Source: Mobula birostris
Taxonomy: Eukaryota
Reading direction: 5' to 3'
NCBI RefSeq assembly: GCF_030028105.1
Contig: NC_092383.1
Coordinates: 96,867,604-96,931,603 of the forward strand
Length of the DNA: 64,000 nucleotides
In this document: piece by piece, positions 1-64,000 of the stretch
Position numbering within the stretch: the stretch's first letter is position 1
How the letters are laid out: each line of letters opens with the position of its first letter
The notes under the pieces: model-generated
Databases searched by the model: none
What the model was told of the DNA's origin: nothing
Seen by the model: only the letters and a program-made list of their open reading frames with translations
Made by a program: the position numbers and the translations under genes

Positions 1-407
1 GGGGAGGGATGGAGCCAAGAGCTGGACAGGTGATTGGCAAAGGGGGTATGAGAGGATCATGGAACAGGAGGCCTAGGGAGAAAGAAAGGGGGAGAGGTGA
101 AGCCCAGAGGATGGACAAGGGGTATAGTGAGAGGGATAGAGGGAGAAAAAGGAGAGAGAGAAAAAGAATATGTATATATATATATAATAAATAATGGACG
201 GGGTACGAGGGGGAGGAGGGGCATTAACGGAAGTTTGAGAAATCAATGCTCATGCCATCAGGTTGGAGGCTACCCAGACGGAATATAAGGTGTTGTTCCT
301 CCAACCTGAGTGTGGCTTCATCTTGACAGTACAGGAGGCCGTGGATAGACGTATCAGAATGGGAATGGGATGTGCAATTAAAATGTGTGGCCACTGGGAG
401 ATCCTGC
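1..407 (-). mobile_element. Penelope-like element 3' fragment (GIY-YIG C-terminus and 3' tail), running off the window start
   Basis: DLPVATHFN...LEEQHLIFRLGSLQPDGM is nearly identical to 26225-26640 and matches the PLE endonuclease C-terminus. Confidence 0.8.
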
Positions 408-523
408 CACAGGATACTGTCCAGGGGTTCTGTCCTCAGCCCATCCATGGGGGGTCTGGCATGGTGCATCACTGCAGCATACTCAGTGGGATTAGTCTCC
501 GCAACGACCTCCGGACCAGCAAA
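224..523 (-). CDS. Gene A terminal exon, ITSM TEYAAV plus Penelope-derived C-terminus
   Basis: Acceptor ttcttttgtag, phase 0. FAGPEVVAETNPTEYAAVMHHARPPMDGLRTEPLDSILW continues in frame into QDLPVATHFN...DFSNFR*. Confidence 0.72.
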   Translation of the reverse strand, partial: FAGPEVVAETNPTEYAAVMHHARPPMDGLRTEPLDSILWQDLPVATHFNCTSHSHSDTSIHGLLYCQDEATLRLEEQHLIFRLGSLQPDGMSIDFSNFR

Positions 524-594
524 CTACAAAAGAAACAGAACCTGTCAGCTCTGGCCGATTTAAGGGAAACAGGGACAGGACACACTGTGTCAGG

Positions 595-915
595 AATTCT
601 TGGAGACTGGGAAACATAGCCAGGGAAATAGAGTCCAGGACCCATTCAGGGAGATAGAGACCAGAACACAGAGACAGGACCTGGAGACAGCACACAGAAA
701 CAAGGAGATACAGACTGGGAGCCGTAGACAGGACATCGAGATAGGAAGATACAGACCAGGACCCTGGGACAGGGAGATACAGATGAGGACACAGAGGCAT
801 GGAGATTTAGACAAGGACACGGAAGCAAGGAGATACAGACCAGGACCGGGAGACAAGACACAGAGACAGGGAGATATAGATCAGGACCTAGTGACAGGAC
901 ATGGAGACTGGATAC
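595..915. repeat. Degenerate GA-rich minisatellite (gagatacagaccaggac-like)
   Basis: Recurring ~17-38 nt motifs; expanded in the paralog at 42735-43200. Confidence 0.7.
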
Positions 916-1219
916 AGAGATAAGGACTCTGGAGAGGGGAGACATTGAGACTGGGCACATCGACACGTGACACATGGACACAAAAGACCTGGACATGCAA
1001 AGCGACACACAATGATGGAAACTCAGATCACACAGTCAGCACCAATCAACTGACAAACAATCATACTGACCCAGCATCAACACGGTCTCACTCTCAGTGC
1101 ATTCGGAATGAACTCACTAACTGCCCATCGACACAAATATTAAATCCGCGACTAATCATCGGAAATGTACACACTGGGTGGACCGGGTGTGTGGCGGCAG
1201 AGTACCTCAGTCACTGGAT

Positions 1220-1530
1220 GTGTGTGATGGACAGTGTACCCTAGTGACTGTGTGTGTGAGGGACAGTGTTCCCCAGTGACTGTGTGTGGGGTGACAGTGT
1301 ACCCCAGTAACCGGATGTGTGAGGGACAGTGAACCCCAGTGACTGTGTGTGGGGTGACAGTGTACCCCAGTAACCGGGTGTGTGAGGGACAGTGAACCCC
1401 AGTGACTGGGTGTGGGGTGTCAGTGTGCCCCAGTAACCGGGTGTGTGAGGGACAGTGAACCCCAGTGACTGTGTGTGGGGTGACAGTGTACCCCAGTAAC
1501 CGGATGTGTGGGGACAGTGCACTCAGTGAC
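1220..1530. repeat. 63-bp minisatellite made of two ~31-bp subunits
   Basis: ggacagtg recurs at 1261, 1324, 1387 and 1450; the related array at 48515-48760 has a different organisation. Confidence 0.85.
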
Positions 1531-1791
1531 TGTGCGGTGTGTACAATCCAGGCCTGGAGATCACTGAGGCAAAGTTTCAATTGACTCCTCAGTGGTATGT
1601 GGGATCTTGCTGTGCCCCCGTGTGTGCGCTGCTGAGTTCCGCAGTGGTGGTTGGAATGATCTCCGGTGACGGGGACCTGTGGTTGATCCTGGGATTGTGC
1701 AGATTACATGTAGGCCTTATGTTCAGTCTGCCCCAAGGAGGGAGAGTGACCCGGAGTGACCTCTTTCCAGGGGTAACGTGTCTGTCATTAC

Positions 1792-1880
1792 CCTGTCATT
1801 CCCCTTGGGGGGCTGCCAGACACTGTGATTCTTCTGCATTCTCTGAAGATTTGTGTAAATGATGCCTGTCTCCGCTTGGT
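1792..1880 (-). CDS. Gene A exon 5, cytoplasmic, ITIM IIYTNL
   Basis: Acceptor ttctgtcccacag, 89 nt, phase 1-0, donor AGG|GTAATG; translation (D)QAETGIIYTNLQRMQKNHSVWQPPKGNDR. Confidence 0.8.
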
Positions 1881-2038
1881 CTGTGGGACAGAAAGGAGAG
1901 GTGACAGGATCTGTACTGAAACCATTCCCCACTTTATCTGAGCCCTCTCTCCCACCCCTGTTGTCACCTCCCTGCCCAGCCCCTCTCCCTCCCTCCCCCA
2001 AATACCAGACTCAACGACAGGGTGTCAGATCCACTTGC

Positions 2039-2173
2039 CTTCAGTCCCTGAAGTTACTTCCCTTCCCTCAGGTCTTCTCCTCCGTGTGACCGTGAGGATC
2101 ACTGTGAGAGCAAAGATCAGGAGGGTCCCCATCTTGAACAATCTGATCACCAGGATCACTGCATCTGGCACTG
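2039..2173 (-). CDS. Gene A exon 4, transmembrane segment
   Basis: 135 nt, phase 1-1, CAGCAG acceptor. VILVIRLFKMGTLLIFALTVILTVT followed by an RRRR stop-transfer; donor GAAG|GCAAGT (GC type). Confidence 0.85.
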
Positions 2174-2329
2174 CTGTAACAGAGAGTAGAAGAGGTTTCC
2201 TAATGAATTCAGTCCTCATGCTCCCAGTGACACAGGATTGATGAATTCACTCCATCCCTCCTCAGTCGGAGAAAACTCCCTGTCACCTCAACACGGTCCC
2301 TCAGTACCCTACAATCACCATCACATAAC

Positions 2330-2830
2330 TCCCCTCCAAACCCCACCTCTCCACCCCGCTCCCCTCCCTTCCAGCATCCCTCAGTCCCTCCAATATCCCT
2401 CAGTCCCCTGAGTCTTCATTCTCTCCGATCACTATCACCTCACTGTCCTCCACCCCACCCCTCCCCTCCAATACCCTTCAATCCCTCCATCCCTATTCCC
2501 TCCAATCACCATCAAATCACTCACCTCCAAACCCATCACCTCCCCTCTGATACCCATCAGTCAGCTCATCCCCCATTCCCTCTAATCAACATCGCATAAC
2601 TGACCTGTACCCCACCCCTTCAATACACCTCAGTCCCCTCATCCTCATTCCCTCTAATTAACATAGCATCACTGACCTGCACCCCTTCCCTCCAATACCC
2701 CTCAGTCCCCTCATCCCCCATTCCCTCTAATTAACATAGCATCACTGACCTGCACCCCTCCCCTCCAATACCCCTCAGTCCCCTCATCCCCTATTTCCTC
2801 CAGTCACTATCAGATCACTGCCCTCCAACC
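2330..2830. repeat. C-rich degenerate tandem repeat in the TM-C2 intron
   Basis: Repeated cctcagtcccctcatcccc / ctctaattaacatagcatcactgacctgcacccc units; shorter in the paralog at 49600-49790. Confidence 0.65.
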
Positions 2831-2959
2831 ACTCCTACTCTATGGTGCTCCCAGTGGGACACAAAAGAACAATACTGTTGACGGACACATTTGGAAATGT
2901 TTGTGACAGGAATTAAGGAAATGGTGGAGGAATCAAAACTGTGATTGCCCATCTTCTCA

Positions 2960-3600
2960 AACATAGAAACATAGAAAACCTACAGCACAATACAGGCCCT
3001 TCGGCCCACAAAGTTGTGCCGAACATGCCCTTACCTTAGAAATTACCTTGGGTACCATAGTCCGCTATTTTTCTGAACTCCAATGTACCCGTCCAGGAGT
3101 CTCTTAAAAGACCCTATCGTATACGCTTCCACCACCATCGCTGGCAGCTCGTTCCACGCACTCACCACTCTCTGCGTAAAAAACTTCCTCCTGACATCTC
3201 CTCTGTACCTACTTCCAGACAGCTTAAAACTGTGTCCTCTTGTGTTAGCCATTTCAGCCCTGGGAAAAAGCCTCTGACTATCCACATGATCAATGCCCCT
3301 CATCATCTTGTACACCTCTATCAGGTCATCTCTTATCCTCCGTCACTCCAAGGAGAAAAGGCCGAGTTCACTCAACCTATTCTCATAAGACATGCTCCCC
3401 AATCCAGGCAACATCCTTGTAAATCTCCTCTGCACCCTTTCTATGGTTTCCACATCCTTCCTGTAGTGAGGTGACCAGAACTGAGCACAGTACTCCAAGT
3501 GGGGTCTGACCAGGGTCCTCTATAGCTGTAACATTACCTCTCGGCTCTTGAACTCAATCCCATGGTTGAAGAAGGCTAATGTACCATATGCCTTCTCAAC
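2960..3600 (-). mobile_element. CR1 LINE 3' fragment
   Basis: YKMMRGIDHVDSQRLFPRAEMANTRGHSFKL C-terminal motif and an aacatagaaacatagaa terminal repeat. Confidence 0.85.
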
Positions 3601-3869
3601 AACTCCAGTCTGTATGTATTCTGTCTGACAGGATACTGTAGAGAACCATTTACTTTATCGGCAACCATCATTTTTTGTATTTTATACTCAGGCCTCTGCT
3701 CATATTTGTCAGCACAGCCTGGGTGAGGAACTGCAGTACATTTTGCAGAAGGTCCACACTGAATCAACTGTGCACTGTTGCTGGAGGGAGGGAGTGATTC
3801 GATTGGAGAGAAGGATTATTTCGGATGGCTGAGGCATCGAGTGGTCAGGGAGGTGGAGGCTGAGCTCGA

Positions 3870-4484
3870 GGAGAGGGGTTACTGAGGGCCAATGTGAGGG
3901 AGCTGGATTAAAATCAGTGGTGATACACTTAGTTAGATCCCACTTGGAGTACTGTGCTCGGTTCTGGTCGCCTCACTCACTCCAGGAAGGATGTGGAAGC
4001 CATAGAAAGGGTGCAGAGGAGATTTACAAGGATGTTGCCTGGATTGGGGAGCATGTCTTATGAGAATAGGTTGAGTGAACTCGGCCTTTACTCCTTGGAG
4101 CGACGGAGGATGAGAGGTGACCTGATAGAGGTGTATAAGATGATGAGGGGCATTGATCGTGTGGATAGTCAGAGGCTTTTTCGAAGGACTGAAATGGCTT
4201 ACACAAAGGGGCATCGTTTAAGGTGCTTGGAAGTAGGTACAAGGGGGGTGTTAGAGGTAAGTGTTCAGACAGAAAGTGGTGGGTGCATGGAACTGCCAGC
4301 AATGGTGGTAGAGGTGAATACAGTAGGGTCTTTTCAGAAATTGTTCAATAGGTGCTTGGAGCTTAGAAAAATCGAGGGCTATGCTGTAGGGAATTTCGAG
4401 GCAGTTTCTAGAGTAGGTACATGGTCAGCACAACATTGTGAGTCAAAAGGTCTGTAATCTGCTGTAAATTTTTTATGTTTTTAT
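3870..4484 (+). mobile_element. CR1 LINE 3' fragment
   Basis: IERVQRRFTRMLPGL...RGDLIEVYK motif and a ttttatg tail. Confidence 0.85.
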
Positions 4485-4565
4485 GAAGCTCCTCTACGCT
4501 GTCCTGTCTCACACTCCTGGGACAGGGGATCTAACTAAATTGCAACTTCTTCCTCTGACACTCAC

Positions 4566-4847
4566 GACATGTGTCCAGATTACAGACGTCCCCCAGCCAG
4601 ACCTGTGCGGTGTCCTCACTGATAGGGTTTCTGGCCTCACACCTGTACACAACATCCTCCATCTCTGCTGTGCAATCAACCCGTATCGTCTTTCCGTCTT
4701 TCCAGATGTGATGGCTGCTGTTGTCTCCTGTAACTTCTCTCCACCAACTAAAGTTGGTGGGGTTGCCAGAGGTCACGGAGCAGGTCAGGGTGACGATACA
4801 GATTCCAGTGATGTTCTGAGGCGTGATGTTTACTCCTGACACGGGCT
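4566..4847 (-). CDS. Gene A exon 3, IgC2 domain
   Basis: 282 nt, phase 1-1. (E)PVSGVNITPQNITGICIVTLTCSVTSGNPTNFSW...YRCEARNPISEDTAQVWLGDVC has four Cys, and the VYEPVS junction and NP-I/V-S motif typical of SLAM C2 domains. Confidence 0.93.
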
Positions 4848-4882
4848 CTGAGGGTGTGAGAAAGAGATGAAAGATGAGTAAA

Positions 4883-7800
4883 TATCCAGCGGGCAACGTC
4901 GGAGTGGGTTGAGAAGTGAGAGGGTGCAGCATGAAAGGGCTTTGGCTCAACGGGCTTTGATGGAGACGGGAAGAGGCTTCCTGCAACCGTTGAGTCTCAT
5001 AGTAACGGAATAAGTTACAGTCTTCTGGTATTTGGTACGAACAGTAGCATTAGAGGTATGCATCTAGGATTAGTGTTGTGCTTGGAGTGCCAGATGTGGG
5101 GACCCTGGGAGACCCCCAGCCTCCCCAAGGATTACATCTGCACCAGGTGCACTGAGATGAGGCTTCTGAAGGACCGTGTTAAGGTGCTGGAGATGGAAAT
5201 AGATGACCTTCGGCTAATTAGGGAAAGTGAGGAGGTGATAGATACTACCTATAGAGAGGTAGTGGATAGCACCCCATGACAGTCCCCCTCAGAAATCAAT
5301 ATATCGTTTTGGATTCTGTTGAAGAGGCAGACCTGACAAAGGAGGACCACAGTGAACGAGACTCTAGCATTCCACCCAGTGCCAAAATCAAGAGAGCAAG
5401 AAGAAATGCGGTAGTTGTAGGGGACTCCATCGTAAGGGGGACGGACAAGAGATTCTGCGAGCCGGACAAGGATACCCGGATGGTGTGTTGCCTCCCTGGT
5501 ACCAAGGTACGGGATGTCTCAGATCGAGTCCAGAGTATTCTGAGGAGAGAGGGCGAGCAGCCGGAAGTCTTGGTACATGTTGGTACCAATGACAGAGACA
5601 GAAAAAGAGAGGAGGTCCTAAAGAAAGATTACTGGGAGCTAGGAAGAAAATTGAAAAGCCGGACCTCCAGAGTAATAATATCAGGATTGCTACCTGAGCT
5701 GCACGCTACTGATGATAAGAATAGCAAAATTAAGCGGATGAATGTGTGGCTAAGTAACTGGTGCAGGGGGCAGGGTTTCAAATTCTTGAATCATTGAGAT
5801 CTATTTTGGGGAAGGTATGACTTGTACAAAAAAGATGGATTACACCTGAACTCAAAAGGTACTAATATCCTGGCAGGATTGTTTATTATAGCTATTAGGG
5901 AGGGTTTAAACTAAGTTGGCAAGGGGAAGGAAACCAAGGTGTTAGGGTCGAGGAAGAGGAAAATAGAAATAAGTCAAAAATACTGTTCAGCAAAGATGGT
6001 AAGAAGGACAGGCTGGTGAATATACAGGGTAATTTGCTGCAAAATAGAAATATAGCAAAATCGACAACAGATACTGATCTAAATGTACTGTACTTAAATG
6101 CACGCAGCATTAGAAATAAAGTGGATGACCTTGCTGCACGGCTGCAGGTTAAAAGATATGACATTGTGGCCATCACCGAGTCATGGCTAAATGACAGATG
6201 TGATTAGGAGCTGAATATCCAAGGATACACAGTGCATAGGAAAGATAGGAAGGTGGTAAAGGGGGTGGCGTGGCCCTGATGGTAAGTAACGATATCAAAT
6301 CAATAGAAAGAAGGACATAGGATCAGAAGAGGTAGAATCCTTATCGGTAGAATTAAGAAATGGCAAGGGTAAAAAGACACTAATAGCAGTTATATACAGG
6401 CCTCCAAACAGCAGTCGGGATGTGGACTACAAGTTGCAGCTGGAAATAGAAAAAGCGTGTCAGAAGGAAAATGTCAAGACAATTATGGGGGATTTTAATA
6501 TGAAAGTGGATTGGGAAAGTCGGAAAAGTAATGGATCTCAGGAGAGGGAGTTTGTAGAATGCCTACAGGATGGCTTTTTGGAGCAGCTTGTCCAGAAGCC
6601 CACCAGGGAACTGGCTGTTTTGGATTGGGTGCTGTGTAACGAACCTCAGGCGATTAGGGAGCTGAAGGTAAAGGAACCCCTTGGAAGTAGTGATCATAAT
6701 ATGATTGAGTTCAGTTCCAAATTTGAAAAGGAGAAGCTGGTATCAGGTGTATCGATATTTCAGTGGAACAGGGGAAATTACAGTGGTATGAGAGAGGAAC
6801 TGGCCCAAGTCAATTGGAAAAGTAAACTAAATGGAGGGACGGCAGAGCAGAATTGGATGAAATTCCTACAAGAAATAAGGAAAATGCAGGAAAAATATAT
6901 TTCAAGAAAAAAGAAAATCATGAATGGAAAAATGGCACAAATGTGGCTAATGAGAGAGGTTAAGGCAAAAATAAAAGCAAAAGAAACGGCGTACAAGGAA
7001 GCAAAAATTAGTGGGAAAAATGAAGACTGGAAGACCTTTAAAAACTTACAGAAAGAAACTAAGAAAGTCATTAGGAAAGAAAAGATGAATTATGAAAGGA
7101 AGTTGGTGATTAACATAAAAAAGGATACTAGGAGTTTTTTTAAATATATGAAGAGTAAAAGAGTGACAAGGGTAGATATGGGACCGATTGAAAATGATGC
7201 TGGAGTAATTATAATGGATAACAAAGAGATGGCAGAGGAACTGAATGAATATTTTGCATCAGTCTTCACAGTGGAAGACATGAGCAATATACCTGATAGC
7301 CAGAGGTATCAGGGAATAGAATTAGGTACAGTCAAGATAACTAGATAGAAAGTGCTTGGGAAGCTAAGTGGACTAAGAATAGATAAGTCTCCTGGCCCGG
7401 ATGAGGTGCACCCAAAGGTTCTGAAGGAGGTGGCTTTGGAGATTGTGGAAGCATTGGAAATGATCTTCCAGGAATCAATAGACTCTGGCATGGTTCCAGA
7501 GGACTGGAAGGTCGCAAATGTAGTTCCACTATTTAAGAAAGGAAGGAGGCAGCAAAAAGACCTATTACAGACCTATTAGTCTGACATCGGTGGTTGGAAA
7601 GATATTGGGGTCAATCCTCAAGGACGAGGTTATGAAATACCTCGAGGTGCATGACAAGATAGGCCGAAGCCAGCATGGTTTCATGAAGGGAAGATCCTGC
7701 CTTACCAACTTATTGGAATTTTTTGAGGTAATCTCGAATAAGATTGACAAGGGAGAGGCTGTGGATGTTGTGTATTTGGATTTTCAAAAGGCCTTCGATA

Positions 7801-8969
7801 AGGTGCCGCATATGAGGCTGCTTAACAAAATGAGAGCCCATGGAATTATAGGAAAGAATTGAAATGGATGGAGCATTGGCTGATAGGCAGAAAGCAAAGG
7901 GTGGGAATAAAGGGATCCTATTCTGATTGGTTGCCGGTTACTAGTGGTGTTCCGCAGGGGTCGGTGTTGGGGCCGCTTCTTTTTACGATGTATATCGATG
8001 ATTTGGATTATGGATTAAATGGTTTTGTGGCCAAGTTTGCGGATGACACCAAGATAGGTGGAGAAGCAGGAAATGTTGAAGAAACGGAAAGGTTGCAGAG
8101 AGACTTAGTCAGTTTAGGAGAGTGGGCAAAGAAATGGCAGATGGGATACAACGTTGACAAATGTACAGTTGTAATTTCGGAAGAAGAAATAATCGGGCAG
8201 ATTATTATTTAGATGGGGAGAAAATTCAAAAATTGGAAGTGCAAAGGGACTTGGGGGTCCTCGTGCAGGATACCCTAAAAGGTTAACCCCCAAGTGGGAT
8301 TGGCGGTAAGGAAAACGAATGCTATGTTGGCGTTCGTTTCAAGAGGAATAGTGTCTAAGAGTAAGGAGGTGTTGATGAGGCTCTATGGGGCATTAGTGAG
8401 ACCTCATTTGGAATACTGTGTGCAGTTTTGGGCCCCCTATCTTAGAAAGGATACATTGATGTTGTAGAGAGATCAGAGAAGATTTACGAGGATGATTCCT
8501 GGAATGCAGGGGCTAACATATGAGGAGCATCTGTCGGCTCTTGGATTGTATTCATTAGAGTATAGAAGAATGAGAGGGGATCTCATAGAAACGTTTCGAA
8601 TGTTGAAAGGGTTGGACAGAGTAGATGTGGAAAGGTTGTTTCCCTTGGTGGGTGAGTCCAGGACAAGAGGCCATAGTCTTAGAATTAGAGGGTACCCAGT
8701 TAAAACAGAGATGAGGAGAAATTTTTTTAGCCAGATGGTCGTGGATTTGTGGAATTCATTGCCACATATGGCTGTGGAGGCCCGATCATTGAGGGTGTTT
8801 AAGGAGGAAATTGACAGGTATCTAATTAGTCAGGGTATCAAGGGATATGGGGAAAAAACCGGAAAATGGAACTAGATGGGTGAATAGTTTAGCTCATGGG
8901 GGAGCTGCGGAGCAGACTCGATGGGCCGAATGGCTTACTTCTGCTCCTTTGTCTTGTGATCTTGTGATC
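4883..8969 (+). mobile_element. Essentially full-length, inactivated CR1 (ORF1 zinc finger/coiled coil/SGNH esterase; ORF2 EN-RT)
   Basis: ORF1 CxxC...CxxC, GDSIVRG and VHVGTND; EN YLNARSIRNK; RT LDFQKAFDKVPH, PQGSVLGP, FADDTK; several stops and frameshifts; (tcttgtga) tail; TAAA on both sides; the empty site is visible in gene B at ~52290. Confidence 0.95.
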
Positions 8970-9544
8970 TAAAGGAGATTCTTGTGGACACCTCGATCCC
9001 CATCTCCCCCATCCCATCCCCAACAGTCCAGAGTAAACTTCAAGCAACGCCCACCTCATTTTTACCCAACGATCCCTCACCCTTCTGTTCATCACTTGTT
9101 GCTGGTGGAAGTTTCCACGTGCTGAGCCCCCTTTCCCAAGCACAATCCACAAACACAATCGACAAACTCTCCATCATGTCCTGTTTATAGCACTCTATTC
9201 CAGGAATTCTCTCCATTTCCATGTCTTTTGTTCCTCCTGTGTGTGGCCCCGGCATCCCTTCGAAACCTGAGTGAGCCCCAGCCCTGACCTGCCCTAATCT
9301 GGTCCAAAACAAGACACAGCCCACTCTATTCTGTCAGTCTCTCAATCTCCACTCTGCCTGCCCAGATTATGATGACGTCTTGAGATCCTGAAACCTGAGC
9401 CATTTCTTACGTCTCTGTTCTCACACCCTCTCCCACCGAAAGCAAGGAGAAGATTCCTCTGACCCGATCCTTCTACCCCACTGGTCTCCACCTTCAGTGC
9501 ATCAACATCTATGCTTCCTGGCCCTTTCAATGAGACTCCATTGA

Positions 9545-10230
9545 ATCATAGAGTATTGCAGTGCCAAAACAAACCCTTCAGTCCATCTAGTCCATACCTA
9601 GTCCCATTGATACTTATCTGGACATCGCCTTCCACATTCCTCCCAATATTTATCCAAATTTCTGTTAGACATTGAAATCGAACCTGGTTCCAACACTTCC
9701 ACCTGCACCTTGTTCCACCCTCTGAGTGAAGAAATTCCTCCACCTTCCCCTATAACTCTGGTCCTCGAGTCCTGATACTCTGCACTCTTTCAATCTTATT
9801 GATACCTTTCCTGTACGTAGGTGACCAGAATTGCACAAATACTGCAAATTAGGCCTCTCCAAGGTCTTGTACAATTTCAACATAACATCCCAACTCCTGT
9901 ACTCAATAATTTGATTTATGAAGGCCAATGTGCCAAAAGCTTTTTTTAATGACCCTATCGACCTGAGACACTACTTTCAAGAAATTATGTTTCTGCATTC
10001 CCAGATCTCTCTATTCTACCGCACTCTTCAGTGCCCGACTGCTCATCATGTACGTTCCACGCTGGTTTACTTCCCAAGGGTCAAGGCTTCGTACTCGTCT
10101 GCATGAAATTCAACCTGACAATTTTTGGCTCATTATTCCTGCTGGTCCCAATCCTGCTACAGGCTTTGATAGTCTTCTTAACTGTCCACTATACCCACAA
10201 CTACTGTCATCCGCAAATTTGATGATCCAC
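9545..10230 (-). mobile_element. Deleted, old CR1 fragment shared by both paralogs (also 52865-53420)
   Basis: IEYRSWDVMLKLYKTL...RPNL motif. Confidence 0.7.
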
Positions 10231-10784
10231 TTACATTCCACTCCCTTCCCTCTTTCTTACATATTTTGACCAGTTTCTCCCTGAGTAACACCTCGCTCTG
10301 CTCTTCTGCCAAACCCACAACTCCCACCACTCCATGTCCCACTCCACTTTCTGGACATCCAGAGGAGGGGGGCTTCATATGAACTTTCACAGTTTCCCTT
10401 CCCTCCATGCAGGGAACCAAAAGCTGAAACAGAGATTGACGAGCACTCCCAATGCAGTGAACTGCACTCAGTGTCCACACGGTGGCCTCCTCTCCACTGA
10501 GAAACCAGGCACAGTGTCACTGACCACCTTGAGGGACATCTCAGTTCAGGCACAATTGTAACTCAGAAGTTCTAGTTGCTGTCACTTTGATTCTCCATCC
10601 TGCTCCCACTCTGACACACTGATTCTGACTTCTGACACTATTCCAGTGAGACCAATGTATAGACAAGGGCCCATCTCCAGCTGGATGAGATGCAGAACTT
10701 GTGGCTCTCCCTCCTTTATAGAGCTGATGTTCAGAACAGGTTCATTGTATGAAAAGTTTTGTTGACTACTGTCTGATTCAGAGA

Positions 10785-11130
10785 GTCATAGAGTCCCAGA
10801 ATACTACAGAACAGGAACAGGCCCTTCAGCCCATCTAGTCCATGCCGATTTCTTAATCCACCTTGTCACATCAACCTGCACCCAAAACGTAGCCCCCATA
10901 ACCATTCCATTCATGTACCTCTGCAAATTTCTTTTAAATTTTGAAATCAAACTCACATACATCACTTCTGCTGGAAGATCATACAACATGCTCAGCACGT
11001 GTCATGAAGGATGTCCTCTTAAACATTTTGCCTTTCACCCTTAACGCATGACCTCTAATTCCACTCTGACCCAATTTCAGTGGAAAAATCCTGCTTGCAT
11101 TTATACGATCTGTATCCCTCATAATTTTGT
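10785..11130 (-). mobile_element. CR1 3' fragment
   Basis: 3' UTR gaacaggcccttcagcccat and a catagag tail repeat. Confidence 0.6.
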
Positions 11131-12329
11131 AAACCTCAATCCCTTTCTTCCCCTACTCGATCCCAGAGGAGGTCTCTGTCTTTAACCCATGTTCATGATT
11201 TTCTATCTTCTGTTTTCTATTTCTCACCTTCTGATGTTCTCCTCCTTCAAATGGTGAACATTAACACTGGGATGGAGGATGTTGTAAGGTGAAGTCACCG
11301 GAGAGACACCAAAGCTGCTGGATATAGAAATGTCTGATTTCCAAAAACAGGCGTCATATTGAGACAATCTTGGAGGAAACAGCCTCCCGATTCAATATTA
11401 CATAATACTGTGACATGCTAAAGGTCAAAGGTAAATGCAGGATAATTGTACCGTTACAATGTACCAACAATGCTTCCTTGGCCCTACATAGATTTTTCAC
11501 CTACCTTGTCGTTCACACCCACACTCCAGACACACAAAATGAATGTTCATCAGAATTGTCTGGTCTGCAATCAACTCCAGTCCACAGCTACAGGAAAAGT
11601 ACTGTTCAGAGCTGCATTTTAAATTCAATCTACAATCCACCTTCATATCTGAAGATGGGTTCTGGTGAGATTAATATTTGTGTATTCCCTAACTACACAA
11701 TACGTCCTAACAGAGGAGAAAAGGTTTCTCAGCCAAACATTGCTGAGTGAGATTATTGTGAATGTGATATTACTGTTAGAGTGAGTCAGGAACCATATTA
11801 CTGTGTGTGAGTGTGCTGTTGTGTCCGTGTACTGTGTCACTCACTGGGACACTATATTCAGTGTAATGAATACACAGGGTCTCACTCAGCACAGCACAGC
11901 ATGAAGGCTGAGGAATAAACACCTTGCTGAGCTCAGACCTCAGTCTAGGGAATTAACAAGCAGTGGTCTGGGAAACTGGGATCCCTGAACATGACAGACC
12001 AGGCCTTTGACTGGAGATACAGTGTGTAAAAACAGATACAGACTGTTCAGGCCATTCACAGCAGGTCCATTCTCCCTGTGTGCTGAGCTCCCTCTGTCTC
12101 AGATACATGAGATTCCCTAATGTTGGTTCGATCCCTTCCGGCTCCTGTCTCAGTCTGGGTGGATATGACAGGTGTGTACTCCAACCTCACACTGACTCAG
12201 CCTCACTACACTGGGACCGTGAGCCCAGATCTGGACACGGGTAGTCAGTGGGGTTCAGTAAACAGGGAAACACACAGGATCTGCCCTCACCCATCCATTA
12301 GGGGTGTTTCAGGGACCGGTCTCACTCAC

Positions 12330-12650
12330 CGTACACCTCCAGTCGCACTGTTGTTTTATATTCATTTCCTGAACTTGCTGCTGTACAAATCACCTCATAA
12401 TCACCAGAGTCCTCTCTCCGTAGATCATGGATTTCCAGACTGACGTTCCCAGGATGAAAGGTTATCCTGTTCTTGTACTGCTCATTACTGAAGTAGCTGA
12501 TGTTCTCTTTCGAGTACTTCACAATCTTGATTCTGGGCGATACCCGAATCCAATGAACCTCAAAGTCTGGACTGACTGGGATCCCAAAAAGTAAGGAGAC
12601 TGACTGTCCCTGAGCTCCGGTCACAGTGGTGGGAGGAGTCCCAGTCCCAG
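12330..12650 (-). CDS. Gene A exon 2, IgV domain of CD2/SLAM type
   Basis: 321 nt, phase 1-1, acceptor ctcctcag and donor G|GTGAGT. Translation ...VTGAQGQSVSL...VHW...SLEIHDLRREDSGDYEV...TTVRLEVY(E) is a V-set fold with the D-x-G-x-Y motif and no B-strand Cys. Confidence 0.93.
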
Positions 12651-14859
12651 CTGAGGAGACAAGACAAGACAGTCCGTAGGTGAGGTCAGTGATAGGAAGA
12701 GGAATCAGACCTGGGAAAATCAAAGACACAGGAGGAAGCCAACCGGCCCATCATGTTGTTCCCAGCCCTGTGAGACAGACAGCACAAAGTTAGTGTTGTT
12801 TCATGCCGAGACACTGGGATACTGGGATACCCTCACTGTGTGTGTGCAGGGGTCAGGAGGTCAACTGATCAGACTCAAGGTGACTACCACTCAGCCAGAA
12901 TTGTCCCTGGATCTGGGTCCCCCAAGCTCTCCTAAAGAGCTGGTTCAGCACAACTTGAGCCATCTCTGGGAAATGTCTCACAGGCTGCACCTCCCGTCCC
13001 CAGGGGGTTCCTTGCACTGGCTGCTCCTGTACACTCTGCACTGTCCGACCTTCACCTGTTGCCTGGACATCCAGTGTCAGGTGGTGAAGGTGGAGTCCCA
13101 GTTAGAGTCTGTCTGTGAGGACTCTGCCACTCCTCATATGACCTTGGAGCAAAGAGGGTGTACAGTCCAATGCTACATTTTCTGTTGTCCGAGAGGGTCA
13201 GAATTCCCTGTTTAGATGGATAGAGGTCTCTAGTGAGCTGCTGTCAGCAGCCTGTGCCCCACCAGGGGTGATTGGCTTAAGAAGGGTGTAAGAGAATCTA
13301 GCTGGATGTGGTAGTGGAGATGGTGTCTAGCCTGACCTACCAGACCAGGCTTCCTGTTGAATAGTTCACGTCTATACATTGTCGTCAACATCCTTTCGTG
13401 CATGTTCTCCCTGTTCCAACTGCTCCCAGTCACCCATTGACCAGATAATCTTGTAGCCAGCTTATCCCCATGGCACCCTGTCAGAGACACCCCTACACCT
13501 GCTTTCCCTATAGTTTTTTCTTCATCACAGTTCTAATGAAGAGTCTTTGACCTGAAATGTTGGCTCTTTTCTCATTCCACAAACGTGTCCTGAACTGCTG
13601 ACTGCTTCCCTCTCCTGTATCATACGATGGAGACAGAGATATTTTAAAAAATGGATCAGAGTGTCTTTGGGGCAGCTTCTCTGGATCTCACCCATTTCCC
13701 AGCCACGTGCGACTGTACAGTGAAGAAAGTGCTTAATACTCCTGCTCGTGGGACCACACAGATCTTTAGTACTCGGCCAGGTACGCTGTCTGGACCAGAC
13801 ACGTTAATGTAGGATGAGTGTAAACAGGTGGTTGATGGTTAGCATTGACCTGGTGGGTTGAAGGTACGAGTTCCCTGCAGTATCTCTCTCTGTCTCACTG
13901 TGGATGGCTTCTCCACACTGAGATGCTGGTCACTGAATGCACTGCAGGGCTGTGCCTGGATCACACTCAATAGTCACTTTATTCAATACAACCCGACACC
14001 TGCCCGTTAACAAATACCAAATCAGCCATCACGTGGCAGCAACTCAATGCTGATCTGCTGGGATTTTCACACACATCAAACTCTAGATACGACAGATAAT
14101 GGTGATTGAAACTAAAAAAATCCATTGAGCTGCATTTCTTTGTGCAGACGTGCCTTGTTTATAAGAAAGGATGGAGGGGAATAGCCAGAGTGGTCCAAGC
14201 TGACAGGAAGGTGACAGAAACTCAAATAACCACACATTACAACAGTGCTGTGGAGAAGAACATCTCTGATGCACAACACCTTGAACCTTGAAGTGGATGG
14301 GCGACAGCAGCAGAAGACCATGAACATACCCTGAGTGGCCACTTTATAAGATACAGGATGTTATCAATAAATGGCCGCAGAGTGTAAAATCTCCCCAGAC
14401 ACTGAGCAACCGGGGTTACATTCGCAAACATGACCACAAACGTCTTAATCTTTGTATTATTACCCAACCCACAAACACATCCTAACGCGGTTAATGGGAT
14501 CAGGGAGGAGTGACTCAGAGTCTGGTGTGGCTTTCAGTTCCTGTGGCACTGGCATTAGTACTGGAGAAGGAGAGCACTGTTCCACTGGGACAGACTGTGA
14601 TCAGACTTCCACTGAATCCAATCACGAGGGAGGTAGACTGAGTTGAAATTCCATAAAACTGTGTTGGGAGGAGGACCCCAATGCTGGGAAATCTGGAAGG
14701 TTGAAGAGGAGCAACAAGGAAGGGGAGAGGGGTCTCGATAAACAGGAGGAGTACAAACTGAATTTGTCTAAACCTAAACAAACTACTGAAGATCATATGT
14801 GAGAGTTCACTCTGCAGGAAAGTGATCATGATGCTTTTGTCATGGTGTCAGAACAACAT

Positions 14860-15070
14860 AGACCTCAACATAATCAAGACAGAAGATCTAGTTGTTGACC
14901 CAAGGAAGTGCGTGAGTGTATACACAACCCTGTCCTGATCAAAACAGCTACTGTAGAGATGGTTGACAGATTCGAAGCAGACATCCTTATCAACAGCATA
15001 GTCTCCAGGTCTCTCCAACTCACACAGTGACCAAGAAAGCACATCAACCCAAATTGAATAAAAGTGATCA
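14860..15070 (+). mobile_element. Degenerate Rex1/L2-type LINE fragment (paralog 62655-62880)
   Basis: LNIIKTEDLVVDPRK...PVLIK...VEMV resembles the Rex/L2 RT C-terminal motif KTKELIVDFRK. Confidence 0.55.
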
Positions 15071-15589
15071 ATACAAACAGAGCTTAACAATCCCTGTGAT
15101 CCCAAATGAGACACCTGCAACACAAAGTGAAAACCTACTTTGTTCAAAGAGAAACAATTAGACACGAAAAGTTCACAGTCCAAGGAACACTACGTACCCA
15201 TGAGGTGACACTGAGAAAATACAATCCACATACAAACTGATAAAATCCCTTTCTTCTTTAAAAACAACCCATAGTTCTGACACAGACACCTTACTCAAGT
15301 TTCCCATTGTGTGTTACATGTTCTTTCTAACACACACATACACACACACACACTCACACACACACACATATGCAAACACTCACACTCTCTGCTCTGTTGT
15401 TCCATTTTGTGATCCGGGTTCACAAACACTTTGCTGAGCTCGTGTCAACATGACGAGCAGGAGCAGGAAGCGGACGTGCTACCACTGAACCATACAACAT
15501 ATTCACCTGCCCCTGGCTAAAACATTTTCTTGCCACTTTCCTTGATTTCCTTAATATATAGAAATCTATCAATGAAAGAAGAATTTCTA

Positions 15590-16310
15590 GATCACCGGAG
15601 AATCCCAGTGATTTACCACAGTATGCCGGCTGGCTTCGTAATGACCTGGTATGGGAGCACCATGTATTTGAACAGAAGATCCTACAAAATGTAGCGAATT
15701 CGTTCCAGTACATTGCGGATAAAACCTTCCCAGCCACTGAAAGCATCTACGTGAAACATTGCCATAATCAAAGATCCTCACCAGCCAGGCCATGCTCTTT
15801 TCTCACTGCTGTCATCAGGTAGAAGGTACAAATAAAAATTAAATTAATTTATAAATAACTAAATTAATAAATTTATAAATGTGGTTGGCGGATTGATGTT
15901 TTTTTATAGAAGCTTGTATGGCATATAGTTCTGGGTTTGTGCTCCAAATGGGTTTTTTTTCCCCTGTTTTTTTTGTTATTAGGGTTTTTTTTCTGTTTTA
16001 GTTAGTAGGGGTTCTTTTTTTCTTTATTTTTCCATAAAAAGAGGCTTTAACATTTTGTTTTTTTATTATTATTGATATACTGTAAAAAAAAAGAAGGTAC
16101 AAGAGCCTCAGGACTTACACCACCAGCTTCAAGAACAGGTTATTTATTGATATTTATTTATATTTGTATTTGGACAGTTTGTTGTCTATTGATCCTGTTT
16201 ACAGTTCATGTTCTATAGATTTGCTCAGTATGCCCGCAGAGAAAGAATCTCAGAGTTGTATGTGATGACATATACGTACTCTGATAATAAAACTTATTTT
16301 GAACTTTTTG
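15590..16310 (+). mobile_element. Rex1/L2-type LINE 3' fragment, interrupted by an L1 tail
   Basis: WYGS...EQKILQNV...QYIADKTFP motif and an aataaaac...tttgaact tail; paralog at 63820-64000. Confidence 0.7.
15832..16091 (+). mobile_element. 5'-truncated L1-type 3' UTR insertion with 11-bp TSD
   Basis: T-rich UTR ending in an A-run; agaaggtacaa at 15821-15831 and 16092-16102. Confidence 0.75.
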
Positions 16311-17269
16311 AATAGAGACCCAGTCTATTACCCACACTAGTGACATGTCAGACCCACCACATCAGAAACCAGTCTGGTGAATCTTTGTGATAATTCCCCT
16401 TCAGCTTCCATTTCTCACCCATTATCACAGATTCCAACATTCTCCCCACTCCCAGTGTCAGCTGGGGAGATGTGTGGTTCCCAGTTTTCTCTCTCTCCCT
16501 CCTTTTTGAAACAGTCTGTAGGATCCATTCCTGAAACTGTAGAGTTTGCCAGATGATAACCAGAAAGTTGAGTAACTCTACTGACACCTTGCCACAGACT
16601 CCGGGATGGAGATCATCAGGCCTGTGTCAATTATCCATTTTCATGATGTTATTTCATCATTGACGCTGAATTGATTTTATTTCTACACTTGCATTCAACA
16701 CTTGTCTATCCTGTATTTCTGGCAGGTTTTTGTGTGTTCCACAAAGACACACAAAAAGCCATGGTTATTTCCTCTACTGTTCCTTCATTCCCCATTACAA
16801 AGACCCACGTCTGTCTGTAAGGGAACTACAGTTGTACCTGCTGCTGTGTTTGTTTCATGTCCTGATTCCGGCTCTCACAGTCTGTCCTTAATATCCTTCA
16901 ACTTTCCATTTTCGCTTTCTTCAACGATATATCTGTTACCCTTTGCTGTGTTCGTAATCAATCTCAATCCTCAGGCTTATGACTAATTCTGCAGGTTAAC
17001 AACCATTTCGGGCAATGATATCAGGATTTTATTTATCATTCTCTCTCACTGCTTGTATGTCCAATATTGTGATTTGGGCTATTGACAGATCGACAGTCTG
17101 TCTGCCGAGAGAGAGTGAAAACCAGCACTTGGGACCAAAAACGAGGATGACTGTTAACAATTTCCACTCTCTTTCTCCATTCCAGTGCCCCTCCACCACT
17201 TCCTGCCCCCACCATCCACCATTCCTACAGCGATTCCCCATGAGGATCTTTTCCCATGAAACATCTCCT

Positions 17270-18495
17270 TTGCGAATATGATTCTATTGCTGTTTCTGAC
17301 CATGCACCGTTGAAATTATTTATTAACTTAAGGGATACATCTACTAATTCCCTTTGGCGATTTAATACCACTTTGCCTTAAGGTTCAGATTTTGTTAGGC
17401 TTATTGATGAACAGATTAAGTTTTCCTTTACAACGAATTTCACGGATGATATTTCCAGTGGGATACTCTGGGATACTTTTAAAGGTTGTAATCCTTTGCA
17501 GAAGGGATTAATAGCAATAATTTATGATATAATTATGAAATTACAGCCAGATATATCTGATAAAATCAAAAATGAATGGGAAAGGGAACTTCAACTTTCC
17601 CTACCTATAGAGATATGGGAAAAAATTTCAATTAGTTAGTACTTCTTCTATATGTGTAAAACATACATTATTACAATTTAAAGTAGTACACAGAGCTCAT
17701 ATGTCCAAAGATAAACTAGCTCATTTTTATTCCCATATAAACCCTACTTGTGACAGATGTCACTCTGAAGTGGCTTCTTTAACTCATGTGTTTTGGTCCT
17801 GTCCTCTTTTAGAAAAGTATTGGAAAGAAATTTTTGATATTATTTCAACAGTTCTATGCTTCGATTTAAAACCTCATCCTATTACGGCAATCTTTGGATT
17901 GCCAATGGTAGAACATAGATCTTTGTCTTCTTCAGCCTGTCGAATGATAGCTTTTGTTACTTTAATGGCGAGAAGATCTATTTTATTGAACTGGAAGGAA
18001 ACTAATCCTCCAACTACATTCCAATGATTTTCTCAAACCATATTAGGCTTAAATTTAGAGAAAATTAGAAGTGATATTTTTGACCCTTCGGTTAAATTTG
18101 AAGAGACTTGGAAACCTTTTATGCAACATTTTCATAATGATGTAATCTGACCTTTCCGAATCTTTTTTCTAAATTTAAATTATATAATCAGTGGAGCGGA
18201 GTTAACAACATTATTGAACGTGTCTGATACAAGATGTTGGTCTAGCCCTGTTCTGCTTTTTTTGGGTTTTTTTTTTCTCTTTTTCTTTTGGGGTTTTTTT
18301 TTGTTTATATATATATTTTCTTGCTTTTTATTTTTTTTTAATGTTTAATCTCATTATGAGTTTGGAAGTCTTCTATATCTATGTTACTTAAAATTCATTT
18401 TATATATGCTGATGAACATTTTTCCAATCTCTTTGTACCAACTTTGTTACTGAGTTTATAATTTTGAAAAATTAATAAAAAGATTTAAAAAGAAA
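17270..18495 (+). mobile_element. Internally deleted L1/Tx1-type LINE
   Basis: The EN end (SDHAPL, WRFN) joins directly to the C-terminal region with the CDRCHSEVASLTHVFWSC zinc motif, then a T-rich UTR and A-rich tail. Confidence 0.8.
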
Positions 18496-18889
18496 GAAAC
18501 ATCTCCAGACCAGGACCCAGTTCCAGGGATCTGAGGGGTCCTGGGTCATATGTACTTAATTCCACATCTCTGCCAATCCTTCTCAATCCTGTGAACAACT
18601 GATACCTGTTTCTCAAGCTCCATTTCCAGAATTAGAAGCAGGATGGTTCTATGGCTACAGAAAGAGCCAATTCTCTGTCCCAATACCCACCAGTAACCAA
18701 ACTTTTCTTGCCCTCTATGTCAATCTCGTGTTTTATGAAACTGTGACAGGAGAAGCAGCTTCACTGTGCCCAACCTACACTCTCCTTGCCCTGGTAGTGT
18801 GGGATCCAGAAATACCCGAGTCCAGAAAGTAACAGCGAACCTGGAGAGAAGGATGTTAAAGACAAAAACTTGCTCTGAACCAAACTTAC

Positions 18890-18944
18890 AGAGTGAGGCG
18901 CAAAGAGTTAGCCAGCAGGAGATCAGCAGATGCCTGGTGTTCAT
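18890..18944 (-). CDS. SLAM/CD2-like receptor gene A, exon 1 (signal peptide MNTRHLLISCWLTLCASL)
   Basis: ATG with A at -3 (ACAATGA), 18 codons with a hydrophobic core, then phase-1 donor T|GTAAGT; the phase matches the IgV acceptor. Confidence 0.8.
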
Positions 18945-19254
18945 TGTTCTCACAGAACAGTATAGACGCTGGTGGGCTGCACAAAGCTTCCTCTCCTAGT
19001 GGGTACGTTGTGATGAGCAGTTGACAAGAAAGTAGGTGTTGTGTAAAAGGTGAAATACAGAGGTGTGATCAGAAGCAGAAAGCCACAGCGCTTGACATCA
19101 AGAGCGGACTGACTGATGTCAGTATTTCACCCCACACCAAATAAGAACAATAAAACCAGGAGAATTTTTGGCCCCTTGCTCCTGCTACACAATCAATGAG
19201 ACTCTGACTGATCTTTTATCTCATCTCTACAGTCCTGACCAAAAGAATAGAAAA

Positions 19255-19560
19255 GCCAACATAAAGTGGTGGATATGGCCCAGTCCATCACAAGAAAAAC
19301 CCTCCCCACCACTGAGCAGATCTACAAGGAGCACTGCGACAAGAAAGCAACGTGCATCATCAAGGACTCCAATCATCCAGTCCATAATCCCCTTTCATTG
19401 CTGCTGTCAGAAAGGAGGTACGGACCTCAGGTTCCACACCACCAGGTTCAGGGACAGTTACACATCAGACTCCTGAACCAGCGTGGATAACTTCACACAC
19501 CGCCACTCTGAATTGATTCCACAATCGATGGACTCACTTTCAAGGATTTCATGTTGTAGA
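19255..19560 (+). mobile_element. Rex1/L2-type LINE 3' fragment
   Basis: AQSITRKTLPTTEQIYKEHC...IIKDSNHP motif. Confidence 0.75.
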
Positions 19561-20509
19561 GTATATGAGGAGTATTTAATGCCTGGAGTCACTGAAATTT
19601 GAAAGAATGAGTGGGAATTTCATTGAAACCTATCGAACGTTGAAAGACTTCAACAGAGGGCATAAGAGTCCTCTTAAGACCGTACTTCTTATGGTGGAGA
19701 AGTGTAGGACAAGAGGACACAGCCTCCGAATACAGGTATGTCCATTTACCCTGATCCAACACAAACTCCATTTTATTCTCCATTTGCCTCTTCCTCTGCC
19801 CACCTGACCAAACAATCTCATCTCCCTGATGTCTGAAGCTTTCATACAACAAAGCAAGAGATTGAAAGCAGACCTGATTGTCAGTCATGAAGGGATTAAA
19901 AAACTTTAGAACACCAAATGAGCCAGGGACAGGGAAGCAGTACAAACAAATATATTCTTTGTAGTGGAAGGAATGGAAGCTGCCATTTTATGTGTGTTCT
20001 CTGCGGCCACCATTTTGTGAGCTGGCTCCACCCGGGGATGGTTTCATCAGAGCAGCAAAAAGTAGATGCAGTGGGGTCAACAATCTGATAAATAAGAGAT
20101 CATTTCCAAATAAAAAGCTCATTTTGATTTCGTCAGACTGACAGGCTTATCAAAGAAACAGCCTGTGTGACCTGAGGAAGACTGAGCTGCGTATTTGGAT
20201 GAACTGGGTTGAACAAAGGAAGTGACATGGGGCAAGAGCAATAAATTAATACTGTTTGTGGCCTTGTGCCAGATCCAGTGAGAGGCTGGCACAGGTCAGT
20301 CAGATGAAACAGAGCCACTGAAATCGAAACACAACAGTTTAATCGACAAGGCAGAGAATACGAATGAAGGGTTTCAGCGACACAAGAAGTGTGTGACCTT
20401 GGTGAAAGTCTTGCAAAGTTGTAACATGGTGGCAGGAAGTGGTTGAGGCTGTGAAACAGAAAATGGTGCTGGAGTCCAGTTGTCTCTGGAGTGAGAGAGA
20501 AAACACATA

Positions 20510-20835
20510 CAGATGGGCAGCAGGAAGCTCTGCTGTCTCACAACTCCAGCAAACCCAGTTTAAACCTGGTTTTAGATTCCATCTGTGTGGAGTTTGCATG
20601 TTCTCCCAGTGAAGGCTCAGTTTACCCCGGGTGATCCCATTTCCTCCCAGATTCCAAAGAGACAAGGGTGGTGGGTTAATTGGCCACTATAAATTGCCCC
20701 CACTGAGAGGGTGAGGGGTAGAATGTGGGGGAGGTGATGGGATGAATGAAATGGTATTGCTGTAAAGTGGTGTTTGATGATCGGTGTTCACTCATGGATC
20801 AAAGGGCCGGTTTTGGTGCTGTTTGACACTATGGA
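20510..20835 (+). mobile_element. V-SINE (HE1-like)
   Basis: Central V domain gtgtggagtttgcatgttctcc...ttcctcccagattccaaaga...gggttaattggcc...taaattgccc followed by a CR1-like tail. Confidence 0.7.
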
Positions 20836-20989
20836 CAGCAGAGGAAGTCAGAGAATGGACAAAGCAGCTGAGCAGAGGAGGGAGTGTCCACAGCATGAAG
20901 TTTACTCGCTCTTTGGAAAGACCAATGACGGGGAGGTGCATTGACTTAGTTGTTACGTGAGCAAGATGTGCTGCTGGATCTCCAGATGA

Positions 20990-23900
20990 CCATAAGATAT
21001 AGGAACAGAATTAGGCCATTTGGCCCATCAAGTTTGCTCTGTCATTTCATCATGGCTGATCCATTTTTCCTATCAGCCTCAATTACTTGCTTTGCCCCTG
21101 TATCACTTCATGTTTTGATCAATGAAAAATCTATCAACCTCTGCCTTAAATATACATAAAGAATTGGCCTCCACAGCTGCCTGTGACAACAAATACCACT
21201 GATTCACCACTCTCTAGCTAAACAAATTCCTCCTAAACTCCGTTCAAAGAGAATGCCAATCTATTTTGAGTCTGTCCCCTCTGGTCTCCAAAACTCCAAC
21301 CAAAGAAAACATCCTCTCCACAACCATTCTATCGAGACCTTTTACTATTTGGTGGTTTTTAATTAGGTCATCCTTCATTCTTCTAAATTCCATTGACTAT
21401 AGGGCCAAAACAATCAAGCGCACTTCATATGACAAGCTGATTTATCCTGGAATAATTTTCTTGAACCTCCTTTGTTGCCTCTCCAGTTTCAGCACATCCT
21501 TTTTCAGATAAAGGTCCCAAAACTGCTCTCAACACTCCAGGAGTGGTCTCACCAGGGCTTTATAAATACTAAACATTTTATCCTTGTTTTTACGTTGTAG
21601 TCCTTGTAACATGAATGTGATCAGACTCAACTTACAACTTAAACTTTAGGGAATCCTATACAAGGACTCCTAAATTTCTCTGCACCTCAGATTTTTGTAT
21701 TTTCTCTCCATTTAGAAAATCATCAGTACTTTAATGTCTTCAACCAAATTTGCATGACCATACACTTCCCAACACTGTATTCTATTCACCACTTCTTTGC
21801 CCATTACCTAATCTGAGTTCTTCTGTAATCTCTATACTTCCTCAAAACTACCTGCCCTCCACCTATCTTCATATCATCTGCAAGCTTTGCGACAAATCCA
21901 TCAATTCCACCATCCAAATCCTTCACATATAATGTAAAAAGAATTAATCCCAACAGAGACCCTAATGGAACATCAATACTCACCGGCAGCCAACCAGAAA
22001 AGGCTCTCTTTATTCCTACCCTTTGCCACCTGCCTATCAGCTACTGCTTTAACCATGCACGAATCTTTCTTGTAATACCTTGAAAACACATTCTTAACAG
22101 TTGAATCCAACATCTTCCCGACCACTGAGGTCAGACTAATTGGTCTGTAATTTCCTTTTTTTCTGCCTCTCTCCCTTCTTGAAGTGTGGAGTGTCATTTG
22201 CAATTTTCCAGTCTTCCAGAACCTTTACAGAATCCAATGATTCTTGAAAGGTCATTACTAATGCCTCCACAATCTCTTCAGCCACCTCTATCAGAAGCCT
22301 GGGGTGTAGACCATCTGTTCCAGGTGACTTATCCACCATCAGACCTTTCAGTTTCCCAAGGACCTTCTCTGTAGTCGTGGTAACTTCACACATTACATGA
22401 CCCCTGATATCTGAAACTGCCACCACATTGTTTGATTCTTCCACAGTAATACTGATGCAAAATATTTATCCAGTTTGTCTGCCATTTCCTTGTCCCCAGA
22501 ACAGTATCATTCTCCAGTGGCCCAATATCCACTCTCACCTCTCTTTTACACTTTATGGTCCTGAAGAAATTGTTGGTATTGTCTTTAATATTATTGGCTA
22601 GCTTTACTCCATATTTACCTTCTTAATGACTTTTAGTTGCCTTCTGTCCAATTTTTTTGCTCTATTATAAGCCCTTTCCTTGGCCTTCATGTTGGCCTTG
22701 ACCTCCCTGGTGAGCCATGGTTGTGTCATCTTGCCTTTAAGATACTTCTCACTCTTTGAGACTTATATATCCTGAGCATCTGAATTGCTTTCAGAAATTG
22801 CAACCGTTGCTTCTCTGCTGTCATCCCTACCTGTGATTTTTTTTTCTCAAATCATTTCTGGACAACTCCTCTCTCATACCTCTGTGATATATTTTACTCC
22901 ACTGTTATACTGAAAGATCTGATTTTAGCTTCTCTTTCTCAAATTTTAGAGTGAATTTGACTACATAATGATACCTTACCCCTCAGGTTTCTTTTACCTT
23001 AAGCTCTCTGATCAATTCTGGTTCATTGCACAACACACAATCCTGAATAGCTGATCCCCTACTGGGCTCAAACACAAGCTGCTCTAGAAAGATATCTGGT
23101 ATGCTAGAAATTCCCCCGCTTGGAATCCCACACCAACCTGATTTTCCCAATCTACCTGCATATTGAAATCCCTCATGACGACTGTAACATTACCCTTTTG
23201 CAGCCATTTCCCATCTCCCATTGTAACTTGTAGACCACATCCTTACTACTGTTTGGGTGTCTATAGATAACACCCAGTAGGGTGTCTTTATCCTTGCAGT
23301 TCCTTAGCTCTATCCACAACAATTCAACATCTTCTGACCCTATGTCACTTCTTTCTAATGATTTAATTTCATTTTTTACCAACAAAGCCATGCCAGCTCC
23401 TCTGCCTTCCTGTCTATTCAGTGATGCCTACAATATCATATTTGCCAATCTGTAACTGTGCTACAAGTTTTTCAACCTTATTCCATATACTGCCTGCATT
23501 TAAATTTAATACGTTTAGTTCTTTATTCACCTTTCTCGATTTTGAACACCTTTTACATTACAACTCTTCCTGTTGTCTGCAATTATTCCCTATCATGTAG
23601 CTCTCCCTGCTAGGAGTCTCACTACACATTGCATCTGTTTGCATCTGATAGGGCTTATCTTCAGCACTATCATTCCAGTTCCCAACCCCCTGCTGAACTT
23701 GTTTAAACCCATCTAAACAACTCTAGCCAACCTGCCCACGAGGATATTGGAGACCCTCGGGATCAGGTGTAGCCTATCCTTTTTGTACAGGTCATAGCTG
23801 CCCCAGGAGAGATCACAAAGACCCATAAATCTGAACTCTTGCCTCACGCTCCAATTCCTCAGCTACATATTCACCTGCCAAATCATCCTATTCTTACCCT

Positions 23901-24610
23901 CACTGGCACATGGCACAGGCAACAATCCAGTGATTACCATCCTGATGGTCCTGTTTCTCAGCTTTCTACCCAGCTCCATAAAACCTCTCTTCAGGACCTC
24001 CTCACCTTATCTACCTATGTCATTAGTGGCAAGATGTACCAATACTTCGGCTGCTCAACTTCGCCCTGGAGAATGCCATGGTCAGAAACCAAGATATCCC
24101 TGACCCTAGCACCAGAGAGGCAACATACAGGTTGTCTCTAACTCACCGACAGAACCTCATCTCTGTTCCTCTGACGAAGTAATCTCCTATCAGTACTGCA
24201 GTTCTCTTCACCTCTCTGCTCATCTGAGCCACAGCACCAGACTCAGTGACAGAGACCCGGTCATTGTGGCTCCTCCCTGGTAAGTCATCCCCCTCAAGAG
24301 TATCTGAAGTTATTATTGAGGGGAATGGCCACAGGTGTACTCTGCACTGGCTGTGCATTTCCCCTCCTTCTCCTGGCAGTCTCTCAGTTACCTCACTCCT
24401 GCAATCCAGGGGTAATTACCTCTCTCTAGTTCTTTTCTATCTCCTCTTCATTCTCCCGTATGAGTCAAAGGTCATCAAGCTGAGATCCTTTACTTAATAT
24501 GTTCTCTCAGGAGCTGAAACCTGGTGTACTTCGTGCAGTTGTGTTTATCTGGGAGACTGGAGGTGTCCCAGACTTCCCACATACCACACAGAATACACTG
24601 CCCCCGCAAT
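20990..24610 (-). mobile_element. Long degenerate CR1 with internal deletions
   Basis: 3' UTR at 20990, RT and tether fragments (DKSPGTDGLHPR), EN fragment, ORF1 esterase (VLIGDYFVRG) and zinc-finger remnant near 24530-24600. Confidence 0.85.
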
Positions 24611-24969
24611 CATTCTCACTCCACTATGTGGATTGTCTAAATCAGATTTCATACTGGGTTGGGGTCTGAAACCTCCTGTCTGTGCTGCCCTCCAGTGTTC
24701 ACTTGCTGGAAGAACAAGCTGGACCAGGACAACTCAAAGTCTTCGGCTATGTATTTTTTTCTCTTTGTGACTGTGTTTTTCTGAACTGATGAATAAACAA
24801 ATGTGTGATTTAAGCAATGCGCTATGCTGTTGGTATGTGTTTTGCACCTTGTCGTGTGGCTCTATCCATGTATATTTGAATGATAATTAAAGTTGAAACT
24901 TGGGCTTGAATTTAAAACTTGTATTTCATTTGGTTCAGCTTGGAGAACAAATATTAGAATCAAATAAAC

Positions 24970-25260
24970 TTCAAAGCGATCAAAGTAAACTTTATTAATA
25001 AAGTACATATATATCACCATACACAGCCCTGAGATTTATTTTCCTTTGGGCATACACAACAAATCTACAGAATAGTAACTAAAACAGAATCAATGAAAGA
25101 TCCACCAGAGTAAAGACAAAAAAAACTGTGCAAATGCAAATATAAATAAATAGCAATGAATGTTGGGAACATGAGATAATGAGATTATGAATCTTTAAAG
25201 TGAGATCTTTGGTGGAAGAACATTTAATGATGGGACAATGAGGGTAGTTATCCACTTTTA
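24970..25260 (-). mobile_element. Rex/L2-family 3' UTR fragment
   Basis: Reverse complement of the tail family seen at 16220-16310. Confidence 0.55.
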
Positions 25261-25419
25261 TACAAGAGCTTGCTGGTCGAGGGGTAGTAACTAAAGGCAT
25301 GGAAACTGGCTCTGTCACACCTATCCAATACAGTGTGATGGGGAGCTGGCAATACTACTCCAAACAAGCAAAGCGCACAAGCAGTAAACTCAAACACATC
25401 CCATTAACTCTCTCCACAT

Positions 25420-25915
25420 CTTGCAAAGATGTGCAGAGCCTTGCAGAGGGTGGTTAGGGGAGCAGAGAAGGTTATTGGGGTCTCCCTACCTTCTGTCCAA
25501 GACCTCTTTCAGAGTCGATGCCTCCAGAAGACATGGTACATCATTAAAGACCCCTCACACCCTCTCCATGAACTGTTTGTTCTTCTGCCATCAGGCAAAC
25601 GTTACAGGAGCATCAAAACTAAAACCACAAGGCTACTAAACAGCTTCCTCCCACAGGCAGTCAGACTGCTAAATAGCTGCTCCACCTAACTCTGCTTTGG
25701 ACACTTTTAACTTGCACTGGATAATTATAAATTGATTTTAACGGACATGTGGCTGTTGTGTTTTACTATTTATTGTTATGTTTATTATTTAGTGTTGCGT
25801 TTGTTATGTTATGATTGCACTACTCCTGGGAAACGCTGTCTCATTCTGCCCTGCAGAGCTGATGTGCAGTTACAATGACAATAAAGTTTTTTGAATTTTT
25901 GAATCTTTGAATCTC
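25420..25915 (+). mobile_element. Rex1/L2-type LINE 3' end
   Basis: LQRVVRGAEKVIGVSLPSVQDLFQSRC...IIKDPSHPLHELFVLLPSGKRYR, AATAAA and a (tttgaa) tail. Confidence 0.8.
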
Positions 25916-26167
25916 CAACCACAGTCTCTGTCCATCTCTTGCTCTCTCCCTCTCTCAGACTCCATACCTTTACCCACAACCTCTCTGTCTATCTCTCTTG
26001 TCCATTGATTCTCCCTCTTTCTCATAGTCTCTGACCACACATCTCTTTCAATGTACCTTTAATTTCTCTTCAGAAGTCTTTGTGTCCACGTTCCTCTCTC
26101 GGTTTCTTAGTCTGTGTCTCTCCCTCTCTGTCTGCATTTTTCCTCAGTTCTCAAGATCTCTCGACTC

Positions 26168-26216
<49 letters not shown>

Positions 26217-26224
26217 CACTGAGA

Positions 26225-26855
26225 AAGCAGGATCTCCCAGTGGCCACACATTTTAATTCCACATCCCATTCCCATTCTGACATGTCTATCCATGGCCTCC
26301 TCTACTGTAAAGATGAAGCCACACTCAGGCTGGAGGAACAACACCTTATATTCCGTCTGGGTAGCCTCCAACCTGATGGCATGAACATTGACTTCCCTAA
26401 CTTCCGTTAATGCCCCACCTCCCCTTCGTACCGCATCTGTTATTTATTTATTTATTAATTATTATTATTAATTTTTTTCTCTCTCTCCTTTTTCTCCCTC
26501 TGTCCCTCTCACTGTAACTCCTTGTCCATCCTCTGGGTTCCCCCCCTCCCCCTTTTCTTTCTCCCTAGGCCTCCTGTCCCATGATCCTCTCATATCCCTT
26601 TTGCCAATCACCTGCCCAGCTCTTGGCTCCATCCCTCCCCCTCCTGTCTTCTCCTATCATTTTGGATCTCCCCCTCCCCCTCCCACTTTCAAATCTATTA
26701 CTAACTCTTCCTTCAGTTAGTCCTGACGAAGGGTCTCAGCCCAAAATGTCAACTGTACCTCTTCCTAGAGATGCTGCCTGGCCTGCTGCGTTCACCAGCA
26801 ACTTTGATGTGTGTTGCTTGAAATTCCAGCATCTGCAGAATTCCTCGTGTTTCTG
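26225..26855 (+). mobile_element. Penelope-like element 3' fragment with decayed hammerhead
   Basis: GIY-YIG C-terminus with stop at 26408-26410, a pyrimidine-rich tail and a hammerhead core at 26719-26755. Confidence 0.82.
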
Positions 26856-27030
26856 TCCATGAAAGGGAGGTTGCTTTGTGTGACAGACTGGGCTGCACTC
26901 ACAGCTCTCTGCCATTTCATATTCAGAGCAGTGGCCGTACAAAGCTGTGATGCATCCAGACAGGATGCTTGCTACGGTGCATCTATAAAAAGTGGTGAGT
27001 CTCACTCGGGTTGTGCCAAGTTTCCACACC
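26856..27030 (-). mobile_element. Rex1/Babar-type LINE fragment
   Basis: FYRCTVASILSGCITALYG motif. Confidence 0.7.
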
Positions 27031-27374
27031 CCATGGAGCCCATTTTAATTGTAGCCACCTGTCTCCCTGGGTGCCAGGGGGCGGGGGGGGGGGGGAGCTC
27101 AACATGAATCATTCCATTTTAATTTCCAGTGGGAGTGCCTCCTTGTTGAAATTCAAATCTACCCCTCAGAGGGGGTGTTGCTCCAGTCCCAGTGTGATCA
27201 AGCATTGGTGTAACAGTTGAAGGGGGCTGAAGGAGGAGACCATCTATAATTTGAGCAGCAAACATCTCTGATATCCACAACAAGGTGAGTATCATACTCA
27301 ATCTATCACTTGGTGTGGGCAGAGTTCATCCTGCCGTGCACACAAGTGGGGTCCACGTAAGCACTTTGACAACT

Positions 27375-28604
27375 TGTCATGGTCCGGTCTGTGAAGTCCG
27401 CATTCCAGTTCACAGTCCGGTCCGTGGACTAAGGACTCCGGATCTTCCAGCTGTCCCTTGTTTGAGTTAATCATAGGCACCTGATTCCCATCTTGCAGCT
27501 TGGAATATAAGTAGCCTTGGGGTTGAGTGTGAGTAGCTGGTTTGTCTTGTCAGTTCCCCTGGGAGCATGCTGCTGGTGGAGGGCTGGAGTGGCCACTTAC
27601 CATCTTTAGGCTGTGTTGGAGAATGATTGCTTCATGAAGCCTTGCTGTTGGTAGTTGGAGCTGTCTTTGTGGTATGGATTTGGCTGTTTCCTGGGCCAGC
27701 TGAGTAGCTGCCAGCCACTCTGAGCTAGGTAGGGATCCAGCTGTTTCTGTAGCCAGCTGAGGTTGCTGGCTGAACTGAAACTTGGAGCTTCCCTGCAGCA
27801 GAGATGGAATTGTCTGTTGTTCTTTGGTTTTTGTCTCTTGTCCTTGCCTCTGTGGGGTAAGCCAGGCCATTTTGCTGTTGCCCTGTGGGGGGATCTGTCT
27901 TGTCTTGTCCTTGCCTCTGTGGGGTAAGTCCAACTGTTCTGCTGTTGCCCTGTGGGGGGTCCTGTCTGATCTTGTCTTGTCCTCGCCTCTGTTGGGTAAG
28001 TCTGGCTGTTCTGCTGTTAGCTGATGGAGGGACCTGTCCCACCTTGGTGTGGAGATGAAGTTCAGTCCTGGCTTGTCTAAGTATAAGTCCTGGCACTATG
28101 TCTATGTACTGTCCTGTCTCATGTTGGTGTCATGTTAAAGATGAGTCCTGGCTCTATGTTGATGTTCAGTTCCCAGTCTCTCTCAGCTCCAGTCTCCAAG
28201 TTATCAGCCTACATATTTCAAGATGAGGATGCCGCGGCCGAGCTCCAAGAGCCCTAGCCTCGAGGATGCCGCGGCCGAGCTCCAAGAGCCCTAGCCTGAC
28301 GTCCCCAGCCTCCAGCCTCTAGACCCCAGCCACATCCTGTCCTGAAGCTATGTCATGTCCTTGCCTGGTTCTGGGGTCCGAGCCCGAGGCAATACCCAGG
28401 TTCTGGGTCCTTGTCCAGTCTCAGACTCTGAGTTGAAGCCTTGTCTCCTAGTCCATGGTTTCTAGTCCTGGCCCTCTTTCCCTAGCCCAAGTCTGCGCTC
28501 TTGTCCCTGCTCCTGGTCTGAATCCTGTCACATCAAGTCCTGTTCCTTGTACTTCAGTGTCTGCGTCTCGCATTTTGGTCTGTTCCTAGCACCCCATTGT
28601 GACA
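27375..28604. mobile_element. Solo LTR with 5-bp TSD CAACT
   Basis: TGTCA...TGACA termini; CAACT at 27370-27374 and 28605-28609; internal tandem duplications. Confidence 0.8.
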
Positions 28605-29615
28605 CAACTGGCTGCTGGAAGGTGGCCAACTCCAGGATTCATTCCAAAGTTTCTGGACCTTCCCTTTTTGAAGTCTAGGTGGGATGTGGGCAAGACTCAT
28701 GACCTTCACTTCTATTAAGTGTACAAGAAGAGCACGACAAAGAGACAGAAGTCTGAGATGAACCATTTCAAAAAAAAAAATCTGCTGAGCCTAGAGTTAT
28801 ACCTGGACCTAGGTGATGATTACCTCCATTGTAGCAGACAGTGTCACAGTGTGTGTCACAGTGTGTGCTGGGAGACAAATGAGCCCAGGTGCAGAGGAGC
28901 AACAGACTCCCATGTGGAGATAGAAGATGAGTTCATGCATTGGAATCCCAACAGAACATCGGTGGCATGTGCGAGCGACTCTGTGAAACGAATCATTGTC
29001 GAAACACAAGGACCCACGATTGGGTGTTAATTGGGACTCCATTTTAAATAATCACAGTGCATAGAAAACCTGTGTCAGTCAGAATAGGCTTGACAAGATT
29101 AAACAGAATGTACAAGGCTTTAACAATTCTAGGTTGGACAACAATTAAGAGACCCACGGTCCTCATGAAAGACAGAAGTACATACTGAGGGATCATCCCC
29201 TCTGGGGATCACTCAGAATAGTCTTTCAATTGAGGCAACAGTCCACATTGTGCACTGCTACTCAACTGAAAAATGGCAGGACACTGCAAACTGCTAACTG
29301 AATCTGGCTCCAGTGCAGCAGATCTGCTGAGAATCAGTAACTCGGCTCAATCCTTAGGGATTTTGGAAAGAGTACGTATTGTTCACTGGCACCTTGGATG
29401 CGTTCAGGTGGCAGTGGGCATTACAAGGGCTGGGTTGCATCCTGGAGAAGGATAATCATGATTTAACATGATGTTTCAATTGTATAAATATTTGTAGAGA
29501 GTGAAAAGAGAAGTGTAATTATTGTAAATAAACCACTCTTTGCAAAATAAGTGTGCATGTTTGACATAAAGTGAAGCTCCATCTACACTGTCCCATCACA
29601 CTGCCCATGTACGGG

Positions 29616-29872
29616 TTAAGCTGTGTGATGAACCTCCACCATTTCTTCATGATTCCAGAGGTGATGTATGCTGGTGTCTCTCACATCTTCTCCTCCCTTC
29701 ACCACTTGAAGCTGATGGGGCGCTGAAGGTCATGGAACAGGTTCAGGAGAGGTCAAAGGTCCCAGTAATGTTCAGAACCACAAGCAAGCACACAAAATGT
29801 TGTAGGATCTCAATGGGTCAGGCAGCATCTATGAAAATGAATAAACCATAATGTATGTTCCTGACACAGAGT
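29616..29872 (-). pseudogene. Decayed IgC2 exon of a third SLAM-like paralog
   Basis: Acceptor cctcag, then fragments VVLNITGTFDLS*TCSMT, PISFKW*, HHLWNHEEMVEVHHTA* that align to the C2 exons. It has stops, frameshifts and a ~65-nt Penelope-like insert. Flanking intron 29875-30140 matches 8971-9200 and 52262-52520. Confidence 0.7.
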
Positions 29873-30171
29873 CTGAGGTTGAGCAGGAACAATGAAAGAT
29901 GAGTTAAGGAGATCCTCATGGACACCTTGATCCCCGATTCTTGCATTCTGTCCCCGACAGTCCCAAGTGAACTTTAAGCCAGTCCCAGTTCATTCCAACT
30001 AACACTTTAGCCCTTCCGTCAACCTTCATTTCAGCAGTTGTTGCTGGAGTAAGTTCCCACTTCCTCAACCACTGCCCACAACCATCCATAAAAAATCCAC
30101 AGTGCCCTGTTTATAGCTTTGATTCCCAGCGAGCCTCTCCGGCCCACATCTGTTGTCACTATTGTAAGTGC

Positions 30172-31200
30172 AACCTCCAGGTTGAGTCAGTTGTGAAGAA
30201 GGTGAATGCAATGTTGGCATTCATTTCTACAGGTATAGAATATATAAGCAGGGATGTGATGCTGAGGCTCTATAAGGCACTCATGAGACCACACTTGGAG
30301 TATTGGGTGCAGCTGTGGACTTCTTCTTTTAGAAAGAATATACTGACATTGGAGAGGGTTCAGAGAAGATTCACAAGAATGATTCCAGGAATGAAAGGGT
30401 TATTGTATGAGGAATGTTTGGCAGCTCTTGGGCTGTATTCCCTGGAGTTCAGGAGAATGAGGGGGGATCTCATAGAAACATTCCAAATGTTAAAAGGCCT
30501 GACCAGATTAGATATGGCAAAGTTATTTCCCATGGTAGGGGAGTCTAGGACAAGAGGGCACGATTTTAGGATTGAAAGACTTTCATTTAGAACTGAGATG
30601 CGGAGAAATTAATTTAATCAGAGGGTGATAAATCTGTGGAATTTGTTGCCACGAGTGGCTGTGGTTGCCAAGTCATTGGGTGTATTTAGATTAGGTTAGA
30701 TTAGATTCTACTTTATTGTCATTGTGCCGGGTACAGATACAAAGCCAATGAAATGCATTTAGCATCTGACCAGAAATGCAAAGAATAATGTTATTTACAA
30801 AATAACTGCGAATAAAAAAAGTGCTACAGCACACAAATATACAAGTACTGAGACAGTACAATACGGGTGCAATACTGCTTAGTGCTGTGATGAGAGGTTC
30901 AGCAGTGTCACAGCCTCAGGGAAGAAGCTCTTCCTGCGCCTGCTGGTGCGGGAGCAGAGGGTCCTGTAGCGCCTACCAGAAGGGAGGAGAGTAAAAAGTC
31001 CATGGTTAGGGTGAGATGCGTCACTGGTAATGCATTTCGCCCTGCCCAGGCAGCGTTTCCTGATTAGCCAGGGCATCAAAGGGTATGGGGTGAAGGCAGG
31101 GGAGTAGGGATGAATAGAAGAATTGGATCAGTTCATGACTGAATGCCAGAGCAGACTCTATGGGCCAAATGGCCTACTTCTGTTCCTATATCTTATTGTC
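30172..31200 (+). mobile_element. CR1 3' fragment split by a Rex/L2 3' fragment (30689-31059, minus strand)
   Basis: CR1 motifs LERVQRRFTRMIPG and RGDLIETF; the CR1 UTR resumes at ~31060; the insert carries the SHPNHGLFTLLPSGRRYR motif. Confidence 0.85.
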
Positions 31201-31716
31201 TTCTTGTCCCAGTTTCCCTTCTACACCCAGGTGTGACCCAGCCCAGACCGTGTCTGAATCTGGTCCAAGAGCAGCAAACCTGGGACTTTGATCGGCACAG
31301 ATCATGGCTGGAACTGTGTGCGGTGTTTCAGTGGATGATTTAAACGCTGAGCCAGATGGATTGAAAAGGCCGTGCGTTGGGTCTGGAGGTGAGTGTCACA
31401 TGTTTTGTTGCATATTGAGACTGAGGCTTGGGTCTGCTCCGAGTGGTCCAGGGTTCATGTATGCCAACTCCGTGACGTTTTGCCCTGCTGTGTGATGAAC
31501 TGAGGCTGAGGGTGTGGCCTGCTCCGGATGCTCTCTGGGCTCACTTTCATTCTGAATGCTTTGGCTGCCTTTTATTGTTTGCACAATTGGTGTGTTGTTT
31601 CTCTATCTCTCTCTGCACATTGGGTGTTTGTTGTCGTTCTGTTTCATGGGTTCTTTTAAGATTCTTGTTTTGTGACTGTCCATAAGGAGATGAATCTCAA
31701 GCTTGTATAATATATG

Positions 31717-32135
31717 TGTTACACTCGCTTCGCCTAGTGGCTTAATATAGGGGGCGATAACCCCCTGCCCTGCCAAACTTAAGAAATCTCATTTGGGTGG
31801 ATGCTGCGCGATACGTCCCCTGTTACAAATCAGTACCCCGAAATAACAAAGAGTACACAATATGTGACTAAACAATTAAGCTTTATGACTCTTACTTTGA
31901 CTATATGGTTAGTAGAGAAACAAAATATAGAAGAAAAAGGGCCCAAATCTTATTAACCTTTCTGTGCACAAAGTTAGAGCTCACGGTTTCCCCTTCACTG
32001 ATCCTCCTTCGATCGTCCCTGCCCTTCGGTCCCTCGCTCCGAGTCCACCCCATCCGGCAGACTACCAAATCACTCCATTCGTGTCTTCTCTCTTCATCTC
32101 TCCCTCTCCCTCTAGCAAAAGCCAGTGAAAACAGC
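31717..32135 (-). mobile_element. LTR 3' portion (same family as 33162-33245 and 41362-42130)
   Basis: Ends in ...TGTAACA on the minus strand; shares atccacccaaatgagatttcttaagtttggc with 33162. Confidence 0.55.
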
Positions 32136-32372
32136 TGCTTCCAGAATCACCAGACACAGCCACAAAGCTCGTATGTATATAGATGCACCATGGAGAGCAT
32201 TCTGACAGGCTCCATCACTGTCTAGTATGGAGGGGGTGGGGTGCTGTACAGCACCAAAAGAAGATACAGAGAGTTGTAAAATTAGTCAGCTCCATCTTGC
32301 TTACTAGCCTCTGTACTACCCAAGCCATCCTGAAAGGTGACATCCATCGTGAAGGACCACTATCAGCTAGTA

Positions 32373-32714
32373 CCAGGGGTGATTGGTAAGTTCGTGGCCA
32401 AGGGCAGAAGGAGTCAATTTTAGAAAACCTAATACATTTATTTTTCAACAGCGTCCCCTCCTACATTTACACACTTAGTCCAGCGGTAGTGGAGCACACA
32501 GGTCCCTCCTTCGTAGAAATCGGTGTCTTGGACCTCCAGAAGTGGTCGACCGCAGGGGTGATTGATAAGTTCGTGGCCTAGGGTAGAGGGGATAAGTTGT
32601 ACAGCTCTCGTTAAATGCTTGTGCAGTTCAACTCTTTGAGTGATTATGCAGAAAGTTTGAAGTTAATAACTCATCTCCTTCTACCTTAGGCCACGAACTT
32701 ACCAATCACCCCTG
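32373..32714 (-). mobile_element. Mariner-derived MITE with three TIR copies and a transposase C-terminal relic
   Basis: caggggtgattg(g/a)taagttcgtggcc at 32374 and 32553, inverted copy ending at 32714; TA at the left end; minus-strand QDTDFYEGGTCVLHYRWTKCVNVGGDAVEK* matches the mariner C-terminus. Confidence 0.85.
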
Positions 32715-32799
32715 ATGAGATAGCAGCCCTCGCCTGGGTTGATAATTCCACCACAGAAGAACAGTCCCCTTTGTTGTGGTCATGGTTGGTGACTTCTAA

Positions 32800-33245
32800 A
32801 GGATTTTGGAGGGCAACGGGAAGATCGACGGCGTCAGCTCACCTGATGACTCAAATCTCTCTCTCTCTCTCTCCATCAATACTCAACTCAACACCACGAA
32901 CTGAACTGAACTTTACTCGTCACTGTAAGACTGTATCCATTTACCCCTAGACTTGAAGAAGCTTGGTTTTCATATATTTCCACACTTACATTTTTATATA
33001 TATATATATATATATAATCATTGCTAACCTGTTTGATTTATCTGCATTTACATTACTGTATTGCATAGTTACTAATAAATACCATTAGTTAATAGCAATA
33101 CTGGACTCCAAAGTGTTTTGCATTTCTGCTGGTTCTTTAACTCGTCACGGGGTATGTGACAATCCACCCAAATGAGATTTCTTAAGTTTGGCCGGGCAGG
33201 GTGTCGACCCCCGAGATCAAGTCGCTGGGCAAAGCGAGTATTACA
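32800..33245 (+). mobile_element. LTR 3' half (family of 55422) abutting the 3' end of a second LTR family
   Basis: Matches the reverse complement of 55422-55800 and ends gtgaca at 33161; followed by 33162-33245 ending in ttaca. Confidence 0.6.
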
Positions 33246-34099
33246 TATTTACAAATAGATTGGGGGTCATGAAATCCTGAACTTAGAAATTCATTCGAGT
33301 ACTGTGTTATTAATAATGGATTGATAAGTTCTAAAGGTTTACAAGCTGATGAGGACATGACTACCTTGGGTGGGGTGGAGGTGGAGAATGTAATGCCCAG
33401 GTTAAGGGCATGTTTTATTGTACTTGTACTGCTATCTTGTGAGGTAATTTCATTTTCGCAGTTTTTCTGCAAACGCAATGCTTTCTGTTAGTTAAGCTTC
33501 ATTCCCTGGTGTTTAGGTTTCGGCTGAGATAAGGACTGTTTGCTCAGCCTGGGAATATTCTGTCAGCCAGTCTGGGGTGGGCTGGGGTTTTGAAGCAACA
33601 GACTACTCCAGAAATGAGCTCCAACATGAATGTGCACATTTCGACTGGTTTAACTGTGCTGGGCTCTTTTCCTTTGTTAACCAATTAGCTGTTTGCTAAA
33701 GTTGAAATATCTGTAAATATACTTCCACAGTAACTTTACGCTGGTGTAAGGCTTTTCATTTACAGGTGAATGATAACGAGCATTTATACAGCATTCACCA
33801 CAATTTTTATTCTCTCATTGCAATATTCCAACTTTCCAGTTTAGTTGAACTGGAATCATACCAACCCTGGACGTGTATTGCTTATTGAAGGTGGCTTTCT
33901 CACTGTTGCCATGTGGTGCTGAGTCATGAGACTGTTAGTCAGAGTTAGCTAACCGGCCGAGTTTGTTCCGAGCCTCGGTGTGAGGATCACACCTACAACT
34001 GGTCTGACGTTTTATATTGCTCGGTAACTTATCCAGACTCTTCTCCAATGTTGTGAGAGACTCTACCTCCTCCACCCCCCCCCAGGCAGATTCGGACCA

Positions 34100-36195
34100 C
34101 CTCCTGAGCGAAAACATTCTTCTTCAATCTTCCCCTAAAATTGTATTCCCGACCTTAAAATCATGTCTGGTCTTAAACTCCTCGGCGTGAGGAAAAATTT
34201 ACAAACTCCACATCTGTGCCACTCATAACATTGTAGATATCCATCAGGTTGTTCTGATCTCTCCTACATCCATATCGAAAATCATTAACATATGTTCAAA
34301 ATTCAAAGTAAAAATTATTAAAAATATGTATGTCACCATATAAAAACATGAGATTCAAAAATAGGTATACTGTATTTTGAAAAATATATATCAAAATCTA
34401 GGTAAAATCATCATTTTCACTGCATGAATATGACCTATTAAAGAAAGTGTAAGAGGATTCCATCTAGAAAAAATTGTTTCATAGAGTCCAATAAAGGAAC
34501 TACATTAGCTTTATAAAGATTTTTTTTGTAATAATAATACCCTAATATTTAAAAGAATTCACAAGTCTAAATGGAATATCATTATATGTAAAAACAGGAA
34601 CACTTAAAGGGAACAATTCACTTTTATTTAAGTTAAGTTTATATCCTGAGAATTTTCCAAAATCATTTAATAATTACAAAAGATTGGGAATAGATTCTTC
34701 AGGATTTGAAATATAAACCAAAAGATCATCTGCATAAATAGAGATCTTATGTATCTTATATATTTTTGATCAAATTGATTCTACTATTTCGTCCTTTATC
34801 TGGAATAGTAAAAAACCAGGAGTTAATAAGTTTCATTTGCAAAAATCCAAAACAATGGTAGACTTACGCTTCCTAATTTAAGATTGCATTATTGGGCTGT
34901 TAATATTCGACAACTATGCTTCTGGTTATATTGGCTCGATCAGAGCCAAAAACCAGCTTGGATTGATTTGGAATTAAAAGCTATTAAACAATTTCATTTA
35001 ACTTCATTATTAGGAGTTCCATTACCTTTACAACTTGCTTAAATTCCTAATTTAAATCTCAACCCTGTTATTAAACAGTCCTTACGGATTTGGTTTCAGT
35101 TTCACAACTCTTTTAATTTTAAACAATTTAAATTGCCTAGCCCTGTATTTCGAAATTTGCTATTTACAATTACTGATCCCATTTTTCTTTTATGGAGAAA
35201 TAAGGGGTTCTGCTCCTTTGCAGATTTATTTAGTGATGGTCGATTGATGACATTTGAAGAGTTAATTAGCAAATATTCTCTCTCTCATACACAATTCTTG
35301 CAATATTTTCAGGTTAGACATTTCTTACAAAAATATGTTTCTACATTTCCATATATGCAAGAATCTGATTTGTTGGATACTATTTTGAATATGAATCCTT
35401 TAGTGAGAGGTTCCATTTGTAGAATTTATAATTTATTTTTACTACAAAAAGATAAACTCTCACTAAAGATTAAACAAGATTGGGAGAGAGAACTTAATAT
35501 GACTTTTGTTAATGAAGATTGGTTCTGAGTTCTGAAAATGGTTAATTCTTCTTCGATATGTGCCAATCATTGTTTAATTCAATTTAACATTGCTCACCGT
35601 TATTACTTAACAAAGGAGAGGCTATCCAAAATATTTCCTAATATAGACAATTATTGTGATAGGTGTAAAAATGAAGTAGCTACTTTGTCACATATGTTCT
35701 GGTCATGTTCCTCATTGAAATCTTTTTGGAAATATTTATTTTCTACAATTTCTAAAGCTTTGATAATTAATTTACAACCTAATACATTGACTGTTCGATT
35801 TGGAATAGTTCTGCATCATATTCAGGGTATTTCATTTTCAAACCAACATGTAATTGCATTCATTACATTGTTGGCAAGGAGAGTTATTTTATTGAAGTTG
35901 AAAGATACCTCTGCTCCTACACTAATTCAATGGTTTTTCCAAGTAATGTTATGTTTTAGTTTGGAAAAAATTAGAAGTAGACCTTTTGATTCCTGATTCA
36001 ATTTTGAGAGAAGGTGGGGCTCTTTTGTCAAATATTATCATTTAATTTGAATTAATTTATATGGTTTCCTTCCAATTTTATGTTATATAAATGTGATTTG
36101 GCGGTTATTGTTTTTCCTTCTTTTTTATATATATATATATATATATAGATGATTGTAAGACGTATTGCTCCGGGAGTTGGTTCCTAACGGTTTTA
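34100..36195 (+). mobile_element. Fragmented L1/Tx1-type LINE; its A-rich tail resumes at 39981-40020
   Basis: CDRCKNEVATLSHMFWSC zinc motif, WERELN motif and AT-rich ORF2 fragments. Confidence 0.8.
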
Positions 36196-36200
36196 TTTTT

Positions 36201-39200
36201 CAGACCAGAAGACCATAAGACAAAGGAGCAGAAGTCGGCCATTCAGCCCATCGAGTCTGCTCCGCCATTTTATCATGAGCTGATCCATTCTCCCATTTAG
36301 TCCCACACCCTCGCCTTCTCACCATAACCTTAGATGCCTGGCTGCTCAGATACCTATCAATCTCTGCCTTAAATACACCCAATGACTTGGCCTCCACTGC
36401 TGCCCGTGGCAACAAATTCCATAGATTCACCACCCTCTGACTAAAAAAATTTCTTCGCATTTCTGTTCTGAATGTGCGCCTTTCAATCCTTAAGTCATGC
36501 CCACTCGTACAAGACTCCCTCATCATGGGAAACAACTTTGCCACATCCACTCTGTCCATGTCTTTCAACATTCGAAATGTTTCTATGAGGTCTCCCCTCA
36601 TTCTTCTAAACTCCAAGGAATACAGTCCAAGAGCGGAGAAACGTTCCTCATATGTTAACCCTCTCATTCCCGGAATCATTCTAATGAATCTTCTCTGTAC
36701 CCTCTCCAACGTCAGCACATCCTTTCTTAAATAAGGAGACCAAAACTGCCCACAGTACTCCAAGTGAGGTCTCACCAGTGCCTTATAGAGCCTCAACATC
36801 ACACCCCTGCTCCTATACTCGATTCCTCTAGAAATGAATGCCAACATTGCATTCGCCTTCTTCACCACCGACTCAACCTGAAGGTTAACCTTAAGGGTAA
36901 CCTGTATGAGGACTCCCAAGTCCCGTTGCATCTCAGAACTTTGAATTTTTTCCCCATTTAAATAATAGTCTGCCCGTTTATTTCTCCTGCCAAAGTGCAT
37001 AACCATACACTTTCCAACATTGTATTTCATTTGCCACTTCTTTGCCCATTCTTCCAATCTATCCAAGTCTCTCTGCAGACTCTCCGTTTCCTCAGCACTA
37101 CTGGCCCCTCCACCTATCTTCGTATCGTCAGCAAACTTAGCCACAAAGCCATCTATTCCATAATCCAAATCGTTGATGTACAATGTAAAAAGAAGCGGCC
37201 CCAACACAGACCCCTGTGGAACACCACTGGTAACCGGCAGCCAACCAGAATAGGATCCCTTTATTCCCACTCTCTGTTTCCTGCCAATCAGCCAACGCTC
37301 TATCCATGTATGTAACTTTCCCGTAATTCCATGGGCTCTTATCTTGTTAAGTAGCCTCGTGAATGACACCTTGTCAAAGGCCTTCTGAAAATCCAAATAT
37401 ACAACATTCACTGCATCTCCCTTGTCTAGCCTACTTGTAATTTCCTCAAAAAATTGTAATAGGTTTGTCAGGCAGGATTTCCCTTTAAGGAATCCATGCT
37501 GAGTTCTGCCTATCTTGTCATATGCCTCCAGGTACTCTGTAACCTCATCCTTGACAATTGACTCCAACAACCTGCAAACCACCGATGTCAAGCTAACAGG
37601 TCTATAATTTCCTTTTTGCTTCCTTGCCCCCTTCTTAAATAGCGGAGTGACATTTGCAATCTTCCAGTCCTCCGGAACCATGCCAGAATCTATCAACTTT
37701 TGAAAGATCATCGCTAATGCCTCCGCAATCTCCACAGCTACTTCCTTCAGAACGCGAGGGTGCATTCCATCTGGTCCAGGAGATTTATCTAACTTTAGAC
37801 TATTCAGCTTCCGGGGTACTTTCTCTGTCATAATTGTGATTGCACACACTTCTCTTCCCTGCCACACTTGATTACAATTTCTCCAGCATCATTTTCTATC
37901 GGTCCTATATCTACTCTCACCTGTCTTTTACTCTTTATATACTTGAAAAAGCTTTGAGTATCCTCTTTGATATTATTTGCTAGCTTCCTTCATAGTTAAT
38001 CTTTTCCCTCTTAATGACCTTCTTAGTTTGCTTTTGTAAGCTTTTAAAAACTTCCCAATCCTCTGTCTTCCCACTAATTTTTGCTTCCTTGTATGCCCTC
38101 TCCTTTGCTTTAACTTTGGCTTTGACTTCTCTTGTCAACCACGGTTGCATCGTTTCTCCATTCGAAAATTTCTACTTTATTGGAATAGACCTGTCTTGCA
38201 CCTTCCTCACTTCTCTCATAAACTCCAACCACTGCTGCTCTGCTGTCTCTCCCACCAGTGTCCCAAACCAGTCAACTTTGGCCAGATCCTCTCTCATGCC
38301 ACTGTAATTTCCTTTACTCCACTGAAATACCGACACATCAGATTTCAGCTTCTCTTTTACAAATTTCACAGTGAACTCAATCATGTTATGATCACTGCCT
38401 CCTAAGGGTTCCTTCACCTCAATCTCTCTAATCACCTCCGGTTCATTACACAACACCCAATCCAGTACAGCCGATCCCCTAGTGGGCTCAACAACAAGCT
38501 GTGCTAAAAAGCCATCTCGCAGACATTCTACAAATTCTCTCTCTTGAGATCCAGTGCTGACCTGATTTTCCCAATCCACTCACATGCTAAAGTCCCCCAC
38601 AATTATCATAACACTGCCCTTCTGACAAGCCTTTTCTATTTCCTGTTGTAATTTGTAGTCCACATCACTGCAGCTGTTTGGAGGCCTATATATAACTGCC
38701 ATCGTGGTCCTTTTACCCCTGCAATTTCTTAGCTCAACCCATAAAGATTCTGCTCCTTCTGATCCTATATCACCTCTTTCTAATGATTTAATATCATTTC
38801 TTACCAATAAAGCCACGTTCCCCCTCTGCCTACCTTCCTATCCTTCTGATACACCGTGTATCCTTGGACGTTCAGCTCCCAGAGACATGCATCCTTTAGC
38901 CACGTCTCAGTGATGGCCACAATATCATACCTGCCAATCTGTATCTGTACGACAAGATCATCCACCTTATTCCTTATGCTGCGTGCATTTAAGTATAACA
39001 CCTTAAGACCAGTATTTGGTACTTTTCGTTTTGATCTCACTGTAACTTTATTGCACTGCAACTCATCCCAATGGCTACAAATTTGCTCCATCACCTGCCT
39101 GTCTTTCCTGACGTCTTTACTGCTCACTATCTTAGATTTATTTCTGTTTTCCCCTTCCTCCGCTCTGTCATTCCGGTTCCCATCCCCCTGCCAAATTAGT

Positions 39201-39980
39201 TTAAACCCTCCCTAACAGCTTTATTAAACTTTCCCACCAGGGTATTGGTCCCCTTCGGGTTCAGGTGTAACCTGTCCTTTTTGAACAGGTTATACTTCCC
39301 CCAGAAGAGATCCCAATTATCCAAGAATCTGAAGCCCTGCCCCCTGCACCAGTCTCTCAGCCACGCATTCATCTGCCTGATCCTACTATTCTTGCCCTCG
39401 CTAGCACGTGGCACAGGTAGCAATCCCGAGATTACTACCCTGGAGGTCCTGCTTCTCAGCTTCCTTCCTAACTCCAGAAATCTCTCTTCAGGACCTCCTC
39501 TCTTGCCCTATCTACGTCATTGGTACCAACATGTACCAAGACAACTGGCTGCTCACCCTCCCTCTTCAGAATATTCTGGACCCGATCCGAGACATCCCAT
39601 ACCCTGGACCTGGGAGGCAACACACCATGCGGGTATCTCTATCAGGCTCACAGAATCTCCTGTCCATTCCCCTGACAATGGAATCCCCTACGACTACCGC
39701 ATTCCTCTCTCCCTCCTTCTCTCCTGCACAACAGCGCCAGGCTCAGTGCCAGAGACCCGGTCACCGTGGGTGTCCCCTGTCAGGTCATCCCCCTCAACAG
39801 CATCTAGAACAAGATATTTGTTGCTGGTGAGGACAGCCACAGGTGTGCTCTCCACTATCCGGGCATTTCCCCTCCCTCTCTTGACAGTGACCCAGTTTTC
39901 TGACCCCTGTAGCCTAGGGCTGACTACCTCCCTGTAGCTCCTGACTATCACCCCTTCACTTTACCTGATAAGCAGTAGGA
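36201..39980 (-). mobile_element. Near full-length CR1, 5'-truncated in ORF1, with a long open RT stretch
   Basis: ORF 36200-37867 (555 aa) contains all RT motifs; EN fragments at 38172-39127; esterase ORF1 fragments at 39196-39950. Confidence 0.93.
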
Positions 39981-40857
39981 CATTATACATCAATAAAAAT
40001 ATTTTAAAAATGAAAAAAAAACATGAGATTAATTCTCTTGAGGGCACACACAGTAAATCTAAGAAACACAATTGAATCAATGAAACATCGCATCCAATGC
40101 ACACAGATAGGGTCCAGCAACAACCCCTATGGGTCGAAACTGGCCATAGGCTTCCAAACACAAAAGCAACAGCCCACTATCACTCTCAGCCTCCTATTAC
40201 CAAGCTCACTTTGTAATTAATGTACCAACTTGCCTTGGATCCCAGCAGTTTAAACTTTTGGACATGCCTTCCACATCCTACTGAGGTGTAGAGAGCTCGA
40301 ATGGTCATGTGGGTGTATGAGGTCACTGGACCAGATCCTGCACAACATGGTCGCCTCCCATCTATGCTGTATTCCTGTATCGTTAATATTAAATCCCTGT
40401 TTCTGGTTCTCCTCAAATTCTAACAACTTCCTCTCCCTTAAACCCGAGACACATCCATATACTGGGAATCTTGGGCAACACACACTCCATGCTGGAGGAA
40501 CTCAGCAGTTCAGGCGGCAGGCAGCCAAATCGTTGACTATTATTCTCCTGCAGAGATGCTATCTGACATGCTGAGTTCTTCCAGCACTTTGTGTGTGCTG
40601 TTGCTCCCTTAAACCTTTCCATTTTCTCTTTCCCTTAAATCCCTGTTCTCCACTGAGTCCCACCTCAAAGCCGTTCCTCATAAAACCAATGCCACCTTGA
40701 AATCTTCTTCTGCCTTTCCGGATTTCTGGCAGAATGACAGCAGAGCCCCTCAGATTCCCTGTTGTTAATTTCACACCCTCAGTGTGAGCCAGTGTTTCTG
40801 AGTTGATCATTCCAGATGGAGAGTGGTGAGTATTTGGACACTGGGCACAGGGTCACA

Positions 40858-41352
40858 TGAAGTTCACAAGGATGATTCCAGGAATGGAAGTGTTATTATA
40901 CGAGGAACGTTTGATGGGTATGGGTCTGTACTCGCTGGAATTCAAGAAGGATGAGGGGGGATCTCGTTGAAACCTTTCGAATGTTGAAAGGCCTAGACAG
41001 AGTAGATGTGGAAAGAAAGCTTCCCATGGTGGGAGAGTCTAGGACAAGGGGGCACAGCCTCAGGATAGAGGGGTGCTCTTACAAAACAGAGATTTGGAGA
41101 AATTTCTTAGCCAAAGGGTGGTGAATTTGTGGAATTTGTTGCCACATGCAGCTGTGGAGGCCAGATCGTTGGATATATTTAAGGCAGAGATTGATACGTT
41201 CTTGATTGGACATGTCATCAAAGATTACGGGGAGAAGTCTGGGAACTGGGGTTGAGAAGGAGAGAAAAAACAACCACCATCATTGAATGGTGGAGCAGGC
41301 TTGATGGGCCAGGTGGCCTAATTCTGCTCCTATGTCTTATGGTCTTACAGTC
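40858..41352 (+). mobile_element. CR1 3' fragment
   Basis: FTRMIPGM...RGDL motif and a tcttatggtcttac tail. Confidence 0.8.
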
Positions 41353-41361
41353 TTATTCATT

Positions 41362-42130
41362 TGTAAGGGGTTTCTTCTTTTCTGTTATTACTAAGGCTAA
41401 TAAAATGGCTTCTTTGTTATGTTAAAAATAAAATGGCTTCTCTGTGATGTTAACTGCTGAGACAGTGGTTCTCTCTCTAGCAGCTTGTTTGGGTTATAAT
41501 TACTGATAACAAGAATTGTATTCATTTGCTAACCAATTGGGATAGATGTTATTCTTTCTTGTGTGTCTGTAAGCTATCGTTTTCGCGGGCTTTGGGCAGA
41601 AGGTGGATGGGGACAGAGAGAGGAGACGTGGTGATTTAAGCTGGGCCACAGAATGGACCCTGAGTGGGAGTCCGAGGCCCAGGGACTTCGGCGAGGAAAG
41701 GAGACACGGACAGACTCCAGTAGAGCGTTTGGTCGATCACCGAGGGTGGTCCTGTTCATGGGTCAGCAGAGTTCGCAGGACATCAACTGGAGGAAGGGGG
41801 ACTTGGTTCTCTAAGAGCTCCACCAATGTGTGCACAAACTGGTTAATAATAATGCAAAGATGAGGAAATCTACAGATGCTGGAAATTCAAGCAACACACA
41901 CAAGAAATGCTGCCTGGCCTGCTCCGTTCACCAGCATTTTTTGTGCGTGTTGGTTAATAATAATAGCGCCTTTTTCTTTTTCTTTTTTTAAAACTATTAA
42001 ACAGTTGTTATTTTGTTCTTTTACTATCTACATAGTCAAAGTAAGAGTTACGAAGTGTGATCATTTAATCACAGATTGTGTACTGCCTGTTATTTGGCGT
42101 GGTGGGGTACATCACAAAGCATCCACAAAA
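41362..42130 (+). mobile_element. Probable LTR, interrupted by Penelope-derived fragments (41865-41950, 42135-42225)
   Basis: Starts TGTAAG, is similar to the reverse complement of 31717-32135, and contains PLE tail motifs (gatgctgcctggcctgctg). Confidence 0.5.
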
Positions 42131-42589
42131 ACTTCATTCAACCAACACACATCAAAGTTGCTGGTCAGTGCAGCAGGCCAGGCAGCATCTCTAGGAAGAG
42201 GTACAGTCGATGTTTTGGGCCCGTTTTGAGGCGTACCAGGGGGCTACACATTTATTTATGAACTGCTGTATGAGTCGAGGGTAAATAGATCAATAATCTA
42301 CAGGGGACATGTTCCCACAAAATCTGTTCCCCTGCAGAAAGCTAGTGACAACTGTTAAACCAATATTCAATACCTACAAAGCACAGCAGGAAAGAGGGGC
42401 CAAGTTTTTGTCCTGTAGACCTCAGCCCAACGGTGGGACACGGAGGACCCCAGTATCACCCACCAGTCCATATTCAATCCCCCCTGAGAGTCTGTGCCGT
42501 TCAGCAAGAAGAAGGATCAGCGTAGACTGTAGGACACTGTCCAGGAGCTCTGTCCTCAGCCCATCCACGATGGGGTCTGGCACGGTACA

Positions 42590-42643
42590 TTACTGCTTCA
42601 CAGTCAGTGGGGTGAGTCTGCAAACTACTTCCGGACCAACAAA
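42590..42643 (-). CDS. Gene B terminal exon, frameshift-truncated (FVGPEVVCRLTPLTVKQ*)
   Basis: Acceptor ttctgttgtag paralogous to position 524; a net -1 indel relative to gene A leads to TAA at 42590-42592. Confidence 0.6.
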   Translation of the reverse strand, partial: FVGPEVVCRLTPLTVKQ

Positions 42644-43326
42644 CTACAACAGAAATCCAAGTTGTCAGTCCACAATGGGTGAGTTAAGGGAAACAGAGAC
42701 AGGACACATTGTGTCAGGGAGTCAGAGATTGGGACACCCAGAGACAGGACCCAGGAAAAGGGAGATACAGACCAGGACCCAGGGACAGGGGAATACAGAC
42801 CAGGACCCAGGGACAGGAAATACAGACCAGGACACAGACAGGGTAATACAGACCAGGACACAGGGACAGGGGAATACAGACCAGGACCCGGGGACAAGAA
42901 ATAGAGACCAGGACACAGAGACAGGGTAATACAGACCAGGACCCAGGGACAGGGAAATACAGACCAGGACACAGAGACAGGGTAATACAGACCAGGACAC
43001 AGGGACAGAGAGATACAGATCAGGACCCAGAGACAGGACCCATAGACAAGGAATACAGACCAGGACACAGACAGGGAGTTACAGAGCAGGGAACAGAGAC
43101 AGGACACAGGCAGGGAAATACAGACCAGGACATAGAGACAAGGAAAAACAGACCAGGCCACAGACAGGGAAATACAGACCAGGGTCCAGTTAGGGAGCTA
43201 CAGACCAGGATGGAGTTAGGACATGGAAGCAGGGAGATACGGAGACAAGGACTCTGGAGAGGGGAGACATTGAGAATGGGCACATCGACACATGACACAT
43301 GCACACAAAAGACCTGGAGATGCAAA

Positions 43327-46300
43327 TGACCAAGTTATCAGAAGATTCAGGCCAATAAGAAAGACAATGAGGGAACATTCAGAAATGTTAATGGGAGACG
43401 AGAGAGTTTAACGAAAGGAGGCACAGTTCCGAATATTGTCAGAGACCGGTTGCTTTGAACCTGAACTGTTTGAAGTTTGATGGACAGGCGATACCCCAGC
43501 AGGGGGATAAAAGGAACAGGTTCGCTAAGGCAACACACACACACGACACCACGAGACAACGAGACCCTGGAAGTGCGGTGTGCCCCCACAAGTTGGTGAG
43601 AGTTTTGGAGGTCTGGTCGCGGGACCAAACATAGACGCACAGGGTGAGACGGTACGATCAGCGGGAACCTGGTGTGTGTGTCCGCCCTTGCCTGGGTGCC
43701 GGGTTCACTGCAGAAGAACAATTGTATCCGGAACGGAGGGGTCACAGTCGGTGACCTCAGAAGACATTAAAAAGGGCTCGCGCCGAAAGCTAACTGCAAG
43801 GAATATCAAAGGTCTGTTGAATCCGATTTGAATATCAGCATTCACTCTCTCTCTCTCTCTCCCCAATGGCACGACGGCGATTACTGCAAACTGAAACTGA
43901 ACTGAACTCTGTGTCACTTGTGACTGATCATCTTACCCCTAGACTGCGATAGAGCTTCATTGATCCTATTATCCTAGTTCTGTGTACATGTGTGTTTTAT
44001 CATTGCTAACCTGTTGCATTTATATCCTTACTATTAGAGTACTGTGTTGCTTATTTCTTTAATAAAACTTTCTTAGTTCCAGTAATCCAGACTCCAACTA
44101 AGTGGTCCATTTCTGCTGGTTTGGCAACCCAGTTACAGGGTACGTAACATAAGTGGGGTTCTCGTCCGCGATTTTGAACGCTAAATTTGGGATGGAGTAA
44201 ATTAATTGGGTTAAAATTCCCGAAAGAAAGAAAAGACAAACAGCAGAAATGGAGATTGAGGAATTTCTAAAGGCGCCGACCTTGGAGGCATTAGAGGATG
44301 CCAGGAAAGTAGAATTGGCAGCTGTGGCCAAACGGTTGAATCTTTTTAAGGGGTAGTCGACAATGAGGAGAGAGGAGATGCACAGAGCTATCATTGAGCA
44401 TTGTGTCTAAAGGTGTGTTTCCCCAAGGGGAGCTGGAGGTGATGTCTATTGAAAAACCAGCTGGAGACGCAGTACAGGTGCAGCTTGAAAAATTGAGACT
44501 CGAGCACGAGTTCTGGGTAAGACAGCTAGAACACGAAGAGAAAGAGAAACAGTTAGAATGACAATGAGAAGAGAGAGAGAGGCAGTTGGAGCGAGAAGAA
44601 AGGCAGAGGGAAAGGGAATTCGAGCCGGAGAGGTTAAAGATAAGGGCAGAGCAGGGGCCCATGCCGAACCAAGATGGAGGGTTCAGGGCAACCCAGGAGA
44701 TTAGGCTGGTTCCCCCATTTGACGAGACCGATGTTGATCGGTACTTTCTCCATTTTGAAAAAGTTGCTGTAAGTCAGGAGTGGCCGAGGGATAAGTGGGC
44801 TGTTTTGCTTCAGAATGTACTTAAAGGAAAAGCCCAACAAGCTTACTCGGCTTTGTCCGCAGAAGATGCCCAGAGGTATGAGGTGGTGAAAGAGGCCATA
44901 CTCAGGATTTATGAGTTGGTCCCGGAGGCATACCAGCAGAGATTCTAGAATGCGAGGAAGCCATGGGACCGCACGTATTTAGAGTTTGCCCGTGAGATGC
45001 AGACATATTGTGAGCATTGGTGCGCCTCGAAGGGGGTAAATGGGGATTATGACAGACTGCTACAGCTGATCCTGATTGAGCAGTTTAAAGGTTGTGTCCC
45101 TGAAGGTATGAGACCCTACCTAGATGAGAAAGAGGCAGCCACTTTAGCCACAACTGCTAAGTTAGCGGATGAGTACGTGTTGACACATAAAACGAAGTTT
45201 GCCCCGAGTAAAGGCTACCAGAAGGGTAGTCAGGACGGCGGGGAGAGTCCGCCAGAATAGTCAGAAAGTAAGCCAGGGACTAGTGAGAAGGATAAGGTAG
45301 GCCGGGAGCAGTCTGGTAGGAAGTCTCCTGGGGTCGTATGTTATAATTGTGGGAAAGTCGGACACTTTGCGTCCAGGTGCTTTGCCCCAAAGAAGAAGAC
45401 GGGAAAGGGAAAGGCGGCAGTTCCGACTGGCTGTATTGAGCTGGTAAGCAAACCGCTAGGAGAGAAGAGGTCTGCCAAAGTTCAGGAAGGGCGCGAGAGG
45501 TTTATCTCAGCCGGATTGGTGTCGGTGAAGGAGGGGTTAAACCCAGTTCCAGTACAGATCTGGAGAGACACGGGAGCGTGTCAGTCGTTGATATTAAAGA
45601 GTGTGTTAGACTTTAGTTCAGAGACCCAGACTGGGGAGGTCAGGGTCATAAAAGGCATTGGGAAAGGGACTGAAGCAATATACGCCTAAAAAGCGACTTG
45701 GTCTCTGGACCAGTCACGATCGGGGTGAGGCCCGAACTACCGATGAAAGACGTGGAAGTCTTACTTGGTAATGACCTCGCCGGCGAGGAGGTGTACCCAG
45801 CAGTGAGATTGACAAGTCAGCCTGCCAGCATTGAGGCCTCGCCCATGGACTCACAGGTTCATCCCGTTTGCGCAGTGACTCGGTGTGTGTCCAGAAAGGC
45901 TGCCGAAGCTAATATAGATTTAGCGGAAACGTTTTTACCAGCCTTGTATCAGGGGGAGGTAGAAAGTGAAAAGAAGGAGCGTAGTGGAACAGGAGGAAGT
46001 GAGGGAGGTGAGGCAGACTTAGCAGTAGCCAGGCAGGAACTTGTACAGGGACAGGAGCGAGACGAGGAGCTGATGGTTTCGGCGGAGACAGCTCTCTCTG
46101 AAGCAGAATTAAAAAGGGAGCCAGTGGGCTATTGTGTGGAGGAGGGAGTACTAAGGAAGAAATGGAGACCAAGTACCGTGCCCGGGAATGAGGATTGGGG
46201 GGTAGTGCCAAAAATTTATGGGGATGAGATTCTTAATCTGGCCCACAAGATACCCCTCGGTGGACATTTTGGGGGGAGGAAAACAGTCGGCGGAATCATG

Positions 46301-48165
46301 GAAGAGTTTTACAGGCCACACAGGAGGAAGGATGTTATTGACTATTGTTGACGTGAGTTAACACAGTTAGAGGCTATTAACATGTTAAAAGCTCACCACA
46401 ATCAGAAAACAGATCTAGCTGGTGATATCATGGAAATTAATGAGGCTAGGGTGCCACCTGATAAGGGGAAAACCCATTTTGAAAAGATAAGTGTGGTGCT
46501 GACCAGATGGGAAAACTCTATTGTGTTGACCAACTTTGCTGATGAGTTCTCTCACTTAATCCCCAAACAAAGCGACCCGCTAAGAGAGCTAATTAACCGG
46601 CACTCACACGTATGTCTGAATGTCCCGAGGCGATGCAAAGAGCAGGGACATGGGATTGTTGTTACATCAGGTCAGCCTAGTGAGCAACACCCCTATAGGA
46701 TGATTAATTCAGTGACAAAAGGGCTAAAGAACACAGAAGTGTATATTGGCGATGTAGTGGTCTGGAGTGACACGTGGGAGGAGCACATTGTGGCACTGTT
46801 TAAATGGCTGTCTAAAGCCAGCCTGACAGTGAACCTTGCAAAAAGTGAATTCGGCCATGGAAAAATCACTTATCTGGGATTTGTGGTAAGACAGGGGCAG
46901 CTGGCTCCGATGCAAGCTAAGGTGAGGGCTATCTCTGAAGTCCCCACCCCAACAGACAAGAGAGCCCTGAGAAGGTTCTTGGAGATGGTGGGGTACTATC
47001 GGAAGTTTTGCAAAAAAAAACTTTGCGGATATTACCTACCCTCTTACTAAGCTCTTGCCAAAGAATGCTAAGTTGGTATGGGACGACCCTTGTTATCTTG
47101 GTCCGGGACAAAAACCACTGAGAAGTTACACTGATCACAACTCATTAGTGTTTTTGGCCACTATGAAGCTTGCTAAGTTGGAGCCTGGTTTTAGAGGATT
47201 ATTAAAATAACACATATAAAAGGAACGGAAAATGTGATTGCTGACTGTCTGTCAAGGTGTTGACAACTTAAAGTTCTTTGTATTAGCCAAAGAGCTGATG
47301 AGCGTGTATACTTGTGTGTATCTAATAGTGTATTCATGCCAATCCTTTGAAGGGTAGGGGTGTGACCAAGTTATCAGAAGATTGAGGCCAATGGGGGAAC
47401 ATTCAGAAATGTTAATGGGAGACGAGAGAGTTTAACGAAAGGAGACACAGTTCCGAGTATTGTCAGAGACCGGTTGCTTTGAACCTGAACTGTTTGAAGT
47501 TTGATGGACAGGCGATACCCCAGCAGAGGGGTAAAAGGAACAGGTTCGCTAAGGCAACACACACACACAACACCACGAGACAACGAGACCCTGGAAGTGC
47601 GGTGTGCCCCCACAAGTTGGTGAGAGTTTTGGAGGTCTGTCACGGGACCAACCATAGACGCACAGGGTGAGGCAGTATGATCGGCGGGAACCTGGTGTGT
47701 GTGTGTCCGCCCTTGCCTGGGTGCCAGGTTCACCGCAGAAGAATGATTGTATCCGGAACGGAGGGGTCACAGTCGGTGACCTCAGAAGACATTAAAAAGG
47801 GCTCGCGCTGAAAGCTAACTGTGAGGAATATCAAAGGTCTGTTGAATCTGATTTGAATATCTCTCTCTCTCTCTCTCCCCAATGGCACGACGGCGATTAT
47901 TGCGAACTGAAACTGAACTGAACTCTGTGTCACTTGTGACTGATCATTTTACCTCTAGACTGCGATAGAGCTTGATTGATCCTATTATCCTAGTTCTGGG
48001 TACATGTGTGTTTTATCATTGCTAACCTGTTGTATTTATATCCTTACTATTAGAGTACTGTGTTACTTATCTCTTTAATAAAACTTTCTTAGTTCCAGTA
48101 ATCCAGACTCCAACTAAGTGGTCCATTTCTGCTGGTTTGGCAACCCAGTTACGGGGTACGTAACA
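43327..48165 (+). mobile_element. Gmr1-like Gypsy LTR retrotransposon, internally deleted (LTRs 43327-44149 and 47361-48165)
   Basis: Paired ~0.8 kb LTRs; tRNA-Pro-like PBS at 44154-44172; SCAN-like gag; CYNCGKVGHFASRC knuckle at ~45339; DTG protease at 45567; integrase HH motif (AHKIPLGGHFG) upstream of the RT remnant; PPT at 47349-47360. Confidence 0.92.
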
Positions 48166-49059
48166 CAGACCAGGGCCCAGTTAGGGAGCTACAGAGCAGG
48201 ACGGAGTTAGGATATGGAAGCAGGGAGATACAGAGACAAGGACTCTGGAGAGGGGAGACATTGAGACTGGGCACATCGACACATGACACAGGGACACAAA
48301 AGACCTGGACATGCAAAGCGACACACAATGATGGAAACTCGGATCACCCAGTCAGCACCAATCAACTGTCAAACAATGATACTAACCTAACATCAGCATG
48401 GCCTCATTCTCAGTGCATTCTGAATGAACTCACACACTGCCCATCGACACGAATATTAAATCCATGACTGATCATCAGAAATGCACATACTACTGGGCAT
48501 AACTGCATGTATAGGGACAGGGTAACCCAGTGACTGGGAGTGTGGGGACAGGGTACCCCAGTGACTGGGAGTGTGGGGACAGGGTATCCCAGTGACTGGG
48601 AGTGTGGGGGTGAATGTACCTCAATGACTCGGTGTGTTGGGGATCGTGATTCGCAGTGACAGGGTGTGGAGCTGGTGTCAGTGTACCCCAGTGACTGGGA
48701 CTGTGTGGGACAGTGAACCCCAGTGACTGGGTATGTGGGGACAATGCACTCAGTGACTGTGTGTGCGTGTGTGTGTGTATATGCGGAGTGGACAATTGCT
48801 GTTAGATCTGCCTGACCAGGCCTGGAGATCACTGAGGCAAAGTTTCAGTTGACTCCTCAGTGGTATGTGGGATCTTGCTGTGCCTCCGTGTGTGCGCTGC
48901 TGAGTTCCGCAGTGGTGGTTGGAACGATCTCCGGTGACGGGGACCTGTGGTTGATCCTGGGATTCTGCAGATTACATGTAGGCCTTATGTTCAGTCTGCC
49001 CCGAGGAGGGTGAGTGACCCGGAGTGGCCTCTTTCCAGGGGTAACGTGTCTGTCATTAC

Positions 49060-49148
49060 CCTGTCATTCCCCTTGGGGGGCTGCCAGACACTGCGATTCT
49101 TCTTCATCCACTGAAGATCTGTGTAAATGATGCCCGTCTCCAGTCGGT
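49060..49148 (-). CDS. Gene B cytoplasmic exon, ITIM IIYTDL
   Basis: 89 nt paralog of 1792-1880; (D)RLETGIIYTDLQWMKKNRSVWQPPKGNDR. Confidence 0.8.
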
Positions 49149-49310
49149 CTGTGGGACAGAAAGCAGAGGTGACAGGATCTGTACTGAAACCATTTCCACT
49201 TTACCCCATCTAACCCCTCTCTCCCACCCCTGTTGTCACCCCCCTGCCCATCCCCTCTCTGTTCCTCCCCCAAATACCAGACTCAACGACAGGGTGTCAG
49301 ATCCACTCGC

Positions 49311-49445
49311 CTTCAGTCCCTGAAGTTACTTCCCTTCCCTCAGGTCCTCTCCTCCGTGTGACCGTGAGGAACACAGTGAGAGCAGAGATCAGGAGGGTCC
49401 TCACCACGAACAATCTGATCACCAGGGTCACTGAATATGGCACTG
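49311..49445 (-). CDS. Gene B transmembrane exon
   Basis: 135 nt; VTLVIRLFVVRTLLISALTVFLTVTRRR; donor GAAG|GCGAGT. Confidence 0.83.
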
Positions 49446-50161
49446 CTGTAACAGAGAGGAAAAGAGGTTTCCTGATGAATCCAGTCCTCATGCTCCCAGT
49501 GACACAGGATTGATGAATTCACTCCCTCTCTCCTCAGTCGGAGAAAACTCCCTGTCACCTCAACATGGTCCCTCAGTACCCTACAATCACCATCACGAAA
49601 CTACCCTCCAAACCCCACCTCTCCACTCCGCTCCTCTCCCTTCCAACATCCCTCAGTCCCTCCACCCCATTCCCTCCAATCTCCATCACATCACTGTCCT
49701 GCACCCCTCTTCTCCCCTCCAATACCCCTCAGTCCCCTCATCCCCTAGTCACTATCACATCACTGCCCTCCACCACCCTTCTACACTGTGGTGCCCCCAC
49801 TGGTACACAGAAGAAGAATACAGTTGACAGACATATTTGGAAATGTTTGTGACAGGAATTAAGGAAATGGCAGAGGAATCAAAACTGAAGTTCCCATCTT
49901 CTCAAACAAAGGTACAAAAAATCTCCCAGAAATACAAAGACCCTGTGGCCTTAACCAGCGAGGAGAGAAAATCTGTTCTCTAAAGCTGTTATCCTCTGCC
50001 TCATCCAGTCCTCAGTCACCCCTCACACATCCTCAGTTCCCTGCAACACAGACTCTGTCCACTGCTGTTAATCATTTCCCTCATCCATTCCCTCGATAAC
50101 CCCTCTTTCTCAGTGCCTGTGCCAGTGACTGCAACTCCGCTCATGTCCATCCAGTTCTTTC

Positions 50162-50455
50162 TCACTGACTTCAGGACTGAAGGACGTCCTTTTAGAACTG
50201 AGTTGTGGAGAAATTACTTTAGTCAGAGGGTGGTAAATCTGTGGAATTTGTTGCCACGAGCGGCTGTGAAGGCCAAGGGTGTATTTAAGGGAGAGATAGG
50301 GAGGTTCTTGATTTACCAGGGCATCAAAGGTGTGCGGTGAAAGCAGGGGAGTGGGGATGACTGGAAGAATTGGATCAGCCCATGATTGAATGGCGGAGCA
50401 GGATCGACGGGCTGAATGGCCTACTTCTGCTCCTATATCTTATGGTCTTGTGATT
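50162..50455 (+). mobile_element. CR1 3' fragment
   Basis: FRTELWRNYFSQRVVNLWN motif and CR1 3' UTR. Confidence 0.8.
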
Positions 50456-50481
50456 GTTTTGTGTCTGATATTACCCCCGCT

Positions 50482-50900
50482 TGTCACAACCACAGATTCG
50501 GCAGTACAGTAGATACGGCAATCGCACTTGTGAATTTGCACGTGTTGGGTAATTATTATTTAATTGTGATAGTATTTAACTACATTCTTGTCGTCGTAGA
50601 GCTTGTCGAGACTTGGACAGAGCATAGCAAAGCTTCGCTGCCGTTTTGCATTCGGCCTTCCCTGAGCCATTGGACTTTCAAAATCACTGACTCTGAAGAC
50701 TAACGGTATTCGTTTAACGTTTAGATATTCTTTTCAGCCGCAGTGTCGGCTTCGTTTCCCTTTCGAGAGTTTTAGTTAACGACCCTCTTTGGCCTAGCAC
50801 TTATTGTTTTATTTCCCCTTGTTTGGATGAAAGTCTGAACTATCGACCTGCTTCAGTGTCTCTCACTCCGCACTTGGGCCATATCGGAACCGTGGTGACA
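50482..50900 (+). mobile_element. Solo LTR, 419 bp
   Basis: TGTCA...TGACA termini; flanks ccgct / ctgct are a 5-bp TSD with one CpG transition; absent from the gene A intron. Confidence 0.75.
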
Positions 50901-51976
50901 CTGCTTCCTGACACTGTCACCAGGAACCCCTCTTCCCCATCACCGTGTATCACTGAATGTACCCACTGATACTGACTGAGTTCCTCACGTTTTCCCTTCA
51001 TCCCTCCTCTCCACAAACTCCCGGAGTCACTAAATGTATGTCCAGTGATGTCATTCAATCTCCCTTACCTAGTTCCTCAGAAACCCCTCTTCCTCAGTCT
51101 CCAGTGCCACTGACTGTTTCTCCACTGATGTTAATCCTGTTCCCTCACACTATCCCTCTGCAGCCCCTCTTCCCTCGTGTCTTTGTCCCTGTCTGTATCT
51201 CTGATGATGTTGATCCGGCTCCCTGACACTGTCCATTACTGCTCTGTGAGATTTGCCCCGTTCCCCGCAGAACTGAGGCTGAGTCAGTGTCCTGATCCGG
51301 CTGCTCCGGGCTTCGTGTCTGCAAACGTCGCAACGATTTTCCCCATTGTGTGATGAACTGAGGCTGAGTTAATGTCCTGATTCAGCTGCTCCAGGCTTCG
51401 TGTCTATGGACTCACTGGTTAATCTAACTCTCACATTCTCCCTCTGAAATCACTCACAGCAAGGGTCCTGTATCATAGACCAGATCTCCACAAATATTAG
51501 TCCAATTCTGTCAAAAAGAAAACTCTCAGTAAACCTCCTTCCCCAGCACATGTGCCACGGATTGTATTTCCTCTGATTTTAATCCAGCTCCCTCACAATG
51601 GCCCTCAGTAACCCCTCTCCTCAAACTCAGCCTCCACCTCCCTGACCACTCAGTGCCTCAGCTATCCGAAATAATCCTTCCCTCCAATCGAATCACTCCC
51701 TCCCTCCAGCAACAGTGCACAGTTGATTCAGTGTGGACCTTCTGCAAAATGTACTGCAGTTCCTCACCCAGTCTGTGCTGACAAATATGAGCAGAGGCCT
51801 GAGTATAAAATACAAAAAATGAAGGTTGCCGATAAAGTAAATGGTTCTCAACAGTACCCTCTCAAACAGTGTCAGAGTGCTGAATAGATACAAACTGAAG
51901 CTCCTCTGTGCTGCCCCATCTCACACTCCTGGGACGGGGAGATAACTAAATCCCAACTTCATCCTCCGACACTCAC

Positions 51977-52261
51977 GATGTGTGTCCAGATTACAGACGT
52001 CCCCCAGCCGGACCTGTGCGGTGTCCTCACTGATGGGGTTGCTGGCCTCACACCTGTACACAACATCCTCCATCTCTGCTGTGCAATCACCCTGCATCGT
52101 CTTTCCGTCTTTCCAGAAGTGATGACTGCTGATGCCTCCTGTAACTTCTCCTCTCCACCAACTGAATCTGGTGGGGTTGCCAGAGGTCACGGAGCAGGTC
52201 ATGGTGAGGTTACAAGTCCTGGTGATGTTCTGAACTGTGATGTTTGCTCCTGACACGGGCT
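51977..52261 (-). CDS. Gene B IgC2 exon
   Basis: 285 nt, phase 1-1, open; one extra codon relative to gene A; Cys residues conserved. Confidence 0.92.
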
Positions 52262-54825
52262 CTGAGGGTGTGAGGGAGTGATGAAAGATGAATAAAGGAG
52301 ATCCTTGTGGACACCTCGATCCCCAACTCCCCCATCCCATCCCCAACACTCCAGAGTGAACTTCAAGCCAATCCCACCTCAATTTTACCCAACGGTTTAA
52401 CCCTTCCCTCACCAGTCACTTGCTGCTGGAGGAAGTTCCCATGTGCTGTGCCCTGCTTCCCAAACACAACCCACACTAATCTACAAATTCTCCATCATGT
52501 CCTGTTTATTGCACTCTATTCCAGGAATTCTCTCCATTTCCATGTTGTTAGTTACTCCTCTGTGTGGTCCCAGCATTCCTTCAAAACCTTAGTGAGCCCC
52601 AGCCCTGACCTGCCCTAATCTGATCCAAACAAGACACAGCCCACTCTATTCTGTCAGTCTCTCAATCTCCACTCTGCCTGCCCAGATTACGATGATGTCT
52701 TGAGATTCTGAAACCTGAGCCACTTCTTACGTCTCTGTTCTCACACCCTCTCCCACCGAAAGCAAGAATAAGATTCCTCTGGCCCTTTCCTTCTACCCCA
52801 CTGGTCTCCACCTTCAGTGCATCAACATCTATGCTTCCTGGCCCTTTCAATGAGACTCCATTGAATCATAGAGCATTGCAGTGCCAAAACAAACTCTTCA
52901 GTCCATCTAGTCCATTCCTAGTCCCATTGATACACAACTGGTCATCACCTTCCACATCCCTCCCAATACTTATCCAAATTTCTGTTGGACATTGAAATCA
53001 AACCTAGTTCCAACACTTCCACCTGCACCTTGTTCCACCATCTGAGTGAAGAAATTCCCCCATCTTCCCCTGTAACTCTGGTCCTCAAGTCCTGATACTC
53101 TGCACTCTTTCAATCTTATTGATAACTTTCCTGTACGTAGGTGACCAGAATTGCACAAATACTTCAAATTAGGCCTCTCCAAGGTCTTGTACAATTTCAA
53201 CATAACATCCCAACTCCTATACTCAATACGTTGATTTATGAAGCTTTTTTATGATGACCCTATCTACCTGTGACACCACTTTCAAGATATTATGGTTTTC
53301 CATTCCCAGATCTCTCTATTCTACTACACTCTTCAGTGCCTGACTGCTCATCATTTAAGTCCCACCCTGGTTTAGTTCCCAAAGGTCAAGAGCTTGTACT
53401 CGTCTGCATTAAATTTCATTTGTCAATTGTGACTCAGAAGTTCTAGTTGCTGTCACTTTGATTCTCCATCCTGCTCCCACTCTGACACACTGATTCTGAT
53501 TTCTGACATTGCTCCAGTGGAGGTCATTGAATGGACGAGGGCCCGTCTCCAGCTTCATCTGATGCAGTACGTGAGGCTCTCTCTCCTTTTATAGAGCTGA
53601 TGTTCAGAACAGTTTCATTGGCTGAAGGGTTTCTTTGACTACTGTCTGATTCTGTTAGTACCTCCAGTTGAACTGTCTTTTTGTGTCTTTCCCACTAGCC
53701 GTCAGTCTGTGGTTTTGTATTGCCATGTGCTCTTGTTTGTTTTCATGCCCCATGTGTTCCTGTCCCCGCTCCTGCTCTACTCCAGCCCCTGTATTACTGA
53801 GTACTCCGTCTCTCACCTGTTTCTCATTATTACCTGTATTGCTGCCCCCTGTGTCTCATTGTGCTCCACCTATCATCTGCCTCTCTGTTTATTGCTCAGT
53901 GTATTTCAATCCTGTGTTTTCACCTGTTCGTTGCTGGATTGTGCCAATGATGGCATCATATTGAGACAATCTTGGAAGAAACAGCCTCCCAATTCAATAT
54001 TACACCATACTTTGACATGCTAAAGGTCAAAGGTAAATGCAGGATAATTGTACCGTTACAATGTACCAACAATGCTTCCTTGGCCGTACATAGATTTTTC
54101 ACCTACCTTGTCGTTCACACCCACACTCCAGACACACAGAATGAATGTTCATCAGAATTGTCAGGTTTGCAATCAACTCCAGTCCACAGCTACAGGAAAA
54201 CTACTGTTCAGAGCTGCATTTTAAATTCAATCTACAATCCACCTTCATGTCTGAAGATGGGTTGTGGTGAGATTAATATTTTTATATTACTTAACTGCAC
54301 AATGTGCCCTAACAGAGGAGTAATTCAGTGTATTGAACACACAGGATCTCACTCAGCACAGCACAGCATGAAGGCTGAGGAATAAACACCTTGCTGAGCT
54401 CAGACCTCAGATTGGGAAATTAACACTCAGTGTCCCGGGAAACAGACTGGATAACTGGGATCCCTGAGCATGACAGACCAGACATTTGACTGGAGATACA
54501 GTGTGTAACTGTGACCCACAAATACAGACTGTTCAGGCCAATCACACCAGGTCCATTCTCCCTGTGTGCTGAGCTCCCTCCATCTCAGATACATGAAATT
54601 CCCCAATGTTGGTTCGATCCCTTCCGGCTCCTGTCTCAGTCTCTGTGGATGTGGCGTGTGTCACTGACTCAGTCTCACTACACTGGGACCGTGAGCCCAG
54701 CTCTGGACACAGGTAGTCAGTGGGGTTCAGTAAACAGGAAAACACACAGAATCTGCCCTCACCCATCCATTAGGGGTGTTTCGGGAACTGGTGAAACCTG
54801 GGCCCCTCCGCAGTGTCTCACTCAC

Positions 54826-55146
54826 CGTACACCTCCAGTCGCACTGTTGTTTTACTTTCAGCTCCTGAACTTGCAGCTGTAAACATCACCTGATAATCAC
54901 CAGAGTCCTCTCTCCGTAGATCATGGATTTCCAGACTGACGTTCCCAGGATGAAAGGTTACCCTGTTCTTGTACTGCTCATTACTGTAGTAGCTGATGTT
55001 CCCATTCGAGTACTTCACAATCCTGATTCTGGGCGATACCCAAATCCAATGAACCTCATCGTCCGGTCTGACTGGGATCCCAGAAGGTAAGGAGACTGAG
55101 TGTCCCTGAGCTCCGGTCACCGTGGTAGGGGGAGCCTCAATCCCAG
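54826..55146 (-). CDS. SLAM/CD2-like receptor gene B, IgV exon
   Basis: 321 nt paralog of 12330-12650 with the same splice sites and an open frame; 27 nt differences by hand count. Confidence 0.92.
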
Positions 55147-55421
55147 CTGAGGAGACAAGACAAGACAGTCCGTAGGTGAGGTCAGTGATAGGAAGAGGAA
55201 TCAGACCTGAGAAAATCAAAGACACAGGAGGAAGCCAAGCGGCCCATCATGTTGTTCCCAGCCCCATGAGACAGACAGCACAAAGTCAGTGTTGTTTCAT
55301 GCCAAGACACTTCATCAGGACTCCAGACTCTCTGTACCCGGCACTCAGAAATGAAGTTGCAACCTGCAGCCAGATATCAATGGTCAGGTGGGGGGGTGGG
55401 GTGGTCACAGATATTTTCTAG

Positions 55422-58400
55422 TGTCACGAACTCCGTGACAGGAATAAAGAACTAGCAGAGATGGAAAACACTTTGGCGTCCAGTATTGCTATAAACTAAT
55501 AATATTTATTAGTAACTACACAATACAGTAATATAAATGTAAATAGATCAAACAGGTTAGCAATGATTATATATATATATAAAAATAAGTATCAGTAAGT
55601 GTGGAAATATATGTATGAAAAACCAAGCTTCTTTAAGTCTAGGGGTAAAAAGATACAGTCTTACGATGATGAGTAAAGTTCAGTTCAGTTCAGTTCGTGG
55701 TATTCAGTTGAGTAGTGATGGAGAGAGAGAGAGGGAGAGATTTGAATCTTCAGATGAGCTGATGCCGTCGATCTTCTCGTTGTCCTTCGAAATCCTTTCA
55801 AAGTCACCGACTGTGACCTTAACAAAGGGGACTGGTTTTCTGTGGTGGAGCTATGCCCCAGGCCAGGGTGGACACATGGACAACTCCCCACCAGTCAACC
55901 CCTTTCCTCTTTTCACATGCAGAGCGATGGATCGATCCGCCTGATCGATCCTCCAACACCCACTTTTTCTGCAGGCACAAAAATGCTCATTCAGTGTCCA
56001 AACATGTGTCTGAGGTCTGTATCATCTGACCTCCTATTTATCTTCTCGTGCTGAGCATCAATTGTCACTCAAATAATCCCTCCTTCCTCTCTCTGTGAAG
56101 AAATGCAAGCAGGCAAAAAGTCCCAGAAGAAGTATCAACAACCTGCCAAAAATCATAACGTCGTGTGTCCATTAAATAACACTGCCTTCGGTCACCATAG
56201 CAAATTACGTGCTGCTTGGTGCTGTCTCCAACTCCAGCAGAAATCCAACAGTTAACCAGTTCTTTCTCGTTCCTTAAAGTGACAGTCCCACAGAGAGTCT
56301 TTGTCTCTCTCTCTCTTTTACAAACAAGCTATCGGTAGTAAATAACTCTCTCTCTCTCTTTTCAAAAGCACAGTTCATAGGGGTACTTCAGGGTCCCCTC
56401 ACACTCCCCTTCCTCAGAGGAAAAACAATTGATGAAGATTTTTTTTTGTCTATGTGTAAATTACAGAGTTTGAAACAATACAGGTAAAATCATCAGATAA
56501 CTGAGCAAAAATGTGTTCGACTTCCAACTTAATATCTGAATAACTAATCAGCTATAATATTGTCAATACCTTTCACATGTTTGATTTTTAAGTCACATTC
56601 CTGCAATATCAGATTCCAATTTAACAATCTTCTATTCTTAGCCTTCATCCTAATTAGAAACATCAACAGATGTGTGGTAAACCATATATACATGTTGTAA
56701 CTGGGTTACCTGTCTGGACACGCTCCTCTGCTGACTGCCCCTGTGGCTCCTCCCACAGACCCCTGAATAAAGGCGATTTCACCATTGCTGCTCCTCCTCA
56801 GTCCAGGGGCAGACACTCAGCATGAAGGTCACGTCTTACTGCGAATAAAAGCCTTTCAGCATTTACCCTACTTCCAGTCTTTTGGAATTATTGAAGGTGC
56901 ATCACCATGTAAACCACAAGTGGTCTCTGGGCAACAGAAAGAGATGGAGGTCTCTGAACATAGACCTCAAAATGTTGTAAAGCCAGAATAAGTGCTAGTA
57001 ATTCCTTTTCAACAGATGAATATTTTCTCTGGTGTACATTAAAGTTCTTTGAGAAATAAGCTACTGGACGTTCAATGTCATTAACTCCTTCCTGTAACAG
57101 TACTGCCCCAGCAGCTTCGTCACTAACGCCTGTTGCTATAGAAAATGGCTTTGAAAAAATCAGGTGCTTTGAGCACAGGATTATAACACAGGATGGTTTC
57201 CAGACATTTAAACGCCTACTGGCAAAGGTCATTCCATACAAATCTTTCACATTTCCCCAGGAGTTTTGTTAGGGAGAGAGCAATGTCAGCAAAGTTCTTA
57301 CAACACTTACAGTAATACCCAACCATTCCTAAAATCCTTCTCAAAGTTTTCCTGTCAGTCAGAACAGGAACCTCAGCAATAGCTTGAACATTGGACTGCA
57401 CAGAAGCCAGCTGGCCTTGGCCCACCACGTAACCCAGATATGTAACTGTGGCGTGGCCAAACTCACTTTTAGCGAGGTTCACAGTAAGATTGGCCTTGGA
57501 AAGTCTGTCAAACAGTTTTTCTACCACTGCAATATGCTCTTCCCAGGTGTCATTCAAGACCACTAAATCATTGATATAAACCCCTGTGCTCTCTTACCCT
57601 CCAATCACAGAATTGATCATTCTTTGAAATGTCCCGGCTGCATTTTTCATCTCGAAGTGTAAGACATTGTACTCATACAGTCTAGACGGTGTCACAAATG
57701 CTGATATCTCTTTAGCCCTCTCTGTTTAAGGAACACCCCATCATTCTTTTAACAAGTCAATCTTAATAGGTATTCAGCCGTCCCCACTCTGTCAATACAA
57801 TCATCCATTCTCTTTCCTTGTTCTTTCTTGTTTCTAATTCCTTTTTCAACCAAGTCAGACACTTCAGACTTTAACTGAGCTTTAACACAAGGTTCAGAAT
57901 CCTGTGAACTCACAGGTACTTCCACAACCTGAACACAGTCAATCGGAACAGCTGCCTCTTCTGGGCTGTCATCACTTGTCCCAGTTTCAAATTCAAGGTC
58001 ACCCCGAGCCTCACAGCTATTCTCTGGCAAACTCTTTTCTGGAGTAAACTCAACCTCGTGGGTTAAACCAACTTCGTCTGCTTTCTTATCAAACCCCTGC
58101 AAGGTAGTGGCATCCTCTGCATCTGGGTATCCTTACCTCATCAGCAACACAACTTTTCAATTCATCACACAAAACAAGCCCTTCCAAGCTGTAAAAATCA
58201 TCAGCGTCTGACACTAAACCTCTTTGCTGCCACCTCTCCTTTTTAAACTGTCTATGTCTTCCTGCCACGTGATCTTCACATTTGCATTTCTCCCTTTTGA
58301 GCTGTCTCTGTCTTCCTGCCTCTTCTCTCTGTCTTGCTGTCTCTCTAGCTTCTTTCTTGAATTGTTTTAATTTCAATTCATGCTCCATTCTTAACTTTTC

Positions 58401-59580
58401 CAACTGAAGCTGAAGCTCATCCTCAGCAGATTCACCTTCCATGAACAACTCTAACGCCTCCTCATCAAACATTCCCTTATCTACATAATGCTGGGCTATT
58501 ATCGTCTGCATCTGAGCTTTCCTCATTATAGTGGTCACCTTTAGTTTTAACTTTTGAGCAATTCCCAACAGCACAACCCTTGTAGCATCATCCAACGCTT
58601 CTGGGGTTGGTTCCAACATAAACTCCACAACACTAACGTCCATTTCTGTTGTATTTCCACACAACCAAATCAAAAGGGATTTTCCCTCAATCAGTTCATA
58701 CCAGCCTCCTGAACAATTTGTTCATATCGCGGATGAAGGCCCCAATTCATGTCACGAACCCCGTGATGGGAATAAAGAACCAAACAGAGATGGAAAACAC
58801 TTTGGAGTCAAGTATTGTTATAAACTAATAATATTTATTAGTAACTACGCCATACAGTAATATAAATGTAAATAGATCAAACAGGTTAGCAATGATTATA
58901 TATATAAGTAAGTATCAGTATGTGTGGAAATATATTTATGAAAAACCAAGCTTCTTTAAGTCTAGGGGTAAAAAGATACAGTCTTACGATGATGAGTAGA
59001 GTTCGGTTCAGTTCAGTTCGTGGTATTGAGTTGAGTAGTGATGGAGAGAGAGAGAGGGAGAGATTTGAATCTTCAGGTGAACTGACGCCGTCAATCTTCT
59101 CGTTGTCCTTCGAAATCCTTTCAAAGTCACTGACTGTGACTTTAACAAAGGGGACCAGTTTTCTGTGGCGGAGCTATCTCCCAGGCCAGGGTGGACACAT
59201 GGACAACTCCCCACCAGTCAACCCCTTTCCTCTTTTCACCGCAAGAGCGATGGATCGATCCGCCTGGTCGATCCTCCAACACCCACTTTTTCTGCAGGCA
59301 CAACAATGCTCATTCAGTGTCCAAACATGTGTCTGAGGTCTGTATCATCTGACCTCCTATTTTATCTTCCCGTGCTGAGCATCAACTGTCACTCAAATAA
59401 CTCCTCCTTCCTCTCTCTGTGAAGAAATGCAAGCAGGCAAAAAGTCCTTGAAGAAGTATCAACAACCTGCCAAAAATTATACCATCGTGTGTCCATTAAG
59501 TAACGCCCCTCGGTCACCATAGCAACTTATGAGCAACTTCAAAAGCACAGTTCATAGGAGTACTTCAGGGTCCCCTCACA
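55422..59580 (-). mobile_element. Internally deleted Gypsy element (LTRs 58750-59580 and 55422-56403), TSD CTAG
   Basis: Paired LTRs; CTAG on both sides; degenerate Pro-type PBS next to 58750; gag N-terminus at 58089-58673; RT and RNase H remnants (PVAYFSK...YSSVEKELLA); PPT at 56404-56415. Confidence 0.9.
56673..56904 (+). mobile_element. Solo LTR nested in the 55422 element, related to the LTRs of the 60718 element
   Basis: TGTGGTAAACC...GGTGCATCA matches the reverse complement of 60718-60946. Confidence 0.8.
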
Positions 59581-60717
59581 CTAGAAAAGTTTGGGGTGAG
59601 ATACTGGGATACCCTCACTGTGTGTGTGCAGGGGTCAGGAGGTCAACTGATCGGACTCAGGGTGACGAACACTCAGCTGGAATTGTCCCTGGATCTGGCT
59701 CTCCTAAAGAGGTGGTTCAGCACAACTTGAGCCGTCTCTGGGAAATGTCTCACAGGCTGCACCTCCCGTCCCCAGGGGGTTCCTTGCACCAGCTGCTCCT
59801 GTACACTCTGCACTGTCTGACCTTCACCTGTTGCCTGGACATCCAGTGTCAGGTGGTGAGGGTGGAGTCCCAGTTAGAGTCTGTCTGTGAGGACTCTGCC
59901 ACTCCTCATCAGACCTTGGAGCAAAGAGGGTGAACAGTCCAATGCTACAATTTCTGTTGTCCGAGAGGGTCAGAATTCCCTGTTTAGATGGATAGAGGTG
60001 TCTAGTGAGCTGCTGTCAGCAGCCTGTGCCCCACCAGGGGTGATTGGCTTAAGAAGGGTGTAAGAGAATCTAGCTGGATGTGGTAGTGGAGATGGTGTCT
60101 TGCCTGACCTACCGGACCAGGCTTCCTGTTGAATAGTTCACATCTATACATTGTCGTCAATCTCCTTTTGTCCATGTTCTCCCTGTTCCAACTGCTCCCA
60201 GTCACCCATTGACCAGATAATCCTGTAGCCAGCTTATCCCCATGGCACTCTGTCAGAGACACCCCAACACCCGCTTTCCCTATAGTTTTTTCTTCCTCTC
60301 CACAAACGTCTTAATCTTTGTATTATTACCCAACCCACAAACACATCATAACATGGTTAACGGGATCAGGGAGGAGTGACTCAGAGTCTGGTGTGGCTTT
60401 CAGTTCCTGTGGCACTGGCATTAGTACTGGAGAAGGAGAGCACCGTTCCACTGGGACAGACTGTGATCAGACTTCCACTGAATCCAATCACGAGGGAGGT
60501 AGACTGAATTTAAATTCGATAAAACTGTGTTGGGAGGAGGACCCCAATGCTGGGAAATCTGGAAGGTTGAAGAGGAGCAACAAGGAAGGGGAAAGAGGTC
60601 TCGATAACCAGGAGGAGAACAAACTGAATTTGTCTAAATCTAAACAAACTACTGAAGATCATATGTGTGAGTTCACTCTGCAGGAAAGTGATCATGATGC
60701 TTTTGTCATGGTGTCAG

Positions 60718-62649
60718 TGAAGCACCTTCAATTACTCCAAAAGACTGAGGTTTGGTAAAATACTGAAGGGCTTTTATTCGCTGTACAATACGACCTCCAC
60801 AGTGAGTGTCTGCCCCCGGACTGAGAGGGAGGGGCAAGGCGAACACCTTTATACAGGACTCTGTGGGAGGAGCCACAGGTGCAGTCAGCAGAGGGGTGTG
60901 TCCAGACAGGTAACCGAGTTACAACATATATACATGGTTTACCACATTCACCCCTCCTTTTTTTTAAAAAGAGTCCCGCGAGGTGAAGTGACTGACAATA
61001 TTTACAAGAAGTATATTTACAGTTCAAGTCTATCAGGTGGTCGAGTCCGTTGCTGTGATCTACGTAGCACCGGCGATGGCAGTTGTGCTGGCTCTGGCCT
61101 GACTTCAGGTGCCAGCACATTAGGCGTCGGTAATCCCTCGTGCGTGTGCGTCGCGTCCAGTATGGGAGTGCCGTGTGGTGTCTGTATAGGGCTTGGGGTG
61201 CACGGTGTCTCGTAGGTACATACATTGGTGGGTACGGGGTCAATAGTTACCACAGAGTGTTCAGGGTAGGGGCCCGGAGCTCCTGCGGGCGCCAGGTCGC
61301 GGATGGAGACCGTGTCCTCCCGCCCATCAGGTAAAACCACGTAGGCATACTGGGGGTTCGCATGAAGTAAGTGAACCCTCTCGACTATCGGGGAGTACTT
61401 ATTGCTCCTCGCATGTTTCCGGAGCAGCACTGGCCCCGGGGACGTCAGCCAAGATGGTAGGGTGGTTCCAGTGATCAATTTTCACTGGCGTGGTGAGGTG
61501 CCCCGTGAGCACCTGTTGGTTGTAGGCGGTGAGAGGTGGCGCCGACCAAGATGGCCGCCCCCATGTCTCGCACGTGGTGGTGGCGTGCAGGGAAGATGGC
61601 GGCAGGCAAGATGGCGACCCCCACGTCTCGCATACGGCGCTGCTCGATCCCGCTCGCGGTTTTGACTTACAGACCTTGGCGAAGTAGCCCTTCTTTCCGC
61701 AGCTGGAGCAGGTAGCTTGTCGGGCCGGGCAGCGTTTCCGGGGGTGCTTCTCCAGTCCGCAGAAGTAGCACTTCGCGGGCTCACGACTGGCGGCAGCCGA
61801 GGTCGATTTGCCGGCAGTTTGTGGGGTCTGCGGCGCCCACGAGGCCATCGGGGGATTGCGTGCCTGGAGAGCCTTGGAGTTATGCAGAGCGGCCTCCAAT
61901 GTATCAACCAGCTCGATCGCCGAACTTAGGGTAAGATCGGCTTTTTCCAGCAGCTGCTGGCGCACGTACACTGACCTGGTCCCCGTGACGAAGGCGTCTC
62001 TCACTAGGAGTTCTGCATGCTGCGCCGCCATCAGCTCCTGGCAATTGCAGGCCCACACGAGTGTCTGTAGGGCCCGGACAAACTCAGCACTCGATTCCCC
62101 GGGGTGTTGTTGCCGTGTCGCTAAGCGATGCCGAGCATAGACGCTGTTTATCGGCCGTAGGTATTGTCTTTTGAGTGCGTTTATCGCGCCGTCGTAGTTC
62201 AGCTGGTCTCTGATCAGCGAATAGACCCGTGGACTGACCCTGGAGAGTAGAACTCTGCGCTTCGCTACGGGGTCGGTCGCTTTAATCTCCTCTAGATACG
62301 CTTCGAAGCAGGCCAGCCAGAGTTTGAAAGCGTTTCCAGCTTCAGGTGTTTGCGGATTGAGGTCTAATTTTTCTGGTCTCAGGGCCTGCTCCATGTTTTA
62401 AAACGTACAGCGAATAAAATTGAAGCACCTTCAATTACTCCAAAAGACTGAGGTTTGGTAAAATACTGAAAGGCTTTTATTCGCTGTACAATACGACCTC
62501 CACAGTGAGTGCCTGCCCCCGGACTGAGGGGGAGGGGCAAGGCGAACACCTTTATACAGGATTCTGTGGGAGGAGCCACAGGCGCAGTCAGCAGAGGGGT
62601 GTGTCCAGACAGGTAACCGAGTTACAACATATATACATGGTTTACCACA
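60718..62649 (-). mobile_element. 1.9-kb Gag-only LTR element (229-bp LTRs 62421-62649 and 60718-60946), TSD GTCAG
   Basis: LTRs differ at 5 of 229 nt; 331-codon gag ORF; integrase C-terminal remnant; PPT at ~60947-60966; the empty site with a single GTCAG is at ~14847 in gene A. Confidence 0.93.
61399..62394 (-). CDS. Gypsy (Mag-like) Gag with two zinc knuckles
   Basis: ATG-initiated 331 aa ORF; CYFCGLEKHPRKRC and CSSCGKKGYFAKVC (second knuckle His to Tyr). Confidence 0.82.
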   Translation of the reverse strand: MEQALRPEKLDLNPQTPEAGNAFKLWLACFEAYLEEIKATDPVAKRRVLLSRVSPRVYSLIRDQLNYDGAINALKRQYLRPINSVYARHRLATRQQHPGESSAEFVRALQTLVWACNCQELMAAQHAELLVRDAFVTGTRSVYVRQQLLEKADLTLSSAIELVDTLEAALHNSKALQARNPPMASWAPQTPQTAGKSTSAAASREPAKCYFCGLEKHPRKRCPARQATCSSCGKKGYFAKVCKSKPRAGSSSAVCETWGSPSCLPPSSLHATTTCETWGRPSWSAPPLTAYNQQVLTGHLTTPVKIDHWNHPTILADVPGASAAPETCEEQ

Positions 62650-63129
62650 GTCAGAACAACAAAGACCTCAACATAATCAAGACAGAAGAACTCGTTGTTG
62701 ACCCAAGGAAGTGTGTGTGTGTAGACAACCCTGTCCTGATCAAAACAGCTACTGTAGAGATGGTTGACAGATTTGAAGCAGACATCCTTATCAACAGCAT
62801 AGTCTCCTGGTCTCTCCAACTCACACAGTGACCAAGAAAGCACGTCAACCCAAATTGAATAAAAGTGATCAATACAAAGAGAGTTTAACAATCCCCGTGA
62901 CCCCAAATGAGACACTGAACACAAAGTGAAAACCCACTTTGTTCAAAGACAAACAATTAGACATGAAAAGTTCACAATCGAAGGAACACTACATACCCGT
63001 GAGGTGACACTGAGAAAATACAATCCACATACAAACTGATAAAATCCCTTTCTTCTTTAAAAACAACCCATAGCTCTGACACATACGTCTTACTCAAATT
63101 TCCCATTGTGTGGTACATGTTCTTTCTCT

Positions 63130-63181
63130 CTCTCGCACACACACACACTCAGAGACAGAAACACCACAAACTGACACACAG

Positions 63182-63226
<45 letters not shown>

Positions 63227-63340
63227 ATTGCGCATGCTTACACACATGTGCGGACTCACACACGCACAGACGCACACACAAATGCGCACACGTGCACAGA
63301 CACAGACACAGAGGCACAGACACACTCACATGCAAACACT
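63130..63340. repeat. (CA)n-rich microsatellite, much longer than in the paralog (15330-15385)
   Basis: Direct reading of the sequence. Confidence 0.85.
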
Positions 63341-63350
63341 CACACTCTCT

Positions 63351-63613
63351 ATCACCTATCACCTGTCCAGCTCCTGGCTCCATCCCTCCCCCTCCTGTCT
63401 ACTCCTATCATTTTGGATCTCCCCCTCCCCCTCCAACTTTCAAATCCCTTACTCACTCTTCCTTCAGTTAGTCCTGACGAAGGGTCTCAGCCTGAAACGT
63501 CGACTGCACCTCTTCCTAGAGATGGTGCCTGGCCTGCTGCGTTCACCAGCAACTTTTATGTGTGTTGCTTGAATTTCCAGCATCTGCAGAATTCCTGTTG
63601 TTTGTGTTTTTAA
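63351..63613 (+). mobile_element. 263-bp 5'-truncated Penelope-like insertion with 13-bp TSD
   Basis: Matches 26605-26855; actcacactctct at 63338-63350 and 63614-63626; absent from gene A at ~15385. Confidence 0.82.
63470..63505 (+). ncRNA. Minimal type I hammerhead ribozyme (Penelope type)
   Basis: Stem I AGUC/GACU, core CUGACGA, stem II AGG/CCU, GAAAC-GUC with palindromic ACGU; predicted cleavage after 63501. Confidence 0.78.
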
Positions 63614-64000
63614 ACTCACACTCTCTGCTCTGTTGTTCCATTGTGTGATCTGGGTTCACAAACACTTTGCCGAGCTCGTGTCAACATGACGAGCAGGAGC
63701 AGGAAGCAGACGTGCTACCATTGAACCAGACAACATGTTCAAATGATCTTGCTGAAACATTTTCTTGCTATTTTCCTTGATCTCCTTAATATCTAGAAAT
63801 CTATCAATGAAAGAAGAATTTCCAGATCACCGGAGAATCCCAGTGATTTACCACAGTATGCCGGCTGGCTTCGTAATGGCCTGGTATGGGAACACTATGT
63901 ATTTGAATGGAAAATCCTACAAAATGTACTGAATATGGTCCAGTACATCATGGATAAAACCTTCCCAGCCACTGAAAGCAGCTACATGAAACATTGCCAT

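Follow-up and report, generated by a model that had tools for sequence, protein, structure and literature searches.

The last exon of gene A, a SLAM-like receptor gene of Mobula birostris, continues in frame into the 3' end of a Penelope-like element (PLE), which also provides the stop codon. The window, i.e. the whole analysed stretch of DNA, is 64 kb in length and contains a tandem paralogue of gene A, gene B, the homologous exon of which is free of the element. The history that we favor, and that is probably correct, is that a 5'-truncated PLE landed in the sense orientation at or very near the stop codon of gene A, that the native tail was kept, and that the extension is neutral or mildly harmful and occurs at most in a minor long form of the receptor.

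Structure of gene A and of its last exon

Gene A occupies 18944..2025 of the minus strand. When spliced as in RefSeq, its translation was identical in 278 of 278 residues to XP_072133949.1, the M. birostris 'SLAM family member 7-like' protein (RefSeq name), and the gene span on record, 16,920 bp, is exactly the length of the interval 18944-2025, which identifies the window as M. birostris DNA. On the minus strand the signal-peptide exon (18890..18944, MNTRHLLISCWLTLCASL) is followed by the IgV exon (12330..12650; V-set, E 2.7e-12), the IgC2 exon (4566..4847; Pfam ig, E 2e-5) and the TM exon, which begins at 2173 or 2199 and extends to 2039 with the GC donor CTGAAG/gcaagt. The RefSeq CDS reads through this donor to ...SGTEGKWI and ends at 2025 with the stop codon 2027-2025, leaving out both cytoplasmic exons: cytoplasmic exon 1 (cyt1; 1792..1880 on the minus strand, DQAETGIIYTNLQRMQKNHSVWQPPKGNDR, with the phase-0 donor GACAGG/gtaatg) and the last exon (523-224, minus strand).

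The domain order of the SLAM/CD2 family, IgV, then IgC2, then a single TM segment, was found in gene A. This build is shared with the receptors SLAMF1-9, CD48 and CD244, as are a cytoplasmic ITIM-like motif, IIYTNL, and an ITSM, TEYAAV. In the SLAM/CD2 family, the phosphorylated ITSM binds SAP/EAT-2. The RefSeq names met here, 'SLAM family member 5/7/8/9-like' and 'CD48 antigen-like', point to the same family; the batoid matches to the IgC2 ORF query are named 'SLAM family member 5/8/9-like' and 'CD48 antigen-like', and the closest ones are from Mobula. In contrast to the SLAM/CD2 receptors, the Pfam SLAM and 2B4 matches of gene A were sub-threshold, a mammalian counterpart is not assigned one-to-one, and the annotated product is without the ITSM tail. 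The TEYAAV motif is located at 487-470 in the last exon, agrees with the ITSM consensus TxYxxV/I/L (PMC3958483) and would be encoded solely by the long splice form, which is not annotated.

A GC donor follows the TM exon in both genes, GAAG/gcaagt in gene A (2025-2046, minus strand) and GAAG/gcgagt in gene B (49300-49320, minus strand). The RefSeq CDSs of A and B read through it to ...G(K/E)WI and a stop, giving short-tailed products with Arg/Lys in the TM segment. Read-through versus splicing at this donor could be a real switch between long and short (inhibitory and activating) isoforms. The intron that separates cyt1 from the last exon in gene A contains tandem units of ~60 bp at 1210-1540 on the minus strand (cactgtc.c.cacaca..ggttactggggt...), and the array is found also in gene B at 48513-48765. 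LINE-type RT-like ORFs were observed at 3046-3519 (minus strand) in the introns of gene A and at 21800-23430 (minus strand) in the intergenic region.

The last exon of gene A opens at 523 behind a polypyrimidine tract and a good AG acceptor (ttctgtttcttttgtag/TTT), and the phase-0 splice 1792/523 preserves the frame. From 523 to 224 the minus-strand frame is open over 99 codons (FAGPEVVAETNPTEYAAVMHHARPPMDGLRTEPLDSILWQDLPVATHFNCTSHSHS...DFSNFR, then stop). In the order of reading it comprises a host-derived part (FAGPEVVAETNPTEYAAV...LDSIL), a TGG codon, 60 PLE codons and a stop. The host-derived part (410..523, minus strand; FAGPEVVAETNPTEYAAVMHHARPPMDGLRTEPLDSIL) is identical in 38 of 38 residues to the C-terminus of the paralogue P0163. 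The TGG (Trp) codon (407..409, minus strand) is the point where the paralogue proteins end, and its last base is the first one aligning to the element. The 60 codons (227..406, minus strand; QDLPVATHFN...DFSNFR) belong to the C-terminal half of a PLE endonuclease (EN), and the TAA at 226-224 is the element's own ORF stop, found also in copy 2 of the element at 26408-26410. The 3' untranslated tail of the PLE copy fills 1..223 (minus strand) and, by comparison with copy 2, continues for ~220 bp more past the window start.

In the self-comparison of the window, 407..1 aligned to copy 2 at 26227-26640 (plus strand) with 89.9% identity over 414 bp, and 615..411 aligned to gene B at 42737-42531 with 78.6% identity. 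The repeat/host junction was placed at 407-411 because both alignments end there, and the predicted junction sequence of the fused tail is ...DSILWQDLPVATHFN. The coordinates, the junction at ~407 and the continuation in frame without a stop that had been proposed in the initial annotation were thus confirmed by the 99 open codons and the self-alignments, and the stop codon does come from the element, as proposed there. The Pfam search with the 99-residue last exon gave no match, the PLE fragment being too partial, and an exact look-up of the 81-aa ATG ORF gave no record.

The homologous last exon of gene B (42531..42643, minus strand) differs from that of gene A by two 1-nt indels and reads FVGPEVVCRLTPLTVKQ followed by a stop. 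It represents the empty site, since the sequence past 42531 is unrelated, and the earlier statement that gene B has no insertion was correct. Fragments of the PLE 3' tail were detected at 42137-42220 (minus strand) and 41856-41955, ~310 bp downstream of the empty site, one in the sense orientation and two more inverted; they stem from other insertions than the one in gene A.

Identity and copies of the element

The full HMMER scan of the 60 repeat-derived residues against 1.84 billion representatives resulted in 166 matches with the best E of 7e-23. The relatives that extend upstream carry a canonical PLE endonuclease, e.g. P0004 with ...GVIYCIQCSQCGLLYIGETQHRLGDRFVEHLRSVRHNRQDLPVATHFNSASHSHS...; this protein, the closest full-EN relative, shows also ...GVIYCIQCSQCGLLYIGETQHRLGDRFVEHLRSVRHNRQDLPVATHFN.... 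The full domains of nine relatives were aligned with two window copies, and Pfam GIY-YIG (PF01541) was detected in seven of the nine, with the best E of 4e-5. The gene A fragment, in which the domain is present from LPVATHFN onward, aligned to the C-terminal half of these EN domains, PF01541 being matched by their N-terminal half, and the assignment of ~60 residues to a PLE GIY-YIG endonuclease was in this way upheld. A search of the PLE EN domain profile against PDB sequences matched no GIY-YIG structure.

PLE endonucleases typically have a CxxC motif between GIY and YIG together with R, H, E and N residues (Craig et al., PMC8557442), and the full-EN relatives carry all of these. A CCHH zinc finger is present in the relatives (VIYCIQCSQCGLLYIGET, then H..H in HFNS.SHSHS), and only its His half is left in the gene A copy. 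In the distant sea urchin relative P0132, GIY-YIG was accompanied by a sub-threshold RVT_1 match (17 bits vs the cutoff of 29.6). The likeness to EN+ PLEs (Neptune and Penelope-Poseidon clades; PMC8557442) includes the HFN..H..H, EEQ.LI and GMN blocks in the EN C-terminus, a candidate hammerhead core in the 3' tail of another copy, and 5'-truncated, microsatellite-adjacent copies. P0004 has a C-x3-C-x2-C linker, which is absent from Penelope/Poseidon (PMC8557442), so that the batoid family is probably Neptune-like and not Penelope in the strict sense. No full-length copy of the family was found among the relatives recovered or in the 64-kb window.

Unlike full EN+ PLEs, the gene A copy comprises only the last ~630 bp of the element and is without RT. 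Its EN fragment starts right after ...EHLRSVRxN, which means that GIY, CxxC, YIG and the Arg are missing, and GMN has Ser in place of its Asn. An active nuclease of this type has both the GIY and the YIG strand and Arg, Glu and Asn as catalytic residues, a set that is incomplete in the fragment. As the GIY, YIG, CxxC and Arg parts are missing, the predicted polypeptide cannot be an active nuclease and cut DNA.

Three PLE copies are located in the 64-kb window; their 3' end is common, their 5' ends are different, and two of them adjoin (CA)n. The 5'-truncated copy 2 (26227..26856, plus strand) adjoins (CA)n, is 90% identical to the gene A copy and defines the extent of the element. Copy 3 (63355..63607, plus strand) consists of the 3' tail only and is situated next to (CA)n in the region of gene B. 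It contains the candidate hammerhead core CTGACGA-N13-GAAAC-GTC at 63474-63497, which is mutated in copy 2; the gene A copy leaves the window upstream of the hammerhead position. The Rfam searches of the window at the gathering threshold and of copy 2 at loose thresholds gave no hammerhead and one chance sRNA match. The (CT)n/(CA)n microsatellites adjoining copies 2 and 3 lie at 26150-26226 and 63121-63226. The homologous (CA)n in the region of gene A, 15322-15368, carries no insertion, and copy 3 was therefore inserted after the A/B duplication.

A bias towards microsatellites has been described for PLE copies, and the pattern of the three copies is consistent with 5'-truncated target-primed reverse transcription combined with this bias (PMC8557442). 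A non-autonomous element with a fixed 5' end was considered and rejected, as copy 2 starts a few codons earlier, with LRK ahead of QDLPV, and the truncation of copy 3 is at another point.

The native C-terminus and the loss of its stop codon

Longer relatives were recovered with P0152 as the query. The M. birostris paralogues P0163/P0215 and P0166 (XP_072135114/5 and XP_072133947) splice from the TM exon to cyt1 and further to the terminal exon, and they end with ...FAGPEVVAETNPTEYAAVM(H/Q)HARPPMDGLRTEPLDSIL, i.e. ...RTEPLDSIL. The codon where these proteins end, known from the protein sequences alone, corresponds to TGG (409-407) in gene A, which stands one codon before the CAG GAT... common to copy 2. 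The initial annotation had assumed that the transposon replaced the original C-terminus. This did not prove correct: nothing has been replaced in gene A, because the paralogue proteins end exactly at its TGG codon. By this comparison the native tail of gene A is complete and has lost its stop, so that 62 residues are predicted to follow it: Trp, Gln and what remains of the element frame.

The cyt1 donor is spliced in P0163, P0164 and P0166, whereas in P0217, an isoform of a paralogue that counts against a fused product, the reading continues past this donor to the position equivalent to 1723. In Hypanus sabinus, the relative P0168 terminates with ...TEYAAVMYRASPSRGWPEDRAPGQYPVV, a translation of the same DNA in the other frame; the A-type tail of Mobula is therefore a frameshift product downstream of the ITSM. 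Compared with Hypanus and the other paralogues, the A-type tails are frameshifted after the ITSM and the B-type tails before it, the gene B-type ending (FVGPEVVCRLTPLTVKQ and stop, as in P0164) being due to the loss of 1 nt upstream of the ITSM. In frame 2, gene B reads ...GQCPTVYADPSSC and a stop at 42501-42643 (minus strand), and the Tyr codon of its TVYADP coincides with the codon at which the Hypanus relative stops (after ...GQYPVV). This Tyr is therefore improbable as part of an ancestral second motif.

The Hypanus ending ...GQYPVV and the gene B sequence cct aca gtc tac may both go back to cct gta gtc ta- as the ancestral sequence. With this ancestor the shifted A-type frame would read CTG TAG, which would explain the stop of the paralogues unaided. 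If the Hypanus Val is encoded by gtg, TGG could be ancestral and the paralogue stops derived. The similarity between gene A and P0163, located elsewhere on the chromosome, is uneven: 100% in the signal peptide, IgV and the last-exon tail, 97% in IgC2, 26 of 30 residues in cyt1 and 75% in the TM exon. Such a mosaic suggests gene conversion or exon shuffling among the members of the cluster, and any parsimony argument on the stop codon is weakened by it.

According to the favored history, target-primed reverse transcription placed a copy of the PLE in the sense orientation, of which, owing to 5' truncation, only the last ~630 bp were retained. The insertion point would be in the last exon of gene A, at the stop codon or at most 1-3 bases from it. 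The TGG codon may have arisen in two ways: either the junction falls inside the former stop codon and replaced a part of it, or the element was inserted just past the stop, which a later A-to-G change abolished. In both cases the reading would continue through Trp-Gln and the remaining endonuclease codons to the element's own TAA, with the ITSM TEYAAV and the rest of the native tail untouched by the insertion. The order of these events is inferred from the alignments. The appended piece is most likely a neutral or mildly harmful by-product of the transposon in a fast-evolving, partly decaying tail exon. The annotated product of gene A is the short form ending after the TM exon, and the appendage, if made at all, would be confined to a long splice variant of minor importance.

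Possible translation of the fused frame and its significance

All donors and acceptors of the long form of gene A are intact and in phase, and cyt1 is highly conserved among the paralogues and with Hypanus. Since the splice sites are intact, and since the annotation shows splicing in paralogues that share the GC-donor context, gene A could have a long isoform. No AATAAA or ATTAAA was found on the gene strand from 2100 to 1, so that the transcripts probably continue through the tail exons. Because the fusion is in the last exon, nonsense-mediated decay is not expected. A protein carrying the fused tail was not found in the protein collection, and a word-indexed search of proteins of 55-173 aa, queried with the host-derived half of the tail, gave no candidates.

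The strongest alternative to the favored history, with a probability only somewhat short of even, is that the tail exons are no longer coding. Gene A would then encode a short-tailed, possibly activating receptor with charged residues (R, K) in its TM segment, ending with KWI, the exon-plus-PLE frame would be part of untranslated RNA, and the fusion would exist only on paper. The short RefSeq end of the CDS recurs in the gene B counterpart P0153, and P0151, P0152, P0155 and P0167 likewise stop after the TM exon, these models coming from three species including M. hypostoma and Hypanus sabinus. The frameshifts, stop loss and transposon insertion in the tails and the absence of the fused protein from the collections searched agree with this reading as well. 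However, the short RefSeq models are Gnomon predictions, cyt1 and the ITSM are intact in addition to being conserved, and the intact splice sites and the probable coverage of the tail exons by transcripts favor a tail that can still be translated. Production at a meaningful level of the fused receptor proposed in the initial annotation is rather less likely than not.

By chance, a sense insertion is in frame in one case out of three. In copy 2, situated in non-genic DNA, the element frame is likewise open over the 60 codons. With these frame odds, the open frame of copy 2 and three copies in 64 kb, the in-frame fusion is not beyond the chance expectation.

Co-option of the appendage is very unlikely. 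It would require that the 62 residues are translated and have acquired a selected function, for instance in the access of SAP/EAT-2 or of a phosphatase to the ITSM, or in receptor stability. The frame open over 60 codons is in agreement with such a role. Between the gene A copy and copy 2 there are 11 nucleotide differences in this frame, with 5 synonymous and 5 non-synonymous codons, which is somewhat above neutral drift in synonymous changes. Yet the frame is open to the same extent in the non-genic copy, and much of the synonymous excess may predate the insertion, when the element was active. The appendage also has no tyrosine or other known signalling motif, its catalytic Asn is already Ser, and it is not in RefSeq. 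The 5:5 ratio was rejected as a sign of selection, being based on too few sites and confounded by the pre-insertion evolution of an active element. We infer that the appendage is without function.

Equally improbable is the view that a base-calling mistake or a rare allele accounts for TGG at 409-407, the true stop being as in the paralogues and the element lying in the 3' UTR: TGG is a single base from TAG or TGA and two paralogues stop at the equivalent codon, but there is no N, no homopolymer at the site and no low-quality sign in the window, and the spliced CDS agrees with RefSeq throughout.

The same PLE endonuclease tail ends or lies within RefSeq models of unrelated batoid genes, namely ATP synthase subunit C3-like (ATP5MC3-like) in Hypanus, neuromedin-U receptor 1 (NMUR1) in Rhinoraja, RECQL5 and VKORC1L1 isoforms in Hemitrygon, and NYAP1-like in Narcine. 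Judged from these models, it is a recurrent pattern, whether real or an annotation artefact. Gene A is a further instance of a well-known kind of event, 3'-end exonization of a transposable element, with which it shares a sense retroelement fragment in the last exon, the in-frame reading and a new stop from the element. Unlike in the usual exonization, where a cryptic exon arises from an intron, it is the element's own protein frame that would be read in gene A. That the long form is translated, that the appendage alters signalling by the adjacent ITSM, and that the batoid PLE tails are a lineage-wide source of new C-termini and not annotation noise is a very improbable combination.

If the long form is made, gene A would provide a clean, datable case of a retroelement that landed on a stop codon and lengthened an immune receptor beside a signalling motif, and it would join the few documented cases where a PLE's own protein frame is read within a host protein. 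The repeated incorporation of PLE endonuclease tails in batoid gene models deserves to be flagged. The locus chiefly shows the rapid decay of the cytoplasmic tail in an expanded SLAM-like family of rays, by frameshifts, stop loss, transposon insertion and short read-through forms.

What the first reader, a model, noticed from the sequence alone, without database searches (positions are those of the whole stretch)
224..64000. Tandem cluster of SLAM/CD2-family receptors in a probable cartilaginous fish, with diverging signalling tails
Seen: a phase-consistent six-exon gene A (55+321+282+135+89+300 nt = 393 aa plus stop), a ~90% identical paralog B about 42 kb away, and a third decayed C2 exon between them. 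Established: the V (no disulfide) + C2 + tyrosine-motif layout defines the CD2/SLAM family. Inference: this is a birth-and-death paired-receptor locus whose copies differ mainly in their tails.
Basis: partly seen in the sequence, partly recalled or inferred. Interest (0 to 1): 0.7.

Follow-up and report, generated by a model that had tools for sequence, protein, structure and literature searches.

The report
Manta ray SLAM-family receptor gene pair
Two neighbouring copies of an immune-cell surface receptor gene of the CD2/SLAM family sit in this giant manta ray DNA; they are real and already computer-annotated, so this is a correct but fairly ordinary find whose main value is better gene models.

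Summary
The observation largely holds. On the minus strand lie two tandem paralogs, 42.5 kb apart and 91% identical in coding DNA, plus a decayed C2 exon at 29620-30028. Exon 5 is 1880-1792, not 1910-1822. From base 408 downwards the last exon is a repeat inserted in the old stop codon.

The genome is Mobula birostris. Both genes are already RefSeq models, both truncated: XP_072133949.1 "SLAM family member 7-like" and XP_072133766.1 "CD48 antigen-like".

CD2/SLAM membership is well supported:
- the V domain has no disulfide;
- four C2 cysteines align with those of SLAMF6;
- the best solved-structure matches are CD48, SLAMF6, CD2 and CD58;
- TxYxx[VI] motifs recur through the family.

A tree does not firmly separate the family from CEACAM-like proteins.

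Spliced RNA contigs confirm the exon joins, including a GC donor. They come from a sister gene, and gene A's own RNA was not seen.

Birth-and-death evolution is supported. "Paired receptor" and "differ mainly in tails" are only partly supported.

The scan found SLAM-family genes before on other DNA of this genome (s1-145345, s1-145348).

The parts
18890..18944 (-). Gene A exon 1 (55 nt): start codon and signal peptide MNTRHLLISCWLTLCASL, donor GTAAGT
   Evidence: 17 of 18 residues match the N-terminus of Hypanus P0009. Identical to the start of RefSeq XP_072133949.1. That model's CDS span of 16,920 bp fits 18944..2025.
12330..12650 (-). Gene A exon 2: V-set Ig domain without the canonical cysteine pair
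   Evidence: Pfam V-set E 1e-12. Best PDB sequence match is CD48, E 4e-5. Splice sites AG/GTGAGT.
4566..4847 (-). Gene A exon 3: C2-type Ig domain with four conserved cysteines
   Evidence: Pfam ig/Ig_3. The cysteines align with those of SLAMF6. RNA joint 4566>2173 in the sister gene's contigs.
2039..2173 (-). Gene A exon 4: stalk, transmembrane helix (with R and K near its outer end), RRRR stop-transfer; GC donor (GCAAGT)
   Evidence: The joint 2039>1880 has GC..AG ends on the gene strand. RefSeq's model reads through this donor to ...SGTEGKWI*.
1792..1880 (-). Gene A exon 5 (corrected borders): DQAETGIIYTNLQRMQKNHSVWQPPKGNDR, with the ITIM-like IIYTNL
   Evidence: RNA joints 2039>1880 and 1792>523. 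RefSeq paralog models use the same borders.
409..523 (-). Gene A exon 6, ancestral part: FAGPEVVAETNPTEYAAVMHHARPPMDGLRTEPLDSIL, with the ITSM TEYAAV
   Evidence: 100% identical to the C-terminus of sister XP_072135114.1, which stops after ...DSIL. The sister's RNA contigs leave the window at 409.
224..408 (-). Gene A exon 6, repeat-derived part: the old stop codon is interrupted (TGG instead) and the frame runs on for 61 codons (Trp plus 60 repeat codons) to the repeat's own stop at 224-226
   Evidence: 1-407 is 90% identical to 26640-26227. The peptide is 92% identical to the ORF end at 26228-26407. Pfam finds no domain. Atlas gives only a weak GIY-YIG lead.
54826..55146 (-). Gene B V exon
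   Evidence: 100% identical to RefSeq XP_072133766.1.
51977..52261 (-). Gene B C2 exon (one extra codon compared with A)
49311..49445 (-). Gene B TM exon, GC donor (GCGAGT); Arg at two positions of the helix
49060..49148 (-). Gene B exon 5, with the ITIM-like IIYTDL
42590..42643 (-). Gene B last exon: a +1/-2 indel pair shifts the frame, giving FVGPEVVCRLTPLTVKQ* with no ITSM
   Evidence: The paralog XP_072135118.1 has the same shifted tail.
29620..30028 (-). Relic of a third gene: the 5' half of a C2 exon plus the intron upstream of it, with stops
   Evidence: blastn against the C2 regions of A and B, E 9e-20 and 8e-32.
411..15765 (.). Duplication unit carrying gene A (without its exon 1 region)
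   Evidence: Self-comparison.
42531..64000 (.). Duplication unit carrying gene B, enlarged by retroelement insertions
   Evidence: Self-comparison.

Best explanation
The window holds two tandem, recently duplicated members of a CD2/SLAM-family receptor group that has expanded in rays. It also holds a relic exon of a third member. Each gene encodes a type I membrane glycoprotein: signal peptide, a V domain without a disulfide, a C2 domain with two disulfides, one membrane helix and a tyrosine-motif tail.

By analogy with SLAM receptors, I infer the following. The V domain binds itself or a related protein on another leukocyte. Src-family kinases then phosphorylate the tail. The phosphotyrosines recruit SH2 proteins.

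Gene A carries an ITIM-like motif (IIYTNL) and a switch motif (TEYAAV). It could therefore recruit phosphatases or SAP-type adaptors. Gene B lost the switch motif through an old frameshift and keeps only the ITIM-like motif, so it should be purely inhibitory.

Gene A's stop codon was hit by a repeat insertion. This adds 61 foreign codons and removes the old 3' end. Its own RNA was not seen, so it may be on its way out.

Shown here: the gene structures, the fold family, the motifs, the duplication, and splicing in the sister gene. Inferred: the ligand, the signalling partners, and expression of A and B.
For: Exon structure and conserved splice sites in both copies.

Spliced RNA contigs of 1233 and 1330 nt join C2>TM>exon 5>exon 6 at 4566>2173, 2039>1880 and 1792>523.

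Fold: the five best PDB matches are CD48, SLAMF6, CD2, SLAMF6 again and CD58, with TM by target 0.72-0.77. In Swiss-Prot AFDB, SLAMF1, 5, 6, 7, 8, 9, 2B4, CD2 and CD48 fill most of the top 30.

Profile against PDB: SLAMF6 matches over both domains at E 8.6e-17, and all four C2 cysteines are aligned.

The best non-chondrichthyan proteins for the family profile are Ly-9, SLAMF5 and SLAMF6.

23 of 47 family models carry TxYxx[VI], often two of them about 36 residues apart.

Both reading frames are intact. Chance of no stop in either copy is about 0.056. Flanking DNA has 10.7 gap openings per kb, yet 816 coding nt show no frameshift.

RefSeq identity of both genes.
Against: Single-sequence searches rank CEACAM6 and CEACAM1 above CD48 and SLAMF6.

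The Pfam SLAM and 2B4 models are below threshold.

The tree joins the family to mammalian SLAMF only through a weak, very short branch (92/70, length 0.037).

An ITIM-plus-ITSM tail also resembles CEACAM1-L (my own knowledge).

The RNA contigs carry the sister gene's letters: 14 mismatches and 2 gaps in the TM exon. No contig shows gene A's own letters at 4624, 4791 or 2092-2143. A-specific TM words are absent from the putative RNA runs.

dN/dS of 1.19 fits relaxed constraint as well as diversifying selection.

The SAP docking test gave no verdict.
Confidence: 0.75

Rival explanations
1. The genes belong to a CEACAM-like family, or to a common ancestor group of CEACAM and CD2/SLAM, rather than to SLAM proper. 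CEACAM1 also has a disulfide-free N domain, C2 domains, and a tail with an ITIM plus an ITSM-like motif.
For: phmmer of the sister's ectodomain ranks CEACAM6 (1.7e-8) and CEACAM1 (8.6e-7) above CD48 and SLAMF6. Per-domain profile scores for a coelacanth 'CEACAM6-like' protein (84 bits) equal those of SLAMF5 (85 bits). The tree branch separating the families is weak. A few RefSeq names in the family are CEACAM5-like or HEPACAM2-like.
Against: CEACAM1 lacks the first and last of the four C2 cysteines in the profile alignment, while SLAMF6 has all four. CEACAM1b is only rank 21 by structure, behind CD48, SLAMF6, CD2 and CD58. Most automatic names are SLAM, CD48 or Ly-9. Two spaced ITSMs on separate exons are the SLAM pattern.
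Confidence: 0.12
2. Gene A, and perhaps B, is no longer a working gene. It would be a recently disabled copy in a birth-and-death cluster whose frame simply has not yet decayed.
For: A repeat sits in gene A's stop codon and replaces its 3' end. No RNA contig carries A's own letters in four runs of the same species. dN/dS is about 1.2. Gene B's intron 5 and the stretch upstream of its V exon carry kilobases of retroelements. A relic exon lies next door.
Against: Both copies keep every splice site and an open frame, where neutral decay would be expected to have broken them. The tissues of the RNA runs are unknown, and contigs drop rare transcripts. B-type tails recur in another annotated gene, so that form is stable.
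Confidence: 0.35
3. The pair is a classical activating/inhibitory receptor pair. One partner would signal through a charged membrane residue and an ITAM adaptor, the other through an ITIM.
For: Both membrane helices hold basic residues: A has R and K, B has two R. Reading through the GC donor gives a four-residue tail, as RefSeq models it in three species.
Against: Both genes encode the same ITIM-like motif when spliced. The only RNA seen uses the GC donor. No read-through RNA was seen. The basic residues lie near the outer end of the helix, where they may merely snorkel (inference).
Confidence: 0.15

Closest known systems
Mammalian SLAM family receptors (SLAMF1, 3, 5, 6, 7; CD244)
   Same: V domain without a disulfide, followed by a C2 domain with four cysteines, a single TM and a tail with TxYxx[V/I] motifs on separate small exons. 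The genes are clustered in tandem. These are the best structural matches. The family definition is as given in PMC12506779.
   Different: There is no one-to-one orthology: all shark and ray members form their own clade (100/99). In the Mobula/Hypanus subgroup the first ITSM has become the ITIM-like IIYT[ND]L. Binding of SAP or EAT-2 is untested.
Expanded CD2/SLAM family of Xenopus (Guselnikov et al. 2011, Immunogenetics 63:679, cited in PMC4536121)
   Same: A lineage-specific expansion of CD2/SLAM genes with diversified signalling ends: ITSM, other motifs, or charged TM segments.
   Different: It is a different vertebrate class and an independent expansion. The Xenopus NxxR membrane motif is not present here.
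CD48, CD2 and CD58
   Same: These are among the five best solved-structure matches, with the same two-domain ectodomain. RefSeq calls gene B 'CD48 antigen-like'.
   Different: CD48 is GPI-anchored and CD2 has a proline-rich tail. These genes have a TM and tyrosine motifs.
CEACAM1
   Same: N domain without a disulfide, C2 domains, and a long tail with an ITIM and an ITSM-like motif (my own knowledge). Sequence scores are similar.
   Different: Its C2 domains carry one disulfide, not two. Its structural rank is lower.

Membership tests
CD2/SLAM family | Membrane-distal V-set domain lacking the canonical intradomain disulfide | tested here: met
   V-set E 1e-12. No cysteine is conserved in the V part of the 24-sequence alignment. 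Gene B's V has no cysteine at all; gene A's single cysteine is off register.
CD2/SLAM family | Membrane-proximal C2 domain with conserved cysteines forming two disulfides | tested here: met
   C142, C148, C195 and C214 are invariant or nearly so. All four align with cysteines of SLAMF6 (2IF7). CEACAM1 lacks the first and last. The pairing itself was not checked in coordinates.
CD2/SLAM family | Closest structures are family members | tested here: met
   PDB ranks 1-5 are CD48, SLAMF6, CD2, SLAMF6 again and CD58. Most of the Swiss-Prot AFDB top 30 are SLAMF, CD2 or CD48, with CLMP/CAR interleaved. The model was of the sister protein, whose V is identical to gene A's.
CD2/SLAM family | Cytoplasmic ITSM, TxYxx[V/I] | tested here: met
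   Gene A has TEYAAV. Gene B has none, because of the frameshift. 23 of 47 family models have one or more.
CD2/SLAM family | Family-specific Pfam models (PF06214 SLAM, PF11465 Receptor_2B4) | tested here: inconclusive
   Hits at E 0.007-0.01 and 0.00085-0.0098, all below the curated cut-offs. Precomputed PF11465 and PF06214 hits exist on several relatives.
CD2/SLAM family | Phylogenetic grouping with SLAMF/CD2 to the exclusion of other Ig families | tested here: inconclusive
   The branch separating amphibian CEACAM and teleost 'HEPACAM2' from SLAMF plus the shark/ray clade has support 92/70 and length 0.037. Long branches were flagged. CD2, CD58, CD48 and SLAMF1, 7, 8 and 9 were not in the tree.
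CD2/SLAM family | Recruitment of SAP/EAT-2 or SH2 phosphatases to the phosphorylated motif | not testable with these tools
   The docking job with human SAP gave no verdict. This needs biochemistry.
CD2/SLAM family | Conserved synteny with the SLAM or CD2 regions | not testable with these tools
   The window holds no other cellular gene.
CEACAM family | C2 (A/B-type) domains with a single disulfide; N domain of CEACAM type | tested here: not met
   The C2 here has four conserved cysteines. CEACAM1b is structural rank 21.
Paired activating/inhibitory receptors | Near-identical ectodomains; one partner with an ITIM, the other with a short tail and a charged TM residue that binds an ITAM adaptor | tested here: inconclusive
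   The ectodomains are 82% identical. Both spliced forms have the ITIM-like motif, and both TMs have basic residues. Short-tail forms exist only as RefSeq read-through models and were not seen in RNA.

The most novel reading that the evidence does not exclude
The weak GC donor after the membrane exon could act as a switch. It is present in A and B and is used in the sister gene's RNA. Splicing there would give an inhibitory receptor with a tyrosine-motif tail. Reading through would give a receptor with a four-residue tail (G-K/E-W-I, then a stop) and basic residues in the membrane helix, which might couple to an activating adaptor. The four codons and the stop recur in Mobula birostris, M. hypostoma and Hypanus models. 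One gene would then encode both halves of a paired receptor.
Probability: 0.15. Interest if true: 0.55.

Novelty: new member of a known kind. Interest (0 to 1): 0.3.

Why it matters
The result shows that CD2/SLAM-type receptors with switch motifs existed in cartilaginous fishes and expanded there independently, separately in sharks and in rays. This pushes that signalling system back to the base of jawed vertebrates.

Practically, it corrects two RefSeq models. Both stop at the unspliced GC donor and so miss the signalling tail. One of them also starts in a retroelement.

It gives a clean example of how such clusters turn over:
- tandem duplication;
- a change from ITSM to ITIM;
- a frameshift that removes a motif;
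- a repeat landing in a stop codon;
- a leftover exon.

In three searches of the open-access library I found no paper on SLAM-family genes of sharks or rays. The genes are already named by automatic annotation, and the principle is known from Xenopus.

Tried and rejected
- Docking of gene A's ITSM segment (first 40 residues of exon 6) on human SAP with complex prediction gave a score of 0.18 and no verdict. It counts neither for nor against binding.
- Pfam on the repeat-derived 60 residues and on the copy at 26114-26407 found no family. The Atlas gave only unnamed clusters, plus one cluster with GIY-YIG in 15% of members at score 0.88. 'Penelope' therefore remains a recollection, not a result.
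- Rfam at gathering threshold and at E up to 0.5 found no hammerhead or other credible RNA.
- A search for a 55-nt start exon just upstream of the V exons found nothing signal-like. The real exon 1 was found only with a stingray homologue's N-terminus.
- I suspected that XP_072135115.1 was a chimera of gene A's first two exons with a neighbour's later exons. I rejected this because its gene spans only 12.7 kb and has no neighbour within 10 kb.
- The look-up of encoding contigs returned no DNA for any ray record. Synteny and donor conservation in other species could therefore not be checked.
- Three literature searches for SLAM/CD2 in cartilaginous fish found nothing relevant.
Full report
WHAT IS THERE. 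The window has no gaps. It is dominated by retroelements.

A self-comparison shows a direct segmental duplication, 411-15765 against 42531-64000. Identity is 88-97% in blocks, interrupted by insertions.

All receptor exons lie on the minus strand. Gene A is:
- exon 1, 18944-18890;
- V, 12650-12330;
- C2, 4847-4566;
- TM, 2173-2039;
- exon 5, 1880-1792;
- exon 6, 523-224.

Every acceptor is AG. The donors are GT, except a GC donor after the TM exon (GCAAGT). The introns are phase 1 up to exon 5 and phase 0 after it.

Gene B has V 55146-54826, C2 52261-51977, TM 49445-49311 (GCGAGT donor), exon 5 49148-49060 and a last exon at 42643-42590. Its exon 1 must lie beyond base 64000.

A third C2 exon fragment, with part of its upstream intron, lies at 30028-29620. 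It is 67-74% identical to the live copies and carries stops.

WHOSE GENOME, AND IS IT ANNOTATED. A search of 1.8 billion protein representatives with the V exon found dozens of ray and shark proteins. They are named SLAM family member 5/7/8/9-like, CD48 antigen-like or Ly-9-like.

XP_072133949.1 of Mobula birostris ('SLAM family member 7-like', 278 aa) is identical to gene A from the start codon through the TM exon. Its CDS span of 16,920 bp equals window 18944..2025.

XP_072133766.1 ('CD48 antigen-like', 291 aa) is gene B.

Both models read through the GC donor and end four codons later (...SGTEGKWI and ...SGTEGEWI), so they lack the signalling tail. Gene B's model also starts with 30 residues taken from a retroelement ORF at 58526-58437.

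RNA. Four runs of the same species were laid on 1-4900. They are guessed to be RNA, and the species match rests on DNA runs under the same organism code that hold the exon.

Contigs of 1233 and 1330 nt join 4566>2173, 2039>1880 (GC..AG on the gene strand) and 1792>523. It moves exon 5 by 30 nt at both ends.

The contigs differ from the window by 6 letters in C2, 14 letters and 2 gaps in TM, 7 letters in exon 5 and 1 letter in exon 6. They leave the window at 409.

They therefore match the sister gene XP_072135114/5. That protein has a signal peptide and V identical to A, C2 97% identical, a divergent TM and the C-terminus ...LDSIL. Its locus is a separate one of 12.7 kb.

No contig shows gene A's own letters. 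A-specific words of the TM exon are held by DNA runs but not by the putative RNA runs. Gene A's own expression is thus not shown.

TAILS. In the wider family about half of the models carry TxYxx[VI]. Typically there are two, about 36 residues apart.

In the Mobula/Hypanus subgroup the first motif reads IIYT[ND]L, which is ITIM-like. Gene A keeps the second motif as TEYAAV.

Gene B has a +1/-2 indel pair in its last exon and ends FVGPEVVCRLTPLTVKQ*. The annotated paralog XP_072135118.1 has the same shifted tail, so this ITIM-only type is older than the last duplications.

In gene A the sister genes' stop after ...DSIL is replaced by TGG. This falls exactly where a repeat begins: 1-407 is 90% identical to 26640-26227. 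The frame then runs on for 61 codons (Trp plus 60 repeat codons) to the repeat's own stop.

The repeat's peptide looks to me like the end of a Penelope-type endonuclease. Pfam does not see this and the Atlas gives only a weak lead.

FAMILY. The V domain has no conserved cysteine pair. The C2 domain has four conserved cysteines.

A profile of 24 family members matches SLAMF6 over both domains (E 8.6e-17), with all four cysteines aligned. It also matches CD48/CD2 (1e-15), CD2 (5e-15) and CEACAM1 (1e-15), and CEACAM1 lacks two of the four cysteines.

An AlphaFold model of the sister protein has pLDDT above 90 over most of the ectodomain. Its five best solved-structure matches are CD48, SLAMF6, CD2, SLAMF6 again and CD58. 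CEACAM1b comes at rank 21. SLAM-family entries dominate the Swiss-Prot AFDB list.

Against this, single-sequence scores favour CEACAM slightly, and the Pfam SLAM and 2B4 models stay below threshold.

In my tree all shark and ray members form one clade (100/99), which splits into a shark clade and a ray clade. Genes A and B, with four other manta genes, form a manta-only clade (100/98). The link to mammalian SLAMF rather than to CEACAM-like proteins rests on a short branch with support 92/70.

I therefore file the genes under CD2/SLAM with about 75-80% confidence. I see no one-to-one orthologue of any mammalian member.

SELECTION. A and B are 90.9% identical in coding DNA and 81% in protein. 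dN/dS is 1.19 overall, 1.35 in V and 0.78 in C2.

Both frames are nevertheless intact. Simulated neutral change leaves both copies free of stops in only 5.6% of trials. Homologous DNA, mostly non-coding, carries 10.7 gap openings per kb, while 816 coding nt carry none that shift the frame.

This fits genes kept open while their amino acids change freely, as is common for immune receptors. It does not prove present function.

VERDICT. CD2/SLAM membership and birth-and-death evolution are supported. 'Paired receptor' and 'differ mainly in tails' are only partly supported.

The genes are already computer-annotated, though with truncated models. Similar genes of this genome were reported earlier in this scan. 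The nearest published parallel I could trace is the Xenopus CD2/SLAM expansion. Interest is modest.

Noticed in passing
window 58437-58526 (-), inside ORF 58089-58673: The first 30 residues of RefSeq's gene B model (MRKAQMQTIIAQHYVDKGMFDEEALELFME) come from a retroelement ORF lying upstream of gene B's V exon. This looks like an annotation artefact, and the paralog model XP_072133767.1 starts in the same way.
   Followed up: partly
window 43365-44149 and 47389-48165: A pair of direct repeats, 94.7% identical, brackets plus-strand gag/pol-like ORFs at 44586-47050. It is probably an LTR retrotransposon inside intron 5 of gene B.
   Followed up: no
window 60718-60950 and 62421-62653: Direct repeats, 97.4% identical, flank a 331-aa ORF with a zinc-knuckle-like motif (61399-62394, minus strand). 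This is a young LTR-type insertion that is absent from gene A's unit.
   Followed up: no
window 36200-37867 (-) and 5399-8973 (+): A 555-aa open reverse-transcriptase ORF (Pfam RVT_1, E 1e-33) of a LINE, and a 77-78% identical, broken copy in intron 2 of gene A.
   Followed up: partly
window 1-490, 2953-3608, 3937-4264: Repeat segments with RNA-contig depths of 10^4-10^5 in all four manta runs. These repeat families are heavily represented in the transcript assemblies.
   Followed up: no
window 63338-63626: Another first-stage note places a minimal hammerhead ribozyme here. Rfam found nothing there, either at gathering threshold or at E up to 0.5.
   Followed up: partly
window 18890-18944 against Hypanus XP_059806617.1: The signal peptide is 17/18 identical between manta gene A and a stingray homologue, while the ectodomains are only about 73% identical. 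Gene A and its sister gene also show a mosaic: signal peptide and V 100% identical, C2 97%, the TM helix segment about 70%, and the last exon 100%. This suggests gene conversion between paralogs.
   Followed up: partly
window 1181-1534 and 42740-43184: Tandem repeats inside intron 5 of both genes, seen as self-hits 63-128 nt out of register at 78-89% identity.
   Followed up: no

What the first reader, a model, noticed from the sequence alone, without database searches (positions are those of the whole stretch)
1..223. Gene A 3' UTR runs, in sense, into a Penelope tail whose hammerhead should lie just outside the window
Seen: positions 407 to 1 on the minus strand are collinear with the PLE copy at 26225-26640, where the hammerhead core begins 83 nt further on. 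No AATAAA occurs on the minus strand between the stop at 224 and position 1. Inference: if the copy continues, a self-cleaving ribozyme sits about 300 nt after the stop codon of an immune receptor mRNA. Established parallel: hammerheads in the 3' UTRs of rodent Clec2 genes.
Basis: partly seen in the sequence, partly recalled or inferred. Interest (0 to 1): 0.78.

Follow-up and report, generated by a model that had tools for sequence, protein, structure and literature searches.

The report
Penelope retrotransposon tail in SLAM-receptor gene end
The end of a manta-ray immune-receptor gene carries an old, shortened Penelope-type jumping-gene copy whose small hammerhead motif almost certainly lies just past the window, but it looks like an ordinary, neutrally drifting passenger, not a working RNA switch.

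Summary
Window 407..1 (minus) is collinear with the Penelope-like element (PLE) tail at 26227-26640 (89.9% over 414 nt). There is no AATAAA/ATTAAA on the minus strand from 2040 to 1.

The window is Mobula birostris CM057569.1. Gene A is a SLAM-family receptor (XP_072133949.1).

I could not read beyond the window in this genome. The M. hypostoma ortholog has the same insertion. There the PLE runs 217 nt further, has the minimal hammerhead 81-113 nt past the edge-equivalent (core intact, one C15.2-to-U change), ends in a target-site duplication, and is followed by the native 3' UTR with the first poly(A) signal. So the prediction is very probably right as sequence.

The Clec2-like reading is not supported:
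- The PLE part diverges at the intron rate (6.1% against 5.1-5.3%).
- The motif is the loop-less PLE type, which does not cleave as a monomer, and no partner lies nearby.
- The element is extremely abundant.
- The "stop at 224" is the PLE's own. The natural TAG (409-407) reads TGG here.
- RNA contigs carrying this exon come from an insertion-free paralog, and gene A is annotated only as a tail-less isoform.

This scan already holds 58 Penelope-hammerhead notes, those listed being from this genome. Ordinary.

The parts
1..223 (-). Visible part of the PLE 3' tail (non-coding, after the PLE stop). It is cut by the window edge. In the ortholog it runs about 217 nt further and holds the hammerhead.
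   Evidence: collinear with 26410-26640 and with L001 26873-27095. No poly(A) signal.
224..226 (-). TAA, the PLE ORF's own stop codon. It is used as the stop of the gene A long frame only in this species.
227..408 (-). Last 60-61 codons of the PLE ORF (C-terminal half of its GIY-YIG endonuclease), 5'-truncated. The PLE/host junction lies at 409|408.
   Evidence: 165 relatives by phmmer; in P0197, P0196 and P0203 a GIY-YIG N-terminal half lies directly upstream of the matched stretch, and P0197 also has a weak RVT_1 hit; other genomic copies run on past 407 with PLE sequence.
407..409 (-). TGG codon where the M. hypostoma ortholog has TAG. The paralog gene C products also end at this point (...LDSIL). 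This is the receptor's native stop, lying inside the target-site duplication.
   Evidence: 408 G against A. (P0011/P0063/P0014 end ...LDSIL).
409..523 (-). Host part of gene A's last coding exon. The ITSM-like TEYAAV lies at 487-470.
   Evidence: joint 523>1792 in two RNA runs (paralog contigs); frame open; 1.7% divergence from the ortholog.
1792..1880 (-). Cytoplasmic exon with the ITIM-like IIYTNL.
2025..2198 (-). Transmembrane exon. The long form uses 2173-2039 with a GC donor. The annotated short form XP_072133949.1 uses 2198-2028, reads through the donor, and stops at 2027-2025.
   Evidence: joint 1880>2039, ends CT..GC..
4561..4848 (-). C2-type Ig exon of gene A.
   Evidence: Pfam ig, E 4e-6..
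12331..12648 (-). V-set Ig exon of gene A.
   Evidence: V-set, E 2.7e-12..
18891..18944 (-). Signal-peptide exon of gene A (ATG at 18944-18942).
26213..26857 (+). Reference PLE tail copy inside the window. Its hammerhead box at 26721-26753 is inactivated by three CpG-type changes.
63355..63607 (+). Third PLE tail copy. It is absent from the matching place of gene A's duplicate, so it inserted after the A/B duplication. Its hammerhead box at 63472-63504 has an intact core and one C>T in helix II.
42137..42220 (-). Short PLE tail fragment that starts inside the hammerhead box, downstream of paralog gene B's last exon.
42531..42645 (-). Gene B counterpart of the last exon. Homology with gene A stops exactly where the PLE begins in A, so B shows the empty site.

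Best explanation
Window 1-408 (minus strand) is the visible part of a roughly 625-bp, 5'-truncated Penelope-like element (PLE) copy. The copy holds the last 60-61 codons of the GIY-YIG endonuclease and a roughly 400-nt tail. It inserted in sense, by target-primed reverse transcription, exactly at the stop codon of the last exon of a SLAM-family receptor gene. The gene is Mobula birostris XP_072133949.1 ('gene A'). The insertion happened before M. birostris and M. hypostoma split. The tail carries the family's minimal, loop-less type I hammerhead. In the ortholog this lies 81-113 nt beyond the point where the window ends, with its catalytic boxes intact. I infer the same region is present in M. 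birostris (about 0.95) and that its core is intact (about 0.6). Because no poly(A) signal precedes it, any transcript that reaches this exon should run through the PLE into the native 3' UTR behind it. The hammerhead is a passive passenger. A lone minimal motif of this type needs a second copy to form helix III and barely cleaves even then. The element drifts at the neutral rate. Steps shown: the identity and extent of the insertion, the state of the ortholog, the neutral divergence and the gene model. Steps inferred: the letters outside the window in M. birostris, and the lack of cleavage.
For: PLE identity:
- Collinear tail copies.
- GIY-YIG/RT context of relatives.
- Minimal hammerhead box in sister copies.

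Same insertion in the ortholog:
- Window 2694..1 aligns with L001 24475-27095.
- The two share private variants against other copies, for example the (TA)n stretch.
- The PLE part shows 25 mismatches in 408 positions and no gaps.

Ortholog beyond the edge-equivalent:
- Hammerhead box at L001 27176-27208 with CUGACGA, GAAA and GUC, and one C15.2>U change.
- Target-site duplication TCCTGTAG.
- First ATTAAA at 27606.

Neutrality: PLE 6.1% against introns 5.1% and 5.3%, and exons 1.7-3.7%.

Activity and abundance:
- No partner hammerhead in L001.
- Rfam's hammerhead models do not match sister copies even at E<=10, as expected without helix III.
- Single PLE minimal hammerheads gave no detectable self-cleavage and dimers only low activity (PMC4209133; PMC6765202).
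- Summed word depth over 1-510 is tens of thousands of times that of the flanks in all four runs.
- The scan holds 58 'hammerhead Penelope' notes, those listed being from this genome.
Against: The 300 nt outside the window in M. birostris were not read. The look-up of encoding contigs returned no DNA for gene A twice and for paralog C once. The state of the hammerhead in this species is therefore an inference from one ortholog.

No cleavage assay exists for this sequence. PLE-tail RNA seems abundant in the RNA runs, so pairing in trans cannot be excluded.

Intactness of the ortholog's core after about 6% divergence is what neutrality allows (roughly 0.6), but it is also what selection would give.
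Confidence: 0.75

Rival explanations
1. Clec2-like regulation. The hammerhead in the 3' UTR self-cleaves the receptor mRNA in vivo, alone or by pairing with other PLE-hammerhead RNAs or with help from chaperones. This lowers expression of the ITIM/ITSM-bearing isoform.
For: The motif lies in sense with the gene, and the core is intact in the ortholog. No poly(A) signal lies upstream, so it would be transcribed. PLE-tail RNA appears abundant in the RNA runs, so trans partners may exist. Only tail-less products are annotated for the PLE-bearing gene in both species.
Against: The minimal hammerhead is inactive as a monomer in vitro and weak as a dimer (PMC4209133). No second copy lies nearby. The PLE part diverges at the intron rate. 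Short products are also annotated for paralogs (P0003 = gene B, P0015), so the isoform pattern is not specific to the PLE-bearing gene. The topology differs from Clec2, which is a discontinuous type III motif (PMC6155905).
Confidence: 0.05
2. In M. birostris the hammerhead just outside the window is mutated in a core position or deleted, so there is no ribozyme motif at all in this species. This is a sub-case of the passenger view, not exclusive of the best explanation.
For: The box holds four CpG sites, two of which involve essential G8 and G12. One of the two full boxes in the window has lost the core through CpG-type changes, and the other carries one such change in helix II. The ortholog has lost one CpG in the box. 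Of seven CpG sites in the visible PLE part, one is lost in M. birostris and two in M. hypostoma.
Against: The M. birostris copy keeps 6 of 7 visible CpG sites. The ortholog keeps all core positions. There are no gaps in 408 aligned positions.
Confidence: 0.4
3. Gene A no longer uses the last exon. It makes only the tail-less receptor, so the PLE and its hammerhead lie outside any mature mRNA.
For: NCBI products for gene A and its M. hypostoma ortholog stop after the transmembrane exon. All listed RNA contigs with the last exon carry paralog C variants and lack the PLE.
Against: The spliced long frame is open in both species. Splice sites are intact. The exons are more conserved than the introns. 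There is no poly(A) signal between the short form's stop and the window edge, so even the short form should run through the PLE unless it is spliced out. The contig tables are truncated, and contigs break at repeats.
Confidence: 0.2

Closest known systems
Minimal hammerhead ribozymes of metazoan Penelope-like elements (Cervera & de la Pena 2014, PMC4209133; Lunse, Weinberg & Breaker 2016/17, cited in PMC6765202)
   Same: Type I order: helix I, CUGANGA, helix II with a bulged A, GAAA, then directly the palindromic ACGU/GUC with no helix III loop. The motif sits in the tail of an element whose ORF ends in a GIY-YIG endonuclease. It occurs massively in a non-mammalian vertebrate genome, mostly as 5'-truncated copies.
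   Different: Nothing essential. This copy happens to lie in the terminal exon of a SLAM-family receptor gene and is shared by two Mobula species. The copy in this window is cut by the window edge.
Discontinuous hammerhead in the 3' UTR of rodent Clec2 genes (Martick et al. 2008, as summarised in PMC6155905 and PMC6765202)
   Same: A hammerhead motif in sense within the 3' part of an immune-receptor-type gene.
   Different: [quoted passage not shown] It cleaved in vitro and is regarded as a likely co-opted motif. Here the motif is a contiguous loop-less minimal type I from a recent repeat family, of a kind reported inactive as a monomer, and it evolves at the intron rate.
Exonised or annotated retroelement ORF tails at the C-termini of host gene models
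   Same: Database proteins P0070 (rhodopsin-type GPCR) and P0094 (RecQ5-like) carry the same PLE ORF piece at or near their C-terminal ends, and P0095 (NYAP) carries it internally. Gene A's long frame does the same.
   Different: In gene A the fusion arose by a TAG>TGG change at the native stop after the insertion. Whether the fused product is made is unknown.

Membership tests
Penelope-like element (PLE) copy | ORF ending in a GIY-YIG endonuclease downstream of a reverse transcriptase | tested here: met
   The 61-aa piece (227-409, minus) has 165 relatives by phmmer. In P0197, P0196 and P0203 the N-terminal half of Pfam GIY-YIG (E 3e-4 to 3e-3, just under the curated cut-off) lies directly before the matched stretch. 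P0197 also has a weak RVT_1 hit at 38-181. The piece itself hits no Pfam family. The Atlas gave only leads to GIY-YIG clusters.
Penelope-like element (PLE) copy | Hammerhead motif in the terminal repeat or tail | tested here: met
   Sister copies at 63472-63504 and 26721-26753 and the ortholog at L001 27176-27208 carry it at the same tail position. For this copy the place lies outside the window.
Penelope-like element (PLE) copy | 5' truncation and target-site duplication, as expected from target-primed reverse transcription | tested here: met
   The copy starts within the EN domain at 408. The ortholog has TCCTGTAG on both sides. Paralog B shows the empty site.
Hammerhead ribozyme (type I, minimal) | Core boxes CUGANGA and GAAA and a UH cleavage site, in this copy | not testable with these tools
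   They lie about 81-113 nt outside the window. The ortholog has all of them, with C15.2>U.
Hammerhead ribozyme (type I, minimal) | Helices I and II can pair | tested here: met
   By inspection of the ortholog sequence. Helix I pairs UAGUC with GACUG (5 pairs, one G-U). Helix II pairs GGGU with GCCC around a 4-nt loop.
Hammerhead ribozyme (canonical, self-sufficient) | Stable helix III and loop-loop tertiary contacts that allow monomer cleavage | tested here: not met
   GAAA(C/U)GUC leaves no helix III loop. No Rfam hammerhead model matches the intact sister copy even at E<=10.
Hammerhead ribozyme | Self-cleavage | not testable with these tools
   Needs in vitro transcription or cleavage-end mapping.
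Clec2-type regulatory 3' UTR hammerhead | Discontinuous type III topology | tested here: not met
   The motif is contiguous type I. Compare PMC6155905.
Clec2-type regulatory 3' UTR hammerhead | Conservation above the neutral rate | tested here: not met
   PLE tail 6.1% against introns 5.1-5.3%. The ortholog's 33-nt box differs at 3 positions from the form shared by sister copies.
Clec2-type regulatory 3' UTR hammerhead | Presence in a mature, expressed mRNA | tested here: inconclusive
   No poly(A) signal lies before it. The listed RNA contigs come from an insertion-free paralog, and the annotation gives only the tail-less product.
SLAM/CD2-family receptor (gene A) | V-set plus C2 Ig domains, a transmembrane segment and a cytoplasmic TxYxxV/I switch motif | tested here: met
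   Pfam V-set and ig hits. A 100% match to 'SLAM family member 7-like' XP_072133949.1. IIYTNL and TEYAAV lie in the long frame.

The most novel reading that the evidence does not exclude
The lone minimal hammerhead in the terminal exon does cleave in vivo, by pairing through its ACGU palindrome with the very abundant PLE-tail RNAs of this genome or with chaperone help. It would then selectively destabilise the inhibitory (ITIM/ITSM) isoform of one SLAM-family receptor in manta and devil rays. That would be a repeat-derived, trans-dimer-dependent ribozyme switch.
Probability: 0.04. Interest if true: 0.7.

Novelty: new member of a known kind. Interest (0 to 1): 0.2.

Why it matters
If the hammerhead worked here, it would be a second, independent case of an immune-receptor mRNA controlled by a self-cleaving ribozyme. 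It would also be the first case to use the dimer-dependent Penelope type.

The evidence points the other way. This is one of very many Penelope tails in this genome. It is shared by descent in two Mobula species and drifts neutrally.

Its practical value is as a dated insertion marker in the ray SLAM cluster. It is also a caution for annotation, because Penelope ORF tails can be read as C-terminal extensions of host proteins.

Tried and rejected
- **Rfam.** The gathering-threshold scan of the whole window and the E<=10 scan on the intact sister copy found no hammerhead. I read this as a limit of the models for loop-less minimal motifs, not as absence.
- **Exact-product look-ups of small edge ORFs**, meant to fetch DNA beyond the window. 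Nothing was on record.
- **Look-ups of gene A's annotated product** **and of paralog C**. The genes were found, but 'no DNA: the sample's file is too large'.
- **Pfam on the 61-aa PLE piece**. No family was found. This was resolved through longer relatives.
- **Splice-donor reading of the RNA break at 409|408** (GT at 410-409). Rejected. The break coincides with the PLE junction. The paralog products end ...LDSIL there. The contig variants reproduce paralog C residues.
- **Insertion polymorphism (a PLE-free allele) as the source of the RNA contigs.** Judged unlikely. The insertion is shared with M. hypostoma, and the contigs differ by about 10% in the transmembrane exon.
- **Search for a full PLE near the L003 copy**. 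None was found.
- **Hypanus sabinus locus L003.** The last exon was not found within the 10-kb flank, so the insertion could not be dated beyond Mobula.
- **RNAcofold of the ortholog motif**. The minimum-energy structures were not the hammerhead fold, so this was not informative.

Full report
**What is in the sequence.**
On the minus strand, window 407..1 aligns with the internal copy at 26227-26640 at 89.9% identity over 414 columns. In the internal copy the CTGACGA box starts at 26723, 83 nt beyond 26640. The stretch 26743-26751 carries three CpG-type changes that destroy G12 and alter C15.2 and G1.1. No AATAAA, ATTAAA or common variant lies on the minus strand between 223 and 1, and no AATAAA/ATTAAA between 2040 and 1.

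**What the repeat is.**
- The 61 codons before TAA 226-224 hit no Pfam family.
- A full-library phmmer search found 165 relatives.
- In three longer relatives (P0197, P0196, P0203) the N-terminal half of the GIY-YIG domain lies directly before the matched stretch. P0197 also has a weak reverse-transcriptase hit upstream.
- Sister copies carry the box TCCTGACGA-AGGGTCTCAGCC(C/T)-GAAAC-GTC-GAC in the tail. This is the loop-less minimal type I hammerhead described for metazoan Penelope-like elements (PMC4209133).
- Rfam's hammerhead models do not see it, even at E<=10 on the intact copy at 63472-63504.
- Summed word depth over 1-510 is tens of thousands of times that of the single-copy flanks in all four runs.
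- The scan already holds 58 notes on Penelope hammerheads, those listed being from this genome.

**What the gene is.**
The reverse complement of locus L002 (Mobula birostris CM057569.1) is identical to window 39297-64000. The window is therefore from that record. Gene A matches XP_072133949.1 'SLAM family member 7-like' (P0064, 278 aa) residue for residue. Its exons lie at 18944-18891, 12648-12331, 4848-4561 and 2198-2028. Pfam finds V-set and ig domains.

The annotated product is tail-less. It reads through a GC donor and stops at 2027-2025. A longer frame also exists. It uses the splice junctions seen in RNA contigs (4848-4566 / 2173-2039 / 1880-1792 / 523-). This frame is open in the window and carries IIYTNL and TEYAAV. 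It runs on into the PLE and ends at the PLE's TAA.

**The insertion site.**
Paralog gene B (P0003) is homologous to gene A up to 411 and then differs, so it shows the empty site. The M. hypostoma locus L001 aligns with window 2694..1 through the PLE. It shares private variants with the window copy. In L001 the host frame ends ATC CTG TAG at the junction. The same TCCTGTAG recurs at the 3' end of the PLE, so it is a target-site duplication. Paralogs C and E end ...LDSIL as well.

The native stop is therefore the codon at 409-407, which reads TGG in M. birostris gene A. The 'stop at 224' is a consequence of that change plus the insertion.

**Beyond the window.**
I could not read M. birostris DNA before position 1. 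Two look-ups for gene A and one for paralog C returned the gene but no DNA.

In L001 the PLE continues 217 nt past the edge-equivalent (27095):
- The hammerhead box lies at 27176-27208. CUGACGA, GAAA and GUC are intact, helix II can pair, and there is one C15.2>U change.
- The native 3' UTR then follows, with the first ATTAAA at 27606.

The two copies are 93.9% identical without gaps. M. birostris keeps 6 of 7 visible CpG sites. From this I estimate about 0.95 that the region is present and about 0.6 that its core is intact.

**Does it work?**
- Divergence between the two species is 6.1% in the PLE part. It is 5.1% and 5.3% in the adjacent introns and 1.7-3.7% in the exons. The tail is drifting neutrally.
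- No second hammerhead lies near it in L001.
- Single minimal PLE hammerheads showed no detectable self-cleavage. Dimers and trimers showed only low activity (PMC4209133; PMC6765202).
- The Clec2 ribozyme is a discontinuous type III motif regarded as co-opted (PMC6155905). The parallel here is one of position only.

**Expression.**
Two runs that the tool only guesses to be RNA, from the same species label as the best DNA holder, hold contigs that join 4848-4566, 2173-2039, 1880-1792 and 523-409. These contigs then run on for 611 nt unlike the window from 408. Their variants reproduce residues of paralog C (P0063), for example 4791 T>C giving Thr>Ala and the transmembrane-exon changes. They therefore come from the insertion-free paralog. 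No listed contig bridges 409|408. The tables are truncated and contigs break at repeats, so this is not evidence of absence. Because no poly(A) signal precedes the window edge, any gene A transcript, including the short form, should run through the PLE unless it is spliced out.

**Verdict.**
The prediction of a hammerhead just outside the window is very probably right as sequence. The regulatory interpretation is not supported. This is an ordinary, old, neutrally evolving Penelope tail in the terminal exon of a SLAM-family receptor gene.

Noticed in passing
window 407-409 (minus), L001 26688-26690: The receptor's native stop TAG (M. hypostoma ortholog; paralog C and E products also end there) reads TGG in M. 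birostris gene A. This extends the long frame by 62 codons into the PLE endonuclease fragment. I could not check whether the G at 408 is supported by reads.
   Followed up: partly
window 409-523, 1792-1880, 2039-2173, 4566-4848: The RNA contigs laid here belong to a near-identical paralog (XP_072135114/5, 'CD48 antigen-like'), not to gene A. The last exon differs by 1 in 115 but the transmembrane exon by about 10%, which suggests patchy gene conversion within the cluster. The 1880>2039 joint uses a GC-AG intron.
   Followed up: partly
window 8970-15765 and 52293-64000: Genes A and B lie in a tandem segmental duplication (87-97% identity). The PLE tail at 63355-63607 is absent from the matching place in A (15365-15378), so it inserted after the duplication.
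   Followed up: partly
window 42137-42258 (minus): Downstream of gene B's last exon, an AATAAA (42258-42253) is followed about 30 nt later by a PLE tail fragment. The fragment begins inside the hammerhead box, at the 3' strand of helix II (GCCC, about 42220).
   Followed up: no
proteins P0070, P0094, P0095: Public gene models of a rhodopsin-type GPCR and a RecQ5-like protein carry the same PLE ORF piece at or near their C-terminal ends, and a NYAP adaptor carries it internally. Capture or mis-annotation of this piece in host gene models is recurrent.
   Followed up: no
window 560-1000 and 1150-1580 (minus-strand intron of gene A): Two minisatellite-like blocks of short CT-rich and 'HTVTG...'-coding repeats lie in the last intron. 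They vary in length between the species and the paralogs.
   Followed up: no
window 5260-8973 (+), 36199-39857 (-), 20982-24450 (-): Three copies of a non-LTR (LINE-type) element with an RT-like ORF, 68-78% alike. One lies in gene A's intron between the C2 and V exons.
   Followed up: no
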